A stretch of 64,000 nt of DNA, taken from the IMG/VR virus record IMGVR_UViG_3300031760_004865, positions 1 through 64,000 of that record. One strand, given 5' to 3'. Below, one piece after another: positions 1-64,000 of the stretch (positions are counted from its first letter, which is position 1; the number at the start of each line of letters is the position of its first letter). The notes under the pieces are model-generated. The model made no database searches. It saw only the letters and a list, made by a program, of their open reading frames with translations, and was not told the origin of the DNA. Both the position numbers and the translations under genes were made by a program. This DNA comes from a virus. Lineage: Duplodnaviria; Caudoviricetes.

Positions 1-1610
1 CCCGCGCTCGCGCCATCAATCCAACGGCCACCGAACCTCAAAACGCGCGAAGCATAGAGATTGCCGTAATCCGCCCAATGAGTTGATGAACTACCACCAA
101 ATACAACTGGCATAAAACCTGCTTGAGAAGTTCCAGCAACTTTTGTAATCCATCCACTACTATCTGCTTCTAATCCAGAAGCCAAAGTATTTGTTGTAGA
201 TTCTGAATCTTCTCCAGAATAATCATTCCAAGAAGTTATAATACTTCTATCTGCATCTGTTGTTAAACCATCAACCCATTCCCAAATATTGCCCCAAAAA
301 TCTTCAATTCCAAATAATTTTATATGAGCTTTATTATTTGAAGAGCCATAATTCATTCCAGTAGCAAAAGTAGAATTTGCTGATGTTAAATCACTTGCTG
401 TAAAAACACCATCATCTGCGGCAACATTATATCCAGTAACATATGATAAGTTTGAAGTTGAATCATCTGTTACTCCTACGACACCTTGACCTAACGCTTC
501 TTGTCCATTTCTATTTCCATATTTAATTAAATATAAACATTGAATAGCTTTTAATTGAGCATATGTAGATTGTTGATAATGATCTCCATTATTTTGAGCA
601 TAAGTTCTAAATTCTCCAATATTTTTATTTGAAGTTGGTTGATGTCCGGGAAGACTTCTTAATTTATTGTCTCCATCTACATATCCTTTAAAAGCTCCAT
701 GATAAAATCTATCTAAATCGCCCCATGATTCTCTACTAAAAGCATCATAACTCCAAACTCCACCTTCTGTTTGAGTTTCTAAAGTGTTCATATCAATACC
801 TGAATATTCTTTATTAGTAACAGAAATATATAAATAATGATCTTCTCTATAAATTTTATATGCGAAACGACGGAATTCTATCATAACATCTCCGTCTTCT
901 CCAGTTAAATCAGCGTTATCTGTAGAACCATATTTTTTAGTAAAATCATTAGGATTTAAATAATATTCAACTTTACCATTTTTAAACATACAAGGTCTAA
1001 TATCTTCAAAAATCGGCATAGTATCCCAATCAGCAGAACCTTTTGTCATTTCAGCAGCATCATCTAAATATGTACAAGCAGTTAAAGGATTGCTGTTATT
1101 TTCATCTATTCTTAAAGTATAAGTTAATAATGTAGTATATCGAGCATCTATATCATAAGCTCGAGCTTCCATTACTGAAACATTTCTATCACTTTTTACT
1201 CTTGGGTCATCATAAGTAATATTATATAATCCAAATCTATCCACTGGTAAATTAATAAAACCACTGGAAGAAGAGCTTCCTTGTACTGAATAATCAGTAT
1301 CTTTTAAAGTAGCAGTTGCTACTATTCCTTGATGGGCCGGAGTAATTTGAATTTGAATTGTTGCTTTCATTGCCCTATATACAAAAGACGTAGTTGCTAT
1401 CTGATTATTCATTGTCCCTTGCGGCGCTGTTGGTGCTTGAGGGATTCCTGTTAATATAGGAGAGTTTAAATCAGCTTTAGTATCTACGATATCTTGTATT
1501 TCCTCCTTATCATAATAATTATTTAATTCATCAGGTTGAACGGCAGTATTTGCTTTGCCTAATAAAGAATCTACACTCTCTCCAGTGTATGATAATTTAA
1601 AATCAGCCAT
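1..1610 (-). CDS. Tail fibre/receptor-binding protein, partial (runs off window left edge); C-terminal FGE/C-lectin-like domain
   Basis: Open frame from ATG at 1610 (MADFKLSYTGESVDSLLGKA...) to position 1, missed by the ORF track; fibre-type N-terminal block SPILTGIPQAPTAPQGTMNNQIATTSFV; GIEDFWGNIWEWVDG and FGGRWIDGASAG motifs. Confidence 0.7.
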   Translation of the reverse strand, partial: MADFKLSYTGESVDSLLGKANTAVQPDELNNYYDKEEIQDIVDTKADLNSPILTGIPQAPTAPQGTMNNQIATTSFVYRAMKATIQIQITPAHQGIVATATLKDTDYSVQGSSSSSGFINLPVDRFGLYNITYDDPRVKSDRNVSVMEARAYDIDARYTTLLTYTLRIDENNSNPLTACTYLDDAAEMTKGSADWDTMPIFEDIRPCMFKNGKVEYYLNPNDFTKKYGSTDNADLTGEDGDVMIEFRRFAYKIYREDHYLYISVTNKEYSGIDMNTLETQTEGGVWSYDAFSRESWGDLDRFYHGAFKGYVDGDNKLRSLPGHQPTSNKNIGEFRTYAQNNGDHYQQSTYAQLKAIQCLYLIKYGNRNGQEALGQGVVGVTDDSTSNLSYVTGYNVAADDGVFTASDLTSANSTFATGMNYGSSNNKAHIKLFGIEDFWGNIWEWVDGLTTDADRSIITSWNDYSGEDSESTTNTLASGLEADSSGWITKVAGTSQAGFMPVVFGGSSSTHWADYGNLYASRVLRFGGRWIDGASA

Positions 1611-1629
1611 TTTTTATTTTCCTCCTTTA

Positions 1630-2091
1630 TTATGTTGTGACTACTGGAACTTGTAAATTATAATTATCATCTGATACTAATTGTTTTGAATCAGATGAAA
1701 TTAATAAATATTCATAATTCCATTCTCCTTCATCATTTTGAAGATATAAACCTATTCGATATTGACCATCGCCATCTTTAAAAGAATTTGAATTAATAGT
1801 GAAAGTAAAATTAGTATTAGCATTTCTATCTGCTAATTCATATAACTTTATTCCAGTAGGAGAGGAGCCTTGTATATCAACTAAAATATCATTTATAAAT
1901 CCATAATCTTTACCATCTTTTACTGCGGTGGCATAAAATTTTTGGAAATGAACGGAAGAAGAAAAAGTGATTGATATATTAGAACAGTCTACTGTTTTAC
2001 CAGTATTATCAACGTAGGTTTTACCTGATAATTTTTGATATATATTATTAGTGCCCCAATTAATATTATAAGTTAAAATAGGTTGAGCCAT
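1630..2091 (-). CDS. Hypothetical virion-associated protein
   Basis: 153 aa ORF with GGAGG SD; loosely resembles the C-terminal domain of the upstream 843 aa protein. Confidence 0.55.
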   Translation of the reverse strand: MAQPILTYNINWGTNNIYQKLSGKTYVDNTGKTVDCSNISITFSSSVHFQKFYATAVKDGKDYGFINDILVDIQGSSPTGIKLYELADRNANTNFTFTINSNSFKDGDGQYRIGLYLQNDEGEWNYEYLLISSDSKQLVSDDNYNLQVPVVTT

Positions 2092-2154
2092 TCCTTTTCC
2101 TCCTCATATAAAAAATTGGGGGAAATTATTTCCCCCAAAAAAAAATAGTTATTA

Positions 2155-4686
2155 TCAAGTTAATACGTGTACAGCAGACCATGTACCAGCGAGATCCTTA
2201 CCGTAAACGATAATTTCATAAACACCATCAGTATCATTGACAGCAGATGTAGCTGCGAAGTCAGCACCCATAATAATAGATGTTATATCTGTATCAGCAG
2301 CAGTAGAACCACCGCTCATGTTCTGAGAACCACCAGTTGTACCGATTGCTATTGCATCAGCAGCTTGTTGACCAACTTCATTGACACAAACTTTGAATGC
2401 TTGAAGATCTTCATTAGCACTCCAAGTAAATGTAACCATATCGTTATACTTACCACTAATTTCAGAAGCATCAACAGCTGAACGTCTAATTGTATGTTGT
2501 TTAGAAATGATACTATAATCAGGAGTTGCTACAGTAATTACAGGAGGAGCACTATCATAAATTGTAGAAGCACTAACTGGTGAAGATGTGTTACCTGCGG
2601 CATCCTTGAAAACTACGTAAATAGTCTTTGTACCATCAGTTGTTGTATCAAGGGTTCCTGCGATAGCTTTATAGCTTACGCCAGCATCAGGAGCATAATC
2701 TACGAATTCACTCATTGCGCCTGTGAAGTCACCATATAACTTATATTGTACAGGTGTAGGAGCAGTTTCATCTGTAGGAGCGATATGAGCAACAAATCCA
2801 CCAACATTTACATGAGCTGGAAGTGTTGTAGCATCATCACTCTTCCAAAGTGTGATTGTACCAGTAGGTTCGTCTTGGTCGAGGTTGATTGTATTAGAAA
2901 CAAACGCGCCTCCGATATTACCAGCAACATCCTTTAACTTAACGCTAACAGTATAAGCACCATCAACTGCGGTAAGTGTTAAGGATTTAGAAGCTGCGAA
3001 ATCTTCCCATACTGAAGGTTCAACAGTACCAGTCTCCCAAACTTTCATTTTGTCAAGACCAGAAATGGCAAGATCATTCTTAGCATCAGAAGCGTTAATA
3101 GTTACAGTGATAGAAGCTGTGTTAGTATATTGAGGACCACTAACTGTTGCTGTTGGAGCAGTTATGTCAACTACAAATTCAGTACTATCAACAGCAGTCA
3201 TAATGTTATTTACGCTATCCTTTAATACTAAGTGAGCAACGTGAGAACCTTCAGCTACGTTTGTGAATGTGTAAGTACCAGCTGAGAAGTTCTCAAATGT
3301 AGCAGGCATACCTGCATCAAGGAATACCTTCATTCCATCAAGAACAGCACCACCAGTATCAGAACCAGCAACAGTAACTGTTACAGTTTGAGTACCATAA
3401 ATAGCATCAGCTGTAATTGTTCCAGTAGGAGCAGTTAAGTCAACTGTTACTGTCTGAGCAGTAGATGTTCCAGTGTTACCTGCGATATCAGTTACTTCTG
3501 CTGTGAAGCTCTTTGTGCCTTGACCTGCGGAAATAGCAACCATTTCAGCTTCGGTAATATCAATATCATTACCATCATATGTACCAGACTTAATAACTGT
3601 GCTACCAAGTTTGATTTCATATGTCATACCCTGAGCGCTGTTTGTATCAGTTGCTGTTAAGCTGAATGTAGCTGTATCAAATCCACTCTGAGCAGAAATA
3701 ACACTTGGGCTAACTGTAAGTGTTACATTAGGAGCAGTTGTATCAAGAGTAACTGTAAGACCTTCAGATTCTGTTACGTTACCAGCGATATCCTGAACCT
3801 TTACGTGGATAGTCTTAAGACCATCACCACTTGAAAGTGTTTGGCTGCCTACAAAATAACCAACGCCAGCTACTTCTGTTGCGTTAGAAATAGCAGTCCA
3901 ATTAGTAGGTTCAGAATTTCCTTCCCAAACTTTGTAAGATACGATATCTGTATCTTCTGTGTTAATTCTTACACCATAAGATGAGTAATTTACAAACGCA
4001 GGAAGATTAACACTATCATCAGCTTTACGAAGAACTGGTGTAATATCAGCAGCTGTTGTATCAAGAACGATAACATCAGAAACCTGTGCTGAAGAGTTGT
4101 TTGCGAAGTCAATAGCAACTGCTGTTACAGTCTTATTTCCATCAGTGCCGTTCTGAGCTGCACCAGTAAAAGTAACTGTGAAATCTTTATATCCAGCAGT
4201 TCTATCAGCAGCATCCAAAGTATAAGTAATAGCTTCAGCTGCAGCAATATCGCCACCAAGAGTAATCTTTTCAACGCCAGAAGTAGCGTCTGTGAAAGAA
4301 ACTCTAACAGTGTTTTCAGTTACGCGAGTATAACCATCACCATTGTTGATTGAAACTGCTGTTACTGTTGGAGCAACTGTATCATATACGAAACTTCCAC
4401 TATCAACAACACTACTAATGTTACCAACTTCATCCATAAAAATTGCATGGAAATAATTAGTTCCTTGATTAGCAGGTGTTAATGTTTTGGAAACTGCATA
4501 TGGTTCCCAAGTAATAGATGCAGGAGCAGTACCAGTAGCATTCTGATCTACCCATACATACATAAAGGAAGCGCCACTAGCAGAAATAGTTACTGTTGGG
4601 GCAACTTTATAATACGCTTGAAGACCACTAGCTGAACCCGAACTTGGAGCAGTAGTGTCTAAAGTCAGATTAAAATATTGAGACAT
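2155..4686 (-). CDS. Ig-like (Big) repeat virion surface protein
   Basis: 843 aa, beta-rich, about 7 repeats ending D(T/L/I)TAP/DTVAP with D.AGN turns; AGGAG SD. Confidence 0.75.
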   Translation of the reverse strand: MSQYFNLTLDTTAPSSGSASGLQAYYKVAPTVTISASGASFMYVWVDQNATGTAPASITWEPYAVSKTLTPANQGTNYFHAIFMDEVGNISSVVDSGSFVYDTVAPTVTAVSINNGDGYTRVTENTVRVSFTDATSGVEKITLGGDIAAAEAITYTLDAADRTAGYKDFTVTFTGAAQNGTDGNKTVTAVAIDFANNSSAQVSDVIVLDTTAADITPVLRKADDSVNLPAFVNYSSYGVRINTEDTDIVSYKVWEGNSEPTNWTAISNATEVAGVGYFVGSQTLSSGDGLKTIHVKVQDIAGNVTESEGLTVTLDTTAPNVTLTVSPSVISAQSGFDTATFSLTATDTNSAQGMTYEIKLGSTVIKSGTYDGNDIDITEAEMVAISAGQGTKSFTAEVTDIAGNTGTSTAQTVTVDLTAPTGTITADAIYGTQTVTVTVAGSDTGGAVLDGMKVFLDAGMPATFENFSAGTYTFTNVAEGSHVAHLVLKDSVNNIMTAVDSTEFVVDITAPTATVSGPQYTNTASITVTINASDAKNDLAISGLDKMKVWETGTVEPSVWEDFAASKSLTLTAVDGAYTVSVKLKDVAGNIGGAFVSNTINLDQDEPTGTITLWKSDDATTLPAHVNVGGFVAHIAPTDETAPTPVQYKLYGDFTGAMSEFVDYAPDAGVSYKAIAGTLDTTTDGTKTIYVVFKDAAGNTSSPVSASTIYDSAPPVITVATPDYSIISKQHTIRRSAVDASEISGKYNDMVTFTWSANEDLQAFKVCVNEVGQQAADAIAIGTTGGSQNMSGGSTAADTDITSIIMGADFAATSAVNDTDGVYEIIVYGKDLAGTWSAVHVLT

Positions 4687-4722
4687 AATATTATTTTCTC
4701 CTTTTCTTTAGTTTTTTATTCT

Positions 4723-4941
4723 TTAATCTATAATTCTTCTTCCTGATTCATAGAATATTAAGAACCAAGGTCTTTGTTGTGGTTCTTTTCTATCATATAA
4801 TAAAATTCCATCCTCATATTTATAAGTATAAATTTTGCCATCTGTTTCCCAAGTTTTTTCTCTTAAATCTCCTTGGATAATTTTATCTATTCTATTAGGA
4901 TGTCCTTCAATTAATCTTTTATCAAGAGGCATCATAAGCAT
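4723..4941 (-). CDS. Hypothetical protein
   Basis: 72 aa ORF with GGAGG SD, co-oriented in the operon. Confidence 0.5.
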   Translation of the reverse strand: MLMMPLDKRLIEGHPNRIDKIIQGDLREKTWETDGKIYTYKYEDGILLYDRKEPQQRPWFLIFYESGRRIID

Positions 4942-4955
4942 AATAAAATACCTCC

Positions 4956-5333
4956 TTATTCATGAAGAATAATATAGATTCCAGACGGATTAATTGTTTC
5001 TAAATTATTATATTCTTCCATTGACCCAGACCAAATTTTACCTATAGTTTCATTTCTGGCTTGAATTGCTTGTGCCGCATAATTACCTGCGACAATGGCT
5101 GATTGACTAGCGCGCTGTTCAGCATCAGACATTTTTTCAAGCATATTATCTGTATAAGTATCTGTAATAGAAAGAGTTCCATCATCAGCTACTGTTAAGC
5201 CAATTCCAGGTTTAATAATGCCCGCCTTTTGTGCTGTGGCAATAGAATTTTTACATAATTCAATTTGAAGATTAAGGTAATTTATAATTTCCTCTAATCC
5301 TTCTATATCTAAATATTCTTTTACTTTAGCCAT
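4956..5333 (-). CDS. Hypothetical tail-associated protein
   Basis: 125 aa; N-terminal YLDIEGL motif shared with the neighbouring gene (YLDEDGV); AGIIKPGIGLTVADDGTLSI fibre-type repeat. Confidence 0.55.
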   Translation of the reverse strand: MAKVKEYLDIEGLEEIINYLNLQIELCKNSIATAQKAGIIKPGIGLTVADDGTLSITDTYTDNMLEKMSDAEQRASQSAIVAGNYAAQAIQARNETIGKIWSGSMEEYNNLETINPSGIYIILHE

Positions 5334-5356
5334 AAAATAATGTCAAACTCCTTTCT

Positions 5357-6661
5357 TTAGCGATTATCAGTTATTGAACTTCCATCACCAAGAATTTGAA
5401 GATCGCCATCAGTACCAACAAGTAAAGCACCAGAAGCAATGTTTAATGACATATTACCTGATTCTGGATAATTGGCTGATTTATCGTAAACTACGGCATA
5501 TGGTCCAACAGTAACATTACTATCACCAACTTTACCTATGACCCCAGTAGTACCATTAGCAGTAATCTTAGCGCCATCGTTGATAACAACATTACCAGCA
5601 CGCTGAACGATACCAGCACCAGTAGAAACGATTTCACCACCATTAATTGTCAAGGAACCTGCGTTTGGCCAATAAATAGCAGCTGCGATATATCCAGCAG
5701 ATTGAATACGACCTTCAATAATACCATCATTAATTGTAACATTAGCAGATTGTCCTGCATTACCATTACCGCCAATAGCAAAATTATCAATACCAATTAA
5801 ATGACCGCCGTTAATAACTGCTGATCCGCCGCCAGTAGTAAGAACAGGAACTTCTTGTGCTTTAATAATTCCATCATTTACGACAACTGATGATCCTACA
5901 CCATTTACAGAAATAGCGCAATCAGTAGAGTCAATATCAGTACCATCAACGGTTAATGAACCACCATTAGCGATTACGACTGATCTAGCACCAGATACTT
6001 TACCGCCCTTAAGTGTTAATTTTCCCTGAACGACTAATGTTTGAGCATTTTCACCTGATAACTCCTTGTCATTTAAGTTAAGTGTAACAGTCTTGCCGGC
6101 CGGAATAAAAAGAACGGTTTCAGTAGTAAGGTCTTCGGCAAGAGCAATTTCAACTTCTGCCTAATCATTTGCAAGCATATCTTTAATTCCAGCTTCATCT
6201 TTAACAACTGAAAATTTTCCTCCGTAAAGAATACTTCTTATTGTTTCTTCTGGAATTGACTTGATATTTTCATTAAGAGCATATGGCTCAAGATCTATAA
6301 AAGCACCAAGATTATCCCATTCTATGCCAGTCCATCCAAAATTCATTCCAGTATCTTCTACGTTATAAACATCACCAATTTCTGGATTTTGAATATTAAC
6401 AAGAGCTGCTTCATTAGCGACTGAACCTTTAAAATGATATGTAGTTGCTACTTGTTGTTTTAAGACAGTAATTTCATCATCAAATTCTTCTCTTAAATTT
6501 TCTATTTCTTCTTTTGAAGTATAATTATTTTGAATTTCATTTTTTGTTACAAAATTAGAAGATTGTGTTTTATCAATTTTTAAATTAAGTCCATTATTAA
6601 TATAATTTAATAATATTCTAACACCATCTTCATCTAAATAAATTTTATTAACTTCAGCCAT
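5357..6661 (-). CDS. Beta-helix (tailspike/adhesin-like) protein, 434 aa under code 15
   Basis: ORF-track pieces 6161-6661 and 5357-5653 are one frame broken only by a single TAG at 6161-6163; Gly-rich repeats LTINGG/VVINDG. Confidence 0.75.
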
Positions 6662-7169
6662 TATTTAATCCCTCCGCAATTATTTCATTAAGTCTTTCGA
6701 CAGAAATACTTTCTACTTCTGGTTTTATAATTAAATCTCCTTCAATTGGCATTCCATTAATAGTAGGTTTATTTGTTAAGTCATCGTAATTAATAGAAGG
6801 TTGCGCTGAAATATTTGTATCTATTTCACCAATAAACCAATTTCCATTTTCTCCAATATGAGGAGATATACCATTTTCGCCACGGAGACTTTCAAGCCAT
6901 TCGACTTCTGTTCCAACAAAACCATTATTAACAGCAATCTAATAAGCAGAATCACCATCACGACCGTTTCCACTATTATTATTATTATGCTTTGGAATCC
7001 AATTACCCTTACTATTAAGAATAAATTCTTCACCTGAAGTTAAAATAGTTGCTGTACTTCCTGGAGCACATCCATTACAAGGAAGATTTTCTTTATCTTC
7101 TGGAGTATCACATATGAAGTCTTGTATTCCATAAGTAATTTTTCCTTGATTAGAAACGATAGAAATCAT
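6654..7169 (-). CDS. Virion protein with GDSAY[Q]IAVNNGFVGTEVEWLESLRG motif, 171 aa under code 15
   Basis: TAG at 6939-6941 sits at the Q/E position of the common phage SAY(Q/E)IAV..GF.GT..EWL.SL.G motif; frame ends at TGA overlapping the next ATG. Confidence 0.75.
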
Positions 7170-7757
7170 TTACGAAATACCTCCTTTATTTTCATTCTCG
7201 TATAAATATAAAAACTATTTTATATTGTTTTACTAACTTTGCCCTAATTTTATTCAAAATTTTGAAGAGTCATTTTTGATTTTGGGTTGTCGGAGGTGCC
7301 GCCCCTGGCCGGCCGTGCGAATTGCTTTTCCGAACGGAAAAAAAATGAATAAAAAAATAGCCCCTATAAATCTCATAATCTGCTATCTTAAGCCCTCCAC
7401 TGGCGGTTACATTTATTGCCCCAGTGCGTCAACACCTCCAAGGGAAGCAGAATATTTGATTTATAAAGACTATTTTTTCGGTCATCCCAGAAACCATTAT
7501 CTCTTCTTTAAAACCGGACTTACTTCCTAAGTCCTAGGATGCCATGTGCTTATTTAGGTGAGAGAAACCTTTTTGTAATATAGTAATTTTGTAGAGTAAG
7601 CTACAAGAAAGTTTCGGACTTTCAACCGCCAGAATAGTGTGAGTATATCTCCAAAGTTCCACGGAACACTCTTTAAACGATGGCGCCGCTTTATTCAAGC
7701 AACATCCTAATCTGGATTTAATCATATGCGCTATATAGTTTCTATGTATATAGCGAG

Positions 7758-8617
7758 CTGGGGTAGATGGAATCGGACCATCCCGGCGGGAGTTTGCACA
7801 AACTCTCCCATGAATTAAATCTTTAGCCAATCTTCATCAGATATTTTTTTGATGTCATCTTTTTTGCGAGGAAGAGAATAACTATCACACCATTTCCTAA
7901 TAGCATTATCAGTTCTTCCATATAATTCTCCTATTTTTGTGAAAGGTAATTCTCTAATTAATTTTTTTAATTCTTCACGAGTTGGTTTATCCTCAGGATG
8001 AATAGATTTTTTATAACAATCCCAACATTTTATTGCTTGTGAAGTTATTGGTTTTCCACATTCGATGCATTTATTAACTTTTTCAAGCATTTTTTCTTTT
8101 CTTTTAGGAGACTCTATTGTAATATAATTATCTAATATAGATTCATCAATCATTCCTAGAATTTTATCTATTTCATAATCTTTGCCATATATAGCATTTA
8201 GATTATTACTTGAATAAGTATCAGGTTCTCCTAATCGAATAAATTTATTTTTATTAGTTTCAGTACATAATTCAATAGGAATTAAATATCCTTTATTTTC
8301 CCAATGAGTATAAAAGAAATCAATTTGACCTATATAATTATGAAATTCACTTTGATTCCAATTATGAGTTACTACAGTAAAAGAAATTCTATTATTAGTT
8401 TCTGGATGAGCAGTTTTACACTGAATCCTATATAATTTATCTTTTATTTCTGCAATAAAATCATAACGACTTGATGGATTTGTTGGCTGTGATAAAACTA
8501 TTCCCCTTTCGCAAAACTGCATCTGACACCAAAGTTCTGTTAACTGACCTAACTGATTTGAAATATTCATTTCGCGTTTCAGCAAAGTCCCGTGCCCTAC
8601 CACTAGGCTATACCCCA
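7758..8617 (-). tRNA. tRNA-Gln(UUG), interrupted at 36/37 by a 789 nt insert (7794-8582)
   Basis: 5' half tggggtatagcctagtggtagggcacgggactttg (8617-8583); 3' half actcccgccgggatggtccgattccatctaccccag (7793-7758); acceptor and anticodon stems pair fully. Confidence 0.9.
7815..8570 (-). CDS. PD-(D/E)XK homing endonuclease (I-Ssp6803I/PDDEXK_5-like) with Zn-ribbon and HTH, inside tRNA-Gln
   Basis: GQLTELWC...SSRYDFIAEIKDKLYRIQCKT...IDFFY motif; CIECGK...KCWDC; ATG 12 nt inside the insert. Confidence 0.8.
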   Translation of the reverse strand: MNISNQLGQLTELWCQMQFCERGIVLSQPTNPSSRYDFIAEIKDKLYRIQCKTAHPETNNRISFTVVTHNWNQSEFHNYIGQIDFFYTHWENKGYLIPIELCTETNKNKFIRLGEPDTYSSNNLNAIYGKDYEIDKILGMIDESILDNYITIESPKRKEKMLEKVNKCIECGKPITSQAIKCWDCYKKSIHPEDKPTREELKKLIRELPFTKIGELYGRTDNAIRKWCDSYSLPRKKDDIKKISDEDWLKI

Positions 8618-8624
8618 TTATAAC

Positions 8625-8739
8625 AAGACACTTTCAAAAATATTGATCTACCATTTGATCTACATTTGCTATTGGCGCAAAAGATGGGAATCGAACCCAC
8701 AACACTTATCTTGAAAGATAAAATTGCTGTTTGTGTCTT
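8625..8739 (-). ncRNA. Circularly permuted tRNA-like RNA A (T arm first, acceptor closed by loop, then D arm)
   Basis: gtgggttcgattcccat-cttttgc-GCCA-ata-gcaaatg-ta-gatcaaatggtagatc; ends aagacac/gtgtctt pair; ACAGCAA bulge. Confidence 0.7.
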
Positions 8740-8742
8740 AAA

Positions 8743-8821
8743 CGGCTTTGGTAGGAGTCGAACCATACACCTCCCAAAAACAACTGGGCGTACTTCCGGT
8801 TTAAACATATACTACAAAGCC
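8743..8821 (-). pseudogene. Degenerate tRNA (Asn-like)
   Basis: Perfect acceptor ggctttg/caaagcc and ttcgact T loop, but the anticodon loop is not 7 nt and the T stem has an extra base. Confidence 0.5.
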
Positions 8822-8829
8822 AAAATACT

Positions 8830-8945
8830 AAACACTATATAACTCACCGGCCGCGCTGCCGTTGCGCCACGTCCCCATGAATGGGGACGACAAGACTCGA
8901 ACTTGTAACCTGCTGGTCCCATGAGAGTAATTGCTGTTAGTGTTT
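8830..8945 (-). ncRNA. Circularly permuted tRNA-like RNA B
   Basis: acaagttcgagtcttgt-cgtcccc-a-ttcat-ggggacg-tg-gcgcaacggcagcgc-g-gccgg; ends aaacacta/tagtgttt pair; ACAGCAA bulge. Confidence 0.75.
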
Positions 8946-8948
8946 AAA

Positions 8949-9084
8949 TCGGAGTGGCGAGATTCGAACTCGCGGCCTCGTGATCATCCAGTTGGAAGTG
9001 CTGGCCTTCCTTTACACTTTATGTATAAAATAACCGTATAACTGGCCCAAATCACGCGCTCTAGCCAAACTGAGCCACACCCCG
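8949..9084 (-). tRNA. tRNA-Pro(UGG) with a 61 nt ORF-less anticodon-loop insert (8986-9046)
   Basis: cggggtgtggctcagtttggctagagcgcgtgatttgg | insert | gatcacgaggccgcgagttcgaatctcgccactccga. Confidence 0.9.
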
Positions 9085-9104
9085 ATAACAAGGGACTTCT
9101 ATTG

Positions 9105-9176
9105 TGGGAAAAATCGGAATTGAACCGATATCTTAAACTTAAAAGGTTTATGCCTGAACCATTAGGCTATTTTCTC
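9105..9176 (-). tRNA. tRNA-Lys(UUU), enclosed by an ACAGCAA-bulged stem (9090-9206)
   Basis: taaac-ct-ttt-aa-gttta anticodon arm; atcgg-ttcaatt-ccgat T arm. Confidence 0.85.
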
Positions 9177-9250
9177 TATTAGAAAGAATTTTGCTGTATG
9201 TCCCTTTATCTTATAAATATATTATATCATATTTTTTTTTGAAAATCAAG

Positions 9251-10387
9251 TTAAATCATATATTTTTGAACGAAACTTCTATCAATTTTCTTGAAGATAA
9301 TTTTCTTTGGAGCAAGTGCTTGCTTTGCTAAAGCAATAAGTTTCTTTTGCTCTTCGGCATCTTCAATATCATAATAATAATCTTCATCTATCAGTTGATC
9401 TATATTAATCAAATCAACTGGATAAGTCATCTCACCGTTCTCTGTAATGATATGAGATGGATTAATTGTAAACCAAACACTACTCGGCAAATTAGTATTT
9501 TTGCTAAAGCCCCAAGCACGAAGACACTCTTCTCTATCACTAAATACATCAAGTCTATATGCCGGAGCCTTAAATTCCATACCATTCACTGCGATATAAA
9601 CAATATCAAAATCAGTATCAGTTCTGGCGATATTCAAATCGGCAAGTGTTTCGGCAAGTGTATAACCTTGATTAAGTTCAAAAGTAATTGCTCTCAAATA
9701 ATCATAAGTCATGTATATAGAATTGGCAAGAGTTACGATATTTTCAATTTCATCCCAATATTCAGGATTCAAATTATCAATCATATATTCTCTTACTTCT
9801 TCTGCTTTTGGAGGAAGAATTTCAAAATGATAATGAAATCTACCTGGCCTATCCAAAAGGTAAGCGTTAAGTTTTCTGACTTCATTACAAGTGATAATAA
9901 AAAGTTTCTTTCCACCATCAATGCCGTCAAATAAACTCAACATTTCTTCCTGCGGTTCGTGATGGTCATCATCCTGTCTAAAAGTCTTTTCAAACTCATC
10001 AAAAAGAACAACACATTCCTGTTCGATTGAAGCAAGGAAATCATCAATGCCGGGGATATAATCACTCACTACGACTACTGGATAACCAAGTGCCCCAGCT
10101 TTTTCGGCAAGAACTCTCATAAACATTGACTTGCCAATTCCTTTTTGTCCGCTAAGAATAAGACCAAAATTACGATCTGCTAACTGAAAAGATTTCAAAA
10201 CTTTATCTACTTTTTCAGCATGATTACCGTAGACTTTCTCAGTTACTTTGAAATCATTCCTTGTTTTTAGAAAAAATCCAGTCATTTTATTGAACCCAAC
10301 TTCATAGGCTCCTACTGGAAGTTCGCTATATGTTTTGACACTATCATCATAAATCATATACATACTGCCGCTTTGAACTATATTCAT
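9251..10387 (-). CDS. AAA+ ATPase
   Basis: Walker A GQKGIGKS, Walker B VVLFDEFEK, sensor/Arg finger LLDRPGRF. Confidence 0.85.
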   Translation of the reverse strand: MNIVQSGSMYMIYDDSVKTYSELPVGAYEVGFNKMTGFFLKTRNDFKVTEKVYGNHAEKVDKVLKSFQLADRNFGLILSGQKGIGKSMFMRVLAEKAGALGYPVVVVSDYIPGIDDFLASIEQECVVLFDEFEKTFRQDDDHHEPQEEMLSLFDGIDGGKKLFIITCNEVRKLNAYLLDRPGRFHYHFEILPPKAEEVREYMIDNLNPEYWDEIENIVTLANSIYMTYDYLRAITFELNQGYTLAETLADLNIARTDTDFDIVYIAVNGMEFKAPAYRLDVFSDREECLRAWGFSKNTNLPSSVWFTINPSHIITENGEMTYPVDLINIDQLIDEDYYYDIEDAEEQKKLIALAKQALAPKKIIFKKIDRSFVQKYMI

Positions 10388-10402
10388 CTAATTTCTCCTT
10401 TC

Positions 10403-10633
10403 TTATACTTCTTGAATAGAAAGAGAATCTATTTTACTAAGTGGTATATAATATTCAATAGGTGGGAAATCATCAATTTTCATCCAAAATAAAGGAACAC
10501 CAGTCTCTTTATTCCAACCATATTCTAATGCTATATATGTAGTTGTTTTTTCACCTTGTTCTATTGATATTGAATAATACCTATAATATTTTCCCTTCTT
10601 TGTATACATTTTTCTCTCCTTCTTATTTAACAA
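10403..10633 (-). CDS. Hypothetical protein
   Basis: Short co-oriented ORF; true start probably the second Met. Confidence 0.45.
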   Translation of the reverse strand: MLNKKERKMYTKKGKYYRYYSISIEQGEKTTTYIALEYGWNKETGVPLFWMKIDDFPPIEYYIPLSKIDSLSIQEV

Positions 10634-10634
10634 A

Positions 10635-10706
10635 TGGGAATGAGAAGAATTGAACTTCTATGACCGCGTTATCAGCACGGCATACTCACCATTGTATTAC
10701 ATTCCC
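10635..10706 (-). tRNA. tRNA-Ile(GAU)
   Basis: Cloverleaf; ccgtg-ct-gat-aa-cgcgg. Confidence 0.9.
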
Positions 10707-10711
10707 AAAAA

Positions 10712-11246
10712 CACTCCGAGAGGGAATCGAACCCCCATTTCACAGTTACGTGCTATATTCTTACTTTTCTAACTCCTTTTCAAGAATTTTTTCAATTTCA
10801 TAATCAGAAGCCCAACACATAGTTTTTATAGGAGTTTTAGCTTCAAACCGTAAAGTTTTACTATCACTACATTGATTTACAGGAACTAAATAACCTTGTC
10901 CTTCCCAGCAGGTATAAAAATAATCTATTTCATCTTTTGTATAAGAAACTCTATTTGTTCTGCCGGTTTTAGCATTTCTTGTAGATTGACAAGAAAACAT
11001 TATAGCTTTTCCAACGGTATCTGCTAAATGACTTGTTTTACATTGGACTTTTATAAATTTAGTTCCTAAATCAATAACAAAATCATATCTACAAGGTCTT
11101 ATAGGTTGATTTACAATAAATCCCAATTTAGAAAAATCTATTTGACACTATAGTTCTGTAATTAGTCCTTTTGTAATCGTATCCATATTTTTTCAAAGTA
11201 AGTTATAATACGTATTCGTGTGGTTTATCCATTATCCTACCGGAGT
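10712..11246 (-). tRNA. tRNA-Arg(ACG), interrupted at 36/37 by a 463 nt insert (10748-11210)
   Basis: 5' half actccggtaggataatggataaaccacacgaatacg; 3' half aactgtgaaatgggggttcgattccctctcggagtg; D and anticodon stems slightly imperfect. Confidence 0.75.
10761..11186 (-). CDS. PD-(D/E)XK homing endonuclease inside tRNA-Arg, 141 aa under code 15
   Basis: MDTITKGLITEL[TAG]CQ aligns with KGLITELQCQ of the Thr-insert paralogue; PCRYDFVID...KVQCKT. Confidence 0.85.
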
Positions 11247-11466
11247 ATAAGGGAAATCTGCGCCAACAGATTCCCCCAGGGCCGTAATATAATTGGCGTT
11301 ATATACGGTTTTCGTGTTTATCGGGAAAACACCGACTTAATTTCATCCCCAGTGGAATGATTTTAAGCCAAACCCGCACGCGCGTACCTCTCAACTCGTA
11401 TTCTACCTCGCCTACTATGTAGGGCGTGTCCTACCCTTCGTACTAATATAGACGTTTTTGAGAGAG

Positions 11467-11539
11467 CGTTCCCGAGAGGACTCGAACCTCTAATCCCAGA
11501 CTTAGAAGGACTGTGCCTTATCCCTTAGGCTACGGGAAC
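11467..11539 (-). tRNA. tRNA-Arg(UCU)
   Basis: Cloverleaf; cagtc-ct-tct-aa-gtctg. Confidence 0.9.
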
Positions 11540-11543
11540 AGCT

Positions 11544-11936
11544 TCATATATGATATTTATGAAAATCGTATTGCCACTCTTTATTATCTTTTGGGCCATC
11601 GGCATAAAATAACTCTTCGTCATTTACTTTTTCCGAATAGACAGTAATTGTATCTTTTCCATATAAATATTCAAATTTAGAATAAGTCCGACTTTTACAA
11701 TTCATAAGCGCAGGATCGGAAAGGATTTCTTCATATAATTGCTGAGTAATCATTGATTCATGCACTTTACTATCAGTAACAATTCTGAAAAGATATTTTA
11801 CCTGAACGTTTTCTTTTTCATTAGTTGGCGGCATAATTACCATTGCCATATATAAAGTCTCAGGAACTAATTCAAATTCTACTTCTTGTAAGCTGCGATA
11901 AAAATTCTGCGGCACTTCTTTCAAATACATTAACAT
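11544..11936 (-). CDS. Hypothetical protein
   Basis: 130 aa ORF with GAGG SD. Confidence 0.55.
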   Translation of the reverse strand: MLMYLKEVPQNFYRSLQEVEFELVPETLYMAMVIMPPTNEKENVQVKYLFRIVTDSKVHESMITQQLYEEILSDPALMNCKSRTYSKFEYLYGKDTITVYSEKVNDEELFYADGPKDNKEWQYDFHKYHI

Positions 11937-11949
11937 CTCATTTTCCTCC

Positions 11950-12279
11950 TTATGCTATATATTTATATCCATAATGAGTAAGCAAGTGTTCTATATTATG
12001 TCTTCCTACTGGATTCATTGAATGGATTGAGAAAGCACCAATTTCAATGCCCTTTTCTACAATAAACTTAGCGAAATCATACCCTGTCTTCTCCTGCCCT
12101 AAGTCGTGGTCAAAACTTATATATAAGTCTTCATACCGCATATCCTCATTGAAATTAGCAAGGTAAAAGATAGCATCTTGATATGTTTTTGCTACATAGT
12201 AAGTATCAACTATTTTACAAAAATTCTTAGATGGCTTTCTCTCATCATCAAGCCATAAACCATATTTGAATTGAGCCAT
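11950..12279 (-). CDS. Cyclic-phosphate-processing receiver-like (cREC) domain protein
   Basis: LWLDDER...ISFDHDLG..KTGYDFAKFI...IHSMNPVGRHNI pattern. Confidence 0.75.
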   Translation of the reverse strand: MAQFKYGLWLDDERKPSKNFCKIVDTYYVAKTYQDAIFYLANFNEDMRYEDLYISFDHDLGQEKTGYDFAKFIVEKGIEIGAFSIHSMNPVGRHNIEHLLTHYGYKYIA

Positions 12280-12336
12280 TTTCTTTTACCCCTTTCTCAT
12301 TTACTATATATATTATAACATTTTTTTTATAAAAAA

Positions 12337-13482
12337 TCAACCAAAAACTTCTTCTTCATCTTCATTATTTTCAGTATCATTTTCTTCTTCTTCATCCTCA
12401 GTTTCTTCTTCTTCATCTGAGTATGAAATTTCTTCTCCTGCTAAAGAATCTTCTTCGTCTACCTCTTCTTCAAGATCTGATTCATCATTGATATATTCAA
12501 TGTCATCATCATCTATATTTAATTCTTCATTATCATTATTATTATAATCTTCTTCTTCTTCGTTTTCTTCTTCGGTCCAATAACGTCTCGCACCAGCAGG
12601 TGTTCTGTAATCAACGTCACTAATTCTGATTCCATTCTCAGGATTACTTGCGTGAGTTACTGTGCCGTCGCCGTTATAAATGGTAACGTGACCAATACGA
12701 CCTTCATCATTATAATAATAAAGAATATCCCCTGCTTGTATATCATCTAAATCTACTTCTTCTCCGCCTTCTGCTTGTTCGGCAGCAGTTCTTCCAATAC
12801 TAATTCCCATATCAGAAAATACTGCCTGAGTAAATCCAGAGCAGTCAGCACCATTTGTTAGAGATTCCCCTCCCCAAACATATGGATTACCTACAAATTG
12901 TTGAGCGTATTTTACAATGGAAGAACCAGTTGTATCTCCAGAAGTAGTAGTGGTATGTCTGACTGTTTCGCCAGTTTCTTCATCTTCTTCTTCGTAATAA
13001 TAAACTGTTTCATCTGCTTCTTCATCATAGTAATAATACACTTCGGGCACTTCTTCATCTTCATCATAATAATAAGATGAATCATAGTATGCTTCTTCTG
13101 GAATATCTTCTTCGTCTTCATTATAATAATAACTGTAATTATAATTATCATCATAGTCATCACTATAACTGTAATTATAAAGACTGTCATCTCCGTTATT
13201 ATAACTCTCATTTGAGTCATAAACATGATATTCAAAATCATAGGCGTTTATCCAACCATAAGAATCAAGAGTAATACAAACCTTTGCCCAATCACCTTTC
13301 TTTTCTACGACTTCAATTTCTTGTCCGCCATAGACTTTATCAAAGGTGCGAGATTCTTTATTTGGTTCTGCATGAACTTCTAATTCTTTCGGCCAGATAT
13401 ACGCCGTTACATAATCAGCATATATAGGTGTTGTAAGAGATAGTGTAAATATAAATGATATTATAGTAATTAGTTTCTTCAT
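12337..13482 (-). CDS. Secreted SH3 + NlpC/P60 cell-wall peptidase with acidic low-complexity linkers
   Basis: Signal peptide; SH3-like block; GNPYVWGG..DCSGF...GHV..Y...HAS. Confidence 0.85.
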   Translation of the reverse strand: MKKLITIISFIFTLSLTTPIYADYVTAYIWPKELEVHAEPNKESRTFDKVYGGQEIEVVEKKGDWAKVCITLDSYGWINAYDFEYHVYDSNESYNNGDDSLYNYSYSDDYDDNYNYSYYYNEDEEDIPEEAYYDSSYYYDEDEEVPEVYYYYDEEADETVYYYEEEDEETGETVRHTTTTSGDTTGSSIVKYAQQFVGNPYVWGGESLTNGADCSGFTQAVFSDMGISIGRTAAEQAEGGEEVDLDDIQAGDILYYYNDEGRIGHVTIYNGDGTVTHASNPENGIRISDVDYRTPAGARRYWTEEENEEEEDYNNNDNEELNIDDDDIEYINDESDLEEEVDEEDSLAGEEISYSDEEEETEDEEEENDTENNEDEEEVFG

Positions 13483-13534
13483 CTTAACCTCCTTGTTTAA
13501 GGGAGGGCAGGTAATTGACTAATTGACTGGGTAA

Positions 13535-13609
13535 GGTGGCCGGTGGGACTCGAACCCGCGAACTCCGGTTCCACAGACCGGCGTGTTAACCAACTACACT
13601 ACGGCCACC
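13535..13609 (-). tRNA. tRNA-His(GUG)
   Basis: ccggt-ct-gtg-ga-accgg; G-1 and C73 present. Confidence 0.92.
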
Positions 13610-13708
13610 AAAATTGAGAAAAGAAAGGGCGCTATAAAAACGCCCCATTAATGATTTAAATTATTAGTGATTTTATATATGTATCCCATATAAAATCACC
13701 GAGGGGGG

Positions 13709-14266
13709 TTAGGGCCATTCTCCTAAGGGCTTCCCCAGCTTGCCAACTTCAACATCAGTACAATAAGCGACACCGCCACCGTTTATACTTTCAAAATCTT
13801 CAAAAAGCTCTGCGGCAAGATCCTGATATAGTGTACTGATTACGCCGTGAGGGTCATTCAAATTATCATTGAAGAACTGAACTACGCAATTCTTGAATAC
13901 TACATAGGTAAGAGGGATAAACCAATAACCATCTGCGGCAGGGCAAACACTGTAAGCATAAACCGGACTCTTCTCAAACAAAGTATCAAACAGTTCCTTG
14001 GCAGAAGTGAAAGCACGATTTGAGAACGGGCCATCAACACTAATTTTAAGAGTTACATTGCCAAACTTCTTCTCTTCTGGAAGAACCTTTGTAAGAGCAG
14101 TTGCCTTGTCTCCGTTATTAGTAGAAATTACTACTGAAGGGCCATCACCTTTTGTATTAAAATCTACATTAAGGGCAATCTGTGGGTCAGCATCAAAAAG
14201 TGCTGTAAGTTTATTCACATAAGTTACCCAAGGTGAGGAAATTTTAAGTCTTACTTCATTACTCAT
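13709..14266 (-). CDS. Hypothetical protein
   Basis: 185 aa ORF with AAGGAG SD. Confidence 0.6.
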   Translation of the reverse strand: MSNEVRLKISSPWVTYVNKLTALFDADPQIALNVDFNTKGDGPSVVISTNNGDKATALTKVLPEEKKFGNVTLKISVDGPFSNRAFTSAKELFDTLFEKSPVYAYSVCPAADGYWFIPLTYVVFKNCVVQFFNDNLNDPHGVISTLYQDLAAELFEDFESINGGGVAYCTDVEVGKLGKPLGEWP

Positions 14267-14316
14267 TTTTTTTGTTTCTCCTTTAACTCTTTTTTATTTT
14301 CCTTTTGGAAGAAACG

Positions 14317-14399
14317 CGGAGAAAGGGACTCGAACCCTTGCGACGCTAATGCGCCCTAAGAGATTAGCAATCTCTCCTCTTCACCACTTGAGTATCTCC
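14317..14399 (-). tRNA. tRNA-Ser(GCU)
   Basis: agaga-tt-gct-aa-tctct, long variable arm, G73. Confidence 0.92.
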
Positions 14400-14644
14400 G
14401 CTTATAAAAAAACCACAGACAAGAAAACCAACTTTGAGGAATGATGTAAGTCTCAAGCCTAGAGGGTAAAGAAATCTGTGGGAATATTCTTATCATTACT
14501 AAGAAAAATTATGATATGAAAAAAGGATGCCAACCCAGAGCCTGCCCTGGCGTTATAAAAAGGGAAGGAAACAAAACAAACAAAAGAAAGAGAGATGAGG
14601 GCAGGATTTCCTTCGTTGGGTCTTTATCTCATTATCATAAGAAA

Positions 14645-14717
14645 TGGCTTGTCTTGGTTCTGCCCCAAGCTCCCTGGTTCTTCAGACCAGTGCTTTCACT
14701 AGATTAGCTTACAAGCC
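14645..14717 (-). tRNA. tRNA-Phe(GAA) with atypical T loop GGCAGAA
   Basis: ctggt-ct-gaa-ga-accag; acceptor ggcttgt/acaagcc. Confidence 0.8.
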
Positions 14718-14915
14718 GAGTGCAAGAGTCCCAGATATAACTCTTGCTGAAAGTTTTCTATCGGTAGTAACTTTCAAAATCTACGGGGCAGTACTTTTTG
14801 TTCAGAATCTCGTTAAAGTATCTCCAGAACAAAAATCATCCGTCATAAAAAATTGAGCAAACCTCTGAGCGATTATCTGAGTTATCTGGCTCCTACAGAT
14901 AACCTTTTCTCATAC

Positions 14916-14989
14916 TACCCCTGGAGGGATTTGAACCCCCAAATTTTACATCCTAAGTGTAACGCCTATTCCTGTTCGGCTACAAGGGT
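14916..14989 (-). tRNA. tRNA-Leu(UAG), short variable loop
   Basis: ttaca-ct-tag-ga-tgtaa. Confidence 0.85.
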
Positions 14990-14993
14990 ATTT

Positions 14994-15224
14994 TTATTTT
15001 TCCATAAACTCTTTTACTTCATCTAAAAACTTGTCTACGTTAGGATGTTGTTCAACTTCCATAGTTAAGATTTGTGTCAAATCAAGACTAAATAATCCCA
15101 TAATAGATTTTCCATCAACAACATATCTACCAGAAAGTATATATATAGGAAAATCATAATTGTTACAAATACAACTAAATCTTTTTACTTTGTCAATAGA
15201 ATTTATACTGATACGATAAAGCAT
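14994..15224 (-). CDS. HPr-like phosphocarrier family protein
   Basis: VVDGKSIMGLFSLDL (Ser46 region); no evident His15 motif. Confidence 0.75.
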   Translation of the reverse strand: MLYRISINSIDKVKRFSCICNNYDFPIYILSGRYVVDGKSIMGLFSLDLTQILTMEVEQHPNVDKFLDEVKEFMEK

Positions 15225-15251
15225 TTTGTCCTCCTCTCTTAATTTTCAATC

Positions 15252-15321
15252 AATACACATTTGGAGTCTGTCAACTCCAATTTCTTGAATGGTGACAAAA
15301 TTATTATGCTGTATGTGTATT
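15252..15321 (-). ncRNA. ACAGCA-bulged stem element with non-tRNA cargo
   Basis: aatacacat/atgtgtatt stem, ACAGCAT, inner hairpin ttggagt/actccaa. Confidence 0.45.
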
Positions 15322-15324
15322 AAG

Positions 15325-15849
15325 TGGGCCGTGATGGAGTTGCACCACCCGAGTCCGAAGACAGCAGATTTAATCTTGATCCGAGATTTGAACTCGGTAT
15401 TGATATGTTTGAAATCCTTGATTATTTTTTTGTTGGTTCAAAACGAAGTGAAATTTGTTTTTTATTTCCTGCTAAAAGTAAATCTTTCACAGGAATATTC
15501 CACATATTATATTCATTATCAACACAAAATAAATAATCAAGCTCAGGATGATTAAGAATAGAATCATAAACTTCACCTTTAGTTCCACCAGTAGAAACTA
15601 AATAAATTTCTTTATCTTTTGTTGCTGTTGCTTTACACTGGACGGTGTAAAACTTACTATCTTTCTCAATCACCAAATCATACCACTGAGTGTCATTCAT
15701 CGGGATGGATATTGTATAACCTTTAACTGTAAAATAGTTAATTGCCATACTCAGTCCTAACCTTCCCAATGTTTTACGGTTAATTTCTGTCATATCAAAT
15801 CTCCTATTCAAGCCAGTCTGCCCCGCTACTACTTACGGAATAACAACCC
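15325..15849 (-). tRNA. tRNA-Tyr(GUA), interrupted at 34/35 by a 441 nt insert (15373-15813)
   Basis: 5' half gggttgttattccgtaagtagtagcggggcagactg; 3' half taaatctgctgtcttcggactcgggtggtgcaactccatcacggccca; Tyr-type variable arm. Confidence 0.85.
15422..15793 (-). CDS. PD-(D/E)XK homing endonuclease inside tRNA-Tyr
   Basis: AGGAG SD; GRLGLSMAI...PMNDTQWYDLVIE...TVQCKAT. Confidence 0.8.
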   Translation of the reverse strand: MTEINRKTLGRLGLSMAINYFTVKGYTISIPMNDTQWYDLVIEKDSKFYTVQCKATATKDKEIYLVSTGGTKGEVYDSILNHPELDYLFCVDNEYNMWNIPVKDLLLAGNKKQISLRFEPTKK

Positions 15850-16052
15850 GTGTGGGTGGATTGGACTCTACCGTCCTAGGGCTACCACCAGTCACCCAGG
15901 CTTTTCCTCGCAAGCAAAAACCCCAAACGCAAAACCTAATCAACGCGCTTACAATTAGACTCGACCTTGGCCTTCGGTCTCCTGTTCTTTCACCATCAAG
16001 AACAGTGAAGCCGTTTGATATTGCTTGGTAGCTAATCAAGCGAATATCTAAC

Positions 16053-16126
16053 TGACGGGGCGAGGATTCGAACCTCGGAATGCTGGGATATGAACCCAGT
16101 GTCTTAGACCACTTGACGACCCCGCT
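16053..16126 (-). tRNA. Initiator tRNA-fMet(CAU)
   Basis: ctggg-tt-cat-at-cccag with three G-C pairs; 1-72 mismatch. Confidence 0.88.
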
Positions 16127-16133
16127 ATGAGTG

Positions 16134-16484
16134 TCAGATATACTCAAATTTATCATACATCTGACGATATTCTTTAACATGATTATGAGTTACAGTTCCA
16201 ATAAGAGCTTCTTTATCGTGTTCTTCTTTGATATAAATACGAGCTGTATCACTCGTTATTGCTTGCCTACCTTTCGGGCGCGTTAATAATTTAGCACAAT
16301 TTTCAATTCGTTTTGAATCAGTAGTGTTTAATTCCATTCTTCCACCCGCGGCAACTACTACAAAAATAGGTTTGCCATTTTCAAACACAGGTTTTGTTTT
16401 AGAAATATTACCAAACCATTTCACCGAATATTCTTCATATACATCAGAAACAATCAAATGAGTTTTTAGCATTACTTCTGACAT
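16134..16484 (-). CDS. Hypothetical protein
   Basis: 116 aa ORF coupled to the upstream ORF. Confidence 0.55.
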   Translation of the reverse strand: MSEVMLKTHLIVSDVYEEYSVKWFGNISKTKPVFENGKPIFVVVAAGGRMELNTTDSKRIENCAKLLTRPKGRQAITSDTARIYIKEEHDKEALIGTVTHNHVKEYRQMYDKFEYI

Positions 16485-16681
16485 TTTATTTTATCCTCTT
16501 CAATCAAAGATGAAAAGAAATCAAGTATTTCATCATTCATTTCTCTGGTGATTTTTGTTTCGCCCTGCGGCACATGCTTTGTCATATGATTAGGATTGTG
16601 TTCTTTCCAACAGGATAAAGAATGTTTAGCAATTTTCTCAGGATCTTCAAAACTTCTGTTACAAGTAGGACAAATATACAT
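16472..16681 (-). CDS. Small C2H2-type zinc finger protein
   Basis: YICPTCNRSF...IAKH..SC; GAAAGG SD; promoter directly upstream. Confidence 0.6.
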   Translation of the reverse strand: MYICPTCNRSFEDPEKIAKHSLSCWKEHNPNHMTKHVPQGETKITREMNDEILDFFSSLIEEDKIKCQK

Positions 16682-17057
16682 ATCATTTTTCCTTTCATTT
16701 GATATATATATTATATCAAAATTTTTTATAAAAATCAAATTACCGGTCTTTCACCGGTGGTTTTTAGTAGTTCCCTTCTACAATCAAACAGGTTTTACTT
16801 CTCTGTTCCGAAGTTAGAAAGAGAGGGTTTCTGTCGGGAGTGCAGTTTCAATCACTCGCATCCTTGATGGGTTCAACGACTCGTAACTGGGGTAGCTTAC
16901 GCGGATTTGTATAGTCGTTTGGCACTAGGACTTTCACCTTGTTAAGTTACGTTCTCAATACTATACTTACCGCCGCCCACTGTGGTGTCTCCCCACTGCT
17001 TCCCATCGTACAGGCTTTATTTTCTTCTCCGGCTTTTAATGCTTGCCTACCGACAAA

Positions 17058-17180
17058 TTATGCGGGTAAGGATTTGCACCTTACATGATTGAAATTTCTC
17101 GCCTTACTTAGCTTATTGCAAATCACATAAGTAAGGAATCATCTTACGCAATATACGTCTACCTATTCCGCCACCGCATA
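17058..17180 (-). ncRNA. tRNA-Leu-like RNA with degenerate anticodon arm and about 50 nt branched variable region
   Basis: tatgcgg/ccgcata acceptor, Leu-type D loop gcggaataggtagacg, gtaagg-tgcaaat-ccttac; inner hairpin ccttactta/taagtaagg. Confidence 0.6.
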
Positions 17181-17250
17181 CAGTCTTACCGATTCGAACG
17201 GCTCCTATCCTTTTCAGGGGATCGCTGCTATCCTCTACACCACAACTATA
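17180..17250 (-). pseudogene. Degenerate tRNA (Phe-like GAA)
   Basis: ccg-ttcgaat-cgg T arm; anticodon loop not 7 nt; weak acceptor. Confidence 0.4.
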
Positions 17251-17252
17251 AA

Positions 17253-17325
17253 TAGCCCGTGCGAGAATCGAACTCGCGTCTCCGGCTTGAAGGGCCAGTG
17301 TCACTTACCGCTAGACTAACGGGCC
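17253..17325 (-). tRNA. tRNA-Glu(UUC)
   Basis: ctggc-cc-ttc-aa-gccgg. Confidence 0.9.
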
Positions 17326-17446
17326 AAATATGCCAGTTTAAAACTGGCAGATCTTTTTGATGTCTAAAATAAGGAAAAAAGATCTAAAACCTCATAGTCC
17401 ATCACTTTATTTTACCCAGGAGGATTGGACGGCCTCCTGTATATAG

Positions 17447-17527
17447 CGCTCGCGGTTGGACTTGCACCAACTTCCTCATAGCAGTATCCTCAATTAAGGC
17501 GCCCTCTTATTTGGACTTACTATGAGC
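17447..17527 (-). pseudogene. tRNA-like element, isotype undetermined
   Basis: gctcata/cgcgagc acceptor-like stem and gttgg-tgcaagt-ccaac T arm; no canonical anticodon loop. Confidence 0.4.
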
Positions 17528-17640
17528 GGGTTACTCATACTCCGCACACGGCATATATAATGCCGATTTTGTTTTGGGAGATTCGGCAAACTCCTCATCT
17601 ATATTAGCCCAATGGACTGTACCTCACTTTCGTAAGATTT

Positions 17641-17775
17641 TTACTGATTCATATTGTAAGATTCAACAGTTACAGTTCCAAACCGCTCTTTGATGAACTC
17701 AACATCCTTATAGGATCTCACAAAGGTCATATGGCGTCTCTTGTCATCATCTACGTAATAAACAACATACATCAT
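17641..17775 (-). CDS. Small hypothetical protein (44 aa)
   Basis: AAGGAG SD, promoter upstream, MMYVVYYVDDDKRRHMTFV... Confidence 0.5.
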   Translation of the reverse strand: MMYVVYYVDDDKRRHMTFVRSYKDVEFIKERFGTVTVESYNMNQ

Positions 17776-17874
17776 AGGCTTTTCTCCTTTTCTTTATGAG
17801 TTCTTTATTTATCTTACATATATATTATATCAAAAATTTTTATAAAAATCAAATCAAAGAACTTTTTAGTTCAG

Positions 17875-17948
17875 TACTTCTGGTAGGATTCGAACCTACA
17901 ATTTTCTGGGTTTGAGCCAGTTGCGTCTGCCGGTTGCGCCACAGAAGC
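17875..17948 (-). tRNA. tRNA-Leu(CAA), short variable loop
   Basis: actgg-ct-caa-ac-ccaga. Confidence 0.85.
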
Positions 17949-17952
17949 ATAA

Positions 17953-18025
17953 TGGTGATTATAGGACTTGAACCTATGGCCCCCTGCTTGTAAGGCAGAT
18001 ACTCTCCCAGCTGAGCTAAACCACC
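17953..18025 (-). tRNA. tRNA-Val(UAC)
   Basis: Canonical cloverleaf. Confidence 0.93.
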
Positions 18026-18034
18026 AGAAGAAAA

Positions 18035-18107
18035 TGGAGTCGGAGGGACTCGAACCCTCTACCTCTTCCTTGCAAGGGAAGCGCTCTCCCAGGTGAGCTA
18101 CGACCCC
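18035..18107 (-). tRNA. tRNA-Ala(UGC)
   Basis: Canonical cloverleaf with G3-U70. Confidence 0.93.
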
Positions 18108-18322
18108 AAAAATAAGGAACCAATGCAGGCATCAGCCCCTCGGAAAACCTTGCGGTTTTTGATCCAAAATGCCCGATATTGCGAACTTGGCTCGGGCAGG
18201 CCGACTCATTTAATTTCTCCTCTTCCTTTTGGAAGGGATCTGTCGCTGTGACGTAACAGCGAATCCCCTGGCTCATACGTCCTAACGGGCGGGTCCACCC
18301 AAATAAAAGCATTACTGCTTCA

Positions 18323-18394
18323 CGGGACGGCAGGGATTCGAACCCCGATAGTCAGGTTAACAGCCTGAAGTCCTCACCGTTGGACGACCGCCCC
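18323..18394 (-). tRNA. tRNA-Asn(GUU)
   Basis: tcagg-ct-gtt-aa-cctga. Confidence 0.92.
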
Positions 18395-18448
18395 AGATCT
18401 GGTAAGTTGAGTTTAACGTCCCAGGCACTTACCAAGCCACTGGACCAA

Positions 18449-18521
18449 TGACTCCTGCCAGATTCGAACTGACGACTCCAGCTTGAGGGACTGGTGACTT
18501 CAACCACTTGTCGAAGGAGCC
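18449..18521 (-). tRNA. tRNA-Glu(CUC)
   Basis: ccagt-cc-ctc-aa-gctgg. Confidence 0.88.
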
Positions 18522-18994
18522 TTTTTATTTCTCAAATTTATAATATTTTTACTTCCTGTTGTAGGTAGCTATTGATTACAATTAGGACAAACCCATCTAA
18601 GATTTTCTAATCTATCATCATTATTTATTCCATTTATATGATCCAAAATCAAAGTTAATGGTTTATCATTCCATATAGGGAGCTATCCACAAATAGAACA
18701 TTTATAAGGAACATATTCTCCATTTATAAAATATTTTCTGAGAGTTTTTTGATGAGCTGTTGAGCCTTTAATAAAAATATTTTCTGGAGTTCTCTAAACT
18801 TTATCTTCTGATTTTTTAGATAAAACAAAATGATCTGTAGATAATTGTAATTTTTCAATACGCTCTTTTATTTTTGAATAAGTAGAGCTACTCTTTGTAA
18901 GATACCCACATTTTTTTAGAACATCGGCATAAGAAAGACTTTTCTAAACGAACTAAGAAAATTCTTCATCTGAAAACTAATCAACTTTAGCCAT
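18500..18994 (-). CDS. HNH endonuclease, 164 aa under code 15 (6 in-frame TAG)
   Basis: CSICG[Q]...LILDHINGINNDDRLENLRWVCPNCNQ[Q]LPT; absent from the ORF track. Confidence 0.85.
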
Positions 18995-19416
18995 TTTTTT
19001 TCCTTTCTTTATCTTATATATATATTATATCAAAATTTTTTTAAAAAATCAAATTAAGTGCTTTTGGCAGGGGCAGTTGCGTTTCCGGTATTTACACTCA
19101 TAACAAACAGTATCTAAACAGCTGTTTTTAGACTTATAAGTTATTTAGCAGGCTTCTACTGCGCCCCCCAGAAACACTTAATTTGATTTTTATATCAGGG
19201 GGCTTTATACTGCCCCCACGGTATCAAGTTCCTTTCTGTTCTCATCAGTGAGGAAAAACTGAAAGCTATCTCTTACATTCTGTCTCCGAAATTCAACTTC
19301 GGTCATATCATAATATTCTTCGCAAGTTTCATAAAGGTCAAAATCATCAAACATAATTTTTTCTCCTTTCTTAACTTTCTATAAATATTATAACATATTT
19401 TTTTTAAAAAATCAAG

Positions 19417-19686
19417 TTAGTCAATTAGTGAATCGGCAATCCATCCGCCCGTATCCAACAGACGCCAATTATAGCCATCTCTTAGAACAGTGCTTACTTC
19501 TGTGCCGTAGTCGTTTTCAAAAGTATAAACGGGGTCACCATTATATACTTTATAAGCAACGTCAAAACCAAATCCGGGGCCGTATCTTACATTAGCGTAA
19601 TTTACAGTCTCATTATAAACATACCGCTTTTTTCCGCCCCATACATTTTCAAGGGCTTCATCACTCAACTTATAGACCTGCTCCAT
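19417..19686 (-). CDS. Double-glycine leader + SH3b-like small protein
   Basis: MEQVYKLSDEALENVWGG then ANVRYGPGFGFDV...GWI. Confidence 0.65.
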   Translation of the reverse strand: MEQVYKLSDEALENVWGGKKRYVYNETVNYANVRYGPGFGFDVAYKVYNGDPVYTFENDYGTEVSTVLRDGYNWRLLDTGGWIADSLID

Positions 19687-19836
19687 ATTTTTATCTCCTT
19701 TTTCTCTTTTGGAAAAAACAGAAAAGTTACTTTCCGCGAGGTCGGTTACATTTTATACCGTTTTACTACATCTAACATAGTTAGGACTTATTGTTTCCTA
19801 CCCTCTCGCTAGGCTTCCATTCGCTTTTCTGTTGAG

Positions 19837-19909
19837 CGATCCCGACGGGTGCTGCCCCCGCTATCCCGTGCGTGACAGGCACGTGACTCTGCTGACCGTC
19901 CCCAGGACC
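19837..19909 (-). tRNA. tRNA-Asp(GUC) with atypical D arm and T loop GGCAGCA
   Basis: cgtgc-ct-gtc-ac-gcacg; G73. Confidence 0.8.
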
Positions 19910-20162
19910 AAAACCAGTTTCCCTCGTAAGGCGGCACTGGAAAACCGACTGTACAGTTTGAATTCTTTCAGTAATAACCCGCCTAAAGAACTCACAAAGT
20001 TTGGGGATAGTATTAGTCTTGTCGGTTCCTTGTTGAACTCGGGTGGCTTAACTATCATCGTCATTCCAAAGTCAGAGGAGCAGTTTTAGGTCGCACTCCA
20101 CATCAGACCTTATTTACGAGGAGCGTTGCTTCTCCCCGCCTATCTCCAAAAGATAGGATAAA

Positions 20163-20237
20163 TACGCCGCCTGGGACTCGAACCCAGCATCTTAGGTTTA
20201 TAAGACCTCTGCATAAAACCAACTATGCTAGCGGCGC
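20163..20237 (-). tRNA. tRNA-Ile(UAU)
   Basis: gaggt-ct-tat-aa-accta; canonical T arm. Confidence 0.88.
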
Positions 20238-20440
20238 TCACTCCTTTTTCTCTTTCTTATACTCTTGGAATTTTAAGCAACCCTCAATCCATTCTTCATC
20301 CGTCGGGTCGCACCTTTGAGAACCACACATTTGGCAATTCTCTTTTATAAAATCATAATTTTCTATCATATAATTCTCCTAAAATAAAAATTGCTTACTA
20401 TTACACTTAATGGCGGCGTCGAAGCAAGACCGAACCAGAA

Positions 20441-20513
20441 TGCGCCATGCGGGATTCGAACCCACGACTCCGAAATTAAAAGTTTCGTACTCTGCCAACT
20501 GAGTTAATGGCGC
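20441..20513 (-). tRNA. tRNA-Lys(UUU), second copy
   Basis: cgaaa-ct-ttt-aa-tttcg. Confidence 0.92.
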
Positions 20514-20728
20514 TAATTTTTCTGAGATTTTTCACTCGACATAAAATCAACTCCTTTTATAAATATTATAACAAAAATTTTTTAAAAAATCAAGACCATA
20601 ACGGGGTTTTTAGTTTTTATAGGAGTTACAAAATTCTCCCGCTCATTAAATCTACTCCGTTGAGGTTTAGTCAATCCTTAACTAATCATCTTGTATGTAA
20701 ATTGCTGAAATGGTCTTTAAAGCGGCTG

Positions 20729-21226
20729 TTATTCACAGCCAATAATTTTTTCAATTCGATAAGTAATACCAAGGCCGACAATCATTACCAGAGCATCTAC
20801 TCCAAAAGCAACAAGATTTTTTACAATTTTGACTGCAAATGGAATATGATATAAATAACACTCAATGCCTGTTTTGGCTCCCAGCATACCAATTCCGACA
20901 AACAAAACGATTGCCGCAATTCGTGCCCAAACATTTCTAGTACGTTTGAATACTAATCCGCATCCAAAACCTATAATCAAATTTGCTACAAACCAACTAA
21001 TACTAAAACCATACGGAGAAAATAGAATACTTTCAAGTCCGCAACCAACGGCTCCTACAAAAGCACCCCATACTCCAAATAAGCTACAAGCTAATGTCAA
21101 AGCAACATATCCCAAATCGAGCGAAATTGCTCCAATAAACGGGATTTTCATCATAGCACTTAATACACAATAAAGTGCTGTTAATAAAGCGATACATGTA
21201 ATTTTCTTTGTTGTCAGTTTACTCAT
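20729..21226 (-). CDS. ECF transporter S-component-like membrane protein
   Basis: Start MSKLTTKKITCIALLTALYCVL (GGAGG SD); several hydrophobic segments; FG...GAFVGAVG pattern. Confidence 0.75.
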   Translation of the reverse strand: MSKLTTKKITCIALLTALYCVLSAMMKIPFIGAISLDLGYVALTLACSLFGVWGAFVGAVGCGLESILFSPYGFSISWFVANLIIGFGCGLVFKRTRNVWARIAAIVLFVGIGMLGAKTGIECYLYHIPFAVKIVKNLVAFGVDALVMIVGLGITYRIEKIIGCE

Positions 21227-21354
21227 TTTTTTACCTCCAATGATATTTTTGAGTAAACCAAAAACACCATGAAGGGTATTTTTGGTTGACAGTTTAACGA
21301 CATAATTTGCGAAAATACAAACACTTGGTCGTGCTTTAAGGACAGCAAAACGAG

Positions 21355-22085
21355 AGCCGCCAGAGGGACTTGAACCCCCAACCCATTGATTTGATTCCTG
21401 GCTTAAACAAATCTCCTTTCCCAAATATATCCATAAGCAGTTTTTCTTTCGCCTTTTAATACTTGGCATATATGACTATTGTCACCATTAACTGCTTGAG
21501 CGGCTTCTTTAGCCGTTTCATAATCTGCTATTAGATTATGTTCTTTATCATATTGGAAGATTTTCATTTTTACTTTTGGTTCAGGTAAATTATTTATCAA
21601 TCTATGTAAAGTTTGTTCTATCTCATAGTTTTCAATAAAGTAAGTATCTGCTTTATTAACTTTTTTTGTTTCAAAAGATAAAAGTCTTGATACTCCTTGA
21701 CAATCATCAACTTTTATAAGATAACATTTATTATTCCAAAAAGTAGCAAAATAATCAATATCATTTACATCATATCTTTTAGTTTGAATACTATGAGAAG
21801 TATTTCCACCTTGAACTGAACGAGTAGCAAATTCTATTCCAGATTCAGTTTTATTTAGATGACAAGTTTTTACTTGAACTCTTATCAATTTTCCCTCTAC
21901 ATCAACTATCATATCATAACGGCAATCTTCACCTAAAGGAATAGATACATTATAACCAAGTTGAGTAAAAGTAGTTTGACATTGTAATTCTGTTATTAAG
22001 CCTTTTTGTTTATTTTCATTCATTTCTTTATAATTGTTACTCACCAAGAAACAAATCAATTGCGCTGCCATTGCGCTATGGCGGC
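21355..22085 (-). tRNA. tRNA-Thr(UGU), interrupted at 36/37 by a 659 nt insert (21392-22050)
   Basis: 5' half gccgccatagcgcaatggcagcgcaattgatttgt; 3' half aatcaatgggttgggggttcaagtccctctggcggct. Confidence 0.9.
21403..22023 (-). CDS. PD-(D/E)XK homing endonuclease with C-terminal NUMOD1-like domain, inside tRNA-Thr
   Basis: KGLITELQCQ...PLGEDCRYDMIVDVEGKLIRVQVKT; C-terminal QYD...Y.TAKEAA...SHICQVLKGERKTAYGYIW. Confidence 0.88.
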   Translation of the reverse strand: MNENKQKGLITELQCQTTFTQLGYNVSIPLGEDCRYDMIVDVEGKLIRVQVKTCHLNKTESGIEFATRSVQGGNTSHSIQTKRYDVNDIDYFATFWNNKCYLIKVDDCQGVSRLLSFETKKVNKADTYFIENYEIEQTLHRLINNLPEPKVKMKIFQYDKEHNLIADYETAKEAAQAVNGDNSHICQVLKGERKTAYGYIWERRFV

Positions 22086-23046
22086 AAAATGGCGGTCTTT
22101 ATGTTCCGGCACCCACCATTCCCTTTTGACAAACTCTTACGCGGTTTGCTTACGTCACCGGTGAAGGTTTGATTTATCACAATATCGTTGGTTCTACAAA
22201 CCCACAAACAATATCTACGCATTTGTGGCATCTTTTAGTTCTTATCGTAAACTAAGTGAGGAACAAATGTAAGCAATCTCTGAAAACGCCTTTTCAAATA
22301 TTTTACTTCTTCATTATTAGTAATTGAGACTTTTACTCAAAGACTAATAACTTGAAAAGGAAGAAGTGAAATGTTTTTCTATTTCATTTCATATATATAT
22401 TATATCAAAAATTTTTAAAAAAATCAAGTAAAAGATTTTTTAAATGTCGGCTATAATATCATACTTTTCACGAAGCCTGTTTTTAATATATTTGACCTCG
22501 GCAGGCCCCATAACAAGAAAGGTGTCATCAAGTTCTGCTTCTGTATCACCAGAAAGTGCCTTCTCGGCAAGATCATCGGCAAGTCTATCAAGTTCCGTCT
22601 GATAGCTGATGTATCCCAAAAAATCATTATTCATAATTTTTTATTTCCTTTCTTTATTGTATATATATTATATCAAAAATTTTTTAAAAAATCAAATTAT
22701 GAAAATCTACTCTGACGGATTATATAATACTTTTTACCATTATTGTTTTCCTTTGTAGTGATTTCATCAAATATCATGTATCCTTTTTCCATAAATTCTT
22801 CTCTAACGGCCATCGGTATTTCATTATCATTTTTTATTATAAGTCCAAAAGTGTCAGTGAAAAAAATTGCCTGATACCAATTAAAGGCTCTTTTACTCAA
22901 GACCTCCTTCGCATCATTGTAATCAAATTTTACACAATATTCAGCAGAGCTAAATCTAACAGTAATCATATTTTTTCCCTCTCTTTTTATAAAAACTTTG
23001 TTTTCTTCATTTCATATATATATTATAACAAAATTTTTTATAAAAA

Positions 23047-23676
23047 TCAATTTTCTATTTCTCTAATTTCAAATATAGGAAAACATTCACATTCAGGATG
23101 ATATGGAGGTAAATCTGTGTCTTGAATTTCCATTATACATAAACCTTTTTGGAACTTATCATGGTATTCTTCACATAAAGGAGCGTCAAAACAATCATCA
23201 TATCCATCTAAATTATCAATAGTAACATATATTTTATAACTTGGAAAATTTTCAACTAAAGTTTGTTTGATTAAATTATAGCAAAAATACTTATATTCAG
23301 TATTAGTCTATCTTTGTATTTCATAAGCAACTTTAATTTTTATATTAGGACTTAATGAATTATCCTAATAATCTTGAAGTTTTCTTTTCATTCGTTCTTC
23401 AATATCAATACCATCTCTATGATATGAAAGAGCTTTAAAATCACTAATAAAAGGTTCTAATGATGCTTCGACAGCATAATTATCCATTAACCATTTTTTA
23501 GTTAGCGCATAATTTTTTTCGTATCCTTCCCAATAAATACTTAAAACATCTTCTTCTGCCGTATCCCAATTGGCAAGCCTAATAGATTCACATATTTTAG
23601 ATATAACCTTTTCGGCATATTCATTAGAAAGTTGCTATATATCTTTCAAATGTGCTATATAATTATCTTTTAACAT
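23047..23676 (-). CDS. MuF/minor-head-like protein, 209 aa under code 15 (3 TAG)
   Basis: GAGGTG SD; C-terminal LPPYHPECEC motif; absent from the ORF track. Confidence 0.6.
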
Positions 23677-23780
23677 AATCACACCTCAAATAAAAAATAT
23701 TGGGTTGAATAGCCAAAACTATCCAACCCTATGAACTAATGACAAACCGGGACACAATGCCAGCAGCTTGCCACCAGTTT

Positions 23781-24617
23781 TCACACAACTAATGCTTCAC
23801 GCAAGTAATTTGCCCGAGCAGGTGCTCGTAGCTTACTCAACGCTTTGCTTTCTATTTGCCGAATTCGTTCCTTAGAAACGCCATAGGTTCGGCCCACTTC
23901 TTCAAGTGTCATCATTTTATCACTTTTAAGACCAAATCTTTTAATTAAAATGTCCTTCTCTTTTTCAGATAATGTATCAAGGACTTCGGCAACGGCATCC
24001 TTATTCTCTTCTCGCAAGTAGGAAGTTTCCGGATCAAGAAAATATGTATCTTCTATCATATCGGCAAGAGTATCCTCTTCTTCTTCTCCTACTGGAATAT
24101 CAAGACTGGATGCGTCATAATAATAAGAGCGAGCGGCGGAAACTTCCTCTTCATCTAAATCACATTTATTCGCAATTTCTTTGTCTGTTGGCTGTCTGTG
24201 AAGTTCCGCCAATAATTCTCGCTCTATTTTTTTAACTTTACTTATAGTCTCCGTCATATGGACGGGCACACGAATTATTCTACCCTGATTGGCAATCGCA
24301 CGAGAAATAGATTGTCTTATCCACCAAGGGGCAAAAGTTGATAATCTATAACCTTTTGATAAATCATATTTATCAACGGCGTTCATTAAACCTAAATTTC
24401 CTTCTTGTATCAAATCTTCAAATGATAAACCGCAATTTTTATAATGTTTAACTATTGATACTACAAGACGTAAATTACTTTCAACAAGTTTTTGTTTTGC
24501 CGTTTCATCACCTTTTGATGCCAATTCGGCAAGTTCTTGCTCTTCTTCTAAGGTTAAAAGTTTTTTTGTGTTAATTTCTTTGAGATATTGTTTAATAAGA
24601 TTAATCTCTTCTGCCAT
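23781..24617 (-). CDS. RpoD-like sigma70 factor
   Basis: Regions 1.2, 2 (LVESNLRLVVSIVK, DLIQEGNLGL, WWIRQSI), 3 and 4 (TLEEVG...VSKERIRQIE). Confidence 0.93.
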   Translation of the reverse strand: MAEEINLIKQYLKEINTKKLLTLEEEQELAELASKGDETAKQKLVESNLRLVVSIVKHYKNCGLSFEDLIQEGNLGLMNAVDKYDLSKGYRLSTFAPWWIRQSISRAIANQGRIIRVPVHMTETISKVKKIERELLAELHRQPTDKEIANKCDLDEEEVSAARSYYYDASSLDIPVGEEEEDTLADMIEDTYFLDPETSYLREENKDAVAEVLDTLSEKEKDILIKRFGLKSDKMMTLEEVGRTYGVSKERIRQIESKALSKLRAPARANYLREALVV

Positions 24618-24752
24618 AAAATCTCCTCAAAAATTTAAGATGTAAAAATTACGCAATCCACATACTATTTACTGATAAAAAATCATTTACCTATAAAATA
24701 AATGAAAAAAGGAGAAATAAAATTGAGTAAAATTACCCAATGGCAATTTTAC

Positions 24753-25070
24753 TCAAAGGCCCAAACGGGCCATCAAATCGGAGATATTTTTCTTTTCAGC
24801 TTCTGTGATTTCAGCGGCAGGAAGACTTGGAGCTTCTCTTAATACACTTTTGCCATCATCACTCCAATCATTGTCTGGTACGAAATTCTTATCTGGTGCG
24901 TCAATCATAGTTTTCGGGCAAGTAAGGGCAATACAAATTTGGACTCTGGTATCTCCATCATCGGCCCAAACATAATATTTCTTATTTACTTCGCCAATCC
25001 AATCTTCTCCAAAAGCATTGGCAATTTTATTTATAACTTTTTCTTTTGCTACACTACCTTTTGCTGCCAT
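24753..25070 (-). CDS. Hypothetical protein
   Basis: 105 aa ORF with GGAGG SD. Confidence 0.55.
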   Translation of the reverse strand: MAAKGSVAKEKVINKIANAFGEDWIGEVNKKYYVWADDGDTRVQICIALTCPKTMIDAPDKNFVPDNDWSDDGKSVLREAPSLPAAEITEAEKKNISDLMARLGL

Positions 25071-25145
25071 TATTTTTCCTCCATATTTTTTTATTATAAA
25101 CGATAGGTTTTACCTATCGTTTATAACAATAATAACATATTTTTT

Positions 25146-26528
25146 TTAAAAACACAACTCAGCTTCTTCACTTGTGAGTTTCAATTCTTCTATACAAGCG
25201 GGGCAACAATAAGTATTAACCCCATTAACTTCAACATATTCGCCCTCTTCTATGACGAAACGTTCGCCACAAATCGGGCAAGTGCCGAATATCTCATCAT
25301 TATCATCTAAATTATAATTAATCGCACAATGTGGACAAATTAAAAGTTCTGATACTGAAAGAGGGTCTCCACATACAGGGCAATCAACTGATTTGCCGAC
25401 TACGATTTTAGGCAACCAAGAACTACCCGTTCCAACAGGACGATTAAGATAATTTCCAGAAAAATGATTTTTTACAAGTCTAAAACAATAATAAGGACTT
25501 TTATAAAATGATGATAAAAGCAAGTCATTAAATTGATAAGTATTATCACCATCCATAACAATCTTTTTATATTCTATTAAACGATCGCCCCAGGGCACAT
25601 AACGTCTCTTGAGATTAACCATATATTCATTATTATCATTAAACTCATTATCATCAAAAGCAGACTTAACTTTTATAGTATCAACATATTCGTTAATCCA
25701 GCCTGAGAATTTAGCATCAAATACATCTTCAAATTCTTTCTTAATCGGCAATAAAAGATTATTAGCATCAAACGGATACTGCCGACCTGCCATAATCATT
25801 GTGTAATAAGTATCAATATACATTAACACTCGCCATTTTTTTGAGTTCCACGGCACATCCTCAGGGAAATCCGGCAATTTATGCTCGCCATCTGCTCTAA
25901 GATAACAAATGACAGTAGAAGTATCGGCCATATAGTTGAGATTGCCGGCTCGGTATTCGCCATCCAGAGCGTGACAAGAACGCCAATTATGAACGTTTTC
26001 GCTCAATGAAAGATAATCAAGCGGATGAACGGACATACAAAGATGCCCCGTAACCTTCTTTTCCTGAATGACACGACTTGCTAAAATCTGTAATCTTTCA
26101 AGGAGTTCTTTATTTTCACAGAAATACTTAAATGACCTTACTACTTTTGAGCCTTTTGGAATTTTTATATTTCCTAATATATATTCTTTATCCAGATAAT
26201 TGTTGAAAAAGGCATCTTCATTATCGTGAATAAAACGAAAAAGATTTTCACATTCATTATAATCTTCGTCACAATAAGTGTTACAATATAAATAATCAAT
26301 CTGTTCTATCAAATTAGCAAGAGCCTGATGCTTTTGAGTTTCTGTAAATTCAACAGTTACTTCGCCTAAGTCTTTAATAAGTTCGCCTTCCCAAGCATCA
26401 ATGAATACCTGTTTGCCGTAAAGCCAATTGTCAAATAATTTGTCAATATTGAGATTTATATCGGGCAATTCCTGTGAATATTTAATAACTTCTTTTACCT
26501 GTTCTTTAATCTTGTCGTATTTCATCAC
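25146..26528 (-). CDS. HPLDY-motif protein with Zn ribbons (paralogue of 29277-30920)
   Basis: LCMSVHPLDYLSLSENVHNWRSC...WNSKKWR; CPVCG/CPHC/CPICG. Confidence 0.65.
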   Translation of the reverse strand: MMKYDKIKEQVKEVIKYSQELPDINLNIDKLFDNWLYGKQVFIDAWEGELIKDLGEVTVEFTETQKHQALANLIEQIDYLYCNTYCDEDYNECENLFRFIHDNEDAFFNNYLDKEYILGNIKIPKGSKVVRSFKYFCENKELLERLQILASRVIQEKKVTGHLCMSVHPLDYLSLSENVHNWRSCHALDGEYRAGNLNYMADTSTVICYLRADGEHKLPDFPEDVPWNSKKWRVLMYIDTYYTMIMAGRQYPFDANNLLLPIKKEFEDVFDAKFSGWINEYVDTIKVKSAFDDNEFNDNNEYMVNLKRRYVPWGDRLIEYKKIVMDGDNTYQFNDLLLSSFYKSPYYCFRLVKNHFSGNYLNRPVGTGSSWLPKIVVGKSVDCPVCGDPLSVSELLICPHCAINYNLDDNDEIFGTCPICGERFVIEEGEYVEVNGVNTYCCPACIEELKLTSEEAELCF

Positions 26529-27555
26529 TATTTACAGTCTCCCATAATCTATCTGAACAATCACAACACAATTCCTGATGCGGCACAGATGATACAAAAG
26601 CGCATCCACAATTAGAACACCACTGAACTTTCTCTGCGGCACAATCCTGGCAATAATAATGGAAATTTCCATAATCATTTTTTGCCCGAATAGATACAGA
26701 TTTAGTTATCGTCTTACCACAGGAATGACACGCCGTTGAGGTATTATCCCATCTTTTTGAGATTTCTTCGTCATCATCTTCGTAGGGGTAATAGTCCCAA
26801 AAATGGAAGCTACTACGAAAGGGATTGGAAAAATACCCCTCAAATTTGAAGTAATCGGCGCCATCTACATTGGCTAACATATTCTTTACCTTCTGGAGCG
26901 TCATATAAAGATACTGAATATGAAGCGTTTCTATTTCTAAATGCTCGTCTTCATATCCAACAGACAAATTGACACCAGAAACTTCCCATACAGGACTGAG
27001 GAAAGATATATCAGAAAATGAACCGATATTTTCTTTAAAACCAAAACTTTCTACATACTGGGCGAATACTGCGTTACTATCATCGTAGAATACACAATCA
27101 AATTTGCCGCGTCGGTCCAACTGTATCATATACTTCATCGGCCAGGGAGGCTTAGGGAAATCTTCACAAAGCTGACTTGCCCCGACCCCTCCAACCTCTT
27201 CATCCTGAGTAAATATAATATGAGGAAGTTTTCCTTTTTGAGCGGACTGAATAATTTTGACAATAAGAAACACTCCTGCCCTATCATCTGCTCCTAATCC
27301 ATCTGGCGACCATAAAACGCCTTTCTCTCGGTCATAAAATATATCTTTTTCCAGAGGTGGAATTTTGAAGACTGTATCCATATGAGCTATGAGAGCAATA
27401 GGGATATCCCCTTCTGCTATGAGATAATCTCCGGTATTTATAATATTTTTGTAATGTCTTTTTAAGATTTTAAATAATATCTTTTGAAGTTTCTGTTTAT
27501 TTGAAGTTACTAACATTGTAAATAATTCATAATCATCTCTTGGCATCTGTATCAT
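26506..27555 (-). CDS. M20/M28-family metallopeptidase with C-terminal Zn ribbons
   Basis: AHMDTV, GADDRAG, DEEVG, QLDRRG, NLSVGYEDEH. Confidence 0.8.
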   Translation of the reverse strand: MIQMPRDDYELFTMLVTSNKQKLQKILFKILKRHYKNIINTGDYLIAEGDIPIALIAHMDTVFKIPPLEKDIFYDREKGVLWSPDGLGADDRAGVFLIVKIIQSAQKGKLPHIIFTQDEEVGGVGASQLCEDFPKPPWPMKYMIQLDRRGKFDCVFYDDSNAVFAQYVESFGFKENIGSFSDISFLSPVWEVSGVNLSVGYEDEHLEIETLHIQYLYMTLQKVKNMLANVDGADYFKFEGYFSNPFRSSFHFWDYYPYEDDDEEISKRWDNTSTACHSCGKTITKSVSIRAKNDYGNFHYYCQDCAAEKVQWCSNCGCAFVSSVPHQELCCDCSDRLWETVNSDEIRQD

Positions 27556-27614
27556 AGGTTATCCCCTTCTTATTTTTTCTATTTTATATATTATAATATA
27601 TTTTTTTTGAAAAA

Positions 27615-28394
27615 TCAAGTCGCAGGTGCTAATAATTGCTCGATAGCATCCCCCGACGCAGCTAAATGAAGTGATCGAGAACAAATCTTACAAACACCAC
27701 TGCGTTGGCATTTTTGCTGGCATTGAAGGCGTATTTTAGCAAACTCATCGGGCAGTAATCTTCCAAGAGAAGCAGAAGTTAGATTGCCGATGAGGACATC
27801 TACACGGGTGCGCCATTCCTTCTGTTCCATATATATCTCATACATTGTTTTTTGATCGCAGTTATGAAATTCTATTGTTGAGATATATGGTTCATAATAT
27901 TTTAGGTGCTGCGGCAATATCCAAGTGCCGGTAACGCCAAGGTCGTTATGCGGCAAACCATCTTCATATGCGATATTAGGGGCGTGCCGAATTTGTATTC
28001 TGGTTCCGCGCAAACGTTCAAAGACATTTTGAATGTCAAAGAATAGACCGGCGCCGAGAATGATATATTTTGGATGTAGATTTACAAAACCATTTAATTG
28101 ATAATAACTTTCAACGGGCACGGGAGAATACCAATCAATTTCATTTTCACGAGCGTATTTAATATTTGTAAGGTCGTATAGAGTAAGAATAAAGTTGTTT
28201 TCGGTAAGGACTTTATAGTTTTTCATTTCAGTCCAATTTAATTCTGTTGCTCCGTTTGTATCAAGAATAATTGTCTTTTTATATGCTTTATATAAATCAG
28301 GAATGATTTTTCTATCTTTATATTCAACTTTCAATTCATCTGCCTTCATATACAAGTCGTGATTTGTGGCAGACACTTCAATACATGCTTTCAT
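27615..28394 (-). CDS. Peptidase U32-like TIM-barrel protein
   Basis: Family resemblance; C-terminal CQQKC...CKIC cluster. Confidence 0.5.
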   Translation of the reverse strand: MKACIEVSATNHDLYMKADELKVEYKDRKIIPDLYKAYKKTIILDTNGATELNWTEMKNYKVLTENNFILTLYDLTNIKYARENEIDWYSPVPVESYYQLNGFVNLHPKYIILGAGLFFDIQNVFERLRGTRIQIRHAPNIAYEDGLPHNDLGVTGTWILPQHLKYYEPYISTIEFHNCDQKTMYEIYMEQKEWRTRVDVLIGNLTSASLGRLLPDEFAKIRLQCQQKCQRSGVCKICSRSLHLAASGDAIEQLLAPAT

Positions 28395-28497
28395 CTTTTT
28401 CTCCTTTTGGAAATAACAATAAGAAGAGAGAAAAATCCCTCTTCTTATTCTCTTTATTTAGTTTTGAAAGAAAGGGAAGGAGAAGGGCTTATGCCCC

Positions 28498-28968
28498 TCA
28501 GCCTTCTGCTTCGGCCTTTTCGCCGTCTTCGGCTTCGTCGAAGAGCTTATAGACCTTAGCCGTGCGGGACTTTCCTTCCTCGTCTTTGAAACGAGCGTCC
28601 TTCTTCACAGCAATGCCCTCATCGACAAGGACACGCAGGCGATATGCCACCTTGGAAGCAGTCACCTCGGCAATGCCGGAGTTGGAGACATCTTCCGTGA
28701 TGTCGGCGATAGTAGCCCAGTCATAGGACAGAGCAGCCTTTACCTCATCATAGAGCGGGTCTTTCTTCTTCTTCTCGGCCTTACGCTCCTTGGCCTTCTC
28801 AGCTTTCTTGTCGAGAAGATTGATTTCATTCTCGGCAAAAGCCTTGAGGTCGTTGTCAAAGAGTTCTACGACGTTCTCACCATCGCGGAATTCAAGGTTT
28901 CCACCGTTAGCAAAGTTGATAAGGGCTTCATAGATGTTGCGCTTCGTAATCTTCTTCATCATAATCAT
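28498..28968 (-). CDS. Coiled-coil + winged-HTH DNA-binding protein
   Basis: Lys-rich helix then TIADITED...TASKVAYRLRVLVDEG; paralogues at 38254-38664 and 41516-41914. Confidence 0.6.
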   Translation of the reverse strand: MIMMKKITKRNIYEALINFANGGNLEFRDGENVVELFDNDLKAFAENEINLLDKKAEKAKERKAEKKKKDPLYDEVKAALSYDWATIADITEDVSNSGIAEVTASKVAYRLRVLVDEGIAVKKDARFKDEEGKSRTAKVYKLFDEAEDGEKAEAEG

Positions 28969-29276
28969 TACCTCTTTCTTTTTATTTGTTTGTTTCTTTG
29001 TTTCTGTAATTATTATATCAAATTTTTTTTAGAAAATCAAATCAGCCGTTCTTTTTGCTATTGGTGAGTTTTTTCTTTCTTTCTTTACTGTATAATTATT
29101 ATAACAAAATTTTTTTGAAAAATCAAATTAGCAATTTTTTTGTTTTGTAGAAAATGAAAACTTTATTTTCATTTTCTACAATTATTATATCAAAAATTTT
29201 TTAAAAAAGCAACTCTGTGTTTGGAGTAATACTCTCTTGCCATTTTTTCAAGAACTTCGGAGTAAGAAAGTGGGGC

Positions 29277-30920
29277 CTATCCCACTTTCTTAACTTCCTC
29301 AAATTTTTTAAGTTCTTCAAGGCACTCGGTATAATTGTTATTTCTGAGATACCAAGCCATTTCATCTAAACCGCGTTCGTTTAGCATAGTAACATCAATC
29401 GTAGTATAATCTTTGTCTGCCTGATACCAAATATCATCTTTATACTCTTCTTTGATATTTGAGCGAACAAATTCAGGAAGATAGACTAATCCTACTTCTA
29501 TCCGATGCTCTCCAAGAGTGAAAACAACATCAGTGCCGTCGTCTAAGTAGTGGTAAATTCCAGAAAAAGAGTCGCAGAAACTTACCTGAGAGAAACAATT
29601 ATAGCAGTAAGGTGTATCATCAATCCAGTAAGCATCATCTACGTGTATGATTTCGCCACACTCTTCACAGTATACATAGTCGTTATCTAATCCGGCACAC
29701 CTCATACAGCTTAAATTTTCTTCACAAGAAAACATCTGAGCGTCTTCGGAAGTAAAGAGTTCGCCGCAGGTCATACATTCACTTTTGCCCGAATAGCAAA
29801 AAGTAAAGTTATGTGTGTCGTAATCGTTATATTCTTCTTTAAGAGCAATAAAGTGTGTGGCAGAGCTGAAATCATTATACATACGATAAGTATGAGGATT
29901 AATTCTAATTTTAGCGTTGTTAATGAATTCAGTTCTATACGGGACAAAAGTTACAGGTTCAATATATTTGTTTTCTTTATCCAGATTTGCGAGATATTTG
30001 ACTGAAAATAAAGTAATATCCTTGTGATAGTAAGGATAAGACTTGACGCTAATGATACCAGGTTCGGCAATCAAGCAAAGAGAACGCCACTTTTTAGAAT
30101 TCCAAGCAAAGTCGGGATTCATATAGTATTTGCGGTCAGATGCTTCAAGATAAACTACTACTGCGTAAGGAGAGTTCATCATCTCTACTGTGCCCGAACG
30201 GTAGCATCCTACTTCTCGCCAAGACATACAAGAAGTCCAGTCGTTGGCGTTATCACTCATTGTGAGATAGTCAAGAGGATGTATAGAAAAGCAGAGTTTC
30301 CCCTTGATTGAAGATGTATTGAGAAACTGAGAATGCCATACACAAAAAGCGTTGAAGTCATCCATAGAGCCTACTGCTTCTTCGCCATAAGATTTGATAA
30401 GCTGGCGCATTACACGAAGAGGCTTTGTGCCTTTCTGGACTCTGTATTCCCGAACGGAACCATCCGGCTTCGGCATCGGAATAGTAAATCCTTCTTCTAC
30501 GGCATTTTCTGCCAAAGTCATTGAAGAAAGAAGGTTTTCAATCTGATACCAAGGCTGTATTTTTGCTTCATAGCTTATAGAGATTTCGGAAGGGTTCTGA
30601 TACTCTTCCCAGATTTTATTCTTCTGAGCTGAAAGAAACTTCCAGAGAGACTCAGTAAATCTATAAGCGTTCTCCGGCATTTCATTCCAGCCATTGCTGA
30701 TGTCAAGAGCAACTGCGTCATCAGACTGAGAGAATTCTACATCAGTTTTAAGGATAAGCTGTTCTCCAAACAGCTTGAAAATATGAGCTTTCTGAGTATT
30801 CCATTCACGCAGGAGATATTCAGCGGAACGTTCGGTAGGTGCTTCTGCGTGGGCGTTGATATAATTGATAAAAGCGTTCTTTTCAGTTTCGGTTAACAAG
30901 CTGAATGGAGTTTTAGACAT
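29277..30920 (-). CDS. HPLDY-motif protein with Zn ribbons (may extend about 29 aa past the TAG at 29277)
   Basis: LCFSIHPLDYLTMSDNANDWTSC...WNSKKWR; CMTCG, CEECG. Confidence 0.65.
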   Translation of the reverse strand: MSKTPFSLLTETEKNAFINYINAHAEAPTERSAEYLLREWNTQKAHIFKLFGEQLILKTDVEFSQSDDAVALDISNGWNEMPENAYRFTESLWKFLSAQKNKIWEEYQNPSEISISYEAKIQPWYQIENLLSSMTLAENAVEEGFTIPMPKPDGSVREYRVQKGTKPLRVMRQLIKSYGEEAVGSMDDFNAFCVWHSQFLNTSSIKGKLCFSIHPLDYLTMSDNANDWTSCMSWREVGCYRSGTVEMMNSPYAVVVYLEASDRKYYMNPDFAWNSKKWRSLCLIAEPGIISVKSYPYYHKDITLFSVKYLANLDKENKYIEPVTFVPYRTEFINNAKIRINPHTYRMYNDFSSATHFIALKEEYNDYDTHNFTFCYSGKSECMTCGELFTSEDAQMFSCEENLSCMRCAGLDNDYVYCEECGEIIHVDDAYWIDDTPYCYNCFSQVSFCDSFSGIYHYLDDGTDVVFTLGEHRIEVGLVYLPEFVRSNIKEEYKDDIWYQADKDYTTIDVTMLNERGLDEMAWYLRNNNYTECLEELKKFEEVKKVG

Positions 30921-31094
30921 ATTGTTTTACCTCGCATTTATTTGTTTTCTTTTTTTATTGTATAAATATTATATCAAAATTTTTTTAAAAAATCAAATTG
31001 AAAAATTTTTTCCGGATATTTAACTTTCAGTGTGGTTTTAAGAAAACCAACCACAGAACTTTAGCATAGTGAAGTAGTGTGGTTGACCTAAAGT

Positions 31095-31649
31095 TTATGG
31101 TATATACAATCCATCATAATCTGTCAAAACAGGATAGCCTTGACAACATACTCTGTGAAATTCTTCAAGTCCTTTATCTCGGATTATTTCAAGTAGATAA
31201 ACAATAAGTTTTTCTGTTTCTGGATGGAAGTATCTACCTTTTCTTACTTTGTAGAAATAGTTGAGAGGTTCGTCTTGAGTCCACTTTTCATTGCTGTAAA
31301 CTTTGCCAGCACCTACCCAATCACATATCATTTCAACAACATACTGTGATGGAATTTTATTAGCTATGATTTGTCCGTTATCATTAAAATCTGTCCACCA
31401 TTCCCAATGGTGTTTATTGACTCCTTTGTGATGTAACCAAGCCATAGAATAGCCACAATCCTCTTTCTCTGCTTCAATAGGACTTCTATTGCCTTGAAAG
31501 TGCTTTGCAGAAGCAGAAAACTCAATAGGGCTAAACTTCGACAAGTCATGTACAATACCTTGCCATGTTATCCCACAGGCTTTACATTCTTGATAAACAA
31601 CCGCCTTGTGCTTGCAAACTGTTTTAAAATGTTTCCATCTTGCTCCCAT
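31095..31649 (-). CDS. HD-like DUF5662-type protein
   Basis: HK..V...HDLSKF...AWLHH...NKHHW...EMICDW. Confidence 0.65.
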   Translation of the reverse strand: MGARWKHFKTVCKHKAVVYQECKACGITWQGIVHDLSKFSPIEFSASAKHFQGNRSPIEAEKEDCGYSMAWLHHKGVNKHHWEWWTDFNDNGQIIANKIPSQYVVEMICDWVGAGKVYSNEKWTQDEPLNYFYKVRKGRYFHPETEKLIVYLLEIIRDKGLEEFHRVCCQGYPVLTDYDGLYIP

Positions 31650-31801
31650 AATTATTTCTCCTTTACACTGAAAGTAAAACAAAACCACAATAAACTTTAA
31701 ATTATACACCTATGAACTAAAAGATAAAAATATCAATCAACCACACTGAAACTTAAATTACCTTTTTTCCAAGAGAGAAACAAGAGAGGAGAGGAAAAGT
31801 C

Positions 31802-32380
31802 TTAACTTCTCCTCAGAACTCTATTGACAACGGTCTGCTTCTTGCCGCGAAAGGTTTTGTGTTCCTTCACGGTAGCCCTGATAAGGCACTCTTCATCCTC
31901 TTCAAAATTCTGTTTGAGGGACTGAGTAAACCAAGTCAGGAGATTGCCGTCTTCGGTTTCAAACTGGTGAAGGAAGGAAGTGCCGTAGTTGGAATGGATT
32001 TCCTTGATTGAAAGAACCTTGACGGTTCTTTCAATCCTTTCACCAATTTCTCCCTCAAATGACGTTTCGTCAGAAACGTCATAACGGAGAGTGTCAAGGT
32101 ATTCGGCAATTTCTTTGTCAGAGATAAGACGTTCTTCACCAGTGGCAGGAGATACATAGGAAATTTTGCTCCATTCAATTTTGAAAGGAGTGATGCCATC
32201 CGGCAGGTTCTGCGGTTCTTCCTCAGAAACAAGCGTCCAAAGAAAAGTTTTGCTGAAACGGAAGCCCATTGCTTTCAGTTCGTCCTTGACAGGATAGGTG
32301 TTGCCCTTCAGCCCCCAGATATGACCGAAGCTGGCGAAACCGAACTTTTCCTTTTCTGTCTTTTTCATCATATAGAACAC
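31802..32380 (-). CDS. Protein with C-terminal OB fold
   Basis: GEIGERIE.TVKV...YG.SFLH.F...GNLLTWFT...ATVKEHK.FRG.KQTVVNR. Confidence 0.6.
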   Translation of the reverse strand: MFYMMKKTEKEKFGFASFGHIWGLKGNTYPVKDELKAMGFRFSKTFLWTLVSEEEPQNLPDGITPFKIEWSKISYVSPATGEERLISDKEIAEYLDTLRYDVSDETSFEGEIGERIERTVKVLSIKEIHSNYGTSFLHQFETEDGNLLTWFTQSLKQNFEEDEECLIRATVKEHKTFRGKKQTVVNRVLRRS

Positions 32381-32920
32381 CTCTACTTTCTTCTTTTGGA
32401 TTTGGGTTTGTTTTTCTTTCTTTATCTTATATATATATTATACTAAAATTTTTTTAAAAAATCAAATTGAAAATCTTTTTGTCAGAGGCTTTTTGCCCTT
32501 CCAAGGACTGAAACCGAAGGTTTCAGGACTTGATTTTTCCGATTTTATATGGTATAATATAAATATGGGATAAATGGTTGTTGTTTTTTTTCTTTTTCTT
32601 TTCTTTCTTTATTGTTTGTAGAAAATGAAAACTTCGTTTTCATTTTCTACAAATATTATAACAAAAATTTTTTAAAAAAGCAAATAAAATGCCCAAGAAA
32701 TAACCAGTCTCTATAATAGATATTGGGAAAATGTTGGGCATTTTAATTGAGTAAGTAAAAGTGTTAAAAATTTTCGTTAAAAAAATCATACCCCGGAGTA
32801 AAAATGCCGATTAAGTAAAAAATGTTAAAAATTTTTGTTAATTTTTTAGTATGAGGTGTCGGGCAAAGTCTGACAAGGCAAATAAAGAATTTTTTATAAA
32901 TATTATAGGAGGTAAAATAT

Positions 32921-33070
32921 ATGTAGAAAATTACTTTTAGAGTAGATGAAGAATTATACACTCAAATTATAGAAATCGCTCAAAAAGAGGAAAGAAATAT
33001 AAGTAGCCTTGTTAGATTAGCGATTAAAGAATACCTTGAAAGGAAATAGCAGAAAAATGAAGATTTATGA
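32921..33070 (+). CDS. CopG/RHH DNA-binding protein, 49 aa under code 15 (TAG at codon 2)
   Basis: AGGAGG SD; M[Q]KITFRVDEELY..I..IA.KE.RNISSLVRLAIKEYL. Confidence 0.75.
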
Positions 33071-33818
33071 AATAAATAGAGATGATAGAAGGAGACTATC
33101 ATTGGAGATGGATTTTATGGCATATTAGACAGATGATTTATTATTAGGATGGATGCTATGTTTAGCAACAGTAGATAAAAAAAGAGAAGATTATGATAAA
33201 TGTTATTTGAGAAAAGGAACTTTTAATAAAGAGAAAAAATAGATTGCTGATATCTTAGGAATGTCAAGCAAAACGCTTACTCGGCATATGAAGGATTTAG
33301 AAGAAAAAGGATTATTAGCCGAGAGAGAAATGAAAATATCTGATGGAAAAAGTGAGATGGTTTATTGGTTTCCAGTAGAGGGTAAGTTCAAGATTATTAA
33401 TAGAGAAATGTTGTATTATTTGATTTCAACGAGAAATAAATGTGCCGTAAAAATATATTTATTTTTATTTAATAAGTATGGATATAAATTAGAAAGAAAT
33501 GAATATTTTACTTTTACAAATAAAGACCTTTTAAGAGCATTAGGTTATAGTGAAACAAGTAAAACGGCAAATGCTTTGGTTTCAAATATTATTGATGATT
33601 TAAACAAGCGTGGTATTATAGAAACTATTGATTATACTGAATTATTTACTACGCCGGAAGGAAAAGAAGTTCCTATGCCGAAGTAGAGACTATTATTTGT
33701 TGCTTATACTATTGATGATATGGAAGAAATGTATATTGAATAGGCAAGAAAAATTACTGCCGAAGAAGAGGAAAAAGAAAAGAAATAGGGTGTAGTTAGA
33801 ATTATTAAGAAAGGTTAA
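33057..33818 (+). CDS. Winged-HTH Rep-like protein, 253 aa under code 15 (5 TAG)
   Basis: K[Q]IADILGMSSKTLTRHMKDLEEKGLL and a second wHTH-like block; directly followed by tandem repeats. Confidence 0.6.
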
Positions 33819-33823
33819 TTTTT

Positions 33824-34007
33824 GAGACATTTTGACTACCAGCGTGAGGACAAAATAGCAACCAGCGATAGGACATTTTAGATACCAGCGTGATTTTGGA
33901 TGCGGGACATTTTAGATACCAGCGATAGGACAAAATAGCAACCAACCATAGGACAAAATAGCAACCATATCTAAATAGTATATAAATAGTATTCTAAATA
34001 GCTATTC
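33824..34007 (+). repeat. Six iteron-like 22-24 bp direct repeats followed by TAAATAG x3 AT-rich segment
   Basis: ggacaaaatagcaacca x3, ggacattttagataccagcg x2, plus one variant. Confidence 0.8.
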
Positions 34008-34066
34008 ACTTCTTGGCCTAATCGGCCAAGAAGATGAATAGAGGGCGCGATTTCAAAAGGAGATTG

Positions 34067-34535
34067 ATGATGACGATTGAATTAAATGAGAAAAACAGTG
34101 AATTTTTGAAAAAATTATCAAAAGCAGTTGAAAAATATTATGAAAAAGAAGATTATGACGTTTTGGTAAATATGGTGATTAGAGAATATAGGGAATATTT
34201 ACCTTTTTTATTACGATTAGCAGAGAAAGGAACCGATGGGTTTAGGTAGGCAGCGAGTTATGCGAGTAAAATTGAATGAAGAAAATAGTAGATATATTGA
34301 AAAAATGTGGGAAAGAGCAGATATTGCTCAGGAAATTGTAAGTAAAGAAAAATTGGTGAATTGGGTTATTTCTGATTTTATTGCCGTTTTGCCGATTATA
34401 TAGAAATTATCGGATAATTTTTATTTGGGATTTAATAATGTTTTTGGAACGGGGTTAGAAGGAGAAGCATTTGATTTTGCGTATTCCAGAGAAGGTTTTT
34501 TGAAAAATGGGGTAAAAAATAAAGAGGAGGGGTAA
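34067..34535 (+). other. Two small overlapping ORFs (34067-34279, 34236-34535), possible DNA-binding proteins, each with one TAG
   Basis: AAGGAG SD; related N-termini MTIELNEKNS/MRVKLNEENS. Confidence 0.45.
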
Positions 34536-35012
34536 AAATAAAAAGGGGTAAGGAACAAAAAGAAAAACCGATTTGAAAATCACGAGCGGAAACAGGCAAA
34601 AAATGAAATGAAAAACGAAGCGAAAAAATGAAAAAGGACGGTAAAAACCGTCCTTTTGAAAGAGAGGGGAACAAAAACAGAACAAAAAGTTTTCGGCTTT
34701 GTCCGTTTTTCAATTATTATGGACTAGGGTAAAATGTCCGTTTTTTTCCGGCTAGGGAAATTTGTCTGTTTTTTAAATATTTTATTTAGAATTGTAAAAA
34801 TTTGAATGGTGAAGAATTGTAAGAAATGATGAGTAAAATTATAAAAAATTGTAGGAAATGCTAAAAATTGTGAGTTGAGCCTGGCCGCCGGTCGGTGGTG
34901 GTATGGCCTATACTCATCTACCATTTGTCATCGGCAGTCAGCAAATATTCACATTTCAAGGTTCAAAAAACTTTGAAAAAATCAAAATTATTTGAGAAAA
35001 CTTATAGTTTTC

Positions 35013-35438
35013 TCAAATAAGTCCATTTTCTTTCAAAAAATCTTTGATTGCGTCTTTATCATCCTTTTTAGCTATCTTTTTAAACATATCACTATTCATA
35101 AAATCCAAAGTCTCGTTATAAGCCTTATCAAAAATATCAACAAGCTCTCCGGCAATCTCTCTTACCTTAGCATCAGCAATCTCTTCCTTCCCATCCAAGA
35201 GTTCAGGGTAATATTCGTGGAAGAAATCAATTACCTCTTCAATAAGGAATCCGAGGTCTTCAACCTTAGCTCTTTTTGTTTCGGCAGCGGCTATCTTCTT
35301 CTTTGCTTCGGCTTCCTTCTTCTTTTTCTCCTGGAGTTTCATCGCATCGTTGATAGCATTTGCGGCAGCGGCCGCGATATCATTTACATCAGTTCCACTT
35401 TCAAGCTGCTTCAAAATATCATTTACATCAAACGTCAT
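35013..35438 (-). CDS. Hypothetical coiled-coil protein
   Basis: 141 aa ORF downstream of a promoter. Confidence 0.55.
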   Translation of the reverse strand: MTFDVNDILKQLESGTDVNDIAAAAANAINDAMKLQEKKKKEAEAKKKIAAAETKRAKVEDLGFLIEEVIDFFHEYYPELLDGKEEIADAKVREIAGELVDIFDKAYNETLDFMNSDMFKKIAKKDDKDAIKDFLKENGLI

Positions 35439-35544
35439 CTTTTTCTGCGGGCCAGCCCGCAGAAAAAGCGGGAGGCCATTTTCCTTTCTTTTTTTTTATT
35501 TTCTTTTTTTTCTAATTATATTATATCAAAATTTTTTTGAAAAA

Positions 35545-35931
35545 TCAAGTATTATTATGATAAAGGTTCCATTCACTATTAGTATATATTTGAGCCAAGC
35601 TATCTCCGGCCGCTGCTCCTAATAAGGCACGACTTATTGTTTGTATATCTGGTATAAGTCTTTTATTGACAAACTCTTCTACATTTTCAGCATAGCATCC
35701 ATTATGCTTATTTCCTGTTGGAAAACAACTTCGCCATAAGTGGTCGTAGTTATCTTTTGTCAGATATACTTTATACTCTTCTTTTCGGGTCTCCGTGTCT
35801 TCCTCAGATATGCCGTAGGCAAGTCTCATTGCCTCTCTAACTAACTCAGATTTAGTCATCCCTACATCGGAACACTTCTATGAAATTTTCTCGGCAATTT
35901 CATCAGGAATAGTTATCTAAAATCTTGCCAT
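35545..35931 (-). CDS. RHH-domain protein, 128 aa under code 15 (2 TAG)
   Basis: AAGGAG SD; MARF[Q]ITIPDEIAEKIS[Q]KC...MTKSELVREAMR. Confidence 0.7.
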
Positions 35932-36790
35932 ATATACACTCCTTTCTTATTTTCTAATTATATTATACCAAAATTTTTTAGAAAAATCAACATAATATTT
36001 CCAATAGGAAAAGAACTAATGACCCGCTGCCGCGAAGCCTAAACCGACCGAAAATATCTAAGGCGGCAGCGGAATAAAAAAAATTGGCTTTCCGAGAAAA
36101 TTTTTGTGATGCGAGAGCACCATAAATTGTAGTCTATTTGCCGATTTTGTTGGCCACGTCGGCCAATGAACCGCTGCCCCGAAAAAAAATCGTTTTTTTA
36201 TATTATATCATATTTTTTTATATATGTCAAGCGGCACTCTCATTCCTTTTCCTTTTGGAACACTTACTTTGTAGGTCGCATTGCCGATTTCTTTTCTCTC
36301 TTGGAAAACTCGTCACGGGACTAAACTTTTGCTCCGTAGAACGAGTAAGAGTTAGCTTTGCGACCATAAAAACCGCTGCCGCTGCCCCAAATTTTTTCTG
36401 CGGGCAAAGCCCGCAGAGCGGTTCATTTCTTATATAAGACCGCTGCCGGCAGCGGTCTTATAAGGGAGAAGAGAAGGTGATGAAAGCATAGCTTTCATCG
36501 CATATGATACCGGCCGGTCCCCGGCCGGGGTGAGTGAGGTTTTGGGAATTTTTGGGGGAGAATAAAAAGTCCGCTGGATTGAGGAAAAAATTGCCATATG
36601 GGGCGGAGAGTCTGACGTTCGGCCCATCGCGCTCGCGCTCGGGCCGCGCGCCCTCTAACTTCTGTTAAGTATCTCTAACTTTGGTAAAAGGGCACTAACT
36701 AAAATGAAATGAAACTAACGGTCGTTAGAGACGACTAATTGCCCGGGCAGTTAGAAAAGACTAACTTTGGTTAGAAAAATAAAACGGCTG

Positions 36791-37480
36791 TTAGGCCGCC
36801 TTATTTTTCTGAACCTTTCTCCAACAAGCTGTATTTATCTGATAATATTCCATTTTGACTTTTCTTTTCACACAATTCATAAGCAGGGCGGCTTCAATCT
36901 GACAATCTTCCAAACCTTTGTGTTCTTCTTTGAAATTAGGATCATTTGTCAGATAACGGTAAGCAACTTCAGCACTTGTCTGAATATTTCCTTTTTCTGA
37001 AACAAATCCGTTTTCTGTCGCCCAATTACAAAACTTCTTTGTATTGAGTAGAGAAGAGCAAGTAGCGTGCCAAATGTCTAAAAGTTCCGTTCCGTAAGGG
37101 AAAAACCAACGAATTGCCGAACTTGTCAGATATCTTGTATCATTGTTTGTAGATCGTCTGTCAAATCCCATGTTATAAGCAAATACCCTCTTGATGTTGT
37201 AAGTTTTCATAATCTGATGAATTTCTTTTCGAATATTCAGAAAACGTTTCAGTTTGCGCTCTCCGTTCTGAATACCTTCCCAATACTGTGGAACCTTTTC
37301 CGCATAATACGCGGAACTCATCATTTCTTTATCAAGAAAGATTTCCGCAACCACAAAGGAAAATGTTTCTACAATTTCCCCTGTCTGTGTATTTAGCACC
37401 AGACCGCCAATATCATAAGGGATCGGCTGTTCCACACTATTTGTAGTTTCAGTATCAAGAACCATCACATACTTTGTCAT
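36791..37480 (-). CDS. DEDDh 3'-5' exonuclease (DnaQ-like)
   Basis: VLDTETT, AYNMGFD, EEHKGLED. Confidence 0.85.
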   Translation of the reverse strand: MTKYVMVLDTETTNSVEQPIPYDIGGLVLNTQTGEIVETFSFVVAEIFLDKEMMSSAYYAEKVPQYWEGIQNGERKLKRFLNIRKEIHQIMKTYNIKRVFAYNMGFDRRSTNNDTRYLTSSAIRWFFPYGTELLDIWHATCSSLLNTKKFCNWATENGFVSEKGNIQTSAEVAYRYLTNDPNFKEEHKGLEDCQIEAALLMNCVKRKVKMEYYQINTACWRKVQKNKAA

Positions 37481-37678
37481 TATTTTATACCCCTTTCAAT
37501 TAGGTTTTATTCGTTCCTCACAATGACTATTATAAGGGATAACCCGAAAAAAGTCAATCCCCTAAAAAAAATTTTTTTTATTAGTTGAATTTTATTTTAG
37601 TTAGATTATCCTAACTCGCCCGGCCAGTTAGAGAAATCTAACTCAAGGTAAAGAAAAAGAACGGGCGTTTGCCCGTTC

Positions 37679-38068
37679 TCATTTCTTGCGGTGTGCGGTC
37701 AGTGTGAGGGTGTAGGAAACGCCGTCCTTTACAAAGTCCAGTGTTCTTTCTTCGTTGCTGAGGATTACGCCCGAGACTTTCCCATTAAGGGCGATACCCT
37801 CAAAAAGAGTTTTGACCTGTGTCATAATCCACCGCTTGCCCTCATTGGGTTTGCGCTCACGCTTGACAGGTGCTTTCTTTTCCTTGGATTTCTCACCAGT
37901 AGAGCAAGCCTTTTTCACTGCCTTTTTCTGTTCGGCGGAAAGATCAGCCTGTGCTTCCTTGACGGTCATTCCGTCAATTTCCTCATCCTCTTTGATGATT
38001 TCAATAGCTTCCTCACGAGATACACCGAGGGATTTCATCAGTTTCTCAATCTGTTTCTCATTCATCAT
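37679..38068 (-). CDS. Hypothetical protein (paralogue of 44349-44711)
   Basis: QIEKLMK.LG.S..EA...D..ID.G shared N-terminus. Confidence 0.6.
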   Translation of the reverse strand: MMNEKQIEKLMKSLGVSREEAIEIIKEDEEIDGMTVKEAQADLSAEQKKAVKKACSTGEKSKEKKAPVKRERKPNEGKRWIMTQVKTLFEGIALNGKVSGVILSNEERTLDFVKDGVSYTLTLTAHRKK

Positions 38069-38253
38069 AGGTATTACCCCCTTTCGTTATACTTATATTA
38101 CCACATCCAACAGAAGAAATCAAGCCTGAAAATAATAAATTTTGAGCCGAATTGTCAGAAAACGGCCCGGGCGTTCGGGGCCTCTAACTCCCGTTAAGGT
38201 TCTCTAACTGTGGTTAGAAAAAAAGAACAGGGGTTTTACCCCCTGTCTTTTTC

Positions 38254-38664
38254 TCACGCCACCGCGTAGAGATTGACCTTGGACTTTTTCCCGTCGGGCA
38301 GTTCCTTGGAAACCTTGACCTTTCCTGCCTTGGTAAGCTGAGTCAGGTTGCCCGTGATGGAGTTCTTGTCCTCGTCCATCCCCTCAGCAATAGCCGCTGC
38401 GGTCATCGGTTCCGTCTTGTCAGACAGGAAGGCGAGGATTGCTTCACGCTTTTCAGCGTTTGCCACCTGATTCTTGTTCGGCTTGGACGGCTTGGACGCG
38501 TTCTTCTTTTCAATCTGAGCCTTGAGGGCAGTCAGAGTGCTGACCGCATCCGCATTTTCAGCAATGGCGTTGATAGCGATTTCCAGAGCCTGTGCGTAAG
38601 TCATAGCGTTTTTCATATTCGACACCTCATCTTTCTTTTGTGTGAGCCTTGCTTTTTGGCTCAT
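38254..38664 (-). CDS. Coiled-coil + wHTH protein
   Basis: MTYAQAL...PSKP...PMTAAAIAE...ITGNLTQLTKAG. Confidence 0.6.
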   Translation of the reverse strand: MSQKARLTQKKDEVSNMKNAMTYAQALEIAINAIAENADAVSTLTALKAQIEKKNASKPSKPNKNQVANAEKREAILAFLSDKTEPMTAAAIAEGMDEDKNSITGNLTQLTKAGKVKVSKELPDGKKSKVNLYAVA

Positions 38665-40035
38665 TTCCTTTGTTCTGTAATTATTATAACAAAATTTTTT
38701 TGATTTGTCAAGGACTTTTTTTATTTTTTTTAGGCTTTTTTGAACCCCCTTGACCTTGGTTCCGACTGCCTGTTCCCTTGCTGTGATTATATATTACCAC
38801 ACCCCCCACCTAAAATCAACCCCCAGTTTCGGGATTTTATACGGTTCAGCGATTTTCACAAAAATTTGCCCCAAAATTTGTGAAACATTACCACTTGACA
38901 AAATGCCCCGGCGCCAGGTCCGTCGCCGGGGCGCCAATTATACCACATTTGCGGCAATTTGTCAAGAGGAAAATAAAAAAATAAAACGGATTTGAAATCC
39001 GTTTTATTCTTTCAATTCAAAGTCTTCAACTTCAAAATCAATCCAAGTTTCAACAAAATCTTCAAGATCGCTACGCGCAATTTTGTCTATAAGAAAAGAT
39101 TTTGCTTCTTCTTTTGTCATATTGTCAGGGATTTTTACAATACAGCAATTCCGTGTGTAGAAAGAAATTTGTGCGGTCATTTTTATTTTTCTTCTCCTTT
39201 TCTGACTTGCCAATCAACAAACATTTTGGCACCTTTACGACTCCACCATGCTTGAATTTCTGTTCCGATATATACCTATTAAAAATATTATGACTACCAT
39301 TTTTCCCCTTTCTTTTGATAAATTAAGTATACTATACAGGAACCGTTTTGTCAAGAGATAAATTTACCAATCTGTATTCACTCCCATGAAATTTTCGTCA
39401 TCTTCTTTTTCGTAAAAGAGAAGTCCCTCTCTTTCAAGTTCTTCCCACGAATAGGCTTCATGATTGTCTACGTCAATAAACAGACAGCCATATTCATCAT
39501 TTGGATAGCTAACCTGAATAAATGTTCTCAAAGAATTTTGAAAATGAAATTCTTCCATAACGATTCCTCTATTAACATCAATAATCATTTTTTATATCTC
39601 CTTTCTTTTGATAATGTAATTATAAACTGTTTAAAAGGGAAAGTCAATACTAAATTAAAAATTTGAGTGACTATTTAAAAGCCCGGGCGGTTAGGCCAGT
39701 TAAACTGGCCTTATTCCATTGTAATCTTAATAGAAAAGATACCTTTGATTACCGCAATTATGATTGTGAAAAGTAGAACCAATGAAAAAGAAAAAGCAAC
39801 CGTCCAAGTTCCAATCATCGTAACGCCGATAGCTTTCAACAGCGCAATAACAATCCATATAATCGCAGCATTGATAAAAAAACCAAGACCAAATCCTACC
39901 AGAAGGCCAAAGATTACTAATAACATTTTAACTACCTCTCTTTCATTTGATAATGTAATTATAAACTATCCAAAAGGAAAAGTCAATAATTATTTTTTGA
40001 GTAAGCATTCAAGTTGCCTGGGCGATTAGAGGAGA

Positions 40036-40707
40036 TTAACTCTCCTCAATCGGCATATCTCTAAGTTCCCTGTTTATCTGCCTGATAATCTTCTTTGTTT
40101 CTTCAATCCCGATTTTATCAAGGCTCTCGTTTATTTCTTTATAAATCTTTGTTTTAGCTTCTTCAATTTCTGCCGTTCTCTTTTTTTCGGCTCTCATTTT
40201 TGCTACTACTTCCAGACAAGCGGCAAGCTCATCTTCTGACAGAGTAGCAAGGACACCACGATTAGAACAATCTCTTGAGAACCCACCACAAAAGTTGTTC
40301 TCAGTTGTCAGCTCTTTTCTGAAAGCGCAGTAGCCAGTAATAGGCTTGTAGAATTCACACTCTTTACATTTTCCCATTTGATTTACCTCTCTTTCATTTG
40401 ATAGACTAAGTATATCATTTCTTTTTTAGATTGTCAATAATCACTTTGAAATTTGAGCGGTTATTCAGTGCCCGGGCGGTTAGTCCTCACTAACCAGCCC
40501 TGCTCTCAATAATCTATTTATTTCTTGAATAATTTTTCTTGTTTCTTCTGCCCCAATAGTATCAATACAATTATTATATTCAATAAAAAGTTTTTGTCTT
40601 GCTTCTTCTATCAAAGCGGCCTTCTTTTTCGCGGCCCTCATTTTTTCTATAAGTTCACGGCAAGCGGCAATCTCGTCTTGTGAAAGATCAGCCAAAGTAA
40701 TATTCAT
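40036..40707 (-). other. Tandem paralogous small genes 40036-40377 and 40480-40707
   Basis: ATLSEDELAAC.E...KMRA.KK...IEEA vs ADLSQDEIAAC.E...KMRA.KK...IEEA. Confidence 0.7.
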
Positions 40708-41515
40708 ATTTTTTTCCTTTCTCTTTTGGAATTATGAGAAAATGCCAAGTGGCATTTTCTCAAAGATTATAAAGGCGAGGTCTCATTTCATTATCCCACC
40801 AGTTCCCAACATTCTTATCCCACCAGTAAAGATTCTTTTTATCGGAAGAAACCAGATAACTTGAAAACATCATTGCCCCGTAACAACGGTCTCTCAGGGA
40901 AGCAAGGGATGCGTTATTATCTTTGCCGAAAGTTTCATAAGCCCTGATTTCATGCTCGATATATCTTTTCAGGTTTTCAAAGGTTTCATTCATACTCATT
41001 TTCATTACCTCTCTTTCATTTGTTATATTTATTATAATATATTTTTTTTGAAATGTCAATCATCAAAATATTTTTGAATGATTATTCAAAAGGCCCGGGC
41101 GGATTAGGTGAAACTAACCGAAGTTAGTTTCAACTAAGACCCTTTTCTTTTTCGAATAATTCAACAGCCCATTTGGCAAGCTCATAAGAGTGGTAAGGAA
41201 TATTCAGCCGACTAGCACATTCAAAAAGCCACGGGACAATTTGGTTTTCAGGTTCAAACCACTCGGACAACTTAAAATCTGAGAAGTGGAAAACACAATC
41301 AGGATGCTTTGTAGAACCGCCCCAGATTTGGAGAATAGTATCACGAGATTCAATATCAGAGTATAATTTGAACTGTGTCATTTTTATCCCTACCTTTCTT
41401 TTAATATATTTATTATAACAAAAATAATCTAAAAAGTCAAATAAAGATTTTAAGTGCCTGCTCAAAATGCCCGGGCGGTTAGACCAGTCTAACCGCAGTT
41501 CAAAAAAGAAGAGGG

Positions 41516-41914
41516 TCATGCCCTCTTCTTGTAGATAATACCTGTTTTCGAGTGCCCCTTTTCGTCCTTGTATTTTCCCTTATCCTCACGGATGAGTTTG
41601 CCATCTTCGGCAAGAGAGGACAGGACACGAGTGATGAAGGAAGTCGAAGCCCCAACCTTTTCAGCGATAACGCAAGGACGGAAACCCTCAGCAGGGAAGT
41701 CAAGAGCCATTACCTCAGTGGCAAGGCGTTCCCTCTCTTCCGCCTTTTCCTTATCCTTTTTGGTAGGCTTGGACGGATGAGCGGCTTCACGCTCTTTTAC
41801 GTCTTTGAGGGCTTTCAGCTTTTCGATCAGCTCTTCTTTGCCCTCGATAGCGGAAATGATTTCGATAGCGTCAGCGAGTGCGGATACATAAGTCATCTTT
41901 GTCATACTAATCAC
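41516..41914 (-). CDS. Coiled-coil + wHTH protein
   Basis: MTYVSAL...PSKP...IAEKVGASTSFITRVLSSLAEDG. Confidence 0.6.
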   Translation of the reverse strand: MISMTKMTYVSALADAIEIISAIEGKEELIEKLKALKDVKEREAAHPSKPTKKDKEKAEERERLATEVMALDFPAEGFRPCVIAEKVGASTSFITRVLSSLAEDGKLIREDKGKYKDEKGHSKTGIIYKKRA

Positions 41915-43712
41915 CTTTTACCTTTCACTATTGGAGTGTTTGTTGTTTTCTATGGTCTTATTATAACCGATATTCAGTTGTTTGTCAAGGGGCTTTTTCA
42001 AGATTTTTATTTGTTGGGGGAATGAAGAAAGGAACGGCGCCATCTTCTTTTCATTCTCATTCTCAGGAACTTCATCTCTGTCATCCCCTTGACAAGTATT
42101 AGTATATCAGATAGGGGCGAATTCGTCAATAGCATTTGAAAAAGTTTTTCATTTTGAGTGGGCGCTCAAAGCGCCCGGGCAAAGGTAGAGGAGACTAACC
42201 TTAGTCAGTCTCCCAATACTCATCATCTTCATCCCAGAATGTGGCGAAATCATCACATTCAAAGTTATTCTCTAACGAACAAGTCCCGTCTATATTGTAA
42301 TAAGGACAATCCCAACCATTCACAGGACAAAACACTTTTGCGTTTTTAGGTTTTCTCATATTTTCTTACCTCTCTTTCATGATTTAATTATAGCAAATCC
42401 AAAAGAAAAAAGCAAGAGTTATTTTATTTTTGAGCGGGCACTCAACCGCCCGGGCGATTAGAGGGGTCTAACCCCTCAATCGTCCTCATACTCTGTTTCA
42501 ACGAACATTTCAGGTTTCAGTTCAACGAACCAATCCCAAGCCTGATCGCAGGCTTCTTCCTCTGTGTATTTATCCATATCAAATTCGTAGGTGGCTTCCT
42601 GAGATACTGTGATAACCCATTTTCCATTCTTTTTTGTCATCATTTTTATTACCCCTCTTTCATATTTTAAAAATTAGCTAAAATATATCTAGCAGCGTCT
42701 TTTAAAATTTGTAATTTAGTTTCTTTGGGGATTTCTTCTACTTCGCAATTATCTGAAATATAATCCATAGTAGCATCATAAAGAACGTCAGCGAGATATT
42801 CAATATCCATAGGAATCTCAACAGAAAAAGTATAAACAGTAGTCATTTGTTTTTCTCCTTTTCTTTTGATAGTTTAATTATAGCACATCAGGTTTTGATT
42901 GTCAAACTAAATTATTAAAAATTATTAGAAACTTGAAACCCAAATCTCTGACCGTTTCGGCATCTGCTTCTGCTTCAGACAGACTATCACAAACCGAATA
43001 CAAATCATATTCCCCGTTTTTTTCCTTATCCCAAACTACAATATAAGGAAAATCATTCGCAAAAGATGGTAAATATTTTATTTCCATTTTTTTATCTCCC
43101 CTTCATTTGATAAACTTATTATAACAAAAATAATTTAAAAAGTCAATTACTAATTTTTGAGTGGTTGTTCAAAACGCCCGGGCAATTAAAGAAAACTAAC
43201 CGAAGTTAGTTTTCTCTATAAAATATTATCATCCCAGAGCATTGCGTCAAAAGTTTAATTTTTTCAATAGAATCGTATAATTTGGGATCTATTGGAATAC
43301 CTGAGAGTTTAGATGTGGTTAATGCTCCATCTAATATTGATGCTAACAAATTAGATGTTTGAATATCCCAATCAATAGTTTTAGCAGTCATCTGTAAAGC
43401 ACCCCATGTAAGGATCATAACCAATTTCATAATCCCAATCATCATAATCATCGTAATCTTCTTCGGGTTCAGGTTCCACGCAGAAGTATTCACAAGTGGA
43501 AGGAAATTCAGCATTGTAAGGACACGGGCCAAAATCACAGGGAGTTATTTTTCTCAGACTCATAATTTTTATTTCCTTTCTTTTGATAATACTATTATAT
43601 CATAAAGAAACAGAAAGTCAATATCTTATTTCAAATAGTCGCTCAAACCGCCCGGGCAATTAAGGCTCTCTAACTCTAATTTGGAAAAGAAAAGGGGCGT
43701 TTGCCCCTTTTG

Positions 43713-44207
43713 TCATACTTTCTCGCAAGTGATAGCACTTTCCATTAGCACCCACTGAGAACCGATTTTGATAAACGGCATTTCAATTAGGTAACAATCA
43801 TCAGTTGAGGTCTGTGCGAATGTATCAAATAGAATCAGTGTATCACCATCAAGAGTAGCGTAGATAATATCCATGAAACTGTCTTTGATGTCTGTTCCGA
43901 GAGGAAGCTGTTTATAACATTTGAAAGCAAGATCTTCACTATCCTGAGATCCAACAAAAGCTGTAATAGTGGCAAAAGCAGTCCAATCAGTACTGTCAAA
44001 CTCTTCGCCCTCTTCCTGTTTCATTGTCAGATAGGAAAGCGGGATCATTGTTTCTTTATAGTTACTATCCTTGATCCAAGCAGAAGCCTTAGTCAGTGAG
44101 TAAGCTGTGCCATAAGTTTCAAGCACGGATTTTTCAGCTGCGAAAGTCGGAACGGAAAGAGCGAGAATCATAACAACAGCGGCAATCATCTTCATCATCT
44201 TTTTCAT
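43713..44207 (-). CDS. Secreted hypothetical protein
   Basis: Signal peptide MKKMMKMIAAVVMILALSVPTFA. Confidence 0.6.
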   Translation of the reverse strand: MKKMMKMIAAVVMILALSVPTFAAEKSVLETYGTAYSLTKASAWIKDSNYKETMIPLSYLTMKQEEGEEFDSTDWTAFATITAFVGSQDSEDLAFKCYKQLPLGTDIKDSFMDIIYATLDGDTLILFDTFAQTSTDDCYLIEMPFIKIGSQWVLMESAITCEKV

Positions 44208-44348
44208 TTTCTTTTTTCCTTTCTTATTAGGTGTTTTGTTTTCTTTGATGATATTAGTATATCATTCATTATTAACTTTGTCAATAATCAATTTAATTTT
44301 TTTAGTTTTTGAGCGGGCGTTCAAATGCCTGGGCTTTTGAGTAAGCCC

Positions 44349-44711
44349 TCAGGAACGGGGCTTACTCAAAACGATTTTATATTTCACGTTATTCAGGTGA
44401 AAAATAAATTCTCGTTCGGCATTTGTTATTTCAACAGAACCGCCCAGATTTTCAATTGAAGAAACTAACGCGGAAATGATTTCAGATTTTTCAGCGTCTT
44501 TCTTCTTTTCTCTTTTGGAATTATCAAATTTATAAACAGTAGGCTTGCGGTCAGCTTGACGGGCTTTTTTGCTTGCTTTCTCCTGCTCTTTGGAAAGTTC
44601 AAATAACTTTTCGCCTTTATCTATTTTTTTGTCATCCTCAACTAGCTTTTTTGCTTCGTCCTCAGATATTCCAAGGATTCGCATCAATTTTTCAATCTGA
44701 TTTTCAGCCAA
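44349..44711 (-). CDS. Hypothetical protein (paralogue of 37679-38068)
   Basis: Shared motifs as above. Confidence 0.6.
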   Translation of the reverse strand: MAENQIEKLMRILGISEDEAKKLVEDDKKIDKGEKLFELSKEQEKASKKARQADRKPTVYKFDNSKREKKKDAEKSEIISALVSSIENLGGSVEITNAEREFIFHLNNVKYKIVLSKPRS

Positions 44712-44853
44712 ATTTTATTTCCCCCTTTCATTTTTCTATATATATTATAATATATTTTTTTTAAAAAATCAAGTAAAAGATTTTTCAAATCAAAAGTAAA
44801 GGAACGATTTGAGTGGTCGTTTGAAAAACCCGGGCGGTTTGAGAGGTTGAACC

Positions 44854-45297
44854 TTAGTTCAAACCTCTCAGAATTTCAAGAATATTCTCAACTCCAAATG
44901 CTTCACCCGTCCAGTTCTGACGATTCTTTTCCTCATCATCGAAAAGAATGTCTTTTTCAGTTTTTGCGAACTTTTCTTTGGCAGTTCCATAAGGAACAAT
45001 GTTGATTTCATCAAATTCAACAGAAGGAAGGTGAGTTTTCAGCCAATTCTTTTTTGCTTCTGTAACTTTTTCGTCATATTCGGGAGTGCTGTTTTTGGAA
45101 AGCCAACTGATAATCCCTACCCTGTATCCCTCATCCTGTAATCTGTGAAGGATACGAGCCAAAGCGGAAAGTCTGATAAGTGGTTTTGCGATTTCATAAG
45201 GAAGGCTGTCAGAAGCGATTAGAAAATCCAACCAGTTTTCAACCCCATAAAGATCAGCGATTGTGCCATCCATATCAAAAAAGATTGTTCTTGTCAT
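44854..45297 (-). CDS. HAD-family 5'(3')-nucleotidase-like protein
   Basis: IFFDMDGTIADL...K..WL...LFDD. Confidence 0.8.
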   Translation of the reverse strand: MTRTIFFDMDGTIADLYGVENWLDFLIASDSLPYEIAKPLIRLSALARILHRLQDEGYRVGIISWLSKNSTPEYDEKVTEAKKNWLKTHLPSVEFDEINIVPYGTAKEKFAKTEKDILFDDEEKNRQNWTGEAFGVENILEILRGLN

Positions 45298-46401
45298 TTT
45301 TTTATCCCCCTTGTTCTTTTCTTGATTATATTATATCAGCTGTTTCCAGTTCTGTCAATACCTTTTTGAGAAAAATTTTATATTTTCTACGTGCCTTGCG
45401 TTTAATTTTCTTTTCAAGTTTATTTTTACCTTTTGTGTGTGGCATAATTGAACGGCAATTCAAATCCCACGCGGTCATATCCTGAACCGTTTCTCTTTTG
45501 AAGTTATCCATTTTTTGTTCCCCCTCTCTGTTGATACTTATATATTATCACATCCAGTAGAGAAAAGCAAGAGCCAATTTACGTTTTGAGTGCTTATTCA
45601 AAGCGCCCGGGCGATTGAGCAAACGCTCAACCGCTCAGCTTACGCAAAACGCGCTTGCCCTTGTAGGGTTCCTTTGGCTCTACCAATTCGGAATACACCG
45701 TCTTGTAAGTAGCCTTGGGGCCGATCTCGGCGACCATTGCCTTAGCTTCAAACAGTGTGGAAACAGTCTTTACCTTTACATTGCCGAAATAGATTTCATA
45801 ACTAACTTTCGTCATATTTACCACCTTTTACCTTTCGTTTGAGTTTTCACTTGTTACTAAGGGCTGTCAGGGGCTTACAATACTCAACCAGAGCAAGTCA
45901 GTAGCCGAATATTGTTTTTTGTGCCCCTTCCGCATTCCCTCTCTTTCTATGGTCTTATTATAACAGATTGAGAGGGTTTTGTCAATCCCTAACTTTTAGA
46001 ATTGGATCATCTTTTATATTCATGGGCGTGTGATTGTCGCTCATTTCAAGCGTGTATTCTTTGCCGATTTCATAAATCTTATCGGTCGTATCCCATCCCC
46101 AAAGATTACCCGTTTTATCTTCAAAGGTATGCTCTCCATTATAAGAAGCAATACAGACCGCGGAACGGGTATATCTTGTTTCATCATAGGCAATAAAGCC
46201 AAATGTGGAAATCGTGACGGCAGCGGTTGTTATACCATAAATCAGACGCATCATTTTTTTATTTCCCCCTTATTCTTTCCTTTTGGATTGTATAATAATT
46301 ATAACAAAAATTTTTTGAAATGTCAATAAAAAGTTTTCAAATGCTTACTCAAAAGGCCCGGGCAAAACTTGTCATATAGCAAAAAAAAGAGCCTTTACTT
46401 T

Positions 46402-46869
46402 TCAGTTAAGGCTCTCTAAGAAGGCGAGCATTTTTCCGCTTTCAGCTTTGAATCTTACAAATCCGCGTTCATTCATTCCGCTAAACTTGAAACAGAATGT
46501 TCTGAATTCGTCCGCATTCATCATATAGAGTGTGGCGTTTTCTTCTATAACGCTGACCCAGATGAACAGGTCACTATGGACGTTTTCAAAGTAGGTGTCA
46601 AGGCTTTCGCCTAAGTCGTTACCGAGTTTCATATTCACAAGCGTTGCCTTGCTAGATTTTACGCTTGCGTTCATTTCCGGGATGTCGCTTCCCATATCAT
46701 AACGGGTGTTCGCATCTTTACCGCCCATATAGCCGGTCATATACTTAGCTACGATCTCTTTGAATTCGCCACCGTTCATATAGTGCGTGCCGTCCAGTGT
46801 ATAAGGAGCACCTTTATGAGCCGAATTGAATGTATACTCAAAACCGATCTGTCCGCTGATTTTTTTCAT
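46402..46869 (-). CDS. Hypothetical protein
   Basis: Start at MKKISGQ after a promoter and SD. Confidence 0.55.
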   Translation of the reverse strand: MKKISGQIGFEYTFNSAHKGAPYTLDGTHYMNGGEFKEIVAKYMTGYMGGKDANTRYDMGSDIPEMNASVKSSKATLVNMKLGNDLGESLDTYFENVHSDLFIWVSVIEENATLYMMNADEFRTFCFKFSGMNERGFVRFKAESGKMLAFLESLN

Positions 46870-49215
46870 TTTTGTTTCCCCCTTGCTTTTGTTATACTCA
46901 TTATAAGCGATAGACGGGGAAAAGTCAAGAGGGGATTTGAAATTTTTTATTTTCAGAATTGTCAGACATTTGTTTGAACGCTCATTCAAATTTTGCCACT
47001 TCACAGTAGTAAAGCGTTACCACTTCATCGTGATGAAGTGTAGTGCTTTACAGCGGTAAAGTGTTACACTTCACCGTGGTAAAGTATCTGAATTGTCTGA
47101 CAGTTTCAGGATTTTTCTGACAACTCTAAATTGTCAGACAATTGTGAATATTTTATCGCTTCACCGCGTTGAAGCGCCAAAACGGGCCGCTCTGACCGGC
47201 AGCGGCCCGCCGAGCAAGGCTTAATAAGAGGAAGAAGACTTCTTAAAAGTCCTCTTCCTCTTCTTCGAATCTCCATGTCATAGCTGTGTCAAAGTATCTC
47301 TGTTCGTTGTAGATGTCCTTCCAAGCCCATGTGCTGTAATACAGTGTTGGCTCGCTCTCGAAGCCGTACTTTGTAATCAGTGCCTGTAAGTGAGCGTCTC
47401 TTTTTTCTTCTCTTTCCCACATCTTCATAATTCTTTATCCTCTCTTTGTTTTTTTCCCTTTCGGTAATTATAGTATATCAAAAAGCCGGGCAAATGTCAA
47501 CCCCTTTTTTATTTTTCTTTTCTTTTTTTTTTGTTTGTGCCCCTCTTATTAGAAGGGCACAATGCCGAAAGTGTATTTGATTGTATAGAACTTGCTGTCT
47601 TTCCATTGACTGTCAAGATAGCTGAAATCTACTGCTTTCTCTGTGTTATAGTATTTATTATAGATGTTTGCCACTTGCTGTCTTTCCTCTGTTGTTGCGT
47701 CTTGCCACAGCTTGTCATACTCTGTCATAGCTCTATCCCCCTCTCTTTCTCTCTGTCTTTGTGTTCCCCTCTCTATGCTTTTATTATAGCATAGCCGGCC
47801 TTTTCTGTCAAGAAAAAACTTACTAATATTTATAAGATATTAGCAAGCCTGAGAAAATAAGAAGCTATTGCGGTCAGTGTTACAAAAGCGGCACACATGA
47901 TGATAATATCAGTGATTAGGCTCTTAGTATTTGTCATAGTGTTTATCCTCCTTGTTCTGCCTTCTATTGTATCACTTCTCTGTTGGAATGTCAAGAGCTT
48001 TTATTCTCTTATTATTGTTATTATCTTCTCTCTCTTTCTTTCTCTCTTGTGTGTTGTCTTATATCTCATCATTGTAGATGCGTCCAACCTCGTAGTCCTC
48101 TACTGTGTATAGCCAGTAGTTCTGCTCTCTCTCCAGTCGCTCTGCCAGTGCGTTAGCTTCTGCCTCATCAAGGACTACTGCTGCGATGTATTCCATGTAG
48201 TCCTCAGGATACTCTTCTTTATTGAAACCTTTTACGATGTATGCCTTCATTTTTATTTCCTCTCTTTCTTTCCTTTGATGATTTTATTATATCAGAAACC
48301 CAGTTGATTGTCAATACCTTTTTCAAATTTCTTCTGCTTCTATTATTTCGTATCCTGCGAGCACCAGTCCTGTGAAACCCTTGTTGTCTGTAATGACTAC
48401 CTCTGTGTCCTTTGTATCAAGGTTCATCACGGTTACTCTGTATGTCCTCTTTGTCTCTCTCTTTGCGAACAGTCTAAGCATCTTGTTATCCTCTCTTTCC
48501 TTCTGTGTTCCTCTTGATGATGTTATTATATCAAAGGCCCGGCCTTTTGTCAATAGGCTGTTGGAAATTTTTTTATTTTTTTTTAGGGGTTAGAAATCTC
48601 TAACTGTGGTTAGTTAAGTTGAACTAACTATAATGATAGTTTATTCAGTAAGCAATAAAAATAGTTAAGCACCTCTAACCATAGTTAGAGAAGCTTAACT
48701 ATTTTAAGCGTTTTGGGAGTAACGATGAACTATCAGAAAACTTGCCAAATTGTCAGAAAATTGCTGAACCATTAAAACTGCGCGAAAATCGGCCTGCTTT
48801 GGTCGTCAGCAGGCCGCCGAAATTAGGGGTGGCAATACTTTTTCTGTGAGAGCGTGAGATATTTTTTCAACATACCGCTGAGATTTTTTTCGTAGAAGAA
48901 ACCAAAAGGTGGGGGGGGGGTGGTTTTGGGAAAAAATTTTTTATTTTCTGACAATTCACTTTGCTCTGGACCAAACTTTTTCTAAACCTATTTTTCATTT
49001 TCGGATTACGAAGCTTTTGAGAAAGCTCATTGCTCTTCTTCTTCTGCCTGAGTTCTTGGACTCTCTGTTCCAAAAGTATGATCTTCAATTTTTTCAATAT
49101 AGTAATCTTTATTACTATCAATTATCACCAAAATTGTCCCCACACTCCCATTATCAAAAACGGTCATCATAATATCATTGATAATTTGAACTCCATTCAA
49201 ATCATCAGTATCACT

Positions 49216-49671
49216 CTAAAGTTTTGGAGTATCTTCAATTTCATAGGGAGGACTACTTACTGTCAATTTTTCTTTGGTATGTATTTCTTCCAATTCCACC
49301 ACATACCAATATCTCGTATTGTGATAATCTAAATGACTTTTCGTATTTACAATTTTATAAGTCCCAACTTTCGCATTTCCAACAGAGACACAGTATCCAT
49401 GCGCGTAGGCTATCACGTCATTATCTTTTATCTCATAAATCCCATAACTTCCATCAGCTAAATCAATTGCCGTTAAATAAGGCTGCGTATAAACATTATT
49501 TTCTAAAAATAAACTTGCTTCAATATCAATCGGCGGCACGCCCATCATTATCACCCTATTCAACTCTTTTTCGACCTACGTATTAATTTCTCTATCTACA
49601 TTTCTAGCAACGACTGAGCCAAGCAATATCCCCACCACGGCACAACCAGCAATCATTAAATTTCCTTTCAT
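49216..49671 (-). CDS. Membrane-anchored hypothetical protein (1 TAG)
   Basis: N-terminal TM segment MKGNLMIAGCAVVGILLGSVVA joins ORF 49216-49563 through one TAG. Confidence 0.5.
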
Positions 49672-49904
49672 CTTTTTTGGAAGAAGCGCTGCTTCTTCCA
49701 AAAAAGCTTTGCTCCTTCAAACTCCTTTCAAAAATTTCTTCTTTGAGAGGAGCATAGCTCCTCTCAAAGAAATTATATCAAAAATTTTTTTATTTGTCAA
49801 GTAAAAATTCCTTGACTTTGCCCAAAAAATGCGGTAATATAAAGGTATGAGGGACAAGCCCTCATACCTTTATATTTTTTTTATTTTGGAGGTTCTTATA
49901 TAGA

Positions 49905-50981
49905 ATGATAAAATTAGACTACACGATTGAATCTCCAGAAGAGAGAAACGAATTAGTCAAAAAAATTCTTGCCGAAGCAGAAGCCCAAGGCGGTGAAGCT
50001 GCCCTGAATCCGGCTTATTTAGAAATTTTAGCTGACTATCTCGTTCTTTGTATGGAGAAACAAGAAAAAAAGGAGAAGAAAATCCTCACTGAAAACCGAA
50101 TGGCAACAGTGAATAAACGTGAAACTTCTTTTGAAGGTCTTGTTTCCACACTTGAAAATGGCGAAGATGGCATATATAATTTGATAAATGAAAGTAAGAC
50201 AACAATATTCCAACCAAAAGTATCAATAACTAAAAAAGATTTAGAAGAAATTCCTTTCCTAAAACAATTAAAAGAAACCATTGCCGTGTGGGAAGAAAAA
50301 TTGAAAAAAGCAGAAGGGCGAGATCGTTATATCATCAAAAAAGCTCTAATAGAAATGCGTAAAGACCAATATGTAATAAAAGAAGGATACCGCCAACCCA
50401 TTCGGTTCAATAAAATTACCCGTTCAAAACACTACACTCGTTTTGATGATTCATATTTCTTTGACGATGATGGTTACGTGGTTGGTGAGGGATTCTCCCT
50501 CACCAACCCAAAGGTTTGTTCCGCAATTCTTTGCAATTATTCCCGATTAAAAGAACAAGCCTACGGACAATTTGAAAGTGACTTATATTACCTAATATAT
50601 TCTTTTGATGAACTTGCCGAAAAGGTTCTTGCCGAAGAGCCTCTTTACCGACAAATCGTAATCGACAAAATAGATGGGATGCCGAATAACGACATCCAAG
50701 TAGATTTATTACAGCGGTTTGGAAAGACCCACTCATCAGAATATATCTCATCTCTTTGGCGGAAAAAAATTCCCAACTTAATTGCCTCGGCCGCTGAAGA
50801 TGAAATTTTAGATTGGCATTTTTTAGTAAAAGAAAAAGGACGTTATAAAAGATGTAGCCGTTGTGGGCAAATCAAATTAGCCCATAATAAATACTTTTCT
50901 AAAAATAAAACATCAAAAGACGGCTTTTATTCCATCTGTAAAAAATGCCGAAATCGTAAAGGAGGTAATAAAGATGGCTGA
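49905..50981 (+). CDS. Hypothetical protein with C-terminal Zn ribbon, first gene of the late module
   Basis: 358 aa; KRCSRCG...CKKC. Confidence 0.6.
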   Translation: MIKLDYTIESPEERNELVKKILAEAEAQGGEAALNPAYLEILADYLVLCMEKQEKKEKKILTENRMATVNKRETSFEGLVSTLENGEDGIYNLINESKTTIFQPKVSITKKDLEEIPFLKQLKETIAVWEEKLKKAEGRDRYIIKKALIEMRKDQYVIKEGYRQPIRFNKITRSKHYTRFDDSYFFDDDGYVVGEGFSLTNPKVCSAILCNYSRLKEQAYGQFESDLYYLIYSFDELAEKVLAEEPLYRQIVIDKIDGMPNNDIQVDLLQRFGKTHSSEYISSLWRKKIPNLIASAAEDEILDWHFLVKEKGRYKRCSRCGQIKLAHNKYFSKNKTSKDGFYSICKKCRNRKGGNKDG

Positions 50982-52215
50982 AACTGAAAAATTGTTTTGT
51001 GATAGATGTAAAAAAACGATGTCTTCTCGTGAATTTTACAAAACAAACAATCTTATCAAGTATCCGTCCGGTTGGCTCAACAAATGTAAATATTGTATAA
51101 CAGCGCATGTAGATAACTGGGACCCCAACACTTATCTTTGGATACTTGAAGAATTAGATATTCCTTATGTGCCGAAGGAGTGGGATAGCCTTCTTGCCAC
51201 GTTTGGTAAAGACCCAAAGAAGATGACCGGAGTCACTATTATGGGGCGTTATATATCTAAAATGCACTTAAATCAATATAAAGATAAACGCTGGGCCGAC
51301 ACGGAGGTTCTTCGTCGTATTGAAGAAAAAAGAATGCGCGAAGCAATGGCGAAACAAGGATATTCAAGCGCCGAAATAGATGAAGCAGTTGAATCAAATC
51401 CTCAATTAAAACCATTAGACGGCACGCATTTTGAAGAACCAAAAATTATTACTCATTCACCTATGGACGATCTTGCCAATAAAGTTGCCGCGGAGGGGGC
51501 CCCGATCGGTGATGGCTATACTTCGGCAACCTATGATGATTCATCAGACCTCGGCATTGAATTGTCTGATGAAGATATTGTATATTATCGAACAAAATGG
51601 GGCAAATCTTACAAACCTGATGAATGGGTTCAATTAGAGTCTCTCTACCAAAATATGAAAGACTCATATGACGTTTAGGGAGCAGGGCATGAAGATACTC
51701 TTAAACTTGCTTGTAAAACATCGCTTAAATCAAACCAATTATTAGATATTGGCGATATAGATAATGCCAAAAAAATGGTTTCAATGTATGACCAATTAAT
51801 GAAGTCCGGCAATTTCACCGCCGCTCAAAATAAAAAAGAGAAAGGTGAATTCATAGAATCAATCTCAGAACTTGTTGAACTATGTGAACGAGAGGGATTC
51901 ATCCCTCGTTATTACACCGATGGTCCAAAAGATAGAGTAGATGAAACAATCTTGGATCTTAAAAACTACACCAAATCACTTGTAGTTGAAGAAATGAACC
52001 TCGGCAATCTTATTGAAGGAGCAGTTCGTACAATGGTTCAAGAAGAAAATAAAGAAGAAGATGAAGATATTGAAGATGAAGAACTTGACCTTGAAGAAAT
52101 AGAACAAATAAAAGACGAAGATTACAGTGAGTTTGTAGATTTCGTTGAAGATGAATCGGCAAATGATGAAGAAACGATTGCCGAAATCATAAAAAAAGGA
52201 TTAAATAATACATGA
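50974..52215 (+). CDS. Putative terminase small subunit, 413 aa under code 15
   Basis: 50974-51678 and 51775-52215 are in frame across one TAG; immediately upstream of TerL. Confidence 0.55.
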
Positions 52216-53957
52216 GAATAGAAGAAATTCTTAGTATCCAAGAGAAAAGAAATCAAAAGATTGGTCTTTCCGAAGAAAGGGTTCGGGCAATTTTACCGGT
52301 TGCCCGCCAGTATGTTGCCTTTTGGAGAGAATATCCCGATATTTTTGTTGATTGGCTTTTGGAGCAAGGTAATCCTCAAGATTTCAAGTTCTATTTTTAT
52401 CAACGAGTTTTTTTACGAATAGCGATGCGGCATCAATATGTATATGCCGTTTTCCCTCGTGCTTATTCAAAATCTTTCCTTTCAATGATGGTTCTTATGA
52501 TACGTTGTATTCTTTATCCAAAGTGCAAGCTCTTTGTTACTTCTGGAGGTAAAGAGCAGGCAGCGGGTATTATGAAGGAAAAAGTTCAAGAAATATGTAC
52601 TCTTATTCCCGCGTTCAAAAAAGAGATAGATTGGTCGCGTGGCGTTACACTTGAAGGTAAAGATTATTGTAAATATGTTTTTCGTTCTGGTTCATATTTT
52701 GATAATATCGTTGCCCGTGAAACATCAAGAGGTAAGCGTCGCCACGGTGGTGTTATAGAGGAATGTGCCACGGTTGATGGAACTATTCTTTCAGAAGTTA
52801 TTATTCCTACAATGAACGTTTCTCGTTTGTGTATGGATGGTTCAACACATCCAGAGGAACAACTGAATAAATCACAATTATATATTACTACTGCCGGATG
52901 GAAGAATACTTTCCCATATGATAAACTTATTCAGCTTTTGGTTTGGCAAATCATTAAACCAGAAAAATCTATGGTAATAGGCGGAACTTATAGAATTCCA
53001 GTTCTTGTCAAATTACTTGATAAAAACTTTGTCCGCGACCTAAAAATGGACGGCACGTTCAATGAAGCGTCTTTCCAACGTGAATATGAGTCAAAGTGGT
53101 CTGGTTCAGTAGAGAATGCGTTTTTTAGCGAAGAAGCAATTACTCGTAATCGTATTTTAAAACAACCAGAATATGAAGCCTCAGGTCGTGCTTCTAAGTC
53201 ATCTTTTTATATACTTTCAATGGACGTTGGCCGAAAAGGTTGCGATTCTGTTATATGTGTATTTAAAGTTACTCCATAGCCATAGGGAATATCTACTAAA
53301 CAATTAGTAAATATTTATACTATATCTGATGCCCATTTTGAAGAGTAGGCGATTTTTGTTAAAAAATTATTTTATAAATATAAAGCAAAACGCCTTATAG
53401 TTGACGGTAATGGTATGGGTATTGGATTTGTAGATTATTTAGTAAAACCACAAATTGATCCAGATACAAATGAAATCTGGCCTGATTTTGGTGTATATGG
53501 CGGCACACAAGATGATGCCGTTGATGAATATAAAAAATATAGAACTGCTAATTGCGAACAAGATGCTCTTTATATAGTAAAAGCTAATGCTCCTGTTAAT
53601 AATGAAGCACATTCAAACGCTCAATCACAACTTTATTCTGGAAAAGTAAAAATGCTTATTGATGAGCGTGTCGCTAAAGTAAAATTAATGGGAACTAAAA
53701 TGGGGCAAAATATGACGCCAGAAAAAAGGGCAGAATATCTCAAACCATTTACTTTAACTTCCATATTAAAAGAGGAAATGATGAACCTTCGTGAAGAAAA
53801 TGAAGGTGTCAATATTATTTTGAAGCAAGCCAATAAGGGAATAAGAAAAGATAAATTTTCAGCCTTTGAATATGGATTGTATTATATCAAATTGGAAGAA
53901 GATAATAAAAAGAAAAAGAAAAGGTTTAATGCCGCAGATTGGGCATTTTTCAATTAA
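52212..53957 (+). CDS. Terminase large subunit, 581 aa under code 15 (3 TAG)
   Basis: FPRAYSKS Walker A-like, VIEEC Walker B-like, LSMDVGR, VDGNGMGIG, KDKFSAFEY nuclease motifs. Confidence 0.9.
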
Positions 53958-53966
53958 GGAGATATT

Positions 53967-54326
53967 ATGGACGCAAGTAGAGGAGAAATTAAAATTCATG
54001 AAATCCTTGAAGCGTCAGGACTTAATTATGAAATGGAATATTCATTCCCTGGATTAAGAAGTTCTAGCGGTAGGCCGCTTCGTTTTGATTTTGTAGTATT
54101 TGATGATGATCACTTTGTAGATTTTATTATTGAATATCAAGGTAAACAACATTATGAACCAAGTTCAAAATTTGGCGGTAAAAGAGGATTTTATCAACAA
54201 TAGTATAATGATAGATAGAAAAGAAATTTTTGTAGACAACATGAAATAAAATTAATAGAAATACCATATACAGATGAAAATTTGATTACATATGATTATA
54301 TAATGCATTTGGCTGGATATTGTTAA
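53967..54326 (+). CDS. Vsr/DUF559-like (EDxHD-type) endonuclease, 119 aa under code 15
   Basis: LRFDF...IIEYQGKQHY...ND..KRNFC...IKLIEIPY. Confidence 0.75.
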
Positions 54327-54341
54327 AGGAGGTATATTGCT

Positions 54342-55955
54342 GTGAGAGATAGATAGGAAGAACTCCATCTTAAAGGCTTTGATATGATGCGTTCAGGCCG
54401 AATCAATCATACAGGTCCTCTTGAGTATAATGATATAAAAGTTGGCACAAAAATACTTGAAGATGCTGTTTTAGATTTAGGATGGCTAAAAAGGAATTAT
54501 CGTTATTACGGCGATAAACGAATTGTATTCAAAGCAATGGCAGAACGAAATTTGCCGCTGATGCGAGACATTTCAAATTTCTTCTATCGTACAAACGGTA
54601 TATATACAAGAGTTTGTGATTATTTTGCTTTTCTTTATAGGTATGATTGGTATATTGAACCAGAGAAAAAATTTGATAAAACAGTTCAAGACAAAAAGCT
54701 ATTAGGAGATTTTTATAGTATTTTAGACTTTCTTGATAATTCTCATATTAAGAAAGTTTGTGGGGATATTGCTTTAAGTGTTATTATAAATGGCGCTTAT
54801 TATGGATATATATTCCCAAACAAGGATGGTCTAATGATACAAGAGTTGCCGATTAATTATTGCCGCAGTCGTTATAATGTCGGTGATATTCCGGCGGTAG
54901 AATTTAATATGAGATTTTTTGATGAATATTTTAGGGATCCAGAATATCGTTTAAGGATTTTAAAAATGTTCCCAGAAGATTTCCAAAAGGGATATATGTT
55001 ATATAAAAAGGGAAAATTGCCGCCTGACTATATCGGCGACCCAATGGGAAGTTGGTATTTATTAGATCCTCAATCTTCAGTGAAATTCTGTTTTAAGAAT
55101 GGCGATTAGCCGTTATTTATAAACGCTATTCCTACTCTTCTGGATTTAGATGCTTGTCAGGATTTAGATAGAAGAAAATAGATGCAACAATTATTAAAGA
55201 TTTTAATTCAAAAGTTGCCCCTTGATAAGAATGGCGATCTTATATTTGACGTAGATGAAGCTCGTGATATTCATAATAATGCTGTTGAAATGCTTCGTCG
55301 TGCTATTGGAGTTGATGTTTTAACAACTTTTGCTGATGTATCAGTTGAGAATATGGCAGATAAAAATACTTCTTCTACTACTCAAGATGGTTTAGAGAAG
55401 ATTGAAAGAACAGTTTATAATGCATTTGGTGTTTCTAGAAATATTTTCAATACAGATGGAAATTTATCATTGGAAAAATCTATCCTTGATGATGAATCTA
55501 CAATGAGAAGTTTACTGTTATAGTTCAATATGTTTTATGATAAAGTAACCAGTAAATTATCTAAAAATAAGAATTTATATACTTATCATCTATATTTCTT
55601 AGAAACTACTCAATATAATTATAAGGAACTTTCTAAGCAGTATAAAGAAATGGTGCAGTTAGGTCAGTCTATGATGCTTCCACTTGTTGCTCTTGGACAT
55701 TCACAAAGTTCTATTCTTTATGCAGCAATGTTTGAAAAAGATACATTGAAGTTGAATGAGTTGATGATTCCACCACTTATGTCTTCAACAATGAATCCAG
55801 ACGCAATTTTGGGTAAAACAGGATAGACTGCTAATGCTAATTCTCAAAAATCAACAGAAGGAACAAAATCAACTTCGGCTCAAGGTGGGCGACCTGAAAA
55901 AGCTGAAGGTTAGAAATCCGAAAAAACAATTTAGAACAAAGAATCAATGAGTTAA
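54342..55955 (+). CDS. Portal protein, 537 aa under code 15 (7 TAG)
   Basis: Three ORF-track fragments fuse in frame; position after TerL; C-terminal GGRP. Confidence 0.8.
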
Positions 55956-55966
55956 GGAGGCTTGTT

Positions 55967-57526
55967 ATGGCAAAACATACAAGTATAAAAATGACTACTC
56001 CTAGCGAGGCTATCAATATTACTCCTCTTAATCCAATGGTTTCTAAATGTACAATTAAGGTTTGCTATGTTAGTGATAAGCCAAATCGTAATAAGAGTAT
56101 TATCACAAAAGATGTAGCAAAGAAAATCGCTAATAGTTTGCCGGGGAGTCCCATTGTAGGATTTTTCAATGATTATGCTGAAGATTTTGAAGAACATAAT
56201 AAAGCACTTGAAATAAAAAATAATCAATTATATATAAAAGAAATCACAAAGCCTTATGGTTTTGTTGATTTCGGTGCTAAATGTTGGTTTTAGAAATTTT
56301 TAGATGATGGTAAATATGAACGAGAATACCTTATGACTGAAGGTTGGTTATGGACTGGTCAATATCCAGAAGCACAAAGAGTTATTGATAAAGGCAATAA
56401 TCAATCAATGAATTTAAACAATGAATATTTAAACGCTCATTGGTCAAAAGCCAATAATGGAGCACCTAAAATTTTTATTGTAAATGAAGCAGTAATTACA
56501 AATCTTTGTATTTTAGGAGAAAATGAAGAGCCTTGTTTTGAAGGTGCGTAGATTTCAGGTGGCGAATTTTCTCAAGCCGAACCTGTTATTGAGTTTTCAT
56601 TTGATGAATCTTCTTTCCGTAAAGAGATGTATTCTATGATGAAAGAACTTAAATAGTTAAAAGAAATAATTAATAAAGGAGGATCAAAGATGTTCACTAC
56701 TTATGCAGTAGAAATTGGAGATTCTTTATGGACCAACCTTTATAATTATGGTGAAGAAAAATTAGGCGATCAAGTCCTTCATGGGGTTTATAGTGAAGGA
56801 GATCAAACTTTTGCCGTTTTCCATAATGTAGAGGATAATAAGTTTTATCGTTTAAATTTCTCACTTTCTGAAGGAAAAGAATTTAGTGCTGAAGAAGAAG
56901 TAAGTGAACTTGCTGATTTTGCTGAGGAAGCTCAATTTACAGAAGAAGCAGTCGCTGAATTTAAGAAAAAGAAAGAAGAAGATGATAAAAAAGACGAACC
57001 AGAGGACAATTCCGGTAAAGAAGAAAATTCCGGTTCTGATAATAAAAAAGAAGATGGTTCAGAAGAAGATGATGAAGACAAGAAGAAGAAAAAGAAAGCA
57101 GAGTATTCTCTTGATGAAGTTACAGAATATCAGGAACTTCTTACAAACTTCAATAAACTTAATGATGATTATAACCAGCTTAAAGCTGATTATGATACAC
57201 TAACTGCTGAATTAGAGCCTCTTAAGCAGTTCAAACTTGATGCTGAAAGAAAAGAAAAAGAAGCTATGATTGCAGGCTTCTATATGCTTTCAGATGAGGA
57301 TAAGGCTGATGTTGTTAAGAACATTGATACTTATTCATTAGATGATATTGAGGCTAAACTTTCTATTATTTGCGTTCGTAACAAAGTTAGTTTTGCTCTT
57401 GACGAAGAGGATAATGATAAGAAACCAAATATGACATTTAATTTTGATAATGCAGGTTCCGGTTTTGATTCTGATACCCCCGCTTGGGTTAAGGCAGCTA
57501 TGGAAGTTGCGAAAGATATGAATTGA
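55967..57526 (+). CDS. Prohead protease/scaffold, 519 aa under code 15 (3 TAG), internal start at 56690
   Basis: Fragments fuse in frame; QSM and LCILG...PCFEGA motifs; acidic/coiled-coil C-terminus; GGAGG SD before 56690. Confidence 0.75.
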
Positions 57527-57549
57527 TTTTATAAGGAGGAAATAGAAGA

Positions 57550-58380
57550 ATGCTTAGAGATTTTCTGAAAAAGAATATCACAAGCCAGGCCAAGTTCGTT
57601 GAATGGGGCTATGGTCAGGTTGAGCCTAATCATCTTTCTGCTCAAAGAACCTCTCAGGTATATGCTCAATTACCTGCAGATAAGAATATCAATGTTCTTG
57701 AACAGGGACAGTTTGTCAAGTATGATTATGCTAAAGGCTTAGTAGATTTTACAGGTATTGGAGAATGGATGCTCGTATTTAATGAAATTAAACTTTACAG
57801 AGAGCATCAGGATGATTGCGAATTCGCAATGATTAAAGATAATTATCAGGCTCGTATTTATAGCCCATTTGGTGGAGATAAGTATGATGCTAATGGCAAT
57901 AAGTTAGGAAACACTGATCCTTATACTTATGATACAAATTTCAATAAGCAGTCACGTTATTACAATGGTGTTGATTCTGATGGTCATAATTCTATTACTG
58001 TCAATGGTCAGACATATGGTTATGATGATGTAACAGCTGCTCCTGATATGTATGAAATTCATTATAATGAAGATCCATATCATATTGAATCTCAGACACG
58101 TCCACAGTTTATGCCAGAAGGCACAACAATGGTTCCTCGTGTTTTAAAGACAAATATTGGTGATATTTTCACAACTAACACTATTGACGAAGAAACCCTT
58201 GCTATCGGTGACTTACTCAGCCCAAGAGATGCTGATGGTATCCTTATAAAAGTCGCTGGTGCTGATGGTACTGCATCTGAAAACGCTAGTGATGCTTCTT
58301 CTGATATGAGATGGCAAGTTGTTAAAGTTTATACAATGCCAGATCATCAGAAGGGTGTTAAGATTATGCGTGTAGCTTAA
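57550..58380 (+). CDS. Head structural/decoration protein
   Basis: Between scaffold and capsid; no TAG. Confidence 0.6.
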   Translation: MLRDFLKKNITSQAKFVEWGYGQVEPNHLSAQRTSQVYAQLPADKNINVLEQGQFVKYDYAKGLVDFTGIGEWMLVFNEIKLYREHQDDCEFAMIKDNYQARIYSPFGGDKYDANGNKLGNTDPYTYDTNFNKQSRYYNGVDSDGHNSITVNGQTYGYDDVTAAPDMYEIHYNEDPYHIESQTRPQFMPEGTTMVPRVLKTNIGDIFTTNTIDEETLAIGDLLSPRDADGILIKVAGADGTASENASDASSDMRWQVVKVYTMPDHQKGVKIMRVA

Positions 58381-58404
58381 TTCTGAAGGAAGGAGGATAA
58401 TAGA

Positions 58405-59538
58405 ATGTTAGATAGAAAAGATCTCGTAGCTCTTATGAAGACCGTTGCTAAAGCTAATCCTTCCGCTCCAGTAGCCTATAGTTTTGGAGGACAGGATTTA
58501 AGTTATGAAGCACTTAATGAAACTCTTCGTAGAGAGTTAAATGAATTAGCTGGCACTTATGCTTTATATAGAGAAAATAAAAATTTAATCTTCAGTATTA
58601 TTGAAGAGACTCTTGATGAAGTTCTGCCAAAGAAAGTTGTAGAACAATATAATCAGTTCGCAGAAGTTCGTACATTCGCTCAGGGCGATAAGATTCTGTT
58701 TAGACGTAAATTAACATCTAACCAGAGAGCTAAACAGTTCATTACCAGAGTTGGTCTTGCAGGCATCTATGAAGTCTTCAAGCTTGGTAAGAACGAAGAG
58801 GCTTTCGAAGTCCGCACAAGCGCTATCGGTGGAGCTGCTCAGATTGGATTTGAAGAGTTCCTTGATGGCCGTGTTGATTTTGCCGAAGTTACCCGTATCA
58901 TTATGGAAGGTATGGATGAATTAATCTATAAAGAAGTTGGTCAGGCTCTTAAGGCTTCTATCAATCAGCTTCCACCTGCAAACAAAGTTATTGTTACAGG
59001 CTTCGATGAAGATGCTATGGATAGACTTCTTACAATCGCTGCCGCTTATGGCACACCTACTATTTATTGTACATATGAATTTGCTGTCAAGATGATTCCT
59101 CAGGAAGCTTGGAGATATACAGATTCTATGAAAGAGCAACTTTGGAATAACGGCAGACTTCCTAACTATAAGGGACATCAAGTTGTTATTCTTGAGCAAG
59201 GCTTTGAAGATGAAACAAATGAAACTAAGGTAATTGATCCTGGTTATGCTTGGATTATTCCTACTGGCGCTGATGGCAAGCCAGTCAAGATCGCATTTGA
59301 AGGTAACACAATCGTTGATGAATTCAATAACCCTGGTGATCGTTCTCGTGAAATTCAGGTTTATAAGAAAGTCGGCGTCGTTTGCATGCTCGCTAACAAC
59401 ATCTGCGCTTATGTTGATACTTCACTTGTTGGTCAGATGAAGACATGGTTCTTAAATAACAAGAGTATTAAGGATTATACAGGCCAAATCAATTCTGTTG
59501 GTGATGGCAGTTCCGCAGGAACACCTCAGAATCCTTGA
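58405..59538 (+). CDS. Major capsid protein
   Basis: 377 aa, strong SD, position in module, followed by a terminator; no TAG. Confidence 0.8.
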   Translation: MLDRKDLVALMKTVAKANPSAPVAYSFGGQDLSYEALNETLRRELNELAGTYALYRENKNLIFSIIEETLDEVLPKKVVEQYNQFAEVRTFAQGDKILFRRKLTSNQRAKQFITRVGLAGIYEVFKLGKNEEAFEVRTSAIGGAAQIGFEEFLDGRVDFAEVTRIIMEGMDELIYKEVGQALKASINQLPPANKVIVTGFDEDAMDRLLTIAAAYGTPTIYCTYEFAVKMIPQEAWRYTDSMKEQLWNNGRLPNYKGHQVVILEQGFEDETNETKVIDPGYAWIIPTGADGKPVKIAFEGNTIVDEFNNPGDRSREIQVYKKVGVVCMLANNICAYVDTSLVGQMKTWFLNNKSIKDYTGQINSVGDGSSAGTPQNP

Positions 59539-59558
59539 TGATTAAACCTCGTTAAAAT

Positions 59559-59615
59559 TTAATATATATTATGTGGGGGAGAGGGGAGTAAGCTTTCCCT
59601 CTCCCCTATTTTTCA
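59559..59615 (+). terminator. Intrinsic terminator after the capsid gene
   Basis: gggggagagggg...ccctctcccc followed by a T run. Confidence 0.65.
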
Positions 59616-59646
59616 TTTACTAAGAGAAAAAGGAGAAAAATGAAAT

Positions 59647-60219
59647 ATGGCAGAAGTAACAAAATTTTATAATGTAAAAAATAGAAGCGCCGGCGTGGTT
59701 ATTTATCGTATTCCTGAAGATAATATTCGTAGAGAGTTTATGCCTGGTGAGACGAAGGTTATTCCTTTGCCTGAACTTCAAAAACTTTCTTATCAACCCG
59801 GTGGTTAGATGGTAATGAATAATTTCTTACAAATACAAGGAATTGAAGCCCAGTCAACTTTAAATATTTAGGCTGAGTAGGAATATAATTATTCAGAACA
59901 AGATATTATTAGAATTATGAATGAAGGTTCTCTTGATGAGTTTCTTGATATGCTTGATTTTGCCCCAATGGGCGTAATGGATCTTGTTAGACAATTTGCT
60001 ATTTCGCTTCCTTTGAATGATATTCCTAAGAGAAGAGCCTTGAAAGAAAAAACTGGATTTGATGTAAATGCTGCTTTAACACACGTTGAAGAGGAAAAAT
60101 AGGAAGACCTTGAAAATGGTATTGCTGAAACTACCGCTCCTCAAAGACGTGTAAAACCTGCTCCAACAACTGGACGTAGAGTTATCAAAAAAGCCGCAGA
60201 GGTAAAAGTAGAAGAATAA
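59647..60219 (+). CDS. Hypothetical virion/assembly protein, 190 aa under code 15 (4 TAG)
   Basis: AAGGAG SD; continuous frame with TAG as sense. Confidence 0.65.
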
Positions 60220-60231
60220 GGAGGTCTGTAA

Positions 60232-60813
60232 ATGGAAGGAACTTGTTTTTCAGCCATTTATAATCGCTTTCTTGGACAAATTACTGATGATATGTATATG
60301 GAGCTAACACCGGAGGATACTTTAAAAGACCTCCAACGACTCTTGATAAATGCTATCCCAGGCTTTGAATTTCCACGAGTAAATCTTACAGACTATACGA
60401 TTGACGTGATTGAAATGCCAGAAGATGAAGTTCAAGATGATGATTTCGTTATAGGCGTTGTGTGGAATGATTTGCTTGAAGATCCTAATTCAGAAGTTCC
60501 TCATGTTATTGTTGAACGTTCTCGTTTTGCGGCAAATTTAACCGCAGAAGAAATAAATATACTTGCCCTTCTTATGAAGCAAGGTTGGGTTCAACGGCAA
60601 GTTACTTCCATAGAAAATACAAGAATGAAATATACAGGGCCGGATTTTAAAATGACCTCACAAGCAAATCATCTACAAAAGCTACTTTCTCTTTTGGAAG
60701 AATCAAGAAGAGACAGTTTTCATATGTAGAGATTATATAAACGTAGAAAACTCTCAGATGGATTATATTCATCTAATTGGAGTGTATTGAGGTAGAACAG
60801 TGCTCTTGAATAA
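60232..60813 (+). CDS. Putative head-tail adaptor, 193 aa under code 15
   Basis: Position; frame continues FHM[Q]RLYKRR. Confidence 0.55.
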
Positions 60814-61105
60814 ATATGGTCTTGAAATCACTATGGAAGATATAACAAATAATGTGCGTAGATTAACAAATCAACTTTGGAAACTTATTCCAATGAGGGA
60901 ACATGAAGAGGACTGGCAAAAACAATTATAGACTGTTCTATTAGAAATTGTTGGTCTGAACGAATTATTCGTCGGACCACTTTTTTTACCGTTAATTAGT
61001 AAATTAGAAGGTCTTTCTGTTAAAGAAACTGATTTTGATTTTTATAGAAAGACTGTATTTGAATGTATAAATCTTTTACAAGAGGTTGTAAAAAATTATG
61101 CGTAA
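60806..61105 (+). CDS. Hypothetical protein, 99 aa under code 15
   Basis: TTG start, one TAG, coupled to both neighbours. Confidence 0.5.
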
Positions 61106-62189
61106 ATCTAATTTAATTGAAAATGATAGTTTAAGATTGATGATGCCGAGATTGGGAGCTTTTCATTAGAATGAAGATTATAAAAAACCTTAGCCTTATC
61201 ATGAATCATTAAAAGTTGAAAAACAAATTATTGATGGCTTAGAAGATTAGAGTTTAAGATTAAAAGCTAATGGAGGATACACTCAGCAAGAGAGAATGAT
61301 TTTTGATAAAAGAAGATCATTAGATAGATCGTTAAATTATTCATATCAGGCAGCCAACATTAGAAAAGTTGGTAAAGAAAAAGTAGATAGAGCATTAATA
61401 AATCCTGATAAAAATAAATTTGATTATGATGATAAAATAGTATCAGTTCATTATGAAGCAAGCTATGAATCAGGAGATGTTTTTGAATGGTTAGGGACAG
61501 ATACATATTGGATTATTTCTTTATAGGACATTGATGAATTAGCTTATTTTAGGGGCGAAATTAGAAGATGCCGTTATACTATCGCTTGGGAAGATGAAAA
61601 TGGTATTCAATCAACTTACGCGGCAGTAAGAGGTCCAGTAGAAACAAAGATCAATTTTATTCAAAAACATCAAATAAGTGTTGATGAACCTAATTATTCA
61701 TTACATCTATTAATGCCGCTAACCGATGCGATTATAAAATATTTTTAGAGATATTCTAAGTTTTATTTATAGGGATGCTCAGAGGTTGCACCACAAATTT
61801 GTTGGAGGGTTGAGGCCACTGATTGGATTTCTACTCCTGGAATATTCGAATTAACTGCAGTTGAGTATTATTCAAATAAAACAGAAGATGATGTAAATGC
61901 TGGTTTAGTAGGAACTTTAAAGGCAAAACCTGTTGATCCTAATCCAGATGTAGTAAAAGAATTTATTGAAGGTGAGACTTTTATTAAACCTAAAAAAGTT
62001 TATACTTATAAGTTTAATGGTCTTGCTATAGCGAAGTGGAAAGTTCAAAAAGATAGACCTATAAAATATAGTATAGATTAGAAAGATTCTACTATTATTT
62101 ATATTATGTGGGAAGGAACATAGAGTGGTTAGTTTGATATAACTTATGGTAATTTTACTAAAACTATTGTTGTAGAATCTTTGTTTTGA
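61098..62189 (+). CDS. Putative head-closure/neck protein, 363 aa under code 15
   Basis: Continuous frame once multiple TAGs are read through; GDVFEW..T..YWII pattern. Confidence 0.55.
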
Positions 62190-62209
62190 GATAAAGGAGA
62201 ATTGAATAT

Positions 62210-62800
62210 ATGAAAATTGAAAGATATTTTCCACCTAAATCGGCTTTTCTTTCTGTTGAGAAAGATTTAAGTATTATAGTCGATTAGATGATGAAAAATG
62301 ATGGACTAAAGAGATTATTATATTATACTTCTAAAGATGCTCTTACAAGACCAAACTTAACTACTGATTAGTCTCTTGGAATGTTTGGTAAAAATATAAA
62401 AATTGTGCCGAAGTTGTATGTTGATAATGAGGTTTTAAATTATGTTATTATCAATTTTGATAATTTTGTTACAAATGTAAAAAATCCCGAATTTAGAGAT
62501 AATATTGTTGAATTTGATATTGTTTGTCATTTTGATCAATGGCATATGGGAGATTTTATGTTAAGACCTTATAGAATTGCCGCAGAGATTGATTCTACAT
62601 TTAATAAAAAACATTTAACCGGAATTGGCACTTTAGAATTCTTGGGAGCAAATGAAATTATTTTGAATGATGAACTTGGTGGCTTATGTCTAATGTATGA
62701 AGCTATACACGGTGAAGAAGATAAAAAGAATATGCCTACTCCTGAAAGAGAAAAGATTCAAGAAATAGATTGGAAAAATAGAGGGAGTTATTTAACCTAA
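62210..62800 (+). CDS. Putative tail-completion protein, 196 aa under code 15
   Basis: AAGGAG SD; 2 TAG; RPYRIAAEID..FN...LTGIGTLEF. Confidence 0.55.
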
Positions 62801-63519
62801 TGGATATTAGATTAGCATTAATGACTGGTATAGATATTCCTGTACCGGAATGTTAGTTGATATTGCATCAACCTCGTATTGATGAGATAGCTTTTTTAGG
62901 AGAAGAAGATTTTTTTATTGGTTCATAGACTCTTTGTATTAGCAAAAATATGGTCATTGAGGACAAAAAAGCTCTAAGTGAAATAAGCAATTTTCAAGTA
63001 TTTATGACAGTAATGAATGAAAAGACTACCCAAGATAAGAAGCAAGCGGTTGAATCTATTTTTGAATTGATGAATTTGGGTAAAGCGGTATTTACACCTC
63101 GGTCTATAGTTTTTACTGATAAAAATGAAACTCGTATGATTGATGAGAATAATTTTGAGCCTTTTTAGGATATGATAAAAAATATTGTATGTGCTAAAAA
63201 TGGCCCAATGGATTAGCAAGCATTTAATCCATCAGGTGATAAGGCAAGAGAAATTGCTCAGAAACTTATGAGAGGACGGCAAAGAGTTGCCGCTCAAAAA
63301 GGCAATTCTACTGGAAGCGCCTTTAGTCGTTATCTTTCAATTTTATCTATTGCTTTACATATACCTATAACAGAGTTATAGAAATTGACAATGTTTTAGT
63401 TATATGATTTAATGGAAAGATATACATTATATACTAATTGGGATTTGGATATACGCACGCGACTTGCGGGTGGAAAACCAGATTCACATCCTGATGATTG
63501 GATGAAAAATATTCATTAA
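62800..63519 (+). CDS. Hypothetical neck/tail protein, 239 aa under code 15
   Basis: ATG overlaps the previous stop; 6 TAG; continuous frame. Confidence 0.55.
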
Positions 63520-63543
63520 TTATTATAAGGAGGAAAACACACT

Positions 63544-64000
63544 ATGAAATTTGGTGTTAGAGAAATTTGCGAAGTAGTTCTTAAGGCTAAGGCTACTCAA
63601 AAAGTTGGTAACAAAATTTTCTACGCTAATGAACCAGTTTGCTATTTTGATACACTTAAGACTTCCAGTATGGAAGGTGCGGCAACCACAGTGTATGCAC
63701 AAGGTGGCGTTGGTAACTCTCGTTTAATTGCGTGGGAAGGTGAAAGAACAGTAACCTTTACAATGGAAGATGCTCTTATTTCTCCAGAAGGTTTTATGAT
63801 TCTTTCTGGTGCTGGACTTATTGATGCTACTGAAAATGCACCTATTTATCAACATGTAACTGAAAATATTGATGCAAGTGATGTTACTGTTGAAGAAGAT
63901 GAAATTACAATTTGGATTTCTAAACCTGCTTATCTTCCATCTACTGGAGATCATTTTGCATATGTTATGTTCAAGAAAAATGATGAAATTATTAGCGAGC
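63544..64000 (+). CDS. Major tail tube protein (partial)
   Basis: AAGGAGG SD; TLKTSSMEG..TTVYAQGG.GN.RLIAWEGERTVTFTMEDAL; no TAG. Confidence 0.65.
   Translation, partial: MKFGVREICEVVLKAKATQKVGNKIFYANEPVCYFDTLKTSSMEGAATTVYAQGGVGNSRLIAWEGERTVTFTMEDALISPEGFMILSGAGLIDATENAPIYQHVTENIDASDVTVEEDEITIWISKPAYLPSTGDHFAYVMFKKNDEIISE

Follow-up and report, generated by a model that had tools for sequence, protein, structure and literature searches.

Three split tRNA genes of a phage contain inserts without a recognisable ribozyme whose ends pair with the anticodon

The tRNA-fMet gene of Synechocystis PCC 6803 is interrupted by a group I intron of 655 nt, in which a 150-aa ORF leaves about 200 nt for the ribozyme (PMC1995217). 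Three tRNA genes of the phage contig analysed here (a window of 64,000 nt from a contig that is 45% complete) contain inserts that resemble this element. They encode a nuclease of the same PF11645 family as I-Ssp6803I (PDB 2OST), their site in the tRNA gene is likewise the anticodon loop, and they have the character of a mobile element. They differ from it by their non-coding part of only 33–38 nt, devoid of any group I feature, and by their ends, which pair with the anticodon into a rod where the group I intron has P1 and P10.

A second comparison is with archaeal bulge-helix-bulge introns, some of which contain homing-endonuclease genes (for example the I-DmoI and I-PorI rRNA introns). EndA cuts these introns out and RtcB joins the exons. 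The phage inserts likewise consist mostly of an endonuclease ORF, with short ends that pair into a helical splice motif of approximate symmetry. Of the two sites, the 5′ one is further away from the tRNA body than the 3′ one, and a protein route is implied. The bulge-helix-bulge motif consists of two 3-nt bulges, each with one splice site, separated by a 4-bp helix. The inserts cannot be assigned to this class, as their helix is continuous, without 3-nt bulges, and has 3 bp instead of 4 between the sites. They also differ by their position at 36/37 and not 37/38, by a nuclease of the PD-(D/E)XK and not of the LAGLIDADG type, and by a phage context in which four related records contain neither EndA nor RtcB and the host looks bacterial. 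The promoters are of the Firmicute type.

Similar cases are the 'enigmatic' tRNA introns of Lak megaphages (Devoto et al., preprint 10.1101/356790) and the tRNA-shaped inserts of phages. Shared features are the location in the anticodon loop of phage tRNAs, the non-group-I nature of the insert, and the presence of RNA ligases in the same genomes. These inserts mimic an acceptor stem and a T arm and often end with CCA, and this mimicry suggests cuts like those of RNase P or RNase Z. In the tRNA-shaped type, a T-arm hairpin is immediately followed by 7 nt that pair with the first 7 nt of the insert, and then by a discriminator with or without CCA. The inserts in the tRNA-Pro and tRNA-Tyr genes of the contig are of this type. 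Those in the Gln, Arg and Thr genes do not belong to this class, since no T-arm-like hairpin is found upstream of nt −10 (negative numbers count back from the insert 3′ end) and their tail is the complement of the anticodon.

Organisation of the three split tRNA genes

The genes for tRNA-Gln(UUG), tRNA-Arg(ACG) and tRNA-Thr(UGU) are all encoded on the minus strand and interrupted at 36/37, immediately 3′ of the anticodon (Table 1). In-silico joining of the exons yields clean cloverleafs with these three anticodons. The split tRNA-Arg was missed by ARAGORN even in intron mode, and was detected only after joining. In tRNA-Gln, the U1:A72 pair and G73 are as in bacterial tRNA-Gln. The nuclease gene fills nearly the whole insert in each case, and the flanks of 11–27 nt reported by the first-pass annotation were confirmed by measurement.

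Table 1. Split tRNA genes, inserts and encoded nucleases (coordinates in the window)
Feature	Coordinates	Strand	Remarks
tRNA-Gln(UUG) 5′ exon, positions 1–36	8617-8583	minus	cloverleaf; U1:A72 + G73
Gln insert, 789 nt	8582-7794	minus	5′ flank 12 nt, nuclease ORF, 3′ flank 21 nt
Gln-insert ORF P0001, 251 aa	7815..8570	minus	PF11645, 49.7 bits; then zinc ribbon and helix-turn-helix tail
tRNA-Gln 3′ exon, positions 37–73	7793-7759	minus	
tRNA-Arg(ACG) 5′ exon	11246-11211	minus	
Arg insert, 463 nt	11210-10748	minus	5′ flank 24 nt, ORF, 3′ flank 13 nt
Arg-insert ORF P0002, 141 aa	10761..11186	minus	PF11645, 53.6 bits; nuclease domain only
tRNA-Arg 3′ exon	10747-10712	minus	
tRNA-Thr(UGU) 5′ exon	22085-22051	minus	
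Thr insert, 659 nt	22050-21392	minus	5′ flank 27 nt, ORF, 3′ flank 11 nt
Thr-insert ORF P0003, 206 aa	21403..22023	minus	PF11645, 79.7 bits; NUMOD-like DNA-binding tail
tRNA-Thr 3′ exon	21391-21355	minus	

A helical rod at the exon–insert junctions

The ends of the inserts lengthen the anticodon stem into a rod. Above the stem, it consists of the U33:A37 pair, the anticodon paired with the last three nucleotides of the insert, insert nt 1–7 paired with nt −10 to −4, and a distal helix in which the stop codon is found. In the Arg insert, the stop codon lies within a distal CUUA/UAAG helix. The pairing of nt 1–7 had been proposed from a first reading of the sequence as imperfect in Gln and Arg, which is the case: 5 of 7 positions are paired in Gln (CUGAAAC/GUUUGUG), 6 of 7 in Arg (UAUUAUA/UAUAGCA, one G-U), and 7 of 7 in Thr (UUCUUGG/CCAGGAA, one G-U). 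The pairing of the last three nucleotides with the anticodon, also proposed, is perfect in Gln (CAA/UUG) and Arg (CGU/ACG) and contains one U-U in Thr (UCA/UGU). When the insert ends were cofolded, a continuous rod was obtained in all three cases, with z-scores against shuffled partners of −2.9, −3.4 and −4.7. The last value is that of the Thr insert, where 16 of the 17 positions from position 27 to insert nt 7 are paired, the remaining one being a U-U. The earlier proposal that a single continuous helix contains both presumed splice sites, with 3 bp between them, is supported. The two junctions are on opposite strands of the rod, roughly symmetric about position 35.

The junction cannot be placed from the cloverleaf alone, as all positions from 33/34 to 36/37 yield legal loops. 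Three observations place it at 36/37. With any other choice, not all relatives would have standard anticodons. The position agrees with the class II body seen in Ser(GCU), and an intron-less tRNA-Gln of a related phage (L086) has an identical 17-nt anticodon stem-loop.

The comparison set consisted of 48 distinct introns from other phage contigs, representing 13 anticodon classes. Their median length is 474 nt, with median flanks of 26 and 13 nt, or about 39 nt of non-coding sequence. The anticodon is paired with the insert end at 139 of 144 positions (shuffled controls: mean 75, maximum 96), and the helix pairs hold at 275 of 336 (mean of shuffles 160). U33 is paired with R37 in 48/48 introns. 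In 47 introns, the first insert nucleotide is paired with nt −4, in 46 of them by a Watson-Crick pair. The minimum-energy fold retains the junction pairs in 47/48. Many of these introns have a 1×2 internal loop that is absent from the Gln and Thr inserts of the window. In the rods of the 48 introns, G-U pairs number 69 versus 8 for A-C, an excess that shows the pairing to be selected in RNA. As it covaries with 13 anticodons and G-U is far above A-C, the helix is under selection at the RNA level. Judged from these 48 relatives, the design of an insert that pairs with the anticodon and has no apparent ribozyme is widespread among phages. With the anticodon stem included, the rods comprise 18–35 bp (median 27 bp).

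Fate of the split tRNAs and candidate processing enzymes

The split tRNAs retain the features of functional genes. In the 48 relatives, 334 of 336 acceptor-stem positions remain paired across the insert, and the isotypes are each represented by many different stems. Of 18 split tRNAs in 10 genomes, 16 are not accompanied by an intact gene for the same anticodon, and both tRNA-Lys(UUU) genes of one genome are split. The 32-38 pair, which is typically non-Watson-Crick in working tRNAs, is kept as such in 29/48 introns although it weakens the rod.

The explanation that best fits these data, with a probability of roughly 0.45, is that the inserts are real tRNA introns without ribozyme, which would be removed by protein-dependent excision and ligation. 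To our knowledge, tRNA introns of such a kind, removed by proteins, have not been described for bacteria or phages. Each element would be mobile, a homing-endonuclease gene enclosed by an RNA rod. At the DNA level, as the family membership of the nuclease suggests, an enzyme of the I-Ssp6803I type would cut, at the anticodon, those copies of its tRNA gene that have no intron, and the element would then be copied in at 36/37. Indirect support comes from related phages, in which one and the same tRNA occurs with and without the intron. At the RNA level, the insert ends close onto the anticodon loop as described above, and a structure-specific, metal-dependent endonuclease, encoded by the host or the phage, would cut both strands inside the helix to leave 3′-OH and 5′-phosphate ends. 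Both sites are flanked by Watson-Crick pairs, which, by established RNA chemistry, should disfavour in-line attack by the 2′-OH and favour hydrolytic cutting. The tRNA body would keep the two exons together, and the nick in the anticodon loop would be sealed by an RNA ligase, ATP-dependent and of the Rnl1, Rnl2 or Rnl5 type, such as most of the related phages encode.

The first-pass annotation had suggested a protein route with a ligase, and possibly a phage enzyme cutting double-stranded RNA. The ligase part is consistent with the gene content of the relatives, 24 of 28 near-complete ones having an RNA-ligase-family match (PF09414). An Rnl5-like ligase is found in G003, a T4 Rnl1-like ligase in G001, and a T4 Rnl1-type gene in G049, an 87%-complete relative outside the 28. 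No Rnl was found with PF09414 or PF09511 in three near-complete, intron-bearing relatives (G014, G027 and G034), and no RNA ligase in the contig under study, only 45% complete. The phage cutter found no support: EndA (PF01974), RtcB (PF01139) and RNase III are all missing from four related records (G000–G003), one of which is a complete genome of 188 kb. RtcB might be supplied by the host. As a long irregular double-stranded rod with sites on both strands, the structure resembles bacterial RNase III substrates such as rRNA processing stems and the early sites of phage T7, and its median of 27 bp compares with the approximately 20 bp required. It differs from them by the stagger that the junctions imply, which is 3 nt, whereas RNase III leaves a 2-nt 3′ overhang. 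We know of no nuclease that cuts double-stranded RNA with a 3-nt 3′ stagger.

That no splicing enzyme can be named favours the main rival explanation, namely a selfish, unspliced insert: a nuclease gene would have landed in the tRNA gene and disabled the tRNA. The rod and tRNA body would then serve the element, both as a scaffold giving the nuclease mRNA processed and protected ends and as a long stem controlling or protecting translation of the nuclease. The region of the start or stop codon is indeed often inside the rod, and the drive of homing can outweigh the loss of an accessory phage tRNA. Recent or repeated homing into tRNA genes that still work, rather than long-term maintenance, could account for the intact exons and for the covariation in the acceptor stems. 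A tRNA scaffold selected because it stabilises the nuclease mRNA could do so as well. However, a scaffold needs a stem only, and not exact pairing of 13 different anticodons right up to the junction. Nor would it account for a 32-38 combination that is not optimised for the rod, or for split tRNAs without a spare copy. Inserts without ORF in neighbouring tRNAs are inexplicable by nuclease expression. This explanation is considered somewhat less probable than protein-dependent excision. One such ORF-less, tRNA-shaped insert is the 61-nt insert in tRNA-Pro of the same contig, which serves no nuclease gene.

Encoded nucleases and search for a ribozyme

The assignment of the nucleases to the I-Ssp6803I family, made earlier from the sequence, is borne out by PF11645 scores well above the cut-off of 26.1 bits (Table 1), by a phmmer match of the Thr-insert protein to 2OST (E = 2e-6), by the predicted fold and by the D...QxK motif. 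D35, Q48 and K50 are invariant in 31 nuclease sequences. The AlphaFold model of the Arg-insert protein (pLDDT 93.5) matches 2OST with TM 0.78–0.80. Its top structural hits are the 2OST chains (TM 0.68–0.80), followed by EcoRV and Hjc, and no EndA chain is among the matches listed. The predicted fold is thus that of a DNA homing enzyme and not of the EndA type, so that nothing specific supports a use of the nuclease on RNA. Codon 13 of this ORF is an in-frame TAG, aligned with Gln in relatives.

It was nevertheless considered whether the encoded PD-(D/E)XK enzyme itself might be the splicing nuclease, cutting the RNA rod with a 3-nt 3′ stagger. On DNA, I-Ssp6803I leaves 3-nt 3′ overhangs at the anticodon, and the stagger and symmetry about position 35 of the RNA junctions match this pattern. 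An intact ORF with the three invariant residues is kept in every intron examined, and PD-(D/E)XK chemistry yields the 3′-OH and 5′-phosphate ends required by Rnl-type ligases. Against this stand the close match of the model to a DNA enzyme and the difference between A-form RNA and B-form DNA. Moreover, the DNA target is repeated only by the exon-side half of the rod, insert nt 1–7 being unrelated to positions 37–43. The 1×2 loop is common to introns whose nucleases are 30–45% identical, which argues for a common factor. The proposal is judged improbable.

The inserts have no recognisable ribozyme. In line with the expectation of the first-pass annotation, the scan of positions 7500–22400 with Rfam covariance models gave no group I or group II intron match, even at E ≤ 10, and that of 20 related loci gave no intron match at E ≤ 1. 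A conserved RNA core buried in the ORFs is not indicated either, as synonymous changes are spread along their whole length, without any stretch where they are suppressed. In group I introns, the 5′ exon ends with a U paired to a guide near the intron 5′ end, and the intron ends with a G. Here, the last nucleotides of the 5′ exons are G, G and U, the partner of these exons is the insert 3′ end and not a guide near the 5′ end, and the inserts end with A, U and A; assignment to group I was rejected on both counts. Self-splicing by a catalytic RNA that escaped recognition, either a group I core, highly reduced and overlapping with the ORF, or a small ribozyme of a new kind based on the rod, is very improbable: the homologous I-Ssp6803I does reside in a true group I intron, and divergent or ORF-interrupted introns can escape Rfam models, but the lack of Rfam matches, the little non-coding sequence, the terminal nucleotides and the variable synonymous sites speak against it, as does the location of both sites in a regular helix, a poor geometry for in-line attack.

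Without self-splicing RNA, proteins would have to remove the three inserts. The same would apply to the ORF-less insert of tRNA-Pro which, if this tRNA is still used, must likewise be removed without a ribozyme.

Split tRNA genes and other RNAs of the array

The tRNA array occupies the minus strand of the window between 7.7 and 22.1 kb. In silico joining of the exons yielded a clean cloverleaf from each of the Gln, Arg and Thr genes. Each insert contains one ORF of the PF11645 nuclease family (49.7–79.7 bits, cut-off 26.1), with 5′ and 3′ non-coding flanks of 12 and 21 nt in Gln, 24 and 13 nt in Arg, and 27 and 11 nt in Thr. The first-pass annotation had paired the insert ends with each other and the insert tail with the anticodon, and both pairings proved correct on recheck in all three genes. 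When cofolded, the insert ends form a continuous rod that prolongs the anticodon stem into the insert, through the anticodon/tail pairs and then the pairs between insert nucleotides 1–7 and nucleotides −10 to −4 (counted from the insert 3′ end). The z-scores against shuffled partners were −2.9, −3.4 and −4.7 for Gln, Arg and Thr, respectively.

The cloverleaf alone leaves the junction ambiguous: every placement between 33/34 and 36/37 is compatible with a legal loop, and each yields its own anticodon. Ordinary anticodons are obtained in every relative only with 36/37, other junctions yielding A34 or stop anticodons. The Ser(GCU) cases are built on a class II body, as is required of serine tRNAs, and an intron-less tRNA-Gln of a related phage contains a 17-nt stem-loop identical to the product of a 36/37 join. 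The junction was therefore placed at 36/37.

As anticipated by the first-pass annotation, no Rfam intron family matched the window inserts at E ≤ 10, and no group I or II intron was found at E ≤ 1 in 20 related loci. The hallmarks of group I introns, namely an exon ending in U, a guide near the intron 5′ end and a terminal G, are absent. A ribozyme buried in the ORF was rejected: within the Pro, Thr and Asn groups, where pairwise nuclease identity ranges from 50 to 100%, synonymous substitutions are distributed throughout the ORF and no stretch shows their suppression, which argues against a conserved RNA core within the coding sequence. The inserts also differ from archaeal bulge-helix-bulge introns, since bulges are absent and the sites are separated by 3 bp instead of 4.

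Other unusual RNAs populate the array. The ORF-less insert of tRNA-Pro(UGG) looks like a mimic of an acceptor stem and T-arm, representing the other class of phage tRNA insert; the 136-nt span is still recognized as tRNA by Rfam (52 bits). A fourth PF11645 nuclease, P0004, lies in a class II tRNA gene that is best read as tRNA-Tyr(GUA) split at 34/35, an assignment to tRNA-Ser(GGA) having been dropped in view of a homologue in the related phage G003 and of the first-pass annotation. At the 3′ end of the P0004 insert stand a T-arm-like hairpin and a strand that can pair with the first 7 nt of the insert, and the G003 homologue (L089, G003:2701-6063) ends in ...UUCAAAC-ACCA, a full tRNA-like 3′ end. 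Two tRNA-like RNAs are circularly permuted, the 3′ half preceding the 5′ half, and match the Y RNA-like family YrlA below threshold (36 and 28.9 bits, gathering score 69); weak YrlA matches likewise occur in related loci L094, L105, L106, L116, L123 and L167. Between the tRNA genes are G+C-rich, apparently structured non-coding stretches of 200–400 nt with neither ORF nor Rfam match at E ≤ 10. One class II gene resembling tRNA-Leu, called by neither ARAGORN nor Rfam, has an apparent short hairpin insert in its anticodon loop. In related phages, another insert family in class II-like tRNA bodies (G003:1543-2366, minus strand; G008:84320-85152, plus strand; L135:20-333) carries ...GUAGUAAGAA just 5′ of exon 2 and does not follow the anticodon-complement rule. 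Another related tRNA array contains, outside the nuclease insert, a match below threshold to the type-P1 twister ribozyme (L115:757-807, plus strand; 41 bits, gathering score 67, E = 1e-5).

The window is the first 64 kb of an 82-kb IMG/VR contig with a completeness of 45% (CheckV), and no near-identical record was found in the annotated phage collection. Its terminase and portal genes, its strong Shine-Dalgarno sites and a near-identical promoter repeat, TTGATTT-N17-TGnTATAAT (17 copies, 0.02 expected by chance), suggest a tailed phage with a Firmicute-type host. The repeat is an extended −10 promoter of the sigma-A type, and stands upstream of most short gene cassettes and tRNA blocks. In-frame TAG codons align with Gln in relatives, as in the nuclease ORF of the Arg insert, so that TAG is read as Gln. 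In-frame TAGs also occur in an HNH-type ORF and in the late structural genes. No CUA-anticodon tRNA was detected on the contig.

Positions of the features in the window
Feature	Position	Strand	Remark
tRNA-Gln(UUG)	exons 8617-8583 + 7793-7759	-	insert 789 nt
tRNA-Arg(ACG)	exons 11246-11211 + 10747-10712	-	insert 463 nt
Nuclease ORF of Arg insert	10761-11186	-	in-frame TAG
tRNA-Thr(UGU)	exons 22085-22051 + 21391-21355	-	insert 659 nt
tRNA-Pro(UGG)	8948-9085	-	insert 61 nt
Host gene of P0004	15325-15849	-	
P0004 ORF	15422-15793	-	
Permuted tRNA-like RNAs	8617-8730, 8828-8944	-	
tRNA-Leu-like gene	about 17060-17215	-	
G+C-rich stretches	about 19740-20150, 17390-17640, 16800-17050, 15830-16050, 11250-11460	-	
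Promoter repeat	9219-9249, 12310-12340, 22397-22427	-	3 of 17 sites
HNH-type ORF	about 18540-19010	-	several in-frame TAGs
Late structural genes	50-62 kb	+	up to 9 in-frame TAGs

Anticodon pairing across the intron family

Viral contigs were scanned with an alignment of five nuclease-domain sequences, which retrieved 78 loci. The ORF lies inside a tRNA gene in most of these (55 by count of the tabulated loci; ARAGORN intron mode). Removal of duplicates and of five ambiguous cases left 48 distinct introns, including the three of the window, in 13 anticodon classes (Thr, Gln, Asn, Lys, Pro, Ser, Met, Gly, Ile, Trp, Val, Arg and one doubtful Ala). Median intron length is 474 nt, and the corresponding flanks measure 26 and 13 nt.

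Pairing was compared with 2000 shuffles of the 48 introns. The last three insert nucleotides pair with the anticodon at 139 of 144 positions (shuffle mean 75, maximum 96), and insert nucleotides 1–7 with nucleotides −10 to −4 at 275 of 336 (shuffle mean 160, maximum 189). U33 faces a pairing purine 37 in all 48, and the pair between insert nucleotide 1 and nucleotide −4 is Watson-Crick in 46. As G-U pairs greatly outnumber A-C mismatches (69 versus 8), the pairing acts at the level of the sense-strand RNA and not as a DNA inverted repeat. A transposon-like element with terminal inverted repeats and a target duplication was discarded on the same ground, and also because the three nucleotides of the element reverse-complement the anticodon instead of repeating it directly.

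The layout is nearly two-fold symmetric, with seven pairs (27–33/37–43), three pairs (anticodon/insert tail) and seven pairs (insert nucleotides 1–7/−10 to −4), the two junctions bounding the middle three pairs on opposite strands. Past the last 7-bp segment, many related introns, the window's Gln and Thr inserts not among them, share a 1×2 internal loop (A on the 5′ strand, CA on the 3′ strand). A distal helix follows in all introns and usually encloses the stop codon, giving a whole rod of 18–35 bp (median 27). The junction pairs are retained in the minimum-energy fold of 47 of the 48. The structural finding is real, statistically strong and much broader than the three inserts initially noticed.

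No ORF-less rod-type insert was found in the tRNAs with short introns at the retrieved loci; of the listed inserts, several have a tRNA shape and a CCA end, and others carry an ACAGCAA-type motif. A genome scan was made for a bacterial chromosome with such an insert in its only essential tRNA, a situation that would make splicing obligatory; all contigs retrieved came from metagenome bins and had tRNA arrays of phage-like appearance. The nuclease-in-tRNA design is present on contigs binned to Bacillota, Clostridia, Ruminococcus and Bacteroidales (L251–L257 and L260), all of which resemble phage tRNA arrays and not bacterial chromosomes.

Exon upkeep and candidate splicing enzymes

Removal of the inserts by proteins is the best available explanation and a candidate process, to which we give a probability slightly below one half (about 0.45). 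Indirect evidence bears on whether the split tRNAs remain in use. The exons, about 470 nt apart, form acceptor stems paired at 334 of 336 positions, and these stems are diverse, with 11 distinct ones among 13 tRNA-Thr and 8 among 10 tRNA-Pro. The usual non-pairing 32-38 combination of tRNAs is retained in 29 of the 48 introns despite interrupting the rod. The idea that an intact spare accompanies each split tRNA was not borne out: in nine complete or near-complete relatives and this contig, 16 of 18 ORF-split tRNAs lack an intact gene for their anticodon, and in one genome both tRNA-Lys(UUU) genes are split. The main rival, a selfish insert that stays unspliced and uses the tRNA as a chassis, is judged less likely, though still a serious contender. 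Intact, well-paired exons could also come from repeated homing into healthy tRNA genes, or reflect selection for a tRNA scaffold protecting the nuclease mRNA.

If proteins do splice the inserts, a cutter and a ligase would be needed. The first-pass annotation had considered a phage-encoded double-strand RNA cutter, a proposal that found no backing, as RNase III, like RtcB and EndA, is missing from four records of related phages, including a complete one of 188 kb. RNase III would fit the length of the rod and not its 3-nt stagger. RNase P is a further candidate. Each junction sits on the 5′ side of a 7-bp helix, the opposite strand of which continues as a 3-nt tail. The neighbouring tRNA-shaped inserts point to tRNA-processing enzymes.

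The ligase part of the same proposal fared better in the relatives than on the contig itself. Among intron-bearing genomes at least 90% complete, 24 of 28 have a PF09414 match (E ≤ 0.001), and a small number of these matches could be NAD-dependent DNA ligases. In three near-complete genomes, PF09414 and PF09511 are both absent. ATP-dependent RNA ligases are encoded by related phages G002 and G003 (Rnl5-like, with a PHA02142 OB domain and PF09414) and G001 (T4 Rnl1-like). On this 45%-complete contig, no RNA ligase was detected with PF09414, PF09511 or the G003 ligase protein. Rnl-type ligases join a 3′-OH to a 5′-phosphate, and EndA and small ribozymes use cyclic-phosphate chemistry. From this established chemistry, Rnl-type ligation appears better suited to a hydrolytic cut in a regular helix than to the cyclic-phosphate route.

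That the encoded nuclease itself cuts the RNA, also suggested at first, is improbable and found no specific support. The overhang left by I-Ssp6803I presumably matches the 3-nt stagger, in which case the intron's own enzyme would fit. The nuclease model (pLDDT 93.5) closely matches the DNA enzyme I-Ssp6803I (PDB 2OST, TM 0.78–0.80), EcoRV and Hjc ranking next and no chain of EndA being among the fold matches listed. In addition, the DNA target of that enzyme is repeated by the rod in its exon-side half only. We attach equally little weight to a dual use of one selfish protein, whereby an I-Ssp6803I-type enzyme would copy the element into tRNA genes as DNA and also excise it from the pre-tRNA, a phage RNA ligase then closing the anticodon loop. 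The RNA rod would be recognized by mimicking the 3-nt-staggered geometry of the DNA site. Such a system, if true, would be a bacterial-virus counterpart of archaeal EndA and its bulge-helix-bulge, evolved independently from a restriction-enzyme fold.

Significance for phage tRNA introns

Splicing of tRNA by enzymes is a hallmark of archaea and eukaryotes and, to our knowledge, tRNA introns of bacteria and their viruses are thought to be removed by self-splicing only. The present family is widespread, with more than 50 phage contigs; its members are ribozyme-free, have an endonuclease gene inside and always pair with the anticodon. No description of such introns was found in the literature: a preprint on Lak megaphages mentions 'enigmatic' phage tRNA introns, some tRNA-like, and proposes no mechanism (10.1101/356790), and work on crAss-like phages called introns from endonuclease domains alone (PMC7886860).

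Unspliced, the inserts would still be new, as a homing gene whose own RNA chassis would consist of a tRNA body and an anticodon-pairing rod. If they are spliced, this would be a third route of tRNA intron removal. Phage Rnl1, Rnl2 and Rnl5 would gain a routine job besides repair, and the under-count by tRNA finders in large recoded gut and rumen phages would be accounted for. The family would then offer a living model of how protein-spliced introns may arise from mobile group I introns after loss of the ribozyme.

Follow-up and report, generated by a model that had tools for sequence, protein, structure and literature searches.

Two designs of endonuclease-bearing insert splitting four phage tRNA genes at the anticodon loop, and their possible removal by proteins

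The DNA analysed belongs to a cattle-gut phage contig of 82,163 nt, for which CheckV estimated a completeness of only about 45%. The window, that is, the whole stretch under study, covers 64,000 nt. Four phage tRNA genes are each interrupted in the anticodon loop by an insert that bears an endonuclease gene (Table 1). The first-pass annotation had reported four such endonucleases, and this core observation was confirmed: tRNA-Gln(UUG), tRNA-Arg(ACG), tRNA-Tyr(GUA), and tRNA-Thr(UGU) each enclose one intact ORF of the PDDEXK_5 (I-Ssp6803I) family. The loci had been placed correctly, with exact coordinates slightly off; the two insert designs described below had not been told apart, and the absence of a ribozyme had not been stated.

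Table 1. Split tRNA genes, their inserts, and associated features in the window
Feature	Coordinates	Strand	Remarks
tRNA-Gln(UUG) exon 1, positions 1-36	8583..8617	-	halves together fold into tRNA-Gln(ttg)
Class 1 insert in tRNA-Gln	7794..8582	-	789 nt, at 36/37; terminal CAA pairs with UUG
ORF A, PDDEXK_5 endonuclease	7815..8570	-	PF11645 E 5e-13; C-terminal CxxC..CxxC extension
tRNA-Gln exon 2, positions 37-73	7758..7793	-	
tRNA-Arg(ACG) exon 1	11211..11246	-	
Class 1 insert in tRNA-Arg	10748..11210	-	463 nt, at 36/37; terminal CGT pairs with ACG
ORF B, PDDEXK_5 endonuclease	10761..11186	-	PF11645 E 2e-12, and 2.8e-15 with the TAG included; one in-frame TAG
tRNA-Arg(ACG) exon 2	10712..10747	-	
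Stand-alone cREC domain protein inside tRNA array	11950..12279	-	PF20274 E 2e-21
tRNA-Tyr(GUA) exon 1, last base G34	15814..15849	-	collinear, once joined, with intact tRNA-Tyr genes
Class 2 insert in tRNA-Tyr	15373..15813	-	441 nt, at 34/35
Tyr insert, acceptor-like 5' strand	15807-15813	-	
ORF C, PDDEXK_5 endonuclease	15422..15793	-	PF11645 E 1e-12; 123 aa
Tyr insert, T-arm mimic	15381-15397	-	
Tyr insert, acceptor-like 3' strand	15374-15380	-	
Tyr insert, discriminator	15373	-	
tRNA-Tyr exon 2, from U35	15325..15372	-	long variable arm
tRNA-Thr(UGU) exon 1	22051..22085	-	
Class 1 insert in tRNA-Thr	21392..22050	-	659 nt, at 36/37; terminal TCA
ORF D, PDDEXK_5 endonuclease	21403..22023	-	PF11645 E 3e-22; NUMOD-like C-terminal domain, PF22083 E 9e-6
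tRNA-Thr exon 2	21355..21391	-	

All four ORFs matched PF11645 above the Pfam cut-off of 26.1 bits (47.8-79.7 bits; 49-80 bits in a six-frame search), in support of the earlier label "I-Ssp6803I-like". An alignment of the four showed that the shared core noticed in the first pass is real, with invariant G, G, P, YD, Q.K, and D.F. A D or E stands five positions past YD in every ORF, and core residues align with those of I-Ssp6803I (PDB 2OST), which was the sole match of ORF D among solved structures (E 1e-6). As for the appended domains that had been proposed, the NUMOD-like matches of ORF D fell just below the Pfam cut-offs (25.6 bits vs 27, and 18.7 vs 22.8), and the zinc ribbon of ORF A is visible as CxxC...CxxC with a weak profile match (E 0.05), beside a putative HTH. 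The TAG of ORF B (11148-11150) was read as Q; it aligns with a Q of ORF D, and TAG is used as a sense codon in + strand genes of the phage. ORF C is preceded by a GGAG ribosome-binding site directly past the acceptor-like strand of its insert. Judged by their sequences, all four ORFs encode homing endonucleases of the I-Ssp6803I family.

When the halves were joined, ARAGORN returned a canonical cloverleaf in three cases, Gln(ttg), Arg(acg), and Thr(tgt), with two stem mismatches in that of Arg (A12xA23 and A31xC39). It made no call for the joined tRNA-Tyr, whose halves are collinear with intact phage tRNA-Tyr(gta) genes. The claim that no intact Gln, Arg(ACG), Tyr, Thr, or Pro gene exists elsewhere was borne out by ARAGORN on the 82,163-nt contig, at its completeness of about 45%, and by Rfam on the window. 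The complete genome of a relative (G003) has Pro, Val, and Tyr solely as split genes, with no duplicates.

The four endonucleases share only 23-38% pairwise identity. In the endonuclease tree, three of the four group with endonucleases from the same tRNA type in other phages, and tRNA labels change 22 times as against 47 in shuffles (a value reached in 0 of 200). Since the tree follows tRNA identity, it points to four separate invasions. Inserts are patchily present among relatives, and one insert is 99.8% identical between two tRNA-Pro alleles that are themselves only 92% identical (L099 vs L100). The repeated homing invasion proposed at the outset is supported by these lines of evidence and by the existence of insert-less alleles: the cultured Enterococcus phage EFP01 has a clean 463-nt insertion at 36/37 of tRNA-Asn, present in 1 of 31 relatives, and 29 Schiekvirus-like relatives have an intact, insert-less tRNA-Asn. 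Joining the EFP01 exons at 36/37 gave 73/73 identity with the insert-less phage iF6, an indirect argument that such endonucleases cut the insert-less tRNA gene at the anticodon. Presence and absence between identical flanks was thus seen in relatives and not on the window phage itself; no close relative of the window was found. Among viral loci with a PDDEXK_5 relative, a tRNA spans the ORF in 45 of 70, and the free-standing genes are mixed with inserted forms on the tree, indicating that the two life styles interconvert. Collectively, these data show that four phage tRNA genes were each invaded in the anticodon loop by a separate mobile insert.

A possibility was that the tools had missed group I introns of the ordinary self-splicing kind, or bulge-helix-bulge introns of the archaeal type. 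I-Ssp6803I itself resides in a group I intron of tRNA-fMet, and related phages have a group I intron in tRNA-Leu. However, about 200 nt is required for a group I core, and the non-coding flanks of the ORFs measure 11-49 nt per side (Gln 12 + 21 nt, Arg 24 + 13, Tyr 20 + 49, Thr 27 + 11), a total of 33-69 nt per insert. No Rfam match to group I (RF00028) or to small ribozymes was obtained at E<=1 in 6000-24000, whereas RF00028 did find the tRNA-Leu intron of a related contig (L108; 24.5 bits, E 3e-4). None of the four inserts has a ribozyme. Nor do the junctions form a bulge-helix-bulge: the class 1 helix runs through them without 3-nt bulges, with pairs 33:37 through +1:-4 kept in 39-41 of 41 alleles, and the junctions lie at 36/37 or 34/35, not at 37/38. 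No tRNA_int_endo domain (PF01974) turned up in five phage records, in a search that did find four archaeal controls. A missed intron of either kind is therefore very improbable.

The inserts at 36/37 (class 1, in tRNA-Gln, tRNA-Arg, and tRNA-Thr) end in a triplet that pairs, wholly or in part, with the anticodon of the same tRNA. Among 41 distinct alleles, which span 12 anticodons, the final triplet pairs fully with the anticodon in 38; counted as anticodon/triplet combinations, 13 of 15 do. Full pairing dropped to 8.4% when triplets were swapped between anticodons and to 0-2 of 41 when the triplet was slid by 1-3 nt. The TCA of the tRNA-Thr insert leaves one of the three anticodon bases unpaired, and there the stem of first and last insert bases is strong (7/7 pairs). 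Pairs 33:37, 34:-1, and +1:-4 were kept in 41/41 alleles, 35:-2 in 40, and 36:-3 in 39. G·U pairs occur in Asn, Asp, Pro, and some Thr, which fits RNA rather than DNA. In the predicted precursor the anticodon is paired, a point that bears on the speculative first-pass suggestion that splitting might hide anticodon loops from host nucleases: the anticodon stem would be lengthened into one long helix, with U33 paired to A37, the last three insert bases to the anticodon, insert base +1 to base -4 with more pairs beyond, and the ORF in the loop. The helix would be pseudo-symmetric, 17 bp long, and centred on the middle anticodon base, and the two junctions would lie inside it three base pairs apart, such that cuts would leave 3' overhangs. 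Removal would need a duplex-specific, probably dimeric, endonuclease, then a ligase. No bacterial RNase is known to cut duplex RNA with a 3-nt 3' stagger.

The insert in tRNA-Tyr, at 34/35, is of another design (class 2). It alone among the four has tRNA-like ends: an acceptor-like 7-mer comes first, and a T-arm, the complementary 7-mer, and a single discriminator base, directly before exon 2, come last. Pairing is 5/7 in the acceptor mimic and 5/5 in the T-stem, with the loop TTCAAAT. The same geometry, with compensatory changes in the acceptor mimic, is seen in other Tyr inserts (L172-L175 and G003), and the six Tyr alleles measure 437-441 nt with identical boundaries. An ORF-less insert of 61 nt in the neighbouring tRNA-Pro also belongs to this class. 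Where the tRNA genes of the phage encode CCA, Tyr inserts and tRNA-shaped ones without an ORF terminate in N-CCA (6/6 cases); in CCA-less phages, the window included, they lack it. In such a precursor, RNase P should cleave exactly at the 5' end of the insert, leaving exon 1 with a 3'-OH, and the tRNA 3'-end enzyme (RNase Z or an equivalent) exactly at its 3' end, leaving exon 2 with a 5'-phosphate. The product would be a tRNA nicked in the anticodon loop, sealable by an Rnl-type RNA ligase.

From these ends we infer that the inserts are spliced, the exons then being joined by an RNA ligase of a kind so far known only for tRNA repair. A spliced tRNA joint was not seen in the RNA runs searched. 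Contigs from one bovine metatranscriptome that are identical to the window cross the Arg (11023-11220) and Tyr (15801-16027) 5' junctions unspliced, although these may be DNA carry-over. The proposal that the split genes are the working copies is plausible, in view of the sole copies and the conserved RNA structure at the insert ends. Candidate genes for sealing and healing were found in relatives: an Rnl1 and a Pnkp-like gene in one (G001), an RNA ligase match just above the Pfam cut-off in a second (G003), and a weaker one below it in a third (G002). No RNA ligase or RtcB was found on the 82 kb of the window phage, and no PF09414 or PF09511 ligase in the complete genome of EFP01. The cREC domain is a predicted processor of 2',3'-cyclic phosphate RNA ends linked to RNA ligases (PMC7824862), and the cREC protein in the tRNA array may be accessory to insert processing.

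The best explanation, to which we give somewhat better than even odds, is that these homing inserts are introns removed by proteins in two ways. The main competitor, distinctly less probable but to be taken seriously, is that selfish endonuclease genes knocked out the tRNAs: the inserts would never be removed, host tRNAs would substitute, and the RNA structures would serve the endonuclease message, either by releasing it from the tRNA operon via RNase P, RNase Z, or RNase III, or by protecting its ends or timing its translation. The unspliced RNA contigs, the mismatched stems of tRNA-Arg, and the absence of a ligase family in EFP01, alone among 31 relatives with the insert, would all fit. So would recent mobility; as the tRNA-Pro insert moved very recently and that of EFP01 sits in only 1 of 31 relatives, intact exons need not mean selection. 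Moreover, close endonuclease relatives are free-standing beside intact tRNA genes, which indicates that these endonucleases need no intron to persist. Yet a message-only role leaves unexplained why the triplet tracks the anticodon of each tRNA across 12 anticodons, why the invariably kept pairs flank the junctions, and why the class 2 mimic has its ends exactly at the points that give back a 7-nt loop on removal of the insert. It must also accommodate a complete genome, G003, in which the split genes are the only copies, and a heavy load if the split loci, about two thirds of those sampled, were all knock-outs.

Supposing removal by proteins, the enzyme for class 1 might be the intron's own endonuclease, cutting the precursor helix beside the anticodon triplet as an RNA copy of the duplex form of its DNA target, with a ligase sealing the exons. 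We consider this unlikely, despite several attractive coincidences. In the work of Bonocora and Shub from 2001, I-Ssp6803I is said to cut each DNA strand beside the anticodon triplet, leaving 3-nt 3' ends; the class 1 junctions likewise flank the paired triplet on opposite strands, with 3-nt 3' overhangs. The target of the I-Ssp6803I family is given as 17 bp, matching positions 27-43 of the anticodon arm, and its fold superfamily includes tRNA splicing endonucleases (PMC3424549). This endonuclease is also the sole protein that always travels with the inserts. However, no PDDEXK_5 enzyme is known as an RNA cutter, and the upper half of the helix is unlike the DNA half-site in sequence. Class 2 inserts carry the same enzyme family yet resemble substrates of RNase P and RNase Z, and tRNA-shaped inserts without an ORF exist, so that host enzymes seem sufficient for class 2.

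The closest known systems each share part of this picture. The group I intron in tRNA-fMet of Synechocystis PCC 6803 (655 nt, with a 150-aa ORF; PMC1995217) has the same endonuclease family (I-Ssp6803I, PDB 2OST, PF11645), targets the pseudo-palindromic tRNA anticodon arm, and is likewise a mobile element of the anticodon loop. Its ORF lies inside a self-splicing ribozyme, whereas the phage ORFs fill inserts that lack one and end in an anticodon-pairing helix or a tRNA-end mimic. In the literature on comparable inserts we found only the "enigmatic" tRNA introns, of unknown mechanism, of Lak megaphages (Devoto et al. 2019, PMC6784885), which are likewise stop-codon-recoded gut phages. Those introns include tRNA-Tyr(GTA) and tRNA-Thr(TGT), and one is itself tRNA-like (PMC6784885); the likeness is one of description, and that paper reports no endonuclease gene, anticodon-pairing helix, or processing model. 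Free-standing homing endonuclease genes of the same protein family occupy the same neighbourhood in phage tRNA regions, for example gp105 of Vibrio phage River4 between tRNA-Asp and tRNA-Pro; at other viral loci the gene precedes an intact tRNA-Pro, Ile, Ser, or Ala by 8-48 nt, or an intact tRNA-Tyr by about 50-60 nt. Unlike the inserts, these are intergenic and break nothing. Archaeal bulge-helix-bulge introns, some of which carry homing endonuclease genes, resemble the proposed route in protein removal, anticodon-intron pairing, and ligase-joined exons, and resemble class 1 in having cut sites on opposite strands of a pseudo-symmetric structure. The phage inserts differ in lacking bulges, in the 3-bp spacing, in their positions, and in their bacterial hosts, and no EndA gene was found in the five phage records. 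Phage T4 Pnkp and Rnl1, which reseal tRNA-Lys cut in the anticodon loop, provide the sealing step that the model needs; this gene pair is present in G001 and a cREC end-processing domain in the window. T4 repair is known as a defence countermeasure, not as splicing, and the window has no ligase gene that we could find.

Thus, either proteins excise the inserts and rejoin the tRNAs, or selfish genes switch phage tRNAs off. We see about an even chance that bacterial viruses possess protein-dependent tRNA splicing in two forms, one by tRNA-end mimicry and one by a 17-bp helix cut 3 bp apart, possibly by the homing endonuclease of the intron itself, with joining by an RNA ligase. If true, excision and rejoining by proteins would be a route as yet undescribed for bacteria or bacterial viruses.

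The four minus-strand ORFs that the first-pass annotation had assigned to the I-Ssp6803I family gave Pfam PDDEXK_5 matches well above the cut-off, and the assignment stands. They were 23-38% identical to one another and retained the catalytic YD, the nearby acidic residue and the Q.K motif. The sole PDB match of ORF D, which lies within tRNA-Thr, was the I-Ssp6803I structure 2OST; used alone as a query, this ORF returned mostly NUMOD domains. As had also been proposed, each ORF was flanked by the two halves of one tRNA. Junctions were set by eye before exon joining, and the joined exons folded into canonical tRNA-Gln(UUG), tRNA-Arg(ACG) and tRNA-Thr(UGU). The joined Tyr exons received no ARAGORN call; their sequence ran collinear with that of uninterrupted phage tRNA-Tyr(GUA) genes, and joining restored the loop CUGUAAA. 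The inserts measured 789 (Gln), 463 (Arg), 441 (Tyr) and 659 nt (Thr), with 12 + 21, 24 + 13, 20 + 49 and 27 + 11 non-coding nt, respectively, flanking the ORF. Intact copies of the split isotypes, which had been reported missing from the window, were absent from the whole IMG/VR virus contig of 82,163 nt, of which the window forms the first 64 kb and which CheckV rated 45% complete.

An alignment comprising four of the endonucleases then served as query against viral contigs and yielded 70 loci, nearly all on contigs of 20-200 kb. ARAGORN called a tRNA spanning the ORF at 45/70, with introns of about 440-505 or 770-780 nt, and missed a few further loci that were also split. About a dozen endonuclease genes stood on their own, 8-48 nt ahead of an uninterrupted tRNA, and gp105 of Vibrio phage River4 was likewise a free-standing endonuclease gene. 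In the cultured Enterococcus phage EFP01, tRNA-Asn was split, and among 31 related Enterococcus phages the insert occurred in EFP01 only. The annotated tRNA-Asn of its relative iF6 matched the joined EFP01 exons at 73/73 positions; the 463 nt of the EFP01 insert thus entered cleanly at 36/37 and left no duplication. For the genes of the window themselves, no insert-less alleles were found, since both a megablast of positions 7500-22300 against GenBank phages and an exact search of IMG/VR with Thr exon 1 returned no match.

On a tree of the 70 endonucleases, the tRNA label changed 22 times, against a mean of 47 after shuffling (0/200 shuffles as low). In the window, the Arg enzyme formed a pair with a second Arg(ACG) enzyme, and the Gln enzyme lay nearest to Gln enzymes, a placement that was weakly supported (SH-aLRT 52). 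The Tyr enzyme fell in a fully supported clade that also held free-standing genes beside intact tRNA-Tyr, and the Thr enzyme paired with a free-standing gene. These placements indicated that the four endonucleases are separate arrivals and not copies of one another, in agreement with the repeated invasion suggested earlier. In two contigs, the tRNA-Pro inserts were 99.8% identical and the exons 92% identical, with exon differences reaching the junction. Because inserts moved recently, as the tRNA-Pro insert did between alleles, exon conservation was dropped as proof of function, and exon intactness was lost as an argument for splicing.

The inserts fell into two designs. Class 1, to which the Gln, Arg and Thr inserts belong, could be delimited in 41 distinct alleles, and its position was 36/37 in all of them. 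The last insert triplet complemented the anticodon (anticodon/triplet: Gln TTG/CAA, Arg ACG/CGT, Val TAC/GTA, Glu TTC/GAA, Lys TTT/AAA, Ser GCT/AGC, Ile TAT/ATA, Thr TGT/ACA or ATA, Asn GTT/AGC, Asp GTC/GGC, Pro TGG/CTG or CTA); two combinations, one being the Thr type of the window (TCA), paired at 2/3 positions only. Pairing was complete in 38/41 alleles, compared with 8.4% when triplets were exchanged between anticodons and 0-2/41 when the triplet was slid. Counting insert bases from the first (+) or the last (-), pairs 33:37, 34:-1 and +1:-4 were kept in all 41 alleles, 35:-2 in 40 and 36:-3 in 39; further out, pairs at +3 to +5 were kept in 35-38 alleles and those at +8 and +9 in 7-9. From these frequencies, one long helix is predicted in the class 1 precursor. 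Its parts would be the anticodon stem of 5 bp, a centre of seven positions whose outer two (32:38 and +2:-5) would often be unpaired, and about five more pairs. The helix would be roughly symmetric around the middle anticodon base, with the ORF in its loop, and the two junctions would lie on opposite strands, three pairs apart, both within the always-paired core. The abundance of G·U pairs speaks for selection acting on RNA and not on a DNA repeat. A target-site duplication was rejected, as the triplet at the insert end constitutes an inverted complement and not a direct repeat; a DNA-level palindrome was also rejected, G·T pairs being mismatches in DNA.

The Tyr insert, which interrupts its gene at G34/U35, represents class 2. 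Its first element is a 7-mer; a ribosome-binding site (GGAG) and the ORF come next, and its end is made up of a 5-bp stem with a TTCAAAT loop, the 7-mer's complement and a single final base. Five other Tyr alleles of 437-441 nt (L172-L175 and the complete genome G003) had identical boundaries and very different 7-mers that still paired. RNase P and the enzymes that process tRNA 3' ends recognise such end geometry. After RNase P cleavage the leader carries a 3'-OH, and after RNase Z cleavage the trailer carries a 5'-phosphate. Acting on a class 2 precursor, the two enzymes would release two tRNA halves, which would be directly ligatable because of these very ends. Inserts of 61-135 nt that lack an ORF and have class 2 ends interrupt other tRNAs, among them the tRNA-Pro of the window. 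For five that we located in relatives (see table), the interrupted tRNAs were those for Lys, Gly, Ile and Glu, and the position was 35/36 or 36/37; each of these inserts had a 7/7 acceptor-like stem and an N-CCA end and came from a phage whose tRNA genes encode CCA. All six tRNA-shaped inserts from phages with CCA-encoding tRNA genes ended in N-CCA, and those of the window and of other CCA-less phages ended at the discriminator. As CCA is present or absent in both together, insert ends copy the 3' ends of the phage's own tRNAs.

An E-value scan with all Rfam families found no group I intron or small ribozyme in positions 6000-24000. As a positive control, the same group I model detected the tRNA-Leu(UAA) intron of the related locus L108 at 24.5 bits over the full model length; this score would be listed in the larger search too, so the negative result carries weight. 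Among the group I introns in tRNA-Leu(UAA) of related phages, one lacked an ORF and was 336 nt long, and two others measured about 735 nt; self-splicing introns and ribozyme-less tRNA inserts therefore share one genome. A gene for an archaeal-type splicing endonuclease was found in none of five phage records.

Which enzyme might cut class 1 precursors was considered next. RNase III leaves 2-nt overhangs and has its centre between base pairs; it was rejected, the helix being centred on a base pair and the junctions being staggered by 3 nt. Cuts at the class 1 junctions would give 3-nt 3' overhangs flanking the paired triplet. I-Ssp6803I, as reportedly described by Bonocora and Shub in 2001, cuts DNA leaving 3-nt 3' overhangs around the triplet. 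The family's target is 17 bp (PMC3424549), the same length as the anticodon arm. Overhang likeness and target length make it attractive to suppose that the insert's own endonuclease cuts the RNA, but the case is weak and we deem it improbable.

As to the fate of the inserts, we lean slightly towards removal by protein-dependent splicing. Covariation at both class 1 junctions and tRNA-end mimicry by class 2 inserts point in this direction, as do the presence of Pro, Val and Tyr only as split genes in the complete relative G003, the RNA ligases of relatives and a cREC domain gene within the tRNA array of the window. This domain, which is linked to phage RNA ligases, is predicted to open or process RNA ends bearing a 2',3'-cyclic phosphate (PMC7824862). 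G001-G003 and EFP01 yielded no cREC ORF, and the small ORFs beside that of the window had no PHROGs, Pfam or Atlas match. That inserts plainly knock out tRNA genes seems to us rather unlikely, yet several observations speak against splicing: RNA ligase families are absent from the 82-kb contig, as are PF09414 and PF09511 ligases from EFP01, the inserts moved recently, and unspliced contigs from bovine metatranscriptomes, where cover is thin, cross two junctions. RtcB was absent from G000-G003. The RNA data came from three bovine metatranscriptomes, alongside one DNA run, as assembled contigs, which rarely hold tRNAs; at the thin phage cover of these metatranscriptomes (depth 0-5), none of the four inserts showed a spliced junction. 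A loose end at 8583 was rejected as a spliced product, as it reads like another organism's uninterrupted tRNA-Gln. Whether splicing takes place is directly testable, because cultured EFP01 carries an insert that its close relative iF6 lacks.

DNA of this phage was present in bovine gut samples. Plus-strand genes beyond 50 kb (positions 50000-64000) contained 2-9 in-frame TAGs each, and long ORFs were about twice as long when TAG was read as sense, indicating that the phage is TAG-recoded. ORF B, within tRNA-Arg, has a single TAG at 11148-11150, aligned with a Q of ORF D, and TAG is probably decoded as Gln. No tRNA with anticodon CUA was found on the 82,163-nt contig; the relatives G002 and G003 have one. 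The tRNA array, encoded on the minus strand, spans positions of about 22,100 down to 7,700, and 15 kb of the window bring together both insert designs, four endonuclease lineages, an ORF-less mini insert and a cyclic-phosphate processing gene. Further features are given in the table.

Features of the tRNA array in the window and in loci of related phages (L numbers)
Feature	Location	Strand	Observation
RNA-covered stretch	7400-7744		RNA contig depth 36-69 in three bovine metatranscriptomes vs 0-5 across most of the array; just downstream of tRNA-Gln exon 2; sequencing adapter directly follows 7744 in one run; no Rfam or Pfam match
Permuted tRNA-like RNA	8617-8730	-	T-arm + acceptor strand half precedes 5' half; weak YrlA (Y RNA-like) match, 36 bits (gathering score 69)
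Permuted tRNA-like RNA	8828-8944	-	same order; weak YrlA match, 29 bits
tRNA-Pro(UGG)	8949-9084	-	joined exons fold as tRNA-Pro
ORF-less insert of tRNA-Pro	8986-9046	-	61 nt at 36/37; ends: 6/7 acceptor-like stem, 5-bp hairpin, then one discriminator base
Structured stretch	11248-11465	-	about 200 nt, higher G+C, visibly structured; just upstream of Arg exon 1; no Rfam match
cREC domain ORF	11950-12279	-	stand-alone, PF20274, E 2e-21; mid tRNA array
tRNA-Phe(GAA)	14645-14717	-	odd T-loop; Rfam 41 bits, missed by ARAGORN
Structured stretch	15850-16051	-	as 11248-11465; just upstream of Tyr exon 1
S component, ECF-type riboflavin transporter	20729-21229	-	PF07155, E 1e-15; right after tRNA-Thr exon 2
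ORF-less tRNA-shaped insert	L106:995-1130		
ORF-less tRNA-shaped insert	L087:347-491		
ORF-less tRNA-shaped insert	L170:8013-8160		
ORF-less tRNA-shaped insert	L129:2079-2227		
ORF-less tRNA-shaped insert	L171:10230-10441		
Group I intron, tRNA-Leu(UAA)	L108:480-805		
Group I intron, tRNA-Leu(UAA)	L169:1543-2366		
Group I intron, tRNA-Leu(UAA)	L171:9117-9935		
RAGATH-33 RNA	L169:1417-1529		G003 tRNA array; 139 bits
ROOL RNA	L169:3430-4023		G003 tRNA array; 323 bits

To our knowledge, all bacterial and phage tRNA introns described so far are self-splicing, and protein-spliced tRNA introns are regarded as an archaeal and eukaryotic trait. Group I introns of bacterial tRNA genes have been catalogued, and "enigmatic" tRNA introns, one of them tRNA-like, were described in Lak phages (PMC6784885). 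The literature searched contained no report of ribozyme-less endonuclease inserts. If the inserts are spliced, enzyme-dependent splicing would have been invented by phages at least twice, with a new role for RNase P, RNase Z and phage RNA ligases, and two puzzles would be explained: the RNA ligases that large phages carry, long without an explanation, and the Lak-phage introns termed "enigmatic". If they are not, homing endonucleases would disable phage tRNA genes at large scale, which would bear on the reason why phages keep tRNA arrays.

What the first reader, a model, noticed from the sequence alone, without database searches (positions are those of the whole stretch)
8949..9084. A tRNA inside a tRNA: the 61 nt tRNA-Pro intron is itself an acceptor-stem/T-arm mimic
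Seen: the insert reads GCCAGUU-auacgguuau-[UUUAUAC auaaa GUGUAAA]-GGAAG gccagca CUUCC-AACUGGA-U. Its first 7 nt pair with the 7 nt directly after a 5-bp/7-nt-loop hairpin (6 pairs, G1.A72 mismatch), then comes one discriminator U, then exon 2. This is exact tRNA 1-7/49-73 geometry, and removing positions 1-73 restores the 7 nt loop UU-UGG-GA. Known: bacterial RNase P cuts 5' of G+1 of acceptor/T minihelices, and Firmicute RNase Z cuts 3' of the discriminator in CCA-less precursors. Inference: host tRNA end-processing enzymes could excise the intron, leaving 3'-OH/5'-P exons for an ATP-dependent RNA ligase. That would be a splicing route that is neither ribozyme nor EndA/BHB, and I do not recognise it as described.
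Basis: partly seen in the sequence, partly recalled or inferred. Interest (0 to 1): 0.95.

Follow-up and report, generated by a model that had tools for sequence, protein, structure and literature searches.

The report
tRNA-shaped intron inside phage tRNA-Pro
A phage proline tRNA gene is split in its anticodon loop by a 61-base insert folded like the top half of a tRNA; it belongs to a widespread, barely described class of phage introns that ordinary tRNA-trimming enzymes plus an RNA ligase may remove, which would be a new way of splicing tRNA, but no RNA data show this yet.

Summary
Window 8949-9084 (-) is a tRNA-Pro(UGG) gene with a 61-nt insert at 8986-9046. The insert has a 7-position closing helix (6 pairs, G1.A72), an abutting 5-bp/7-nt-loop hairpin and one discriminator U. 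Removing it restores the loop UUUGGGA found in intronless orthologues of two related phages.

It is not a one-off. A structure-only scan of about 1.4 Mb of related phage tRNA clusters found 22 candidates, about 18 of them convincing. In each, the insert runs exactly from acceptor nt 1 to N73 or N73-CCA. This scan has reported the same class on other DNA, and Devoto et al. 2019 noted one such Lak-phage intron as 'enigmatic'.

New here is a CCA-less variant. The Pro and Tyr inserts end at the discriminator in a phage whose own tRNA genes encode no CCA (0/15). The Tyr insert has an orthologue with compensatory changes in its helices and in the outer anticodon stem.

The RNase P + RNase Z + ligase route fits all boundaries, but it is inferred. 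I obtained no RNA data. No ligase lies in the 82-kb partial genome. Ligase genes in relatives are common, but not specifically in intron carriers. My confidence in that mechanism is about 0.4.

The parts
8949..9084 (-). tRNA-Pro(UGG) precursor gene, 136 nt, with no encoded CCA
   Evidence: Rfam tRNA match at 52 bits covering model positions 1-71. The fold gives a cloverleaf. It is the only tRNA-Pro in the 82-kb record.
9047..9084 (-). Exon 1 (38 nt), ending ...CGUGA-UUUGG
   Evidence: Sequence read-back and alignment to the intronless L001 tRNA-Pro.
8986..9046 (-). 61-nt tRNA-shaped insert (intron); the boundary is 36/37, or 37/38 if shifted by the ambiguous G
   Evidence: Removing it restores the loop UUUGGGA seen in the intronless orthologue.
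9040..9046 (-). Acceptor-like 5' strand, GCCAGUU
   Evidence: It pairs with 8987-8993 in 6 of 7 positions, with a G1.A72 mismatch.
9011..9039 (-). Variable middle: a 10-nt spacer plus a 7-bp/5-nt-loop hairpin
   Evidence: Fold. In other members this region ranges from about 8 nt to an 850-nt endonuclease gene.
8994..9010 (-). T-arm-like hairpin, GGAAG-GCCAGCA-CUUCC (5 bp, 7-nt loop of the GNCAGNA type)
   Evidence: The same loop type occurs in other nested units and in free-standing tRNAs of these phages.
8986..8993 (-). Acceptor-like 3' strand AACUGGA plus discriminator U; no CCA
8949..8985 (-). Exon 2 (37 nt), starting GA-UCACG
15373..15813 (-). Second CCA-less tRNA-shaped insert (441 nt) in tRNA-Tyr(GUA) 15325-15849. 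It reads GCUUGAA ... PD-(D/E)XK endonuclease ORF ... CCGAG-UUCAAAU-CUCGG-AUCAAGA-U
   Evidence: The orthologue L101 8955-9394 shows compensatory changes.
14645..14717 (-). Free-standing tRNA (anticodon GAA) whose T-loop GGCAGAA is of the same unusual type as the insert's
   Evidence: Rfam tRNA match at 41 bits.
19837..19915 (-). Free-standing tRNA-like gene (anticodon loop CUGUCAC) with T-loop GGCAGCA

Best explanation
The 61-nt insert is an intron of the 'tRNA-shaped' class. It is a mobile module that keeps only the acceptor-stem/T-arm minihelix of a tRNA and sits in the anticodon loop of a working phage tRNA. Its first base is acceptor position 1 and its last base is the discriminator.

The most likely route has three steps. 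Host RNase P cuts 5' of G+1, leaving a 3'-OH on exon 1. Host RNase Z cuts after U73, because no CCA follows, leaving a 5'-phosphate on exon 2. The two halves stay together through the outer cloverleaf and are sealed by an ATP-dependent 3'-OH/5'-P RNA ligase, phage- or host-encoded.

What is shown: the anatomy, the exact register, the class, the compensatory evolution, and the match between tail type and tRNA-gene style. What is inferred: the identity of the nucleases, the ligation, and that splicing occurs at all.
For: 1. Structure-defined units. I defined a unit as a 7-bp acceptor, an abutting 5/7/5 hairpin, and N73 (+CCA if present). Such units leave exactly 7 loop nucleotides with U33 in all 12 NCCA-tailed units among ARAGORN's intron calls and in the window's Pro unit.

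2. Independent scan. A second scan required only that ARAGORN recognise the spliced product as a tRNA. It gave 22 candidates; four of them (L082, L111, L121 Pro, L122) look like chance.

3. Intronless relatives. The predicted mature loops equal those of close intronless relatives, for example L094/L096 at 72/75, L102/L093 at 73/77 and L125/L121 at 69/74 identical. The window's Pro matches L001.

4. Tail type against tRNA-gene style. The window encodes CCA in 0/15 tRNAs, and its Pro and Tyr inserts end at N73. L101 encodes CCA in 1/13, and its Tyr insert also ends at N73. Phages rich in encoded CCA (80-100%) have NCCA-tailed inserts. By phage, Fisher's test gives about 0.04.

5. Orthologous Tyr inserts, window against L101. 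The acceptor-like helix changes at 4:69 U-A to C-G and at 5:68 G-C to C-G. The T stem changes at 49:65 C-G to U-A. The outer anticodon stem changes at 27:43 and 29:41, on both sides of each pair. Both the inner and the outer structure are therefore under selection.

6. Only the minihelix is conserved. This is the minimal substrate of RNase P and RNase Z (established knowledge: McClain, Guerrier-Takada and Altman 1987; Pellegrini et al. 2003). The middle ranges from about 8 nt to an 850-nt endonuclease gene.

7. Ligases. N-terminal OB + RNA_ligase proteins like Naegleria NgrRnl (a 3'-OH/5'-P sealer) are encoded in most relatives, often within 10 kb of the tRNA cluster. RtcB is absent from 20 of 20 records.

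8. Gene content. The interrupted genes are the only Pro and Tyr tRNAs in the record.
Against:
- No RNA ligase, RtcB or RNase Z-like gene lies in the 82-kb record, though it is only about 45% complete.
- The ligase family is equally common in tRNA-rich phages without tRNA-shaped introns (10/15), so its presence does not discriminate.
- NgrRnl-type ligases are known as sealers of duplex nicks, not of anticodon-loop breaks (my own knowledge).
- CCA-tailed members need an endonuclease that cuts exactly after CCA. That is known for only a few RNase Z/BN enzymes.
- Two phages poor in encoded CCA (L104 at 7/19, L136 at 3/19) carry ACCA-tailed inserts.
- The Pro unit has a G1.A72 mismatch and a non-canonical T-loop.
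- The Pro insert has no homologue of its own, and close relatives lack it. It could be a recent insertion that has not yet been purged.
- A 7-nt remainder is also what any clean insertion without target duplication would leave.
Confidence: 0.4

Rival explanations
1. The insert is an unspliced selfish element. A tRNA-like mobile element has landed in a dispensable phage tRNA gene. RNase P and RNase Z merely release the mini-RNA and leave two dead tRNA halves, and nothing is ligated.
For: Both closest relatives have intact, intronless tRNA-Pro genes. The insert has no homologue elsewhere. No ligase lies in the record. Phage tRNAs are usually dispensable (general knowledge). A clean insertion would by itself explain the 7-nt remainder.
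Against: Five of about 22 tRNA genes in the cluster are interrupted, and they include the only Pro, Tyr, Gln and Thr genes. In the orthologous Tyr pair, the outer anticodon stem changed on both sides of two pairs and kept pairing. The exons of all members still make tRNAs that ARAGORN recognises, up to 96% identical to intronless relatives. Homologous Leu(UAA) inserts persist in diverged phages (L083, L093), with compensatory acceptor changes.
Confidence: 0.2
2. The insert is spliced, but by other proteins. One possibility is a dedicated, as yet unrecognised phage endonuclease or maturase that reads the minihelix or its conserved GNCAGNA loop. Another is a metal-independent nuclease followed by host RtcB.
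For: The loop motif G-N-C-A-G-N-A is conserved across otherwise unrelated inserts, which suggests specific recognition. Many ORFs in these phages have no known function. Host RtcB cannot be excluded.
Against: The same loop occurs in ordinary free-standing tRNAs of these phages with many different anticodons, so it is a T-loop variant and not an intron signal. Other members use canonical UUCNANU loops. No EndA (own record only) or RtcB (20 related records and the own record) was found in the phage DNA searched. The tail type follows tRNA-gene style, as expected if the general tRNA 3'-end machinery acts.
Confidence: 0.2
3. The inner unit is the product. A small tRNA-like RNA, acting as a decoy, primer or regulator, is expressed by hitch-hiking in a tRNA transcript, and the fate of the outer tRNA is secondary.
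For: The neighbourhood is full of other tRNA-like RNAs: YrlA-like permuted elements at 8617-8730 and 8828-8944. The unit would be released with mature tRNA-like ends.
Against: The middle of the unit is not conserved in length or sequence, and it can be replaced by an endonuclease gene. Placement in intergenic spacers of the tRNA array would serve this purpose equally well, as the free-standing members show. This reading does not explain selection on the outer anticodon stem.
Confidence: 0.1
4. The insert is a self-splicing or self-cleaving ribozyme intron, or an archaeal-type bulge-helix-bulge intron.
For: Bacterial and phage tRNA introns known so far are group I introns. The PD-(D/E)XK endonucleases in the sister introns belong to the I-Ssp6803I family, which in Synechocystis sits in a group I intron (PMC3384342 lists I-Ssp6803I).
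Against: At 61 nt the insert is far too short for a group I core. No ribozyme family matches at E<=1 in 7000-22000. Exon 1 ends in G, not U. No 3-4-3 bulge-helix-bulge can form without breaking the strong CCAGUU/AACUGG helix. No EndA was found.
Confidence: 0.03

Closest known systems
'Enigmatic' tRNA introns of Lak megaphages (Devoto et al. [quoted passage not shown] 4)
   Same: Both are short introns in the anticodon loop of a tRNA from a TAG-recoded gut phage. In both, the intron 'itself may encode a tRNA', and the boundary is fixed by comparison with intronless alleles.
   Different: That paper gave no mechanism, no class definition and no link to tRNA end-processing. The window's inserts lack the CCA tail. 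One window insert carries a homing endonuclease. The phage here is much smaller than Lak.
Group I introns in bacterial tRNA anticodon loops, e.g. Synechocystis tRNA-fMet intron encoding I-Ssp6803I
   Same: The location in the anticodon loop is the same. The sister introns in this window encode endonucleases of the same family (PF11645), and the elements are presumably mobile by homing.
   Different: There is no ribozyme core: the insert is 61 nt and has no Rfam match. It cannot self-splice by the group I mechanism.
Archaeal/eukaryal tRNA introns (bulge-helix-bulge; EndA/Sen + RtcB or Trl1)
   Same: Both are protein-dependent tRNA introns at or next to position 37/38, where the exon halves are held together by the mature tRNA domain.
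   Different: There is no BHB motif. No EndA (own record) and no RtcB (20 related records and the own record) was found in the phage DNA searched. The expected ends are 3'-OH/5'-P, not 2',3'-cyclic phosphate/5'-OH.
tRNA-like structures cut out by RNase P and RNase Z (MALAT1 mascRNA; mitochondrial 'tRNA punctuation')
   Same: In each case a tRNA-shaped module inside a longer transcript defines both cleavage sites through the ordinary tRNA end-processing enzymes.
   Different: In those cases the flanks are not rejoined. Here the flanks are the two halves of another tRNA and would need ligation for that tRNA to work.
Phage tRNA anticodon-loop repair (T4 Pnkp + Rnl1) and Rnl5-type nick sealers (Naegleria NgrRnl, PDB 5cot)
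   Same: A 3'-OH/5'-P ligase sealing a broken anticodon loop is an established phage activity. Relatives encode NgrRnl-like proteins.
   Different: In T4 the break is made by a host defence nuclease, not by intron excision. No ligase was found in this record, and sealing of tRNA loops by Rnl5 has not been shown.

Membership tests
tRNA-shaped (nested tRNA-like) introns of large phages | The insert lies inside the anticodon loop of an otherwise intact tRNA gene | tested here: met
   Rfam tRNA match at 52 bits across 8949-9084 with the insertion in the loop; intronless orthologues exist.
tRNA-shaped (nested tRNA-like) introns of large phages | The first 7 nt form an acceptor-like helix with 7 nt near the 3' end | tested here: met
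   GCCAGUU pairs with AACUGGA in 6 of 7 positions (G1.A72 mismatch).
tRNA-shaped (nested tRNA-like) introns of large phages | A 5-bp/7-nt-loop T-arm-like hairpin directly abuts the 3' acceptor strand | tested here: met
   GGAAG-GCCAGCA-CUUCC pairs in 5 of 5 positions. The loop type GNCAGNA is shared with L083, L092, L093, L103 and L136 and with free-standing tRNAs.
tRNA-shaped (nested tRNA-like) introns of large phages | Removing exactly the unit leaves a 7-nt loop with U33 that equals the loop of intronless relatives | tested here: met
   The remainder is 7 nt. The loop UUUGGGA equals that of L001 and L084 tRNA-Pro.
tRNA-shaped (nested tRNA-like) introns of large phages | The unit ends in N73-CCA | tested here: not met
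   The unit ends at U73 and GAU follows. It is a CCA-less variant, as are the window's Tyr insert and the L101 Tyr insert, all in phages whose tRNA genes lack encoded CCA.
Group I intron | A conserved P3-P9 ribozyme core (at least about 200 nt), matching Rfam Intron_gpI | tested here: not met
   The insert is 61 nt, and no match at E<=1 was found in 7000-22000.
Group I intron | The 5' exon ends in a U that forms a U.G pair in P1 | tested here: not met
   Exon 1 ends in G.
Bulge-helix-bulge (archaeal-type) tRNA intron | Two 3-nt bulges, separated by a 4-bp helix, carry the splice sites | tested here: not met
   The MFE and centroid folds show an internal loop UGGG/AU and a 6-bp helix. The only 4-pair alternative (UUUG with UGGA, three of them wobbles) competes with that helix.
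Bulge-helix-bulge (archaeal-type) tRNA intron | A splicing endonuclease EndA and RtcB are available | tested here: inconclusive
   PF01974 and PF01139 are absent from the partial phage record, and RtcB is absent from 20 related records. The host is unknown.
RNase P / RNase Z substrates (functional class) | A coaxial acceptor + T-arm minihelix with a 5' leader and a CCA-less 3' trailer | tested here: met
   A 12-position stack with 11 pairs. Exon 1 would act as the leader, and exon 2 as the trailer starting with G74.
RNase P / RNase Z substrates (functional class) | Actual cleavage 5' of nt 1 and 3' of nt 73 | not testable with these tools
   This needs enzymes or RNA-end mapping.

The most novel reading that the evidence does not exclude
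A third route of tRNA splicing exists in bacterial viruses. The intron is itself a tRNA-shaped module, the cell's own tRNA end-trimming enzymes (RNase P and RNase Z) make both cuts, and a 3'-OH/5'-P RNA ligase rejoins the anticodon loop. The CCA-less inserts in this window would then show that the 3' splice site follows whichever 3'-end maturation mode the host uses for ordinary tRNAs.
Probability: 0.4. Interest if true: 0.9.

Novelty: new variant of a known kind. Interest (0 to 1): 0.8.

Why it matters
All known tRNA introns are either self-splicing ribozymes (bacteria, organelles, phages) or bulge-helix-bulge introns cut by a dedicated endonuclease (archaea, eukaryotes). An intron that uses the universal tRNA end-processing enzymes by imitating their substrate would be a third solution. 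It would explain how endonuclease genes can invade tRNA genes without a ribozyme. It would also give phage RNA ligases a housekeeping role beyond repairing defence damage.

The class matters for annotation too. Standard tRNA finders miss these genes or give them the wrong anticodon. In this data set, ARAGORN called Pro, Thr or Trp where the structure-defined boundaries give Gln, Ile or Lys. That distorts inferences about codon use and stop-codon recoding in large phages.

The CCA-less variant offers a clean experiment: adding CCA after U73 should block excision in a Firmicute-type system.

Tried and rejected
- **Hammerhead or other small ribozyme.** There is no GAAA/CUGANGA core, and no Rfam ribozyme match in 7000-22000.
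- **Group I and BHB/EndA.** Both rejected; see the membership test.
- **Close homologues of the Pro insert.**
  - An exon-anchored gapped pattern found nothing in IMG/VR or in JGI metagenomes.
  - The 17-mer of the T-arm gave 8 hits, all unrelated GC-rich coding DNA.
  - A 23-mer found nothing in metagenomes.
  - blastn against GenBank phages gave only two short exon matches.
- **Ligase as discriminating evidence.** Rejected after the control: PF09414 is present in 10/15 tRNA-rich phages without tRNA-shaped introns.
- **Phage-encoded RNase Z.** No metallo-beta-lactamase match in 5 complete relatives or in the own record.
- **Ro/RtcB context for the neighbouring YrlA-like RNAs.** No TROVE or RtcB gene in the record.
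- **More CCA-less short introns.** Rfam scans of 15 loci poor in encoded CCA gave only two long tRNA hits in L146, and those carry a different, ACACAGCAA-type insert.
- **Literature.** Nine searches found no described mechanism. The library lacks most subscription journals.
- **ARAGORN false positives.** Several of its 'short introns' (L084 9080-9199, L090 9047-9170, L112 9538-9657) are not intron tRNAs. They are about 120-nt GGGG...ACCA tRNA-like RNAs.

Full report
**1. What is there**

The window is part of an 82-kb IMG/VR phage record, about 45% complete. It carries a minus-strand tRNA cluster between about 7.7 and 22 kb.

Rfam's tRNA model matches 8949-9084 (-) over its whole length at 52 bits, with a 61-nt insertion in the anticodon loop. 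ARAGORN sees the gene only with introns allowed, and it mis-sets the boundary.

I read the parts back from the sequence:
- Exon 1 is 9047-9084, ending CGUGA-UUUGG.
- The insert is 8986-9046.
- Exon 2 is 8949-8985, starting GA-UCACG.

The MFE fold of the precursor contains the cloverleaf and these helices (z = -3.1).

A neighbouring AAA-ATPase gene led to a related phage, L001 (70% identity). There the syntenic tRNA-Pro(UGG) is uninterrupted, with loop UUUGGGA. A second relative, L082, also has intronless Pro, Gln, Tyr and Arg(ACG) genes. So the insert is a recent gain, and its removal must restore UUUGGGA. Because of a shared G, the boundary is either 36/37 or 37/38.

In shuffles of the insert, a minihelix of 11 or more of 12 pairs in a loop-restoring register appears in 0.4% of trials.

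**2. It belongs to a class**

The four other interrupted tRNAs of the window (Gln, Arg, Tyr, Thr) carry PD-(D/E)XK homing-endonuclease ORFs of the I-Ssp6803I family, PF11645. An alignment of these proteins retrieved 80 loci from large IMG/VR phages. In about 45 of them the endonuclease gene sits inside a tRNA anticodon loop, with no room for a ribozyme.

In the 20-kb flanks, many short inserts proved to be complete or reduced tRNA-like units.

I tested this without using the loop length. A unit was defined only as a 7-bp closing helix, an abutting 5/7/5 hairpin, and N73 (+CCA if present).
- In all 12 NCCA-tailed units, and in the window's Pro unit, the nucleotides left between the outer anticodon-stem strands number exactly 7.
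- L090 uses a degenerate ACUA tail.
- A second, ARAGORN-independent scan required that the spliced product be called a tRNA with its anticodon at the junction. It gave 22 candidates of 43-861 nt; four of them (L082, L111, L121 Pro, L122) look like chance.
- The mature loops predicted this way equal those of close intronless relatives, for example 72/75, 73/77 and 69/74 identical.
- ARAGORN's own anticodon calls for these genes were often wrong by one or two bases.

**3. What is special here**

In most members the unit ends in N73-CCA. The window's Pro and Tyr units end at the discriminator.
- The window's ordinary tRNA genes encode no CCA (0/15).
- Phages with NCCA-tailed units mostly encode CCA in 80-100% of their tRNA genes.
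- The exceptions are L104 (7/19) and L136 (3/19).

The Tyr unit (15373-15813, 441 nt, canonical T-loop UUCAAAU) has an orthologue in L101, which is a complete phage with 1/13 CCA-encoding tRNA genes. That orthologue also ends at N73. A third Tyr insert at the same site, in L128, ends in ACCA. By phage, the association gives a Fisher p of about 0.04. That is suggestive, not strong.

The window and L101 Tyr precursors are about 90% identical. Their differences cluster in the acceptor-like strands and keep pairing:
- 4:69 changes from U-A to C-G.
- 5:68 changes from G-C to C-G.
- 2:71 changes from C-G to U.G.
- 1:72 changes from G.A to A-U.
- The T stem changes at 49:65, from C-G to U-A.
- The outer anticodon stem changes on both sides at 27:43 and 29:41.

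It also argues that the outer tRNA stays under selection.

The Pro insert itself has no detectable homologue.

Its odd loop, GCCAGCA, is not random. G-N-C-A-G-N-A recurs in nested units of L083, L092, L093, L103 and L136. It also recurs in free-standing tRNA genes with many anticodons, two of which lie in this window at 14645-14717 and 19837-19915. By count, the motif gave 32 hairpin-plus-acceptor hits, against 6-14 for permuted control motifs.

**4. Mechanism**

Only the acceptor/T minihelix is conserved. The middle ranges from a few nucleotides to an endonuclease gene. That minihelix is the minimal substrate of RNase P and RNase Z, and RNase Z of the B. subtilis type cuts after N73 only when no CCA follows (established knowledge).

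The boundaries therefore sit exactly where these enzymes would cut, and the products would be exon 1 with a 3'-OH and exon 2 with a 5'-P.

Ligase evidence:
- Relatives encode N-terminal-OB + RNA_ligase proteins like Naegleria NgrRnl (PDB 5cot, E = 1e-24), often inside the tRNA cluster.
- One relative has an Rnl1.
- RtcB is absent from 20/20 records.

Against over-reading this:
- The ligase family is just as common in tRNA-rich phages without such introns.
- None is found in the window's own partial record.
- No phage RNase Z-like gene exists in the records searched.
- CCA-tailed members need a precise cut after CCA.
- I could obtain no RNA data.

I put the RNase P/Z + ligase route at about 0.4, removal at the RNA level by any route at about 0.65-0.7, and an unspliced selfish insertion at about 0.2.

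**5. Known or new**

Group I and BHB membership fail on defining features.

The only printed mention I found is Devoto et al. 2019 (PMC6784885). They called Lak-phage tRNA introns 'enigmatic' and noted that one 'itself may encode a tRNA'. A 2026 jumbo-phage review does not discuss them.

Earlier notes of this scan describe CCA-ended tRNA-shaped introns on other DNA and reach the same tentative mechanism. Those notes gave me the Devoto lead, which I checked. I do not count them as evidence.

What this window adds:
- the CCA-less variant;
- the match between tail type and tRNA-gene style;
- an orthologous pair with compensatory changes;
- the link to a non-canonical T-loop tRNA family;
- a negative control on the ligase argument.

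Noticed in passing
window 14645-14717 (-) and 19837-19915 (-); L083 135-205, 1955-2024, 3565-3636; L099 7749-7822, 8962-9034; L101 13706-13776; L108 5285-5357; L118 4362-4432: Free-standing tRNA genes with a non-canonical T-loop GGCAGNA and many different anticodons (GAA, GUC, CCA, CAU, GAU, UAC, UUG, UGG). ARAGORN found the motif in only 2 of the 934 intronless tRNAs it called, and several of these genes (for example window 14645-14717) are absent from its calls. How such a T-loop folds is unknown.
   Followed up: partly
window 8617-8730 (-) and 8828-8944 (-); L001 12528-12648: Circularly permuted tRNA-like RNAs: T arm, closed acceptor, D arm, then a long terminal stem with an ACAGCAA bulge. 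They match Rfam YrlA weakly (36 and 29 bits, below the gathering score). Element A is conserved in the related phage. No Ro (TROVE) or RtcB gene lies in the record.
   Followed up: partly
window 7757-8617, ~10718-11250, 21354-22085 (-); L082-L129 loci: A second intron type carries a PD-(D/E)XK endonuclease ORF but no T-arm. The anticodon plus the first 7 intron nt pair with the last 10 intron nt, and the internal-loop motifs are conserved (for example CAAAC(U/C)U ... A(G/A)(C/U)AUUG). It is present in about 45 of 80 related loci.
   Followed up: partly
window 8740-8826 (-): An 87-nt element with a 7-bp closing helix GGCUUUG/CAAAGCC and a UUCGA-containing hairpin. It is not recognised as a tRNA and is absent from the relative L001.
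   Followed up: no
L084 9080-9199, L090 9047-9170, L112 9538-9657: RNAs of about 120 nt, GGGG...ACCA, tRNA-like, with a GACAGCAAUUUUU motif. ARAGORN mis-calls them as intron-containing tRNAs.
   Followed up: no
L097 17979-18053: A 75-nt tRNA-shaped intron (GCCA tail) sits inside a suppressor tRNA(CUA) with loop CUCUAAA. The tRNA that would read the recoded stop codon is itself interrupted.
   Followed up: no
window 1-64000; L001 17878-17967; L082 1060-1152: No tRNA(CUA) was found in the window or in the rest of the 82-kb record, although its genes need TAG read as sense. Both relatives carry one.
   Followed up: no
L146 3112-3230 and 3323-3442: Two tRNAs with 31-49-nt anticodon-loop inserts of a different kind, containing GUGUCUUG...ACACAGCAAU. 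The motif resembles the terminal stems of the YrlA-like elements.
   Followed up: no
L112 11614-12238, L131 6871-7478, L140 10970-11410, L116 4234-4318: ROOL, GOLLD and RAGATH-1 hammerhead RNAs, as well as tmRNAs, lie inside the tRNA clusters of related phages.
   Followed up: no

Follow-up and report, generated by a model that had tools for sequence, protein, structure and literature searches.

A tRNA-shaped, nuclease-carrying insert in the anticodon loop of a phage tRNA-Tyr gene and its possible removal by tRNA end-processing enzymes

The window analysed here, a stretch of 64,000 nucleotides, is part of an 82-kb IMG/VR virus record (~45 % complete, 36 % G+C) and contains a cluster of tRNA genes, all of which lie on the minus strand. 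One of them, a tRNA-Tyr(GUA) gene with a class II body, is interrupted by 441 nt between G34 and U35 (Table 1). Joining the two exons yields the anticodon loop CU-GUA-AA. The length of the insert, its GCUUGAA start, its T arm, the AUCAAGA strand and the U73-like end, as well as the junction at 34/35, had all been put forward in the initial annotation, and each of them was recovered on the minus strand. Neither ARAGORN nor Rfam reported the split gene. When the joined exons were submitted, ARAGORN returned a tRNA-Tyr(gta), albeit at the 90 % threshold only, owing to a weak D arm and to the sequence of the tRNA's own T loop (UGCAACU). A second phage contig (L151, 12852–12935, minus strand) has a tRNA-Tyr gene without interruption that shares this odd T loop and is identical to the joined exons at 80/84 positions. 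As the intronless allele is collinear with the split gene across the junction, the junction is real, exact and unambiguous and the insert is a presence/absence polymorphism.

Table 1. Positions of the split tRNA-Tyr gene, the parts of its insert and other elements of the window mentioned in the text
Feature	Position	Strand	Remarks
tRNA-Tyr(GUA) gene, whole	15325..15849	-	Read from 15849 to 15325
tRNA-Tyr(GUA) exon 1, positions 1–34	15814..15849	-	Ends GACUG (G34 last); collinear with intronless allele L151
Insert, 441 nt (putative tRNA-mimic intron)	15373..15813	-	~40 homologous inserts at this site, 425–445 nt
Acceptor-like helix P1, 5′ strand, intron nt 1–7 (GCUUGAA)	15807..15813	-	Pairs with 15380–15374; in MFE fold
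Shine–Dalgarno sequence AGGAG, P1–P2 junction	15801..15805	-	Read from sequence; kept in relatives
Probable helix P2, 5′ strand UUGAUAUG	15791..15798	-	Includes start codon 15793–15791; pairs with 15407–15400 (MFE fold)
PD-(D/E)XK homing-endonuclease ORF (PF11645), 123 aa, truncated	15422..15793	-	Stop codon 15424–15422
A7 run (A6 in relatives)	15425..15431	-	+1 frameshift removing conserved C-terminal tail; comparison with L005 (intact ORF at 1501–1920) and L006
Probable helix P2, 3′ strand CAUAUCAA	15400..15407	-	Ends two bases before T stem; MFE fold
T-arm mimic, 5-bp stem CCGAG/CUCGG, loop UUCAAAU	15381..15397	-	CCGAG 15397–15393, loop 15392–15386, CUCGG 15385–15381
Acceptor-like helix P1, 3′ strand (AUCAAGA)	15374..15380	-	Abuts T stem directly
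Discriminator-like 1-nt tail (U), last intron nt	15373..15373	-	Tail style compared with encoded CCA across loci
tRNA-Tyr exon 2, U35 to A73	15325..15372	-	Starts UAAAUCUGC; no encoded CCA
Spacer	15850..16051		GC-rich; structure not significant (z −1.65)
Split tRNA-Pro gene	8949..9084		61-nt insert at 36/37; tail U
cREC_REC domain gene	11950..12279		Among tRNA genes

The two ends of the insert come together in the geometry of a tRNA minihelix, namely a 7-bp acceptor stem that is contiguous with a 5-bp T stem closed by a 7-nt loop. The acceptor-like helix of the window copy (P1) comprises five Watson–Crick pairs with a G.A and an A.A on either side, and the loop satisfies the T-loop consensus (U54 U55 C56 R57 A58). 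The MFE fold of the whole 525-nt precursor includes the stems of the tRNA-Tyr, both intron helices and the T-arm hairpin, and scores well below shuffled sequences (z −5.4). When the insert itself was shuffled, at least 5/7 acceptor pairs together with a 5/5 hairpin in register were obtained in 407 of 200,000 cases, the T-loop sequence not yet being required. A second, closing helix (P2) is rated as probable only, since single cases cannot be separated from shuffles in such AU-rich sequence; equivalents of P2 with other sequences, ending 0–2 nt before the T stem, occur in approximately one-third of the relatives described below. Only ~20 nt of the intron are non-coding.

The coding part is occupied by a putative homing endonuclease of the PD-(D/E)XK type, which matches PF11645 with 48.8 bits (cut-off 26.1, E value 9e-13) and is one of four PF11645 genes in the window. 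An AlphaFold model of the ORF (pLDDT 83.8) had its best PDB match in 2ost_A (I-Ssp6803I; TM 0.77, E value 6e-7), and 2OST was also top-ranked for the nuclease in a profile search, although weakly (E value 0.1). Among 10 relatives, no variation is seen at D39, E43, K44 and Q52-C53-K54, residues that were not mapped on the 2OST active site. The window copy does not have the intact, full-length frame, as the frameshift in the A run deprives it of a conserved tail of 18 residues; consequently, the ORF ends 49 nt before the end of the intron, and the RNA structure is left intact. The A7 run is possibly a homopolymer sequencing error. Besides the frameshifted nuclease, the window copy exhibits G1.A72 and a possible G34.U73 pair and, on account of these three features, may be a decaying copy of the intron.

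Protein and pattern searches returned 5 viral, 78 metagenome and 5 MAG loci. The five matches in MAG bins (Muribaculaceae, Acutalibacteraceae, Clostridium and Oscillospiraceae) all lie on phage-sized contigs, and therefore the bins do not settle the host. In total, ~40 distinct split tRNA-Tyr genes with the same architecture were identified in rumen and gut phage contigs, 35 of which were analysed, with a few more found later. All 35 are interrupted at 34/35, by similarly built inserts of 425–442 nt, and the mimic T loop reads UUCAANU in every one of them (35/35). Acceptor positions 1–6 are paired in 145/150 cells (97 %) across 25 distinct helix variants, compared with a mean of 104 and a maximum of 121 in shuffles, while for the T stem the figure is 123/125 cells (98 %), with swaps between C-G and U-A and between G-C and A-U. 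Several pair types occur at each helix position across the 25 variants. Judged by this covariation, the insert is a member of a family and not a chance arrangement; the earlier contention that a shell excised in register is unlikely to arise by chance is thus supported both by the shuffles of the window's insert and by ~40 covarying tRNA-Tyr introns. The shared G1.A72 and U73, which the initial annotation had regarded as a signature of the class, turned out to be local quirks, the family consensus being G1-C72, U2.G71 and A73.

The relationship between the ORF and the shell also differs from that first envisaged, in which the nuclease gene was confined to the space of the D and anticodon arms. 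Rather, the ORF continues in 30/35 introns through the T arm and the 3′ strand of the acceptor helix to a UAA stop codon that is U35-A36-A37 of exon 2. The T arm is read in the relatives as the codons Y-R/Q-V-Q-I/F-S/L, among which R/S and Q/L swap jointly such that the base pair is kept. The residues encoded after these codons are freely variable, as would be expected if pairing with the 5′ end of the intron were the only demand made on them. In a second clade, the tail of the protein is different and the T arm is kept, and free-standing relatives of the nuclease, ~25 of which directly adjoin intact tRNA-Tyr genes, end in Y-L-V-K/E/T-I/L-stop without a hairpin. Loop-forming V-Q codons were present in only 2 of ~31 distinct nuclease genes that were first classed as non-intron, and one of these two (L230) proved to be a missed intron at 35/36 of a tRNA-Tyr gene with the tail UCCA, found separately from the geometry scan described below. 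On the evidence of these codon comparisons, selection at the RNA level overrides coding in the T-arm region.

Covariation that overrides coding is not expected of dead genes, which bears on the suggestion that the insert is not spliced at all, i.e. that insertion of a selfish nuclease gene merely disrupted the tRNA-Tyr gene, the halves being relics or an unligated split tRNA. We have no RNA data showing splicing, the nuclease of the window is frameshifted, ARAGORN accepts the joined tRNA at a lowered threshold only and phages can use the tRNA-Tyr of their host, all of which would be in keeping with such a loss. However, the exons of the ~40 split genes differ widely in sequence and nevertheless retain complete, compensated cloverleaves. 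The odd T loop recurs in the intact allele, two complete genomes have no tRNA-Tyr gene other than the split one, and the structured shell is kept even where there is no ORF. We consider disruption without splicing to be improbable; with its kind of gene keeping intact, compensated cloverleaves and being the only copy in two genomes, the split tRNA-Tyr gene appears to be in use.

Since ARAGORN with its intron options misplaces or misses Tyr and Arg genes, we wrote our own scans for further cases. A geometry-only scan of 2.9 Mb of DNA, which did not require the T-loop sequence and whose spliced products were filtered by ARAGORN, recovered the tRNA-Tyr family and, in addition, identified tRNA-Tyr genes split at 35/36 by inserts of 445 nt (L107) and of 65 nt without an ORF (L079), both with the tail UCCA. 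It further identified tRNA-Lys genes split at 36/37 by a 586-nt insert with an HNH gene (L136, tail ACCA) and at 35/36 by a 50-nt insert (L110, tail CCCA), a tRNA-Gln gene split at 35/36 by a 66-nt insert without an ORF (L039, tail GCCA) and the tRNA-Pro gene of the window (Table 1). The tRNA-Pro insert apart, T-loop-like sequence is present in all but one of the filtered candidates, and the lone exception looks like a false positive. It had been proposed that phage genomes be scanned for other split tRNAs with inserts ending in a T arm, and such genes do exist, in the form of the Tyr family and of the Lys and Gln cases.

More than 40 introns, located at 34/35, 35/36 and 36/37 in tRNA-Tyr, tRNA-Lys, tRNA-Gln and tRNA-Pro genes, have a helix that starts at intron nt 1 and a tail that ends at the last nt, and this register moves exactly with the insertion point. 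The cargo of the shell is a PD-(D/E)XK gene, an HNH gene or nothing (50–66 nt). Because ORF-less versions of 50–66 nt exist, splicing cannot depend on a protein that the intron encodes. The broader proposal of the initial annotation, a mobile, position-independent class of tRNA introns with a nuclease in a tRNA-shaped shell, is supported by all in silico tests. The tRNA-Pro insert agrees with these introns in part only: it has the geometry of the minihelix, but its loop (GCCAGCA) does not conform to the T-loop consensus, and the junction could lie at either 36/37 or 37/38, an ambiguity of 1 nt. No relatives of this insert were found, and a related phage, G009, has an intact tRNA-Pro gene. Three further nuclease-bearing inserts in the same phage, in tRNA-Thr, tRNA-Arg and tRNA-Gln genes, are without a T arm.

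The tail at the 3′ end of the insert follows the manner in which the phage encodes its tRNA 3′ ends. It is a single nucleotide in 22/22 loci at which the tRNA-Tyr lacks CCA and ACCA in 13/13 at which the tRNA-Tyr encodes CCA. Neighbouring tRNA genes encode CCA in 42/45 instances where the tail is NCCA vs 2/69 where it is 1 nt long, and the five extra introns with an NCCA tail all lie in CCA-encoding tRNAs; the style of the tail (1 nt or NCCA) thus matches the phage's own tRNA genes with no exception. When the introns were placed on a tree with their structural ends left out, the best topology required five switches of the tail, whereas the strongly supported branches force only one switch and a sign test is powerless. 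The number of independent events is therefore uncertain, and the match could result partly from shared descent. Even so, a 3′ splice site that shifts by exactly three bases along with the encoded CCA is a prediction of tRNA 3′-end processing.

Several known identities were rejected for the insert. No match to a group I intron was returned by Rfam at the gathering score or at E values up to 10, there is no room for the core (P3–P9), and the ends are not of the group I kind: G34, in place of U, closes the exon, and the last intron nucleotide is U here (A in most relatives) and not G. A bulge–helix–bulge (BHB) intron was ruled out by inspection and by the MFE fold, both of which place the splice sites on either side of a single uninterrupted acceptor-like stem that has a 1-nt overhang. 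The RtcB route was likewise set aside, given that no RtcB was found in the record of the window or in 15 related phage records (16 in total).

It remains conceivable that the insert self-splices by means of an undescribed small ribozyme. The known tRNA introns of bacteria and phages are self-splicing group I introns, and the pre-tRNA folds better than its shuffles. Nonetheless, not a single Rfam ribozyme or group I match was returned even with E values up to 10, the hallmarks of group I ends are absent, all but ~20 nt of the insert is coding, the conserved RNA amounts to the minihelix and the closing helix only, and the 50-nt versions are bare minihelices. We regard self-splicing as very improbable.

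The explanation that we favour, and that we hold to be probable without being confident of it, is that the insert is cut out by RNase P of the host together with an RNase Z-type enzyme, after which an RNA ligase rejoins the halves of the tRNA; splicing itself is an inference, and no RNA data are available. The insert would be a mobile intron consisting of a messenger RNA inside a tRNA minihelix. Its acceptor-like stem would stack on the T-arm mimic and the discriminator nucleotide (NCCA in other phages) would close the intron, so that the tRNA end-processing enzymes of the host would take the intron of the precursor for a tRNA. Minihelices, tmRNA and mascRNA are all substrates of RNase P and RNase Z. 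A cut by RNase P 5′ of intron nt 1 would leave G34 with a 3′-OH, and a cut by the RNase Z-type endonuclease after the discriminator (after the CCA where this is encoded) would leave U35 with a 5′-phosphate. Excision at the boundaries of the mimic, the enzymes that cut there and the chemistry of the ends are inferred. The stems of the tRNA itself would hold the two halves together while an ATP-dependent 3′-OH/5′-P RNA ligase, also inferred, seals the nick in the anticodon loop.

The distribution of candidate ligases is in line with this scheme, within the limits of a small sample. A PF09414 ligase is encoded by 5/5 complete phages with such introns (one of them barely over the cut-off), by 0/3 complete phages in which the nuclease is free-standing and the tRNA-Tyr gene intact, and by 3/14 other complete phages with an intact tRNA-Tyr gene (pooled hypergeometric p ~0.002, with relatedness uncorrected). 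The ligase of the relatives matches the Naegleria RNA ligase (NgrRnl). No RNA ligase was found in the 82-kb record of the window itself, which is 45 % complete, and neither a phage-encoded RNase Z nor a phage-encoded CCA-adding enzyme was found in the phage records. An endonuclease that cuts exactly after A76 is known for few bacteria, and the CCA-encoding phages would require one, which is a point against the pathway. As a precedent for such a cut, the T. maritima tRNase Z is reported to cleave exactly after A76 (PMC1540738).

The tRNA-Thr, tRNA-Arg and tRNA-Gln inserts without a T arm need another route, and if a single machinery were common to all the inserts of this phage, it would not be RNase P/Z. 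These inserts, which are presumably spliced too, are one of the grounds for supposing that another protein endonuclease, of phage or host origin, splices the tRNA-Tyr precursor and leaves 2′,3′-cyclic-phosphate and 5′-OH ends, which a kinase and a phosphoesterase heal before a phage RNA ligase seals them. The shell might then stabilise the nuclease mRNA against exonucleases, recruit CCA-adding or T-loop-modifying enzymes or hold the splice sites together, roles that we consider as doubtful as the route to which they belong. An AAA_33 polynucleotide-kinase-like gene adjoins the ligase in two phages (L012, whose ligase is encoded at 805–2076, and L013), the cREC_REC domain encoded in the window is a cyclic-phosphate-processing one and YrlA-like RNAs are found nearby, and ends of this chemistry are not made by RNase P and Z. 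However, kinase–ligase pairs are common tRNA-repair modules of phages, whether or not these have introns, and the searches gave no candidate for the endonuclease and no RtcB. Healing and sealing would also leave unexplained why the helix starts and the tail ends exactly at the intron ends at three insertion positions and why the tail copies the 3′-end style of the phage's tRNAs. We therefore regard this route as unlikely, although it is not one that can be dismissed.

Under the favoured RNase P/Z scheme, the PD-(D/E)XK enzyme is predicted to be a DNA homing endonuclease directed at the anticodon region of intronless tRNA-Tyr genes. Cleavage is inferred, and the evidence for homing is indirect only: members of the nuclease family lie within tRNA-Tyr genes or immediately next to them, and alleles without the intron do occur. 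Intact copies take their stop codon (U35-A36-A37) from exon 2, so that a complete mRNA exists only as the unspliced precursor. With the stop codon in exon 2 and the last codons forming the T arm, translation of the nuclease and splicing of the tRNA would therefore exclude each other.

Parts of this arrangement are reminiscent of known systems. The group I intron in the tRNA-fMet gene of Synechocystis PCC 6803 (I-Ssp6803I, 2OST, PF11645) is likewise a mobile insert in the anticodon loop with a PD-(D/E)XK homing endonuclease of the same family and fold. The Synechocystis intron, however, has a full self-splicing group I core, whereas the phage insert has no ribozyme, is nearly all ORF and conserves only a tRNA minihelix at the RNA level. 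Archaeal and eukaryotic tRNA introns (BHB, EndA/Sen, RtcB or Trl1) are also ribozyme-free and located in or near the anticodon loop, and their splicing is protein-dependent and completed by a ligase. They are defined by two 3-nt bulges, each with a splice site, on either side of a 4-bp helix, whereas in the phage inserts a single acceptor-like stem, with a 3′ overhang of 1 or 4 nt, has a splice site at each end; their ends are a cyclic phosphate and a 5′-OH, in contrast to the 3′-OH and 5′-P predicted here.

The tRNA-like domain of tmRNA, the mascRNA of MALAT1 and mitochondrial tRNA punctuation are tRNA-like elements on which RNase P and RNase Z act. As in the phage insert, the processing signal consists of an acceptor stem and a T arm, with no normal anticodon arm, and tmRNA, like the phage intron, combines a tRNA-like domain with an mRNA. 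These elements mark the ends of RNAs, whereas the phage element sits inside another tRNA; its removal must therefore be followed by ligation, which is what would make it an intron. For the ligation step, T4 Pnkp and Rnl1 and the nick-sealing ligases of the Naegleria/Deinococcus Rnl5 type offer a parallel, as an ATP-dependent ligase (phage-encoded in T4) acts on a break in the anticodon loop. The T4 system repairs the damage done by a host anticodon nuclease, while the break in the phage intron would be a programmed step of gene expression.

To our knowledge, the tRNA introns of bacteria and phages have been known only as self-splicing group I introns, and protein-dependent tRNA splicing is regarded as an archaeal and eukaryotic trait. 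A literature search found no description of introns such as those reported here. On balance, we lean, if only slightly, towards the view that gut and rumen phages carry a third kind of tRNA intron, disguised as a tRNA, which host RNase P and RNase Z cut out, the anticodon loop then being closed again by an RNA ligase; in the bacterial world, such a pathway would be the first in which splicing is ribozyme-free and relies on proteins. If so, it would represent a third, independent solution to splicing, which borrows the universal tRNA end-trimming enzymes by mimicry, and a homing endonuclease could settle in an essential RNA gene with no ribozyme to accompany it. Many phage tRNA genes are invisible to standard finders on account of such splits, as is the case for the tRNA-Tyr gene of the window with ARAGORN and Rfam.

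Finally, the ~25 free-standing relatives of the nuclease, and the L079 locus, where a free-standing nuclease adjoins the tRNA-Tyr gene carrying the ORF-less 65-nt minihelix intron, may be compared with free-standing homing endonucleases and collaborative homing (SegB of T4, located among tRNA genes; F-CphI and the ORF-less psbA intron of cyanophage S-PM2). In contrast to these precedents, the nuclease of the window lies within its intron, which does not belong to group I. The phage intron also resembles engineered designs in which flanking tRNAs release an RNA.

The phage tRNA-Tyr inserts (the Tyr class, ends of which fold as an acceptor-like stem plus T arm, here called a minihelix) are not the only type of insert in the window, as three further tRNA genes are split by inserts carrying a gene for the PF11645 homing endonuclease (see table). 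The T arm is absent from all three. In each, nucleotides −10 to −4 pair with the first 7 intron nucleotides and the anticodon is complementary to the last 3 intron nucleotides; because of these pairings, both splice sites fall on a single long helix, separated by 3 bp and with 3′ overhangs. The geometry of the Thr, Arg and Gln inserts differs from that of the Tyr class, and the mechanism is probably another one. An insert of the Thr/Arg/Gln type also occurs in relatives (related phage genome G002:89348-90200).

Coordinates of features in the window and in related phage or metagenome loci (L-numbers)
Feature	Source	Coordinates	Strand	Remarks
Split tRNA-Thr UGU	window	22085-21355; insert 22050-21392	minus	PF11645 nuclease gene; at 36/37
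Split tRNA-Arg ACG	window	11246-10712; insert 11210-10748	minus	PF11645 nuclease gene; at 36/37
Split tRNA-Gln UUG	window	8617-7758; insert 8582-7794	minus	PF11645 nuclease gene; at 36/37
tRNA-Pro(UGG) with 61-nt ORF-less insert	window	8949-9084	minus	minihelix geometry; 1-nt tail
Cyclic-phosphate-processing receiver domain protein, 109 aa	window	11950-12279	minus	PF20274, E 2e-21; among tRNAs
Two YrlA (Y RNA-like) matches	window	8617-8730; 8828-8944	minus	weak (36 and 29 bits)
Spacer, 200 nt, between tRNA-Met and tRNA-Tyr	window	15850-16051	minus	~50 % G+C (genome 36 %)
Free-standing nuclease gene	L079	701-1102		directly upstream of split tRNA-Tyr
ORF-less 65-nt minihelix mini-intron in tRNA-Tyr	L079	1152-1216		at 35/36
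ORF-less mini-intron	L039	453-518		internal motif in common with L079
tRNA-Lys(UUU) split by 586-nt minihelix intron	L136	7077-6492 (source coordinates)	minus	at 36/37

The tRNA-Pro insert has a loop, GCCAGCA, that is not T-loop-like, and both 36/37 and 37/38 are possible as its junction; tRNA-Pro is intact in a related phage (L114). The tRNA-Lys intron encodes an HNH-type endonuclease, the UAA stop codon of which lies within the T stem, and is the same shell as the Tyr class with an unrelated cargo. By analogy, the arrangement at L079 is reminiscent of collaborative homing: the intron would shield the target of the adjacent nuclease. The motif shared by the L039 and L079 mini-introns comprises a D-arm-like 4-bp stem (GUAU/AUAC) and a 3-bp stub, and these introns resemble whole tRNAs without an anticodon arm. 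At two loci (L106 and L108), the order is an intact tRNA-Tyr, a free-standing nuclease gene and then the orphan 3′ half of a tRNA, consisting of T arm and acceptor strand, an arrangement suggestive of a scar left when a gene was replaced.

The nuclease ORF of the window tRNA-Tyr insert is shortened by an A7 run (15425-15431, minus strand; A6 in relatives) directly followed by a UAA stop; decay, an error in sequencing the homopolymer and a slippage site are all possible explanations of the run. This ORF has no in-frame TAG codon. The nuclease ORFs of relatives (L005, L006, L020, L036-L040 and others) contain one to six each, at conserved Gln positions, and tRNA(CUA) genes lie near them, in agreement with recoding of TAG as Gln in this phage group.

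For the spacer between tRNA-Met and tRNA-Tyr, no Rfam match was returned and the fold of the minus strand was not significant (z −1.65). Elsewhere in the tRNA cluster of the window, the PF20274 protein and the nearby YrlA matches together hint at an RNA-repair module.
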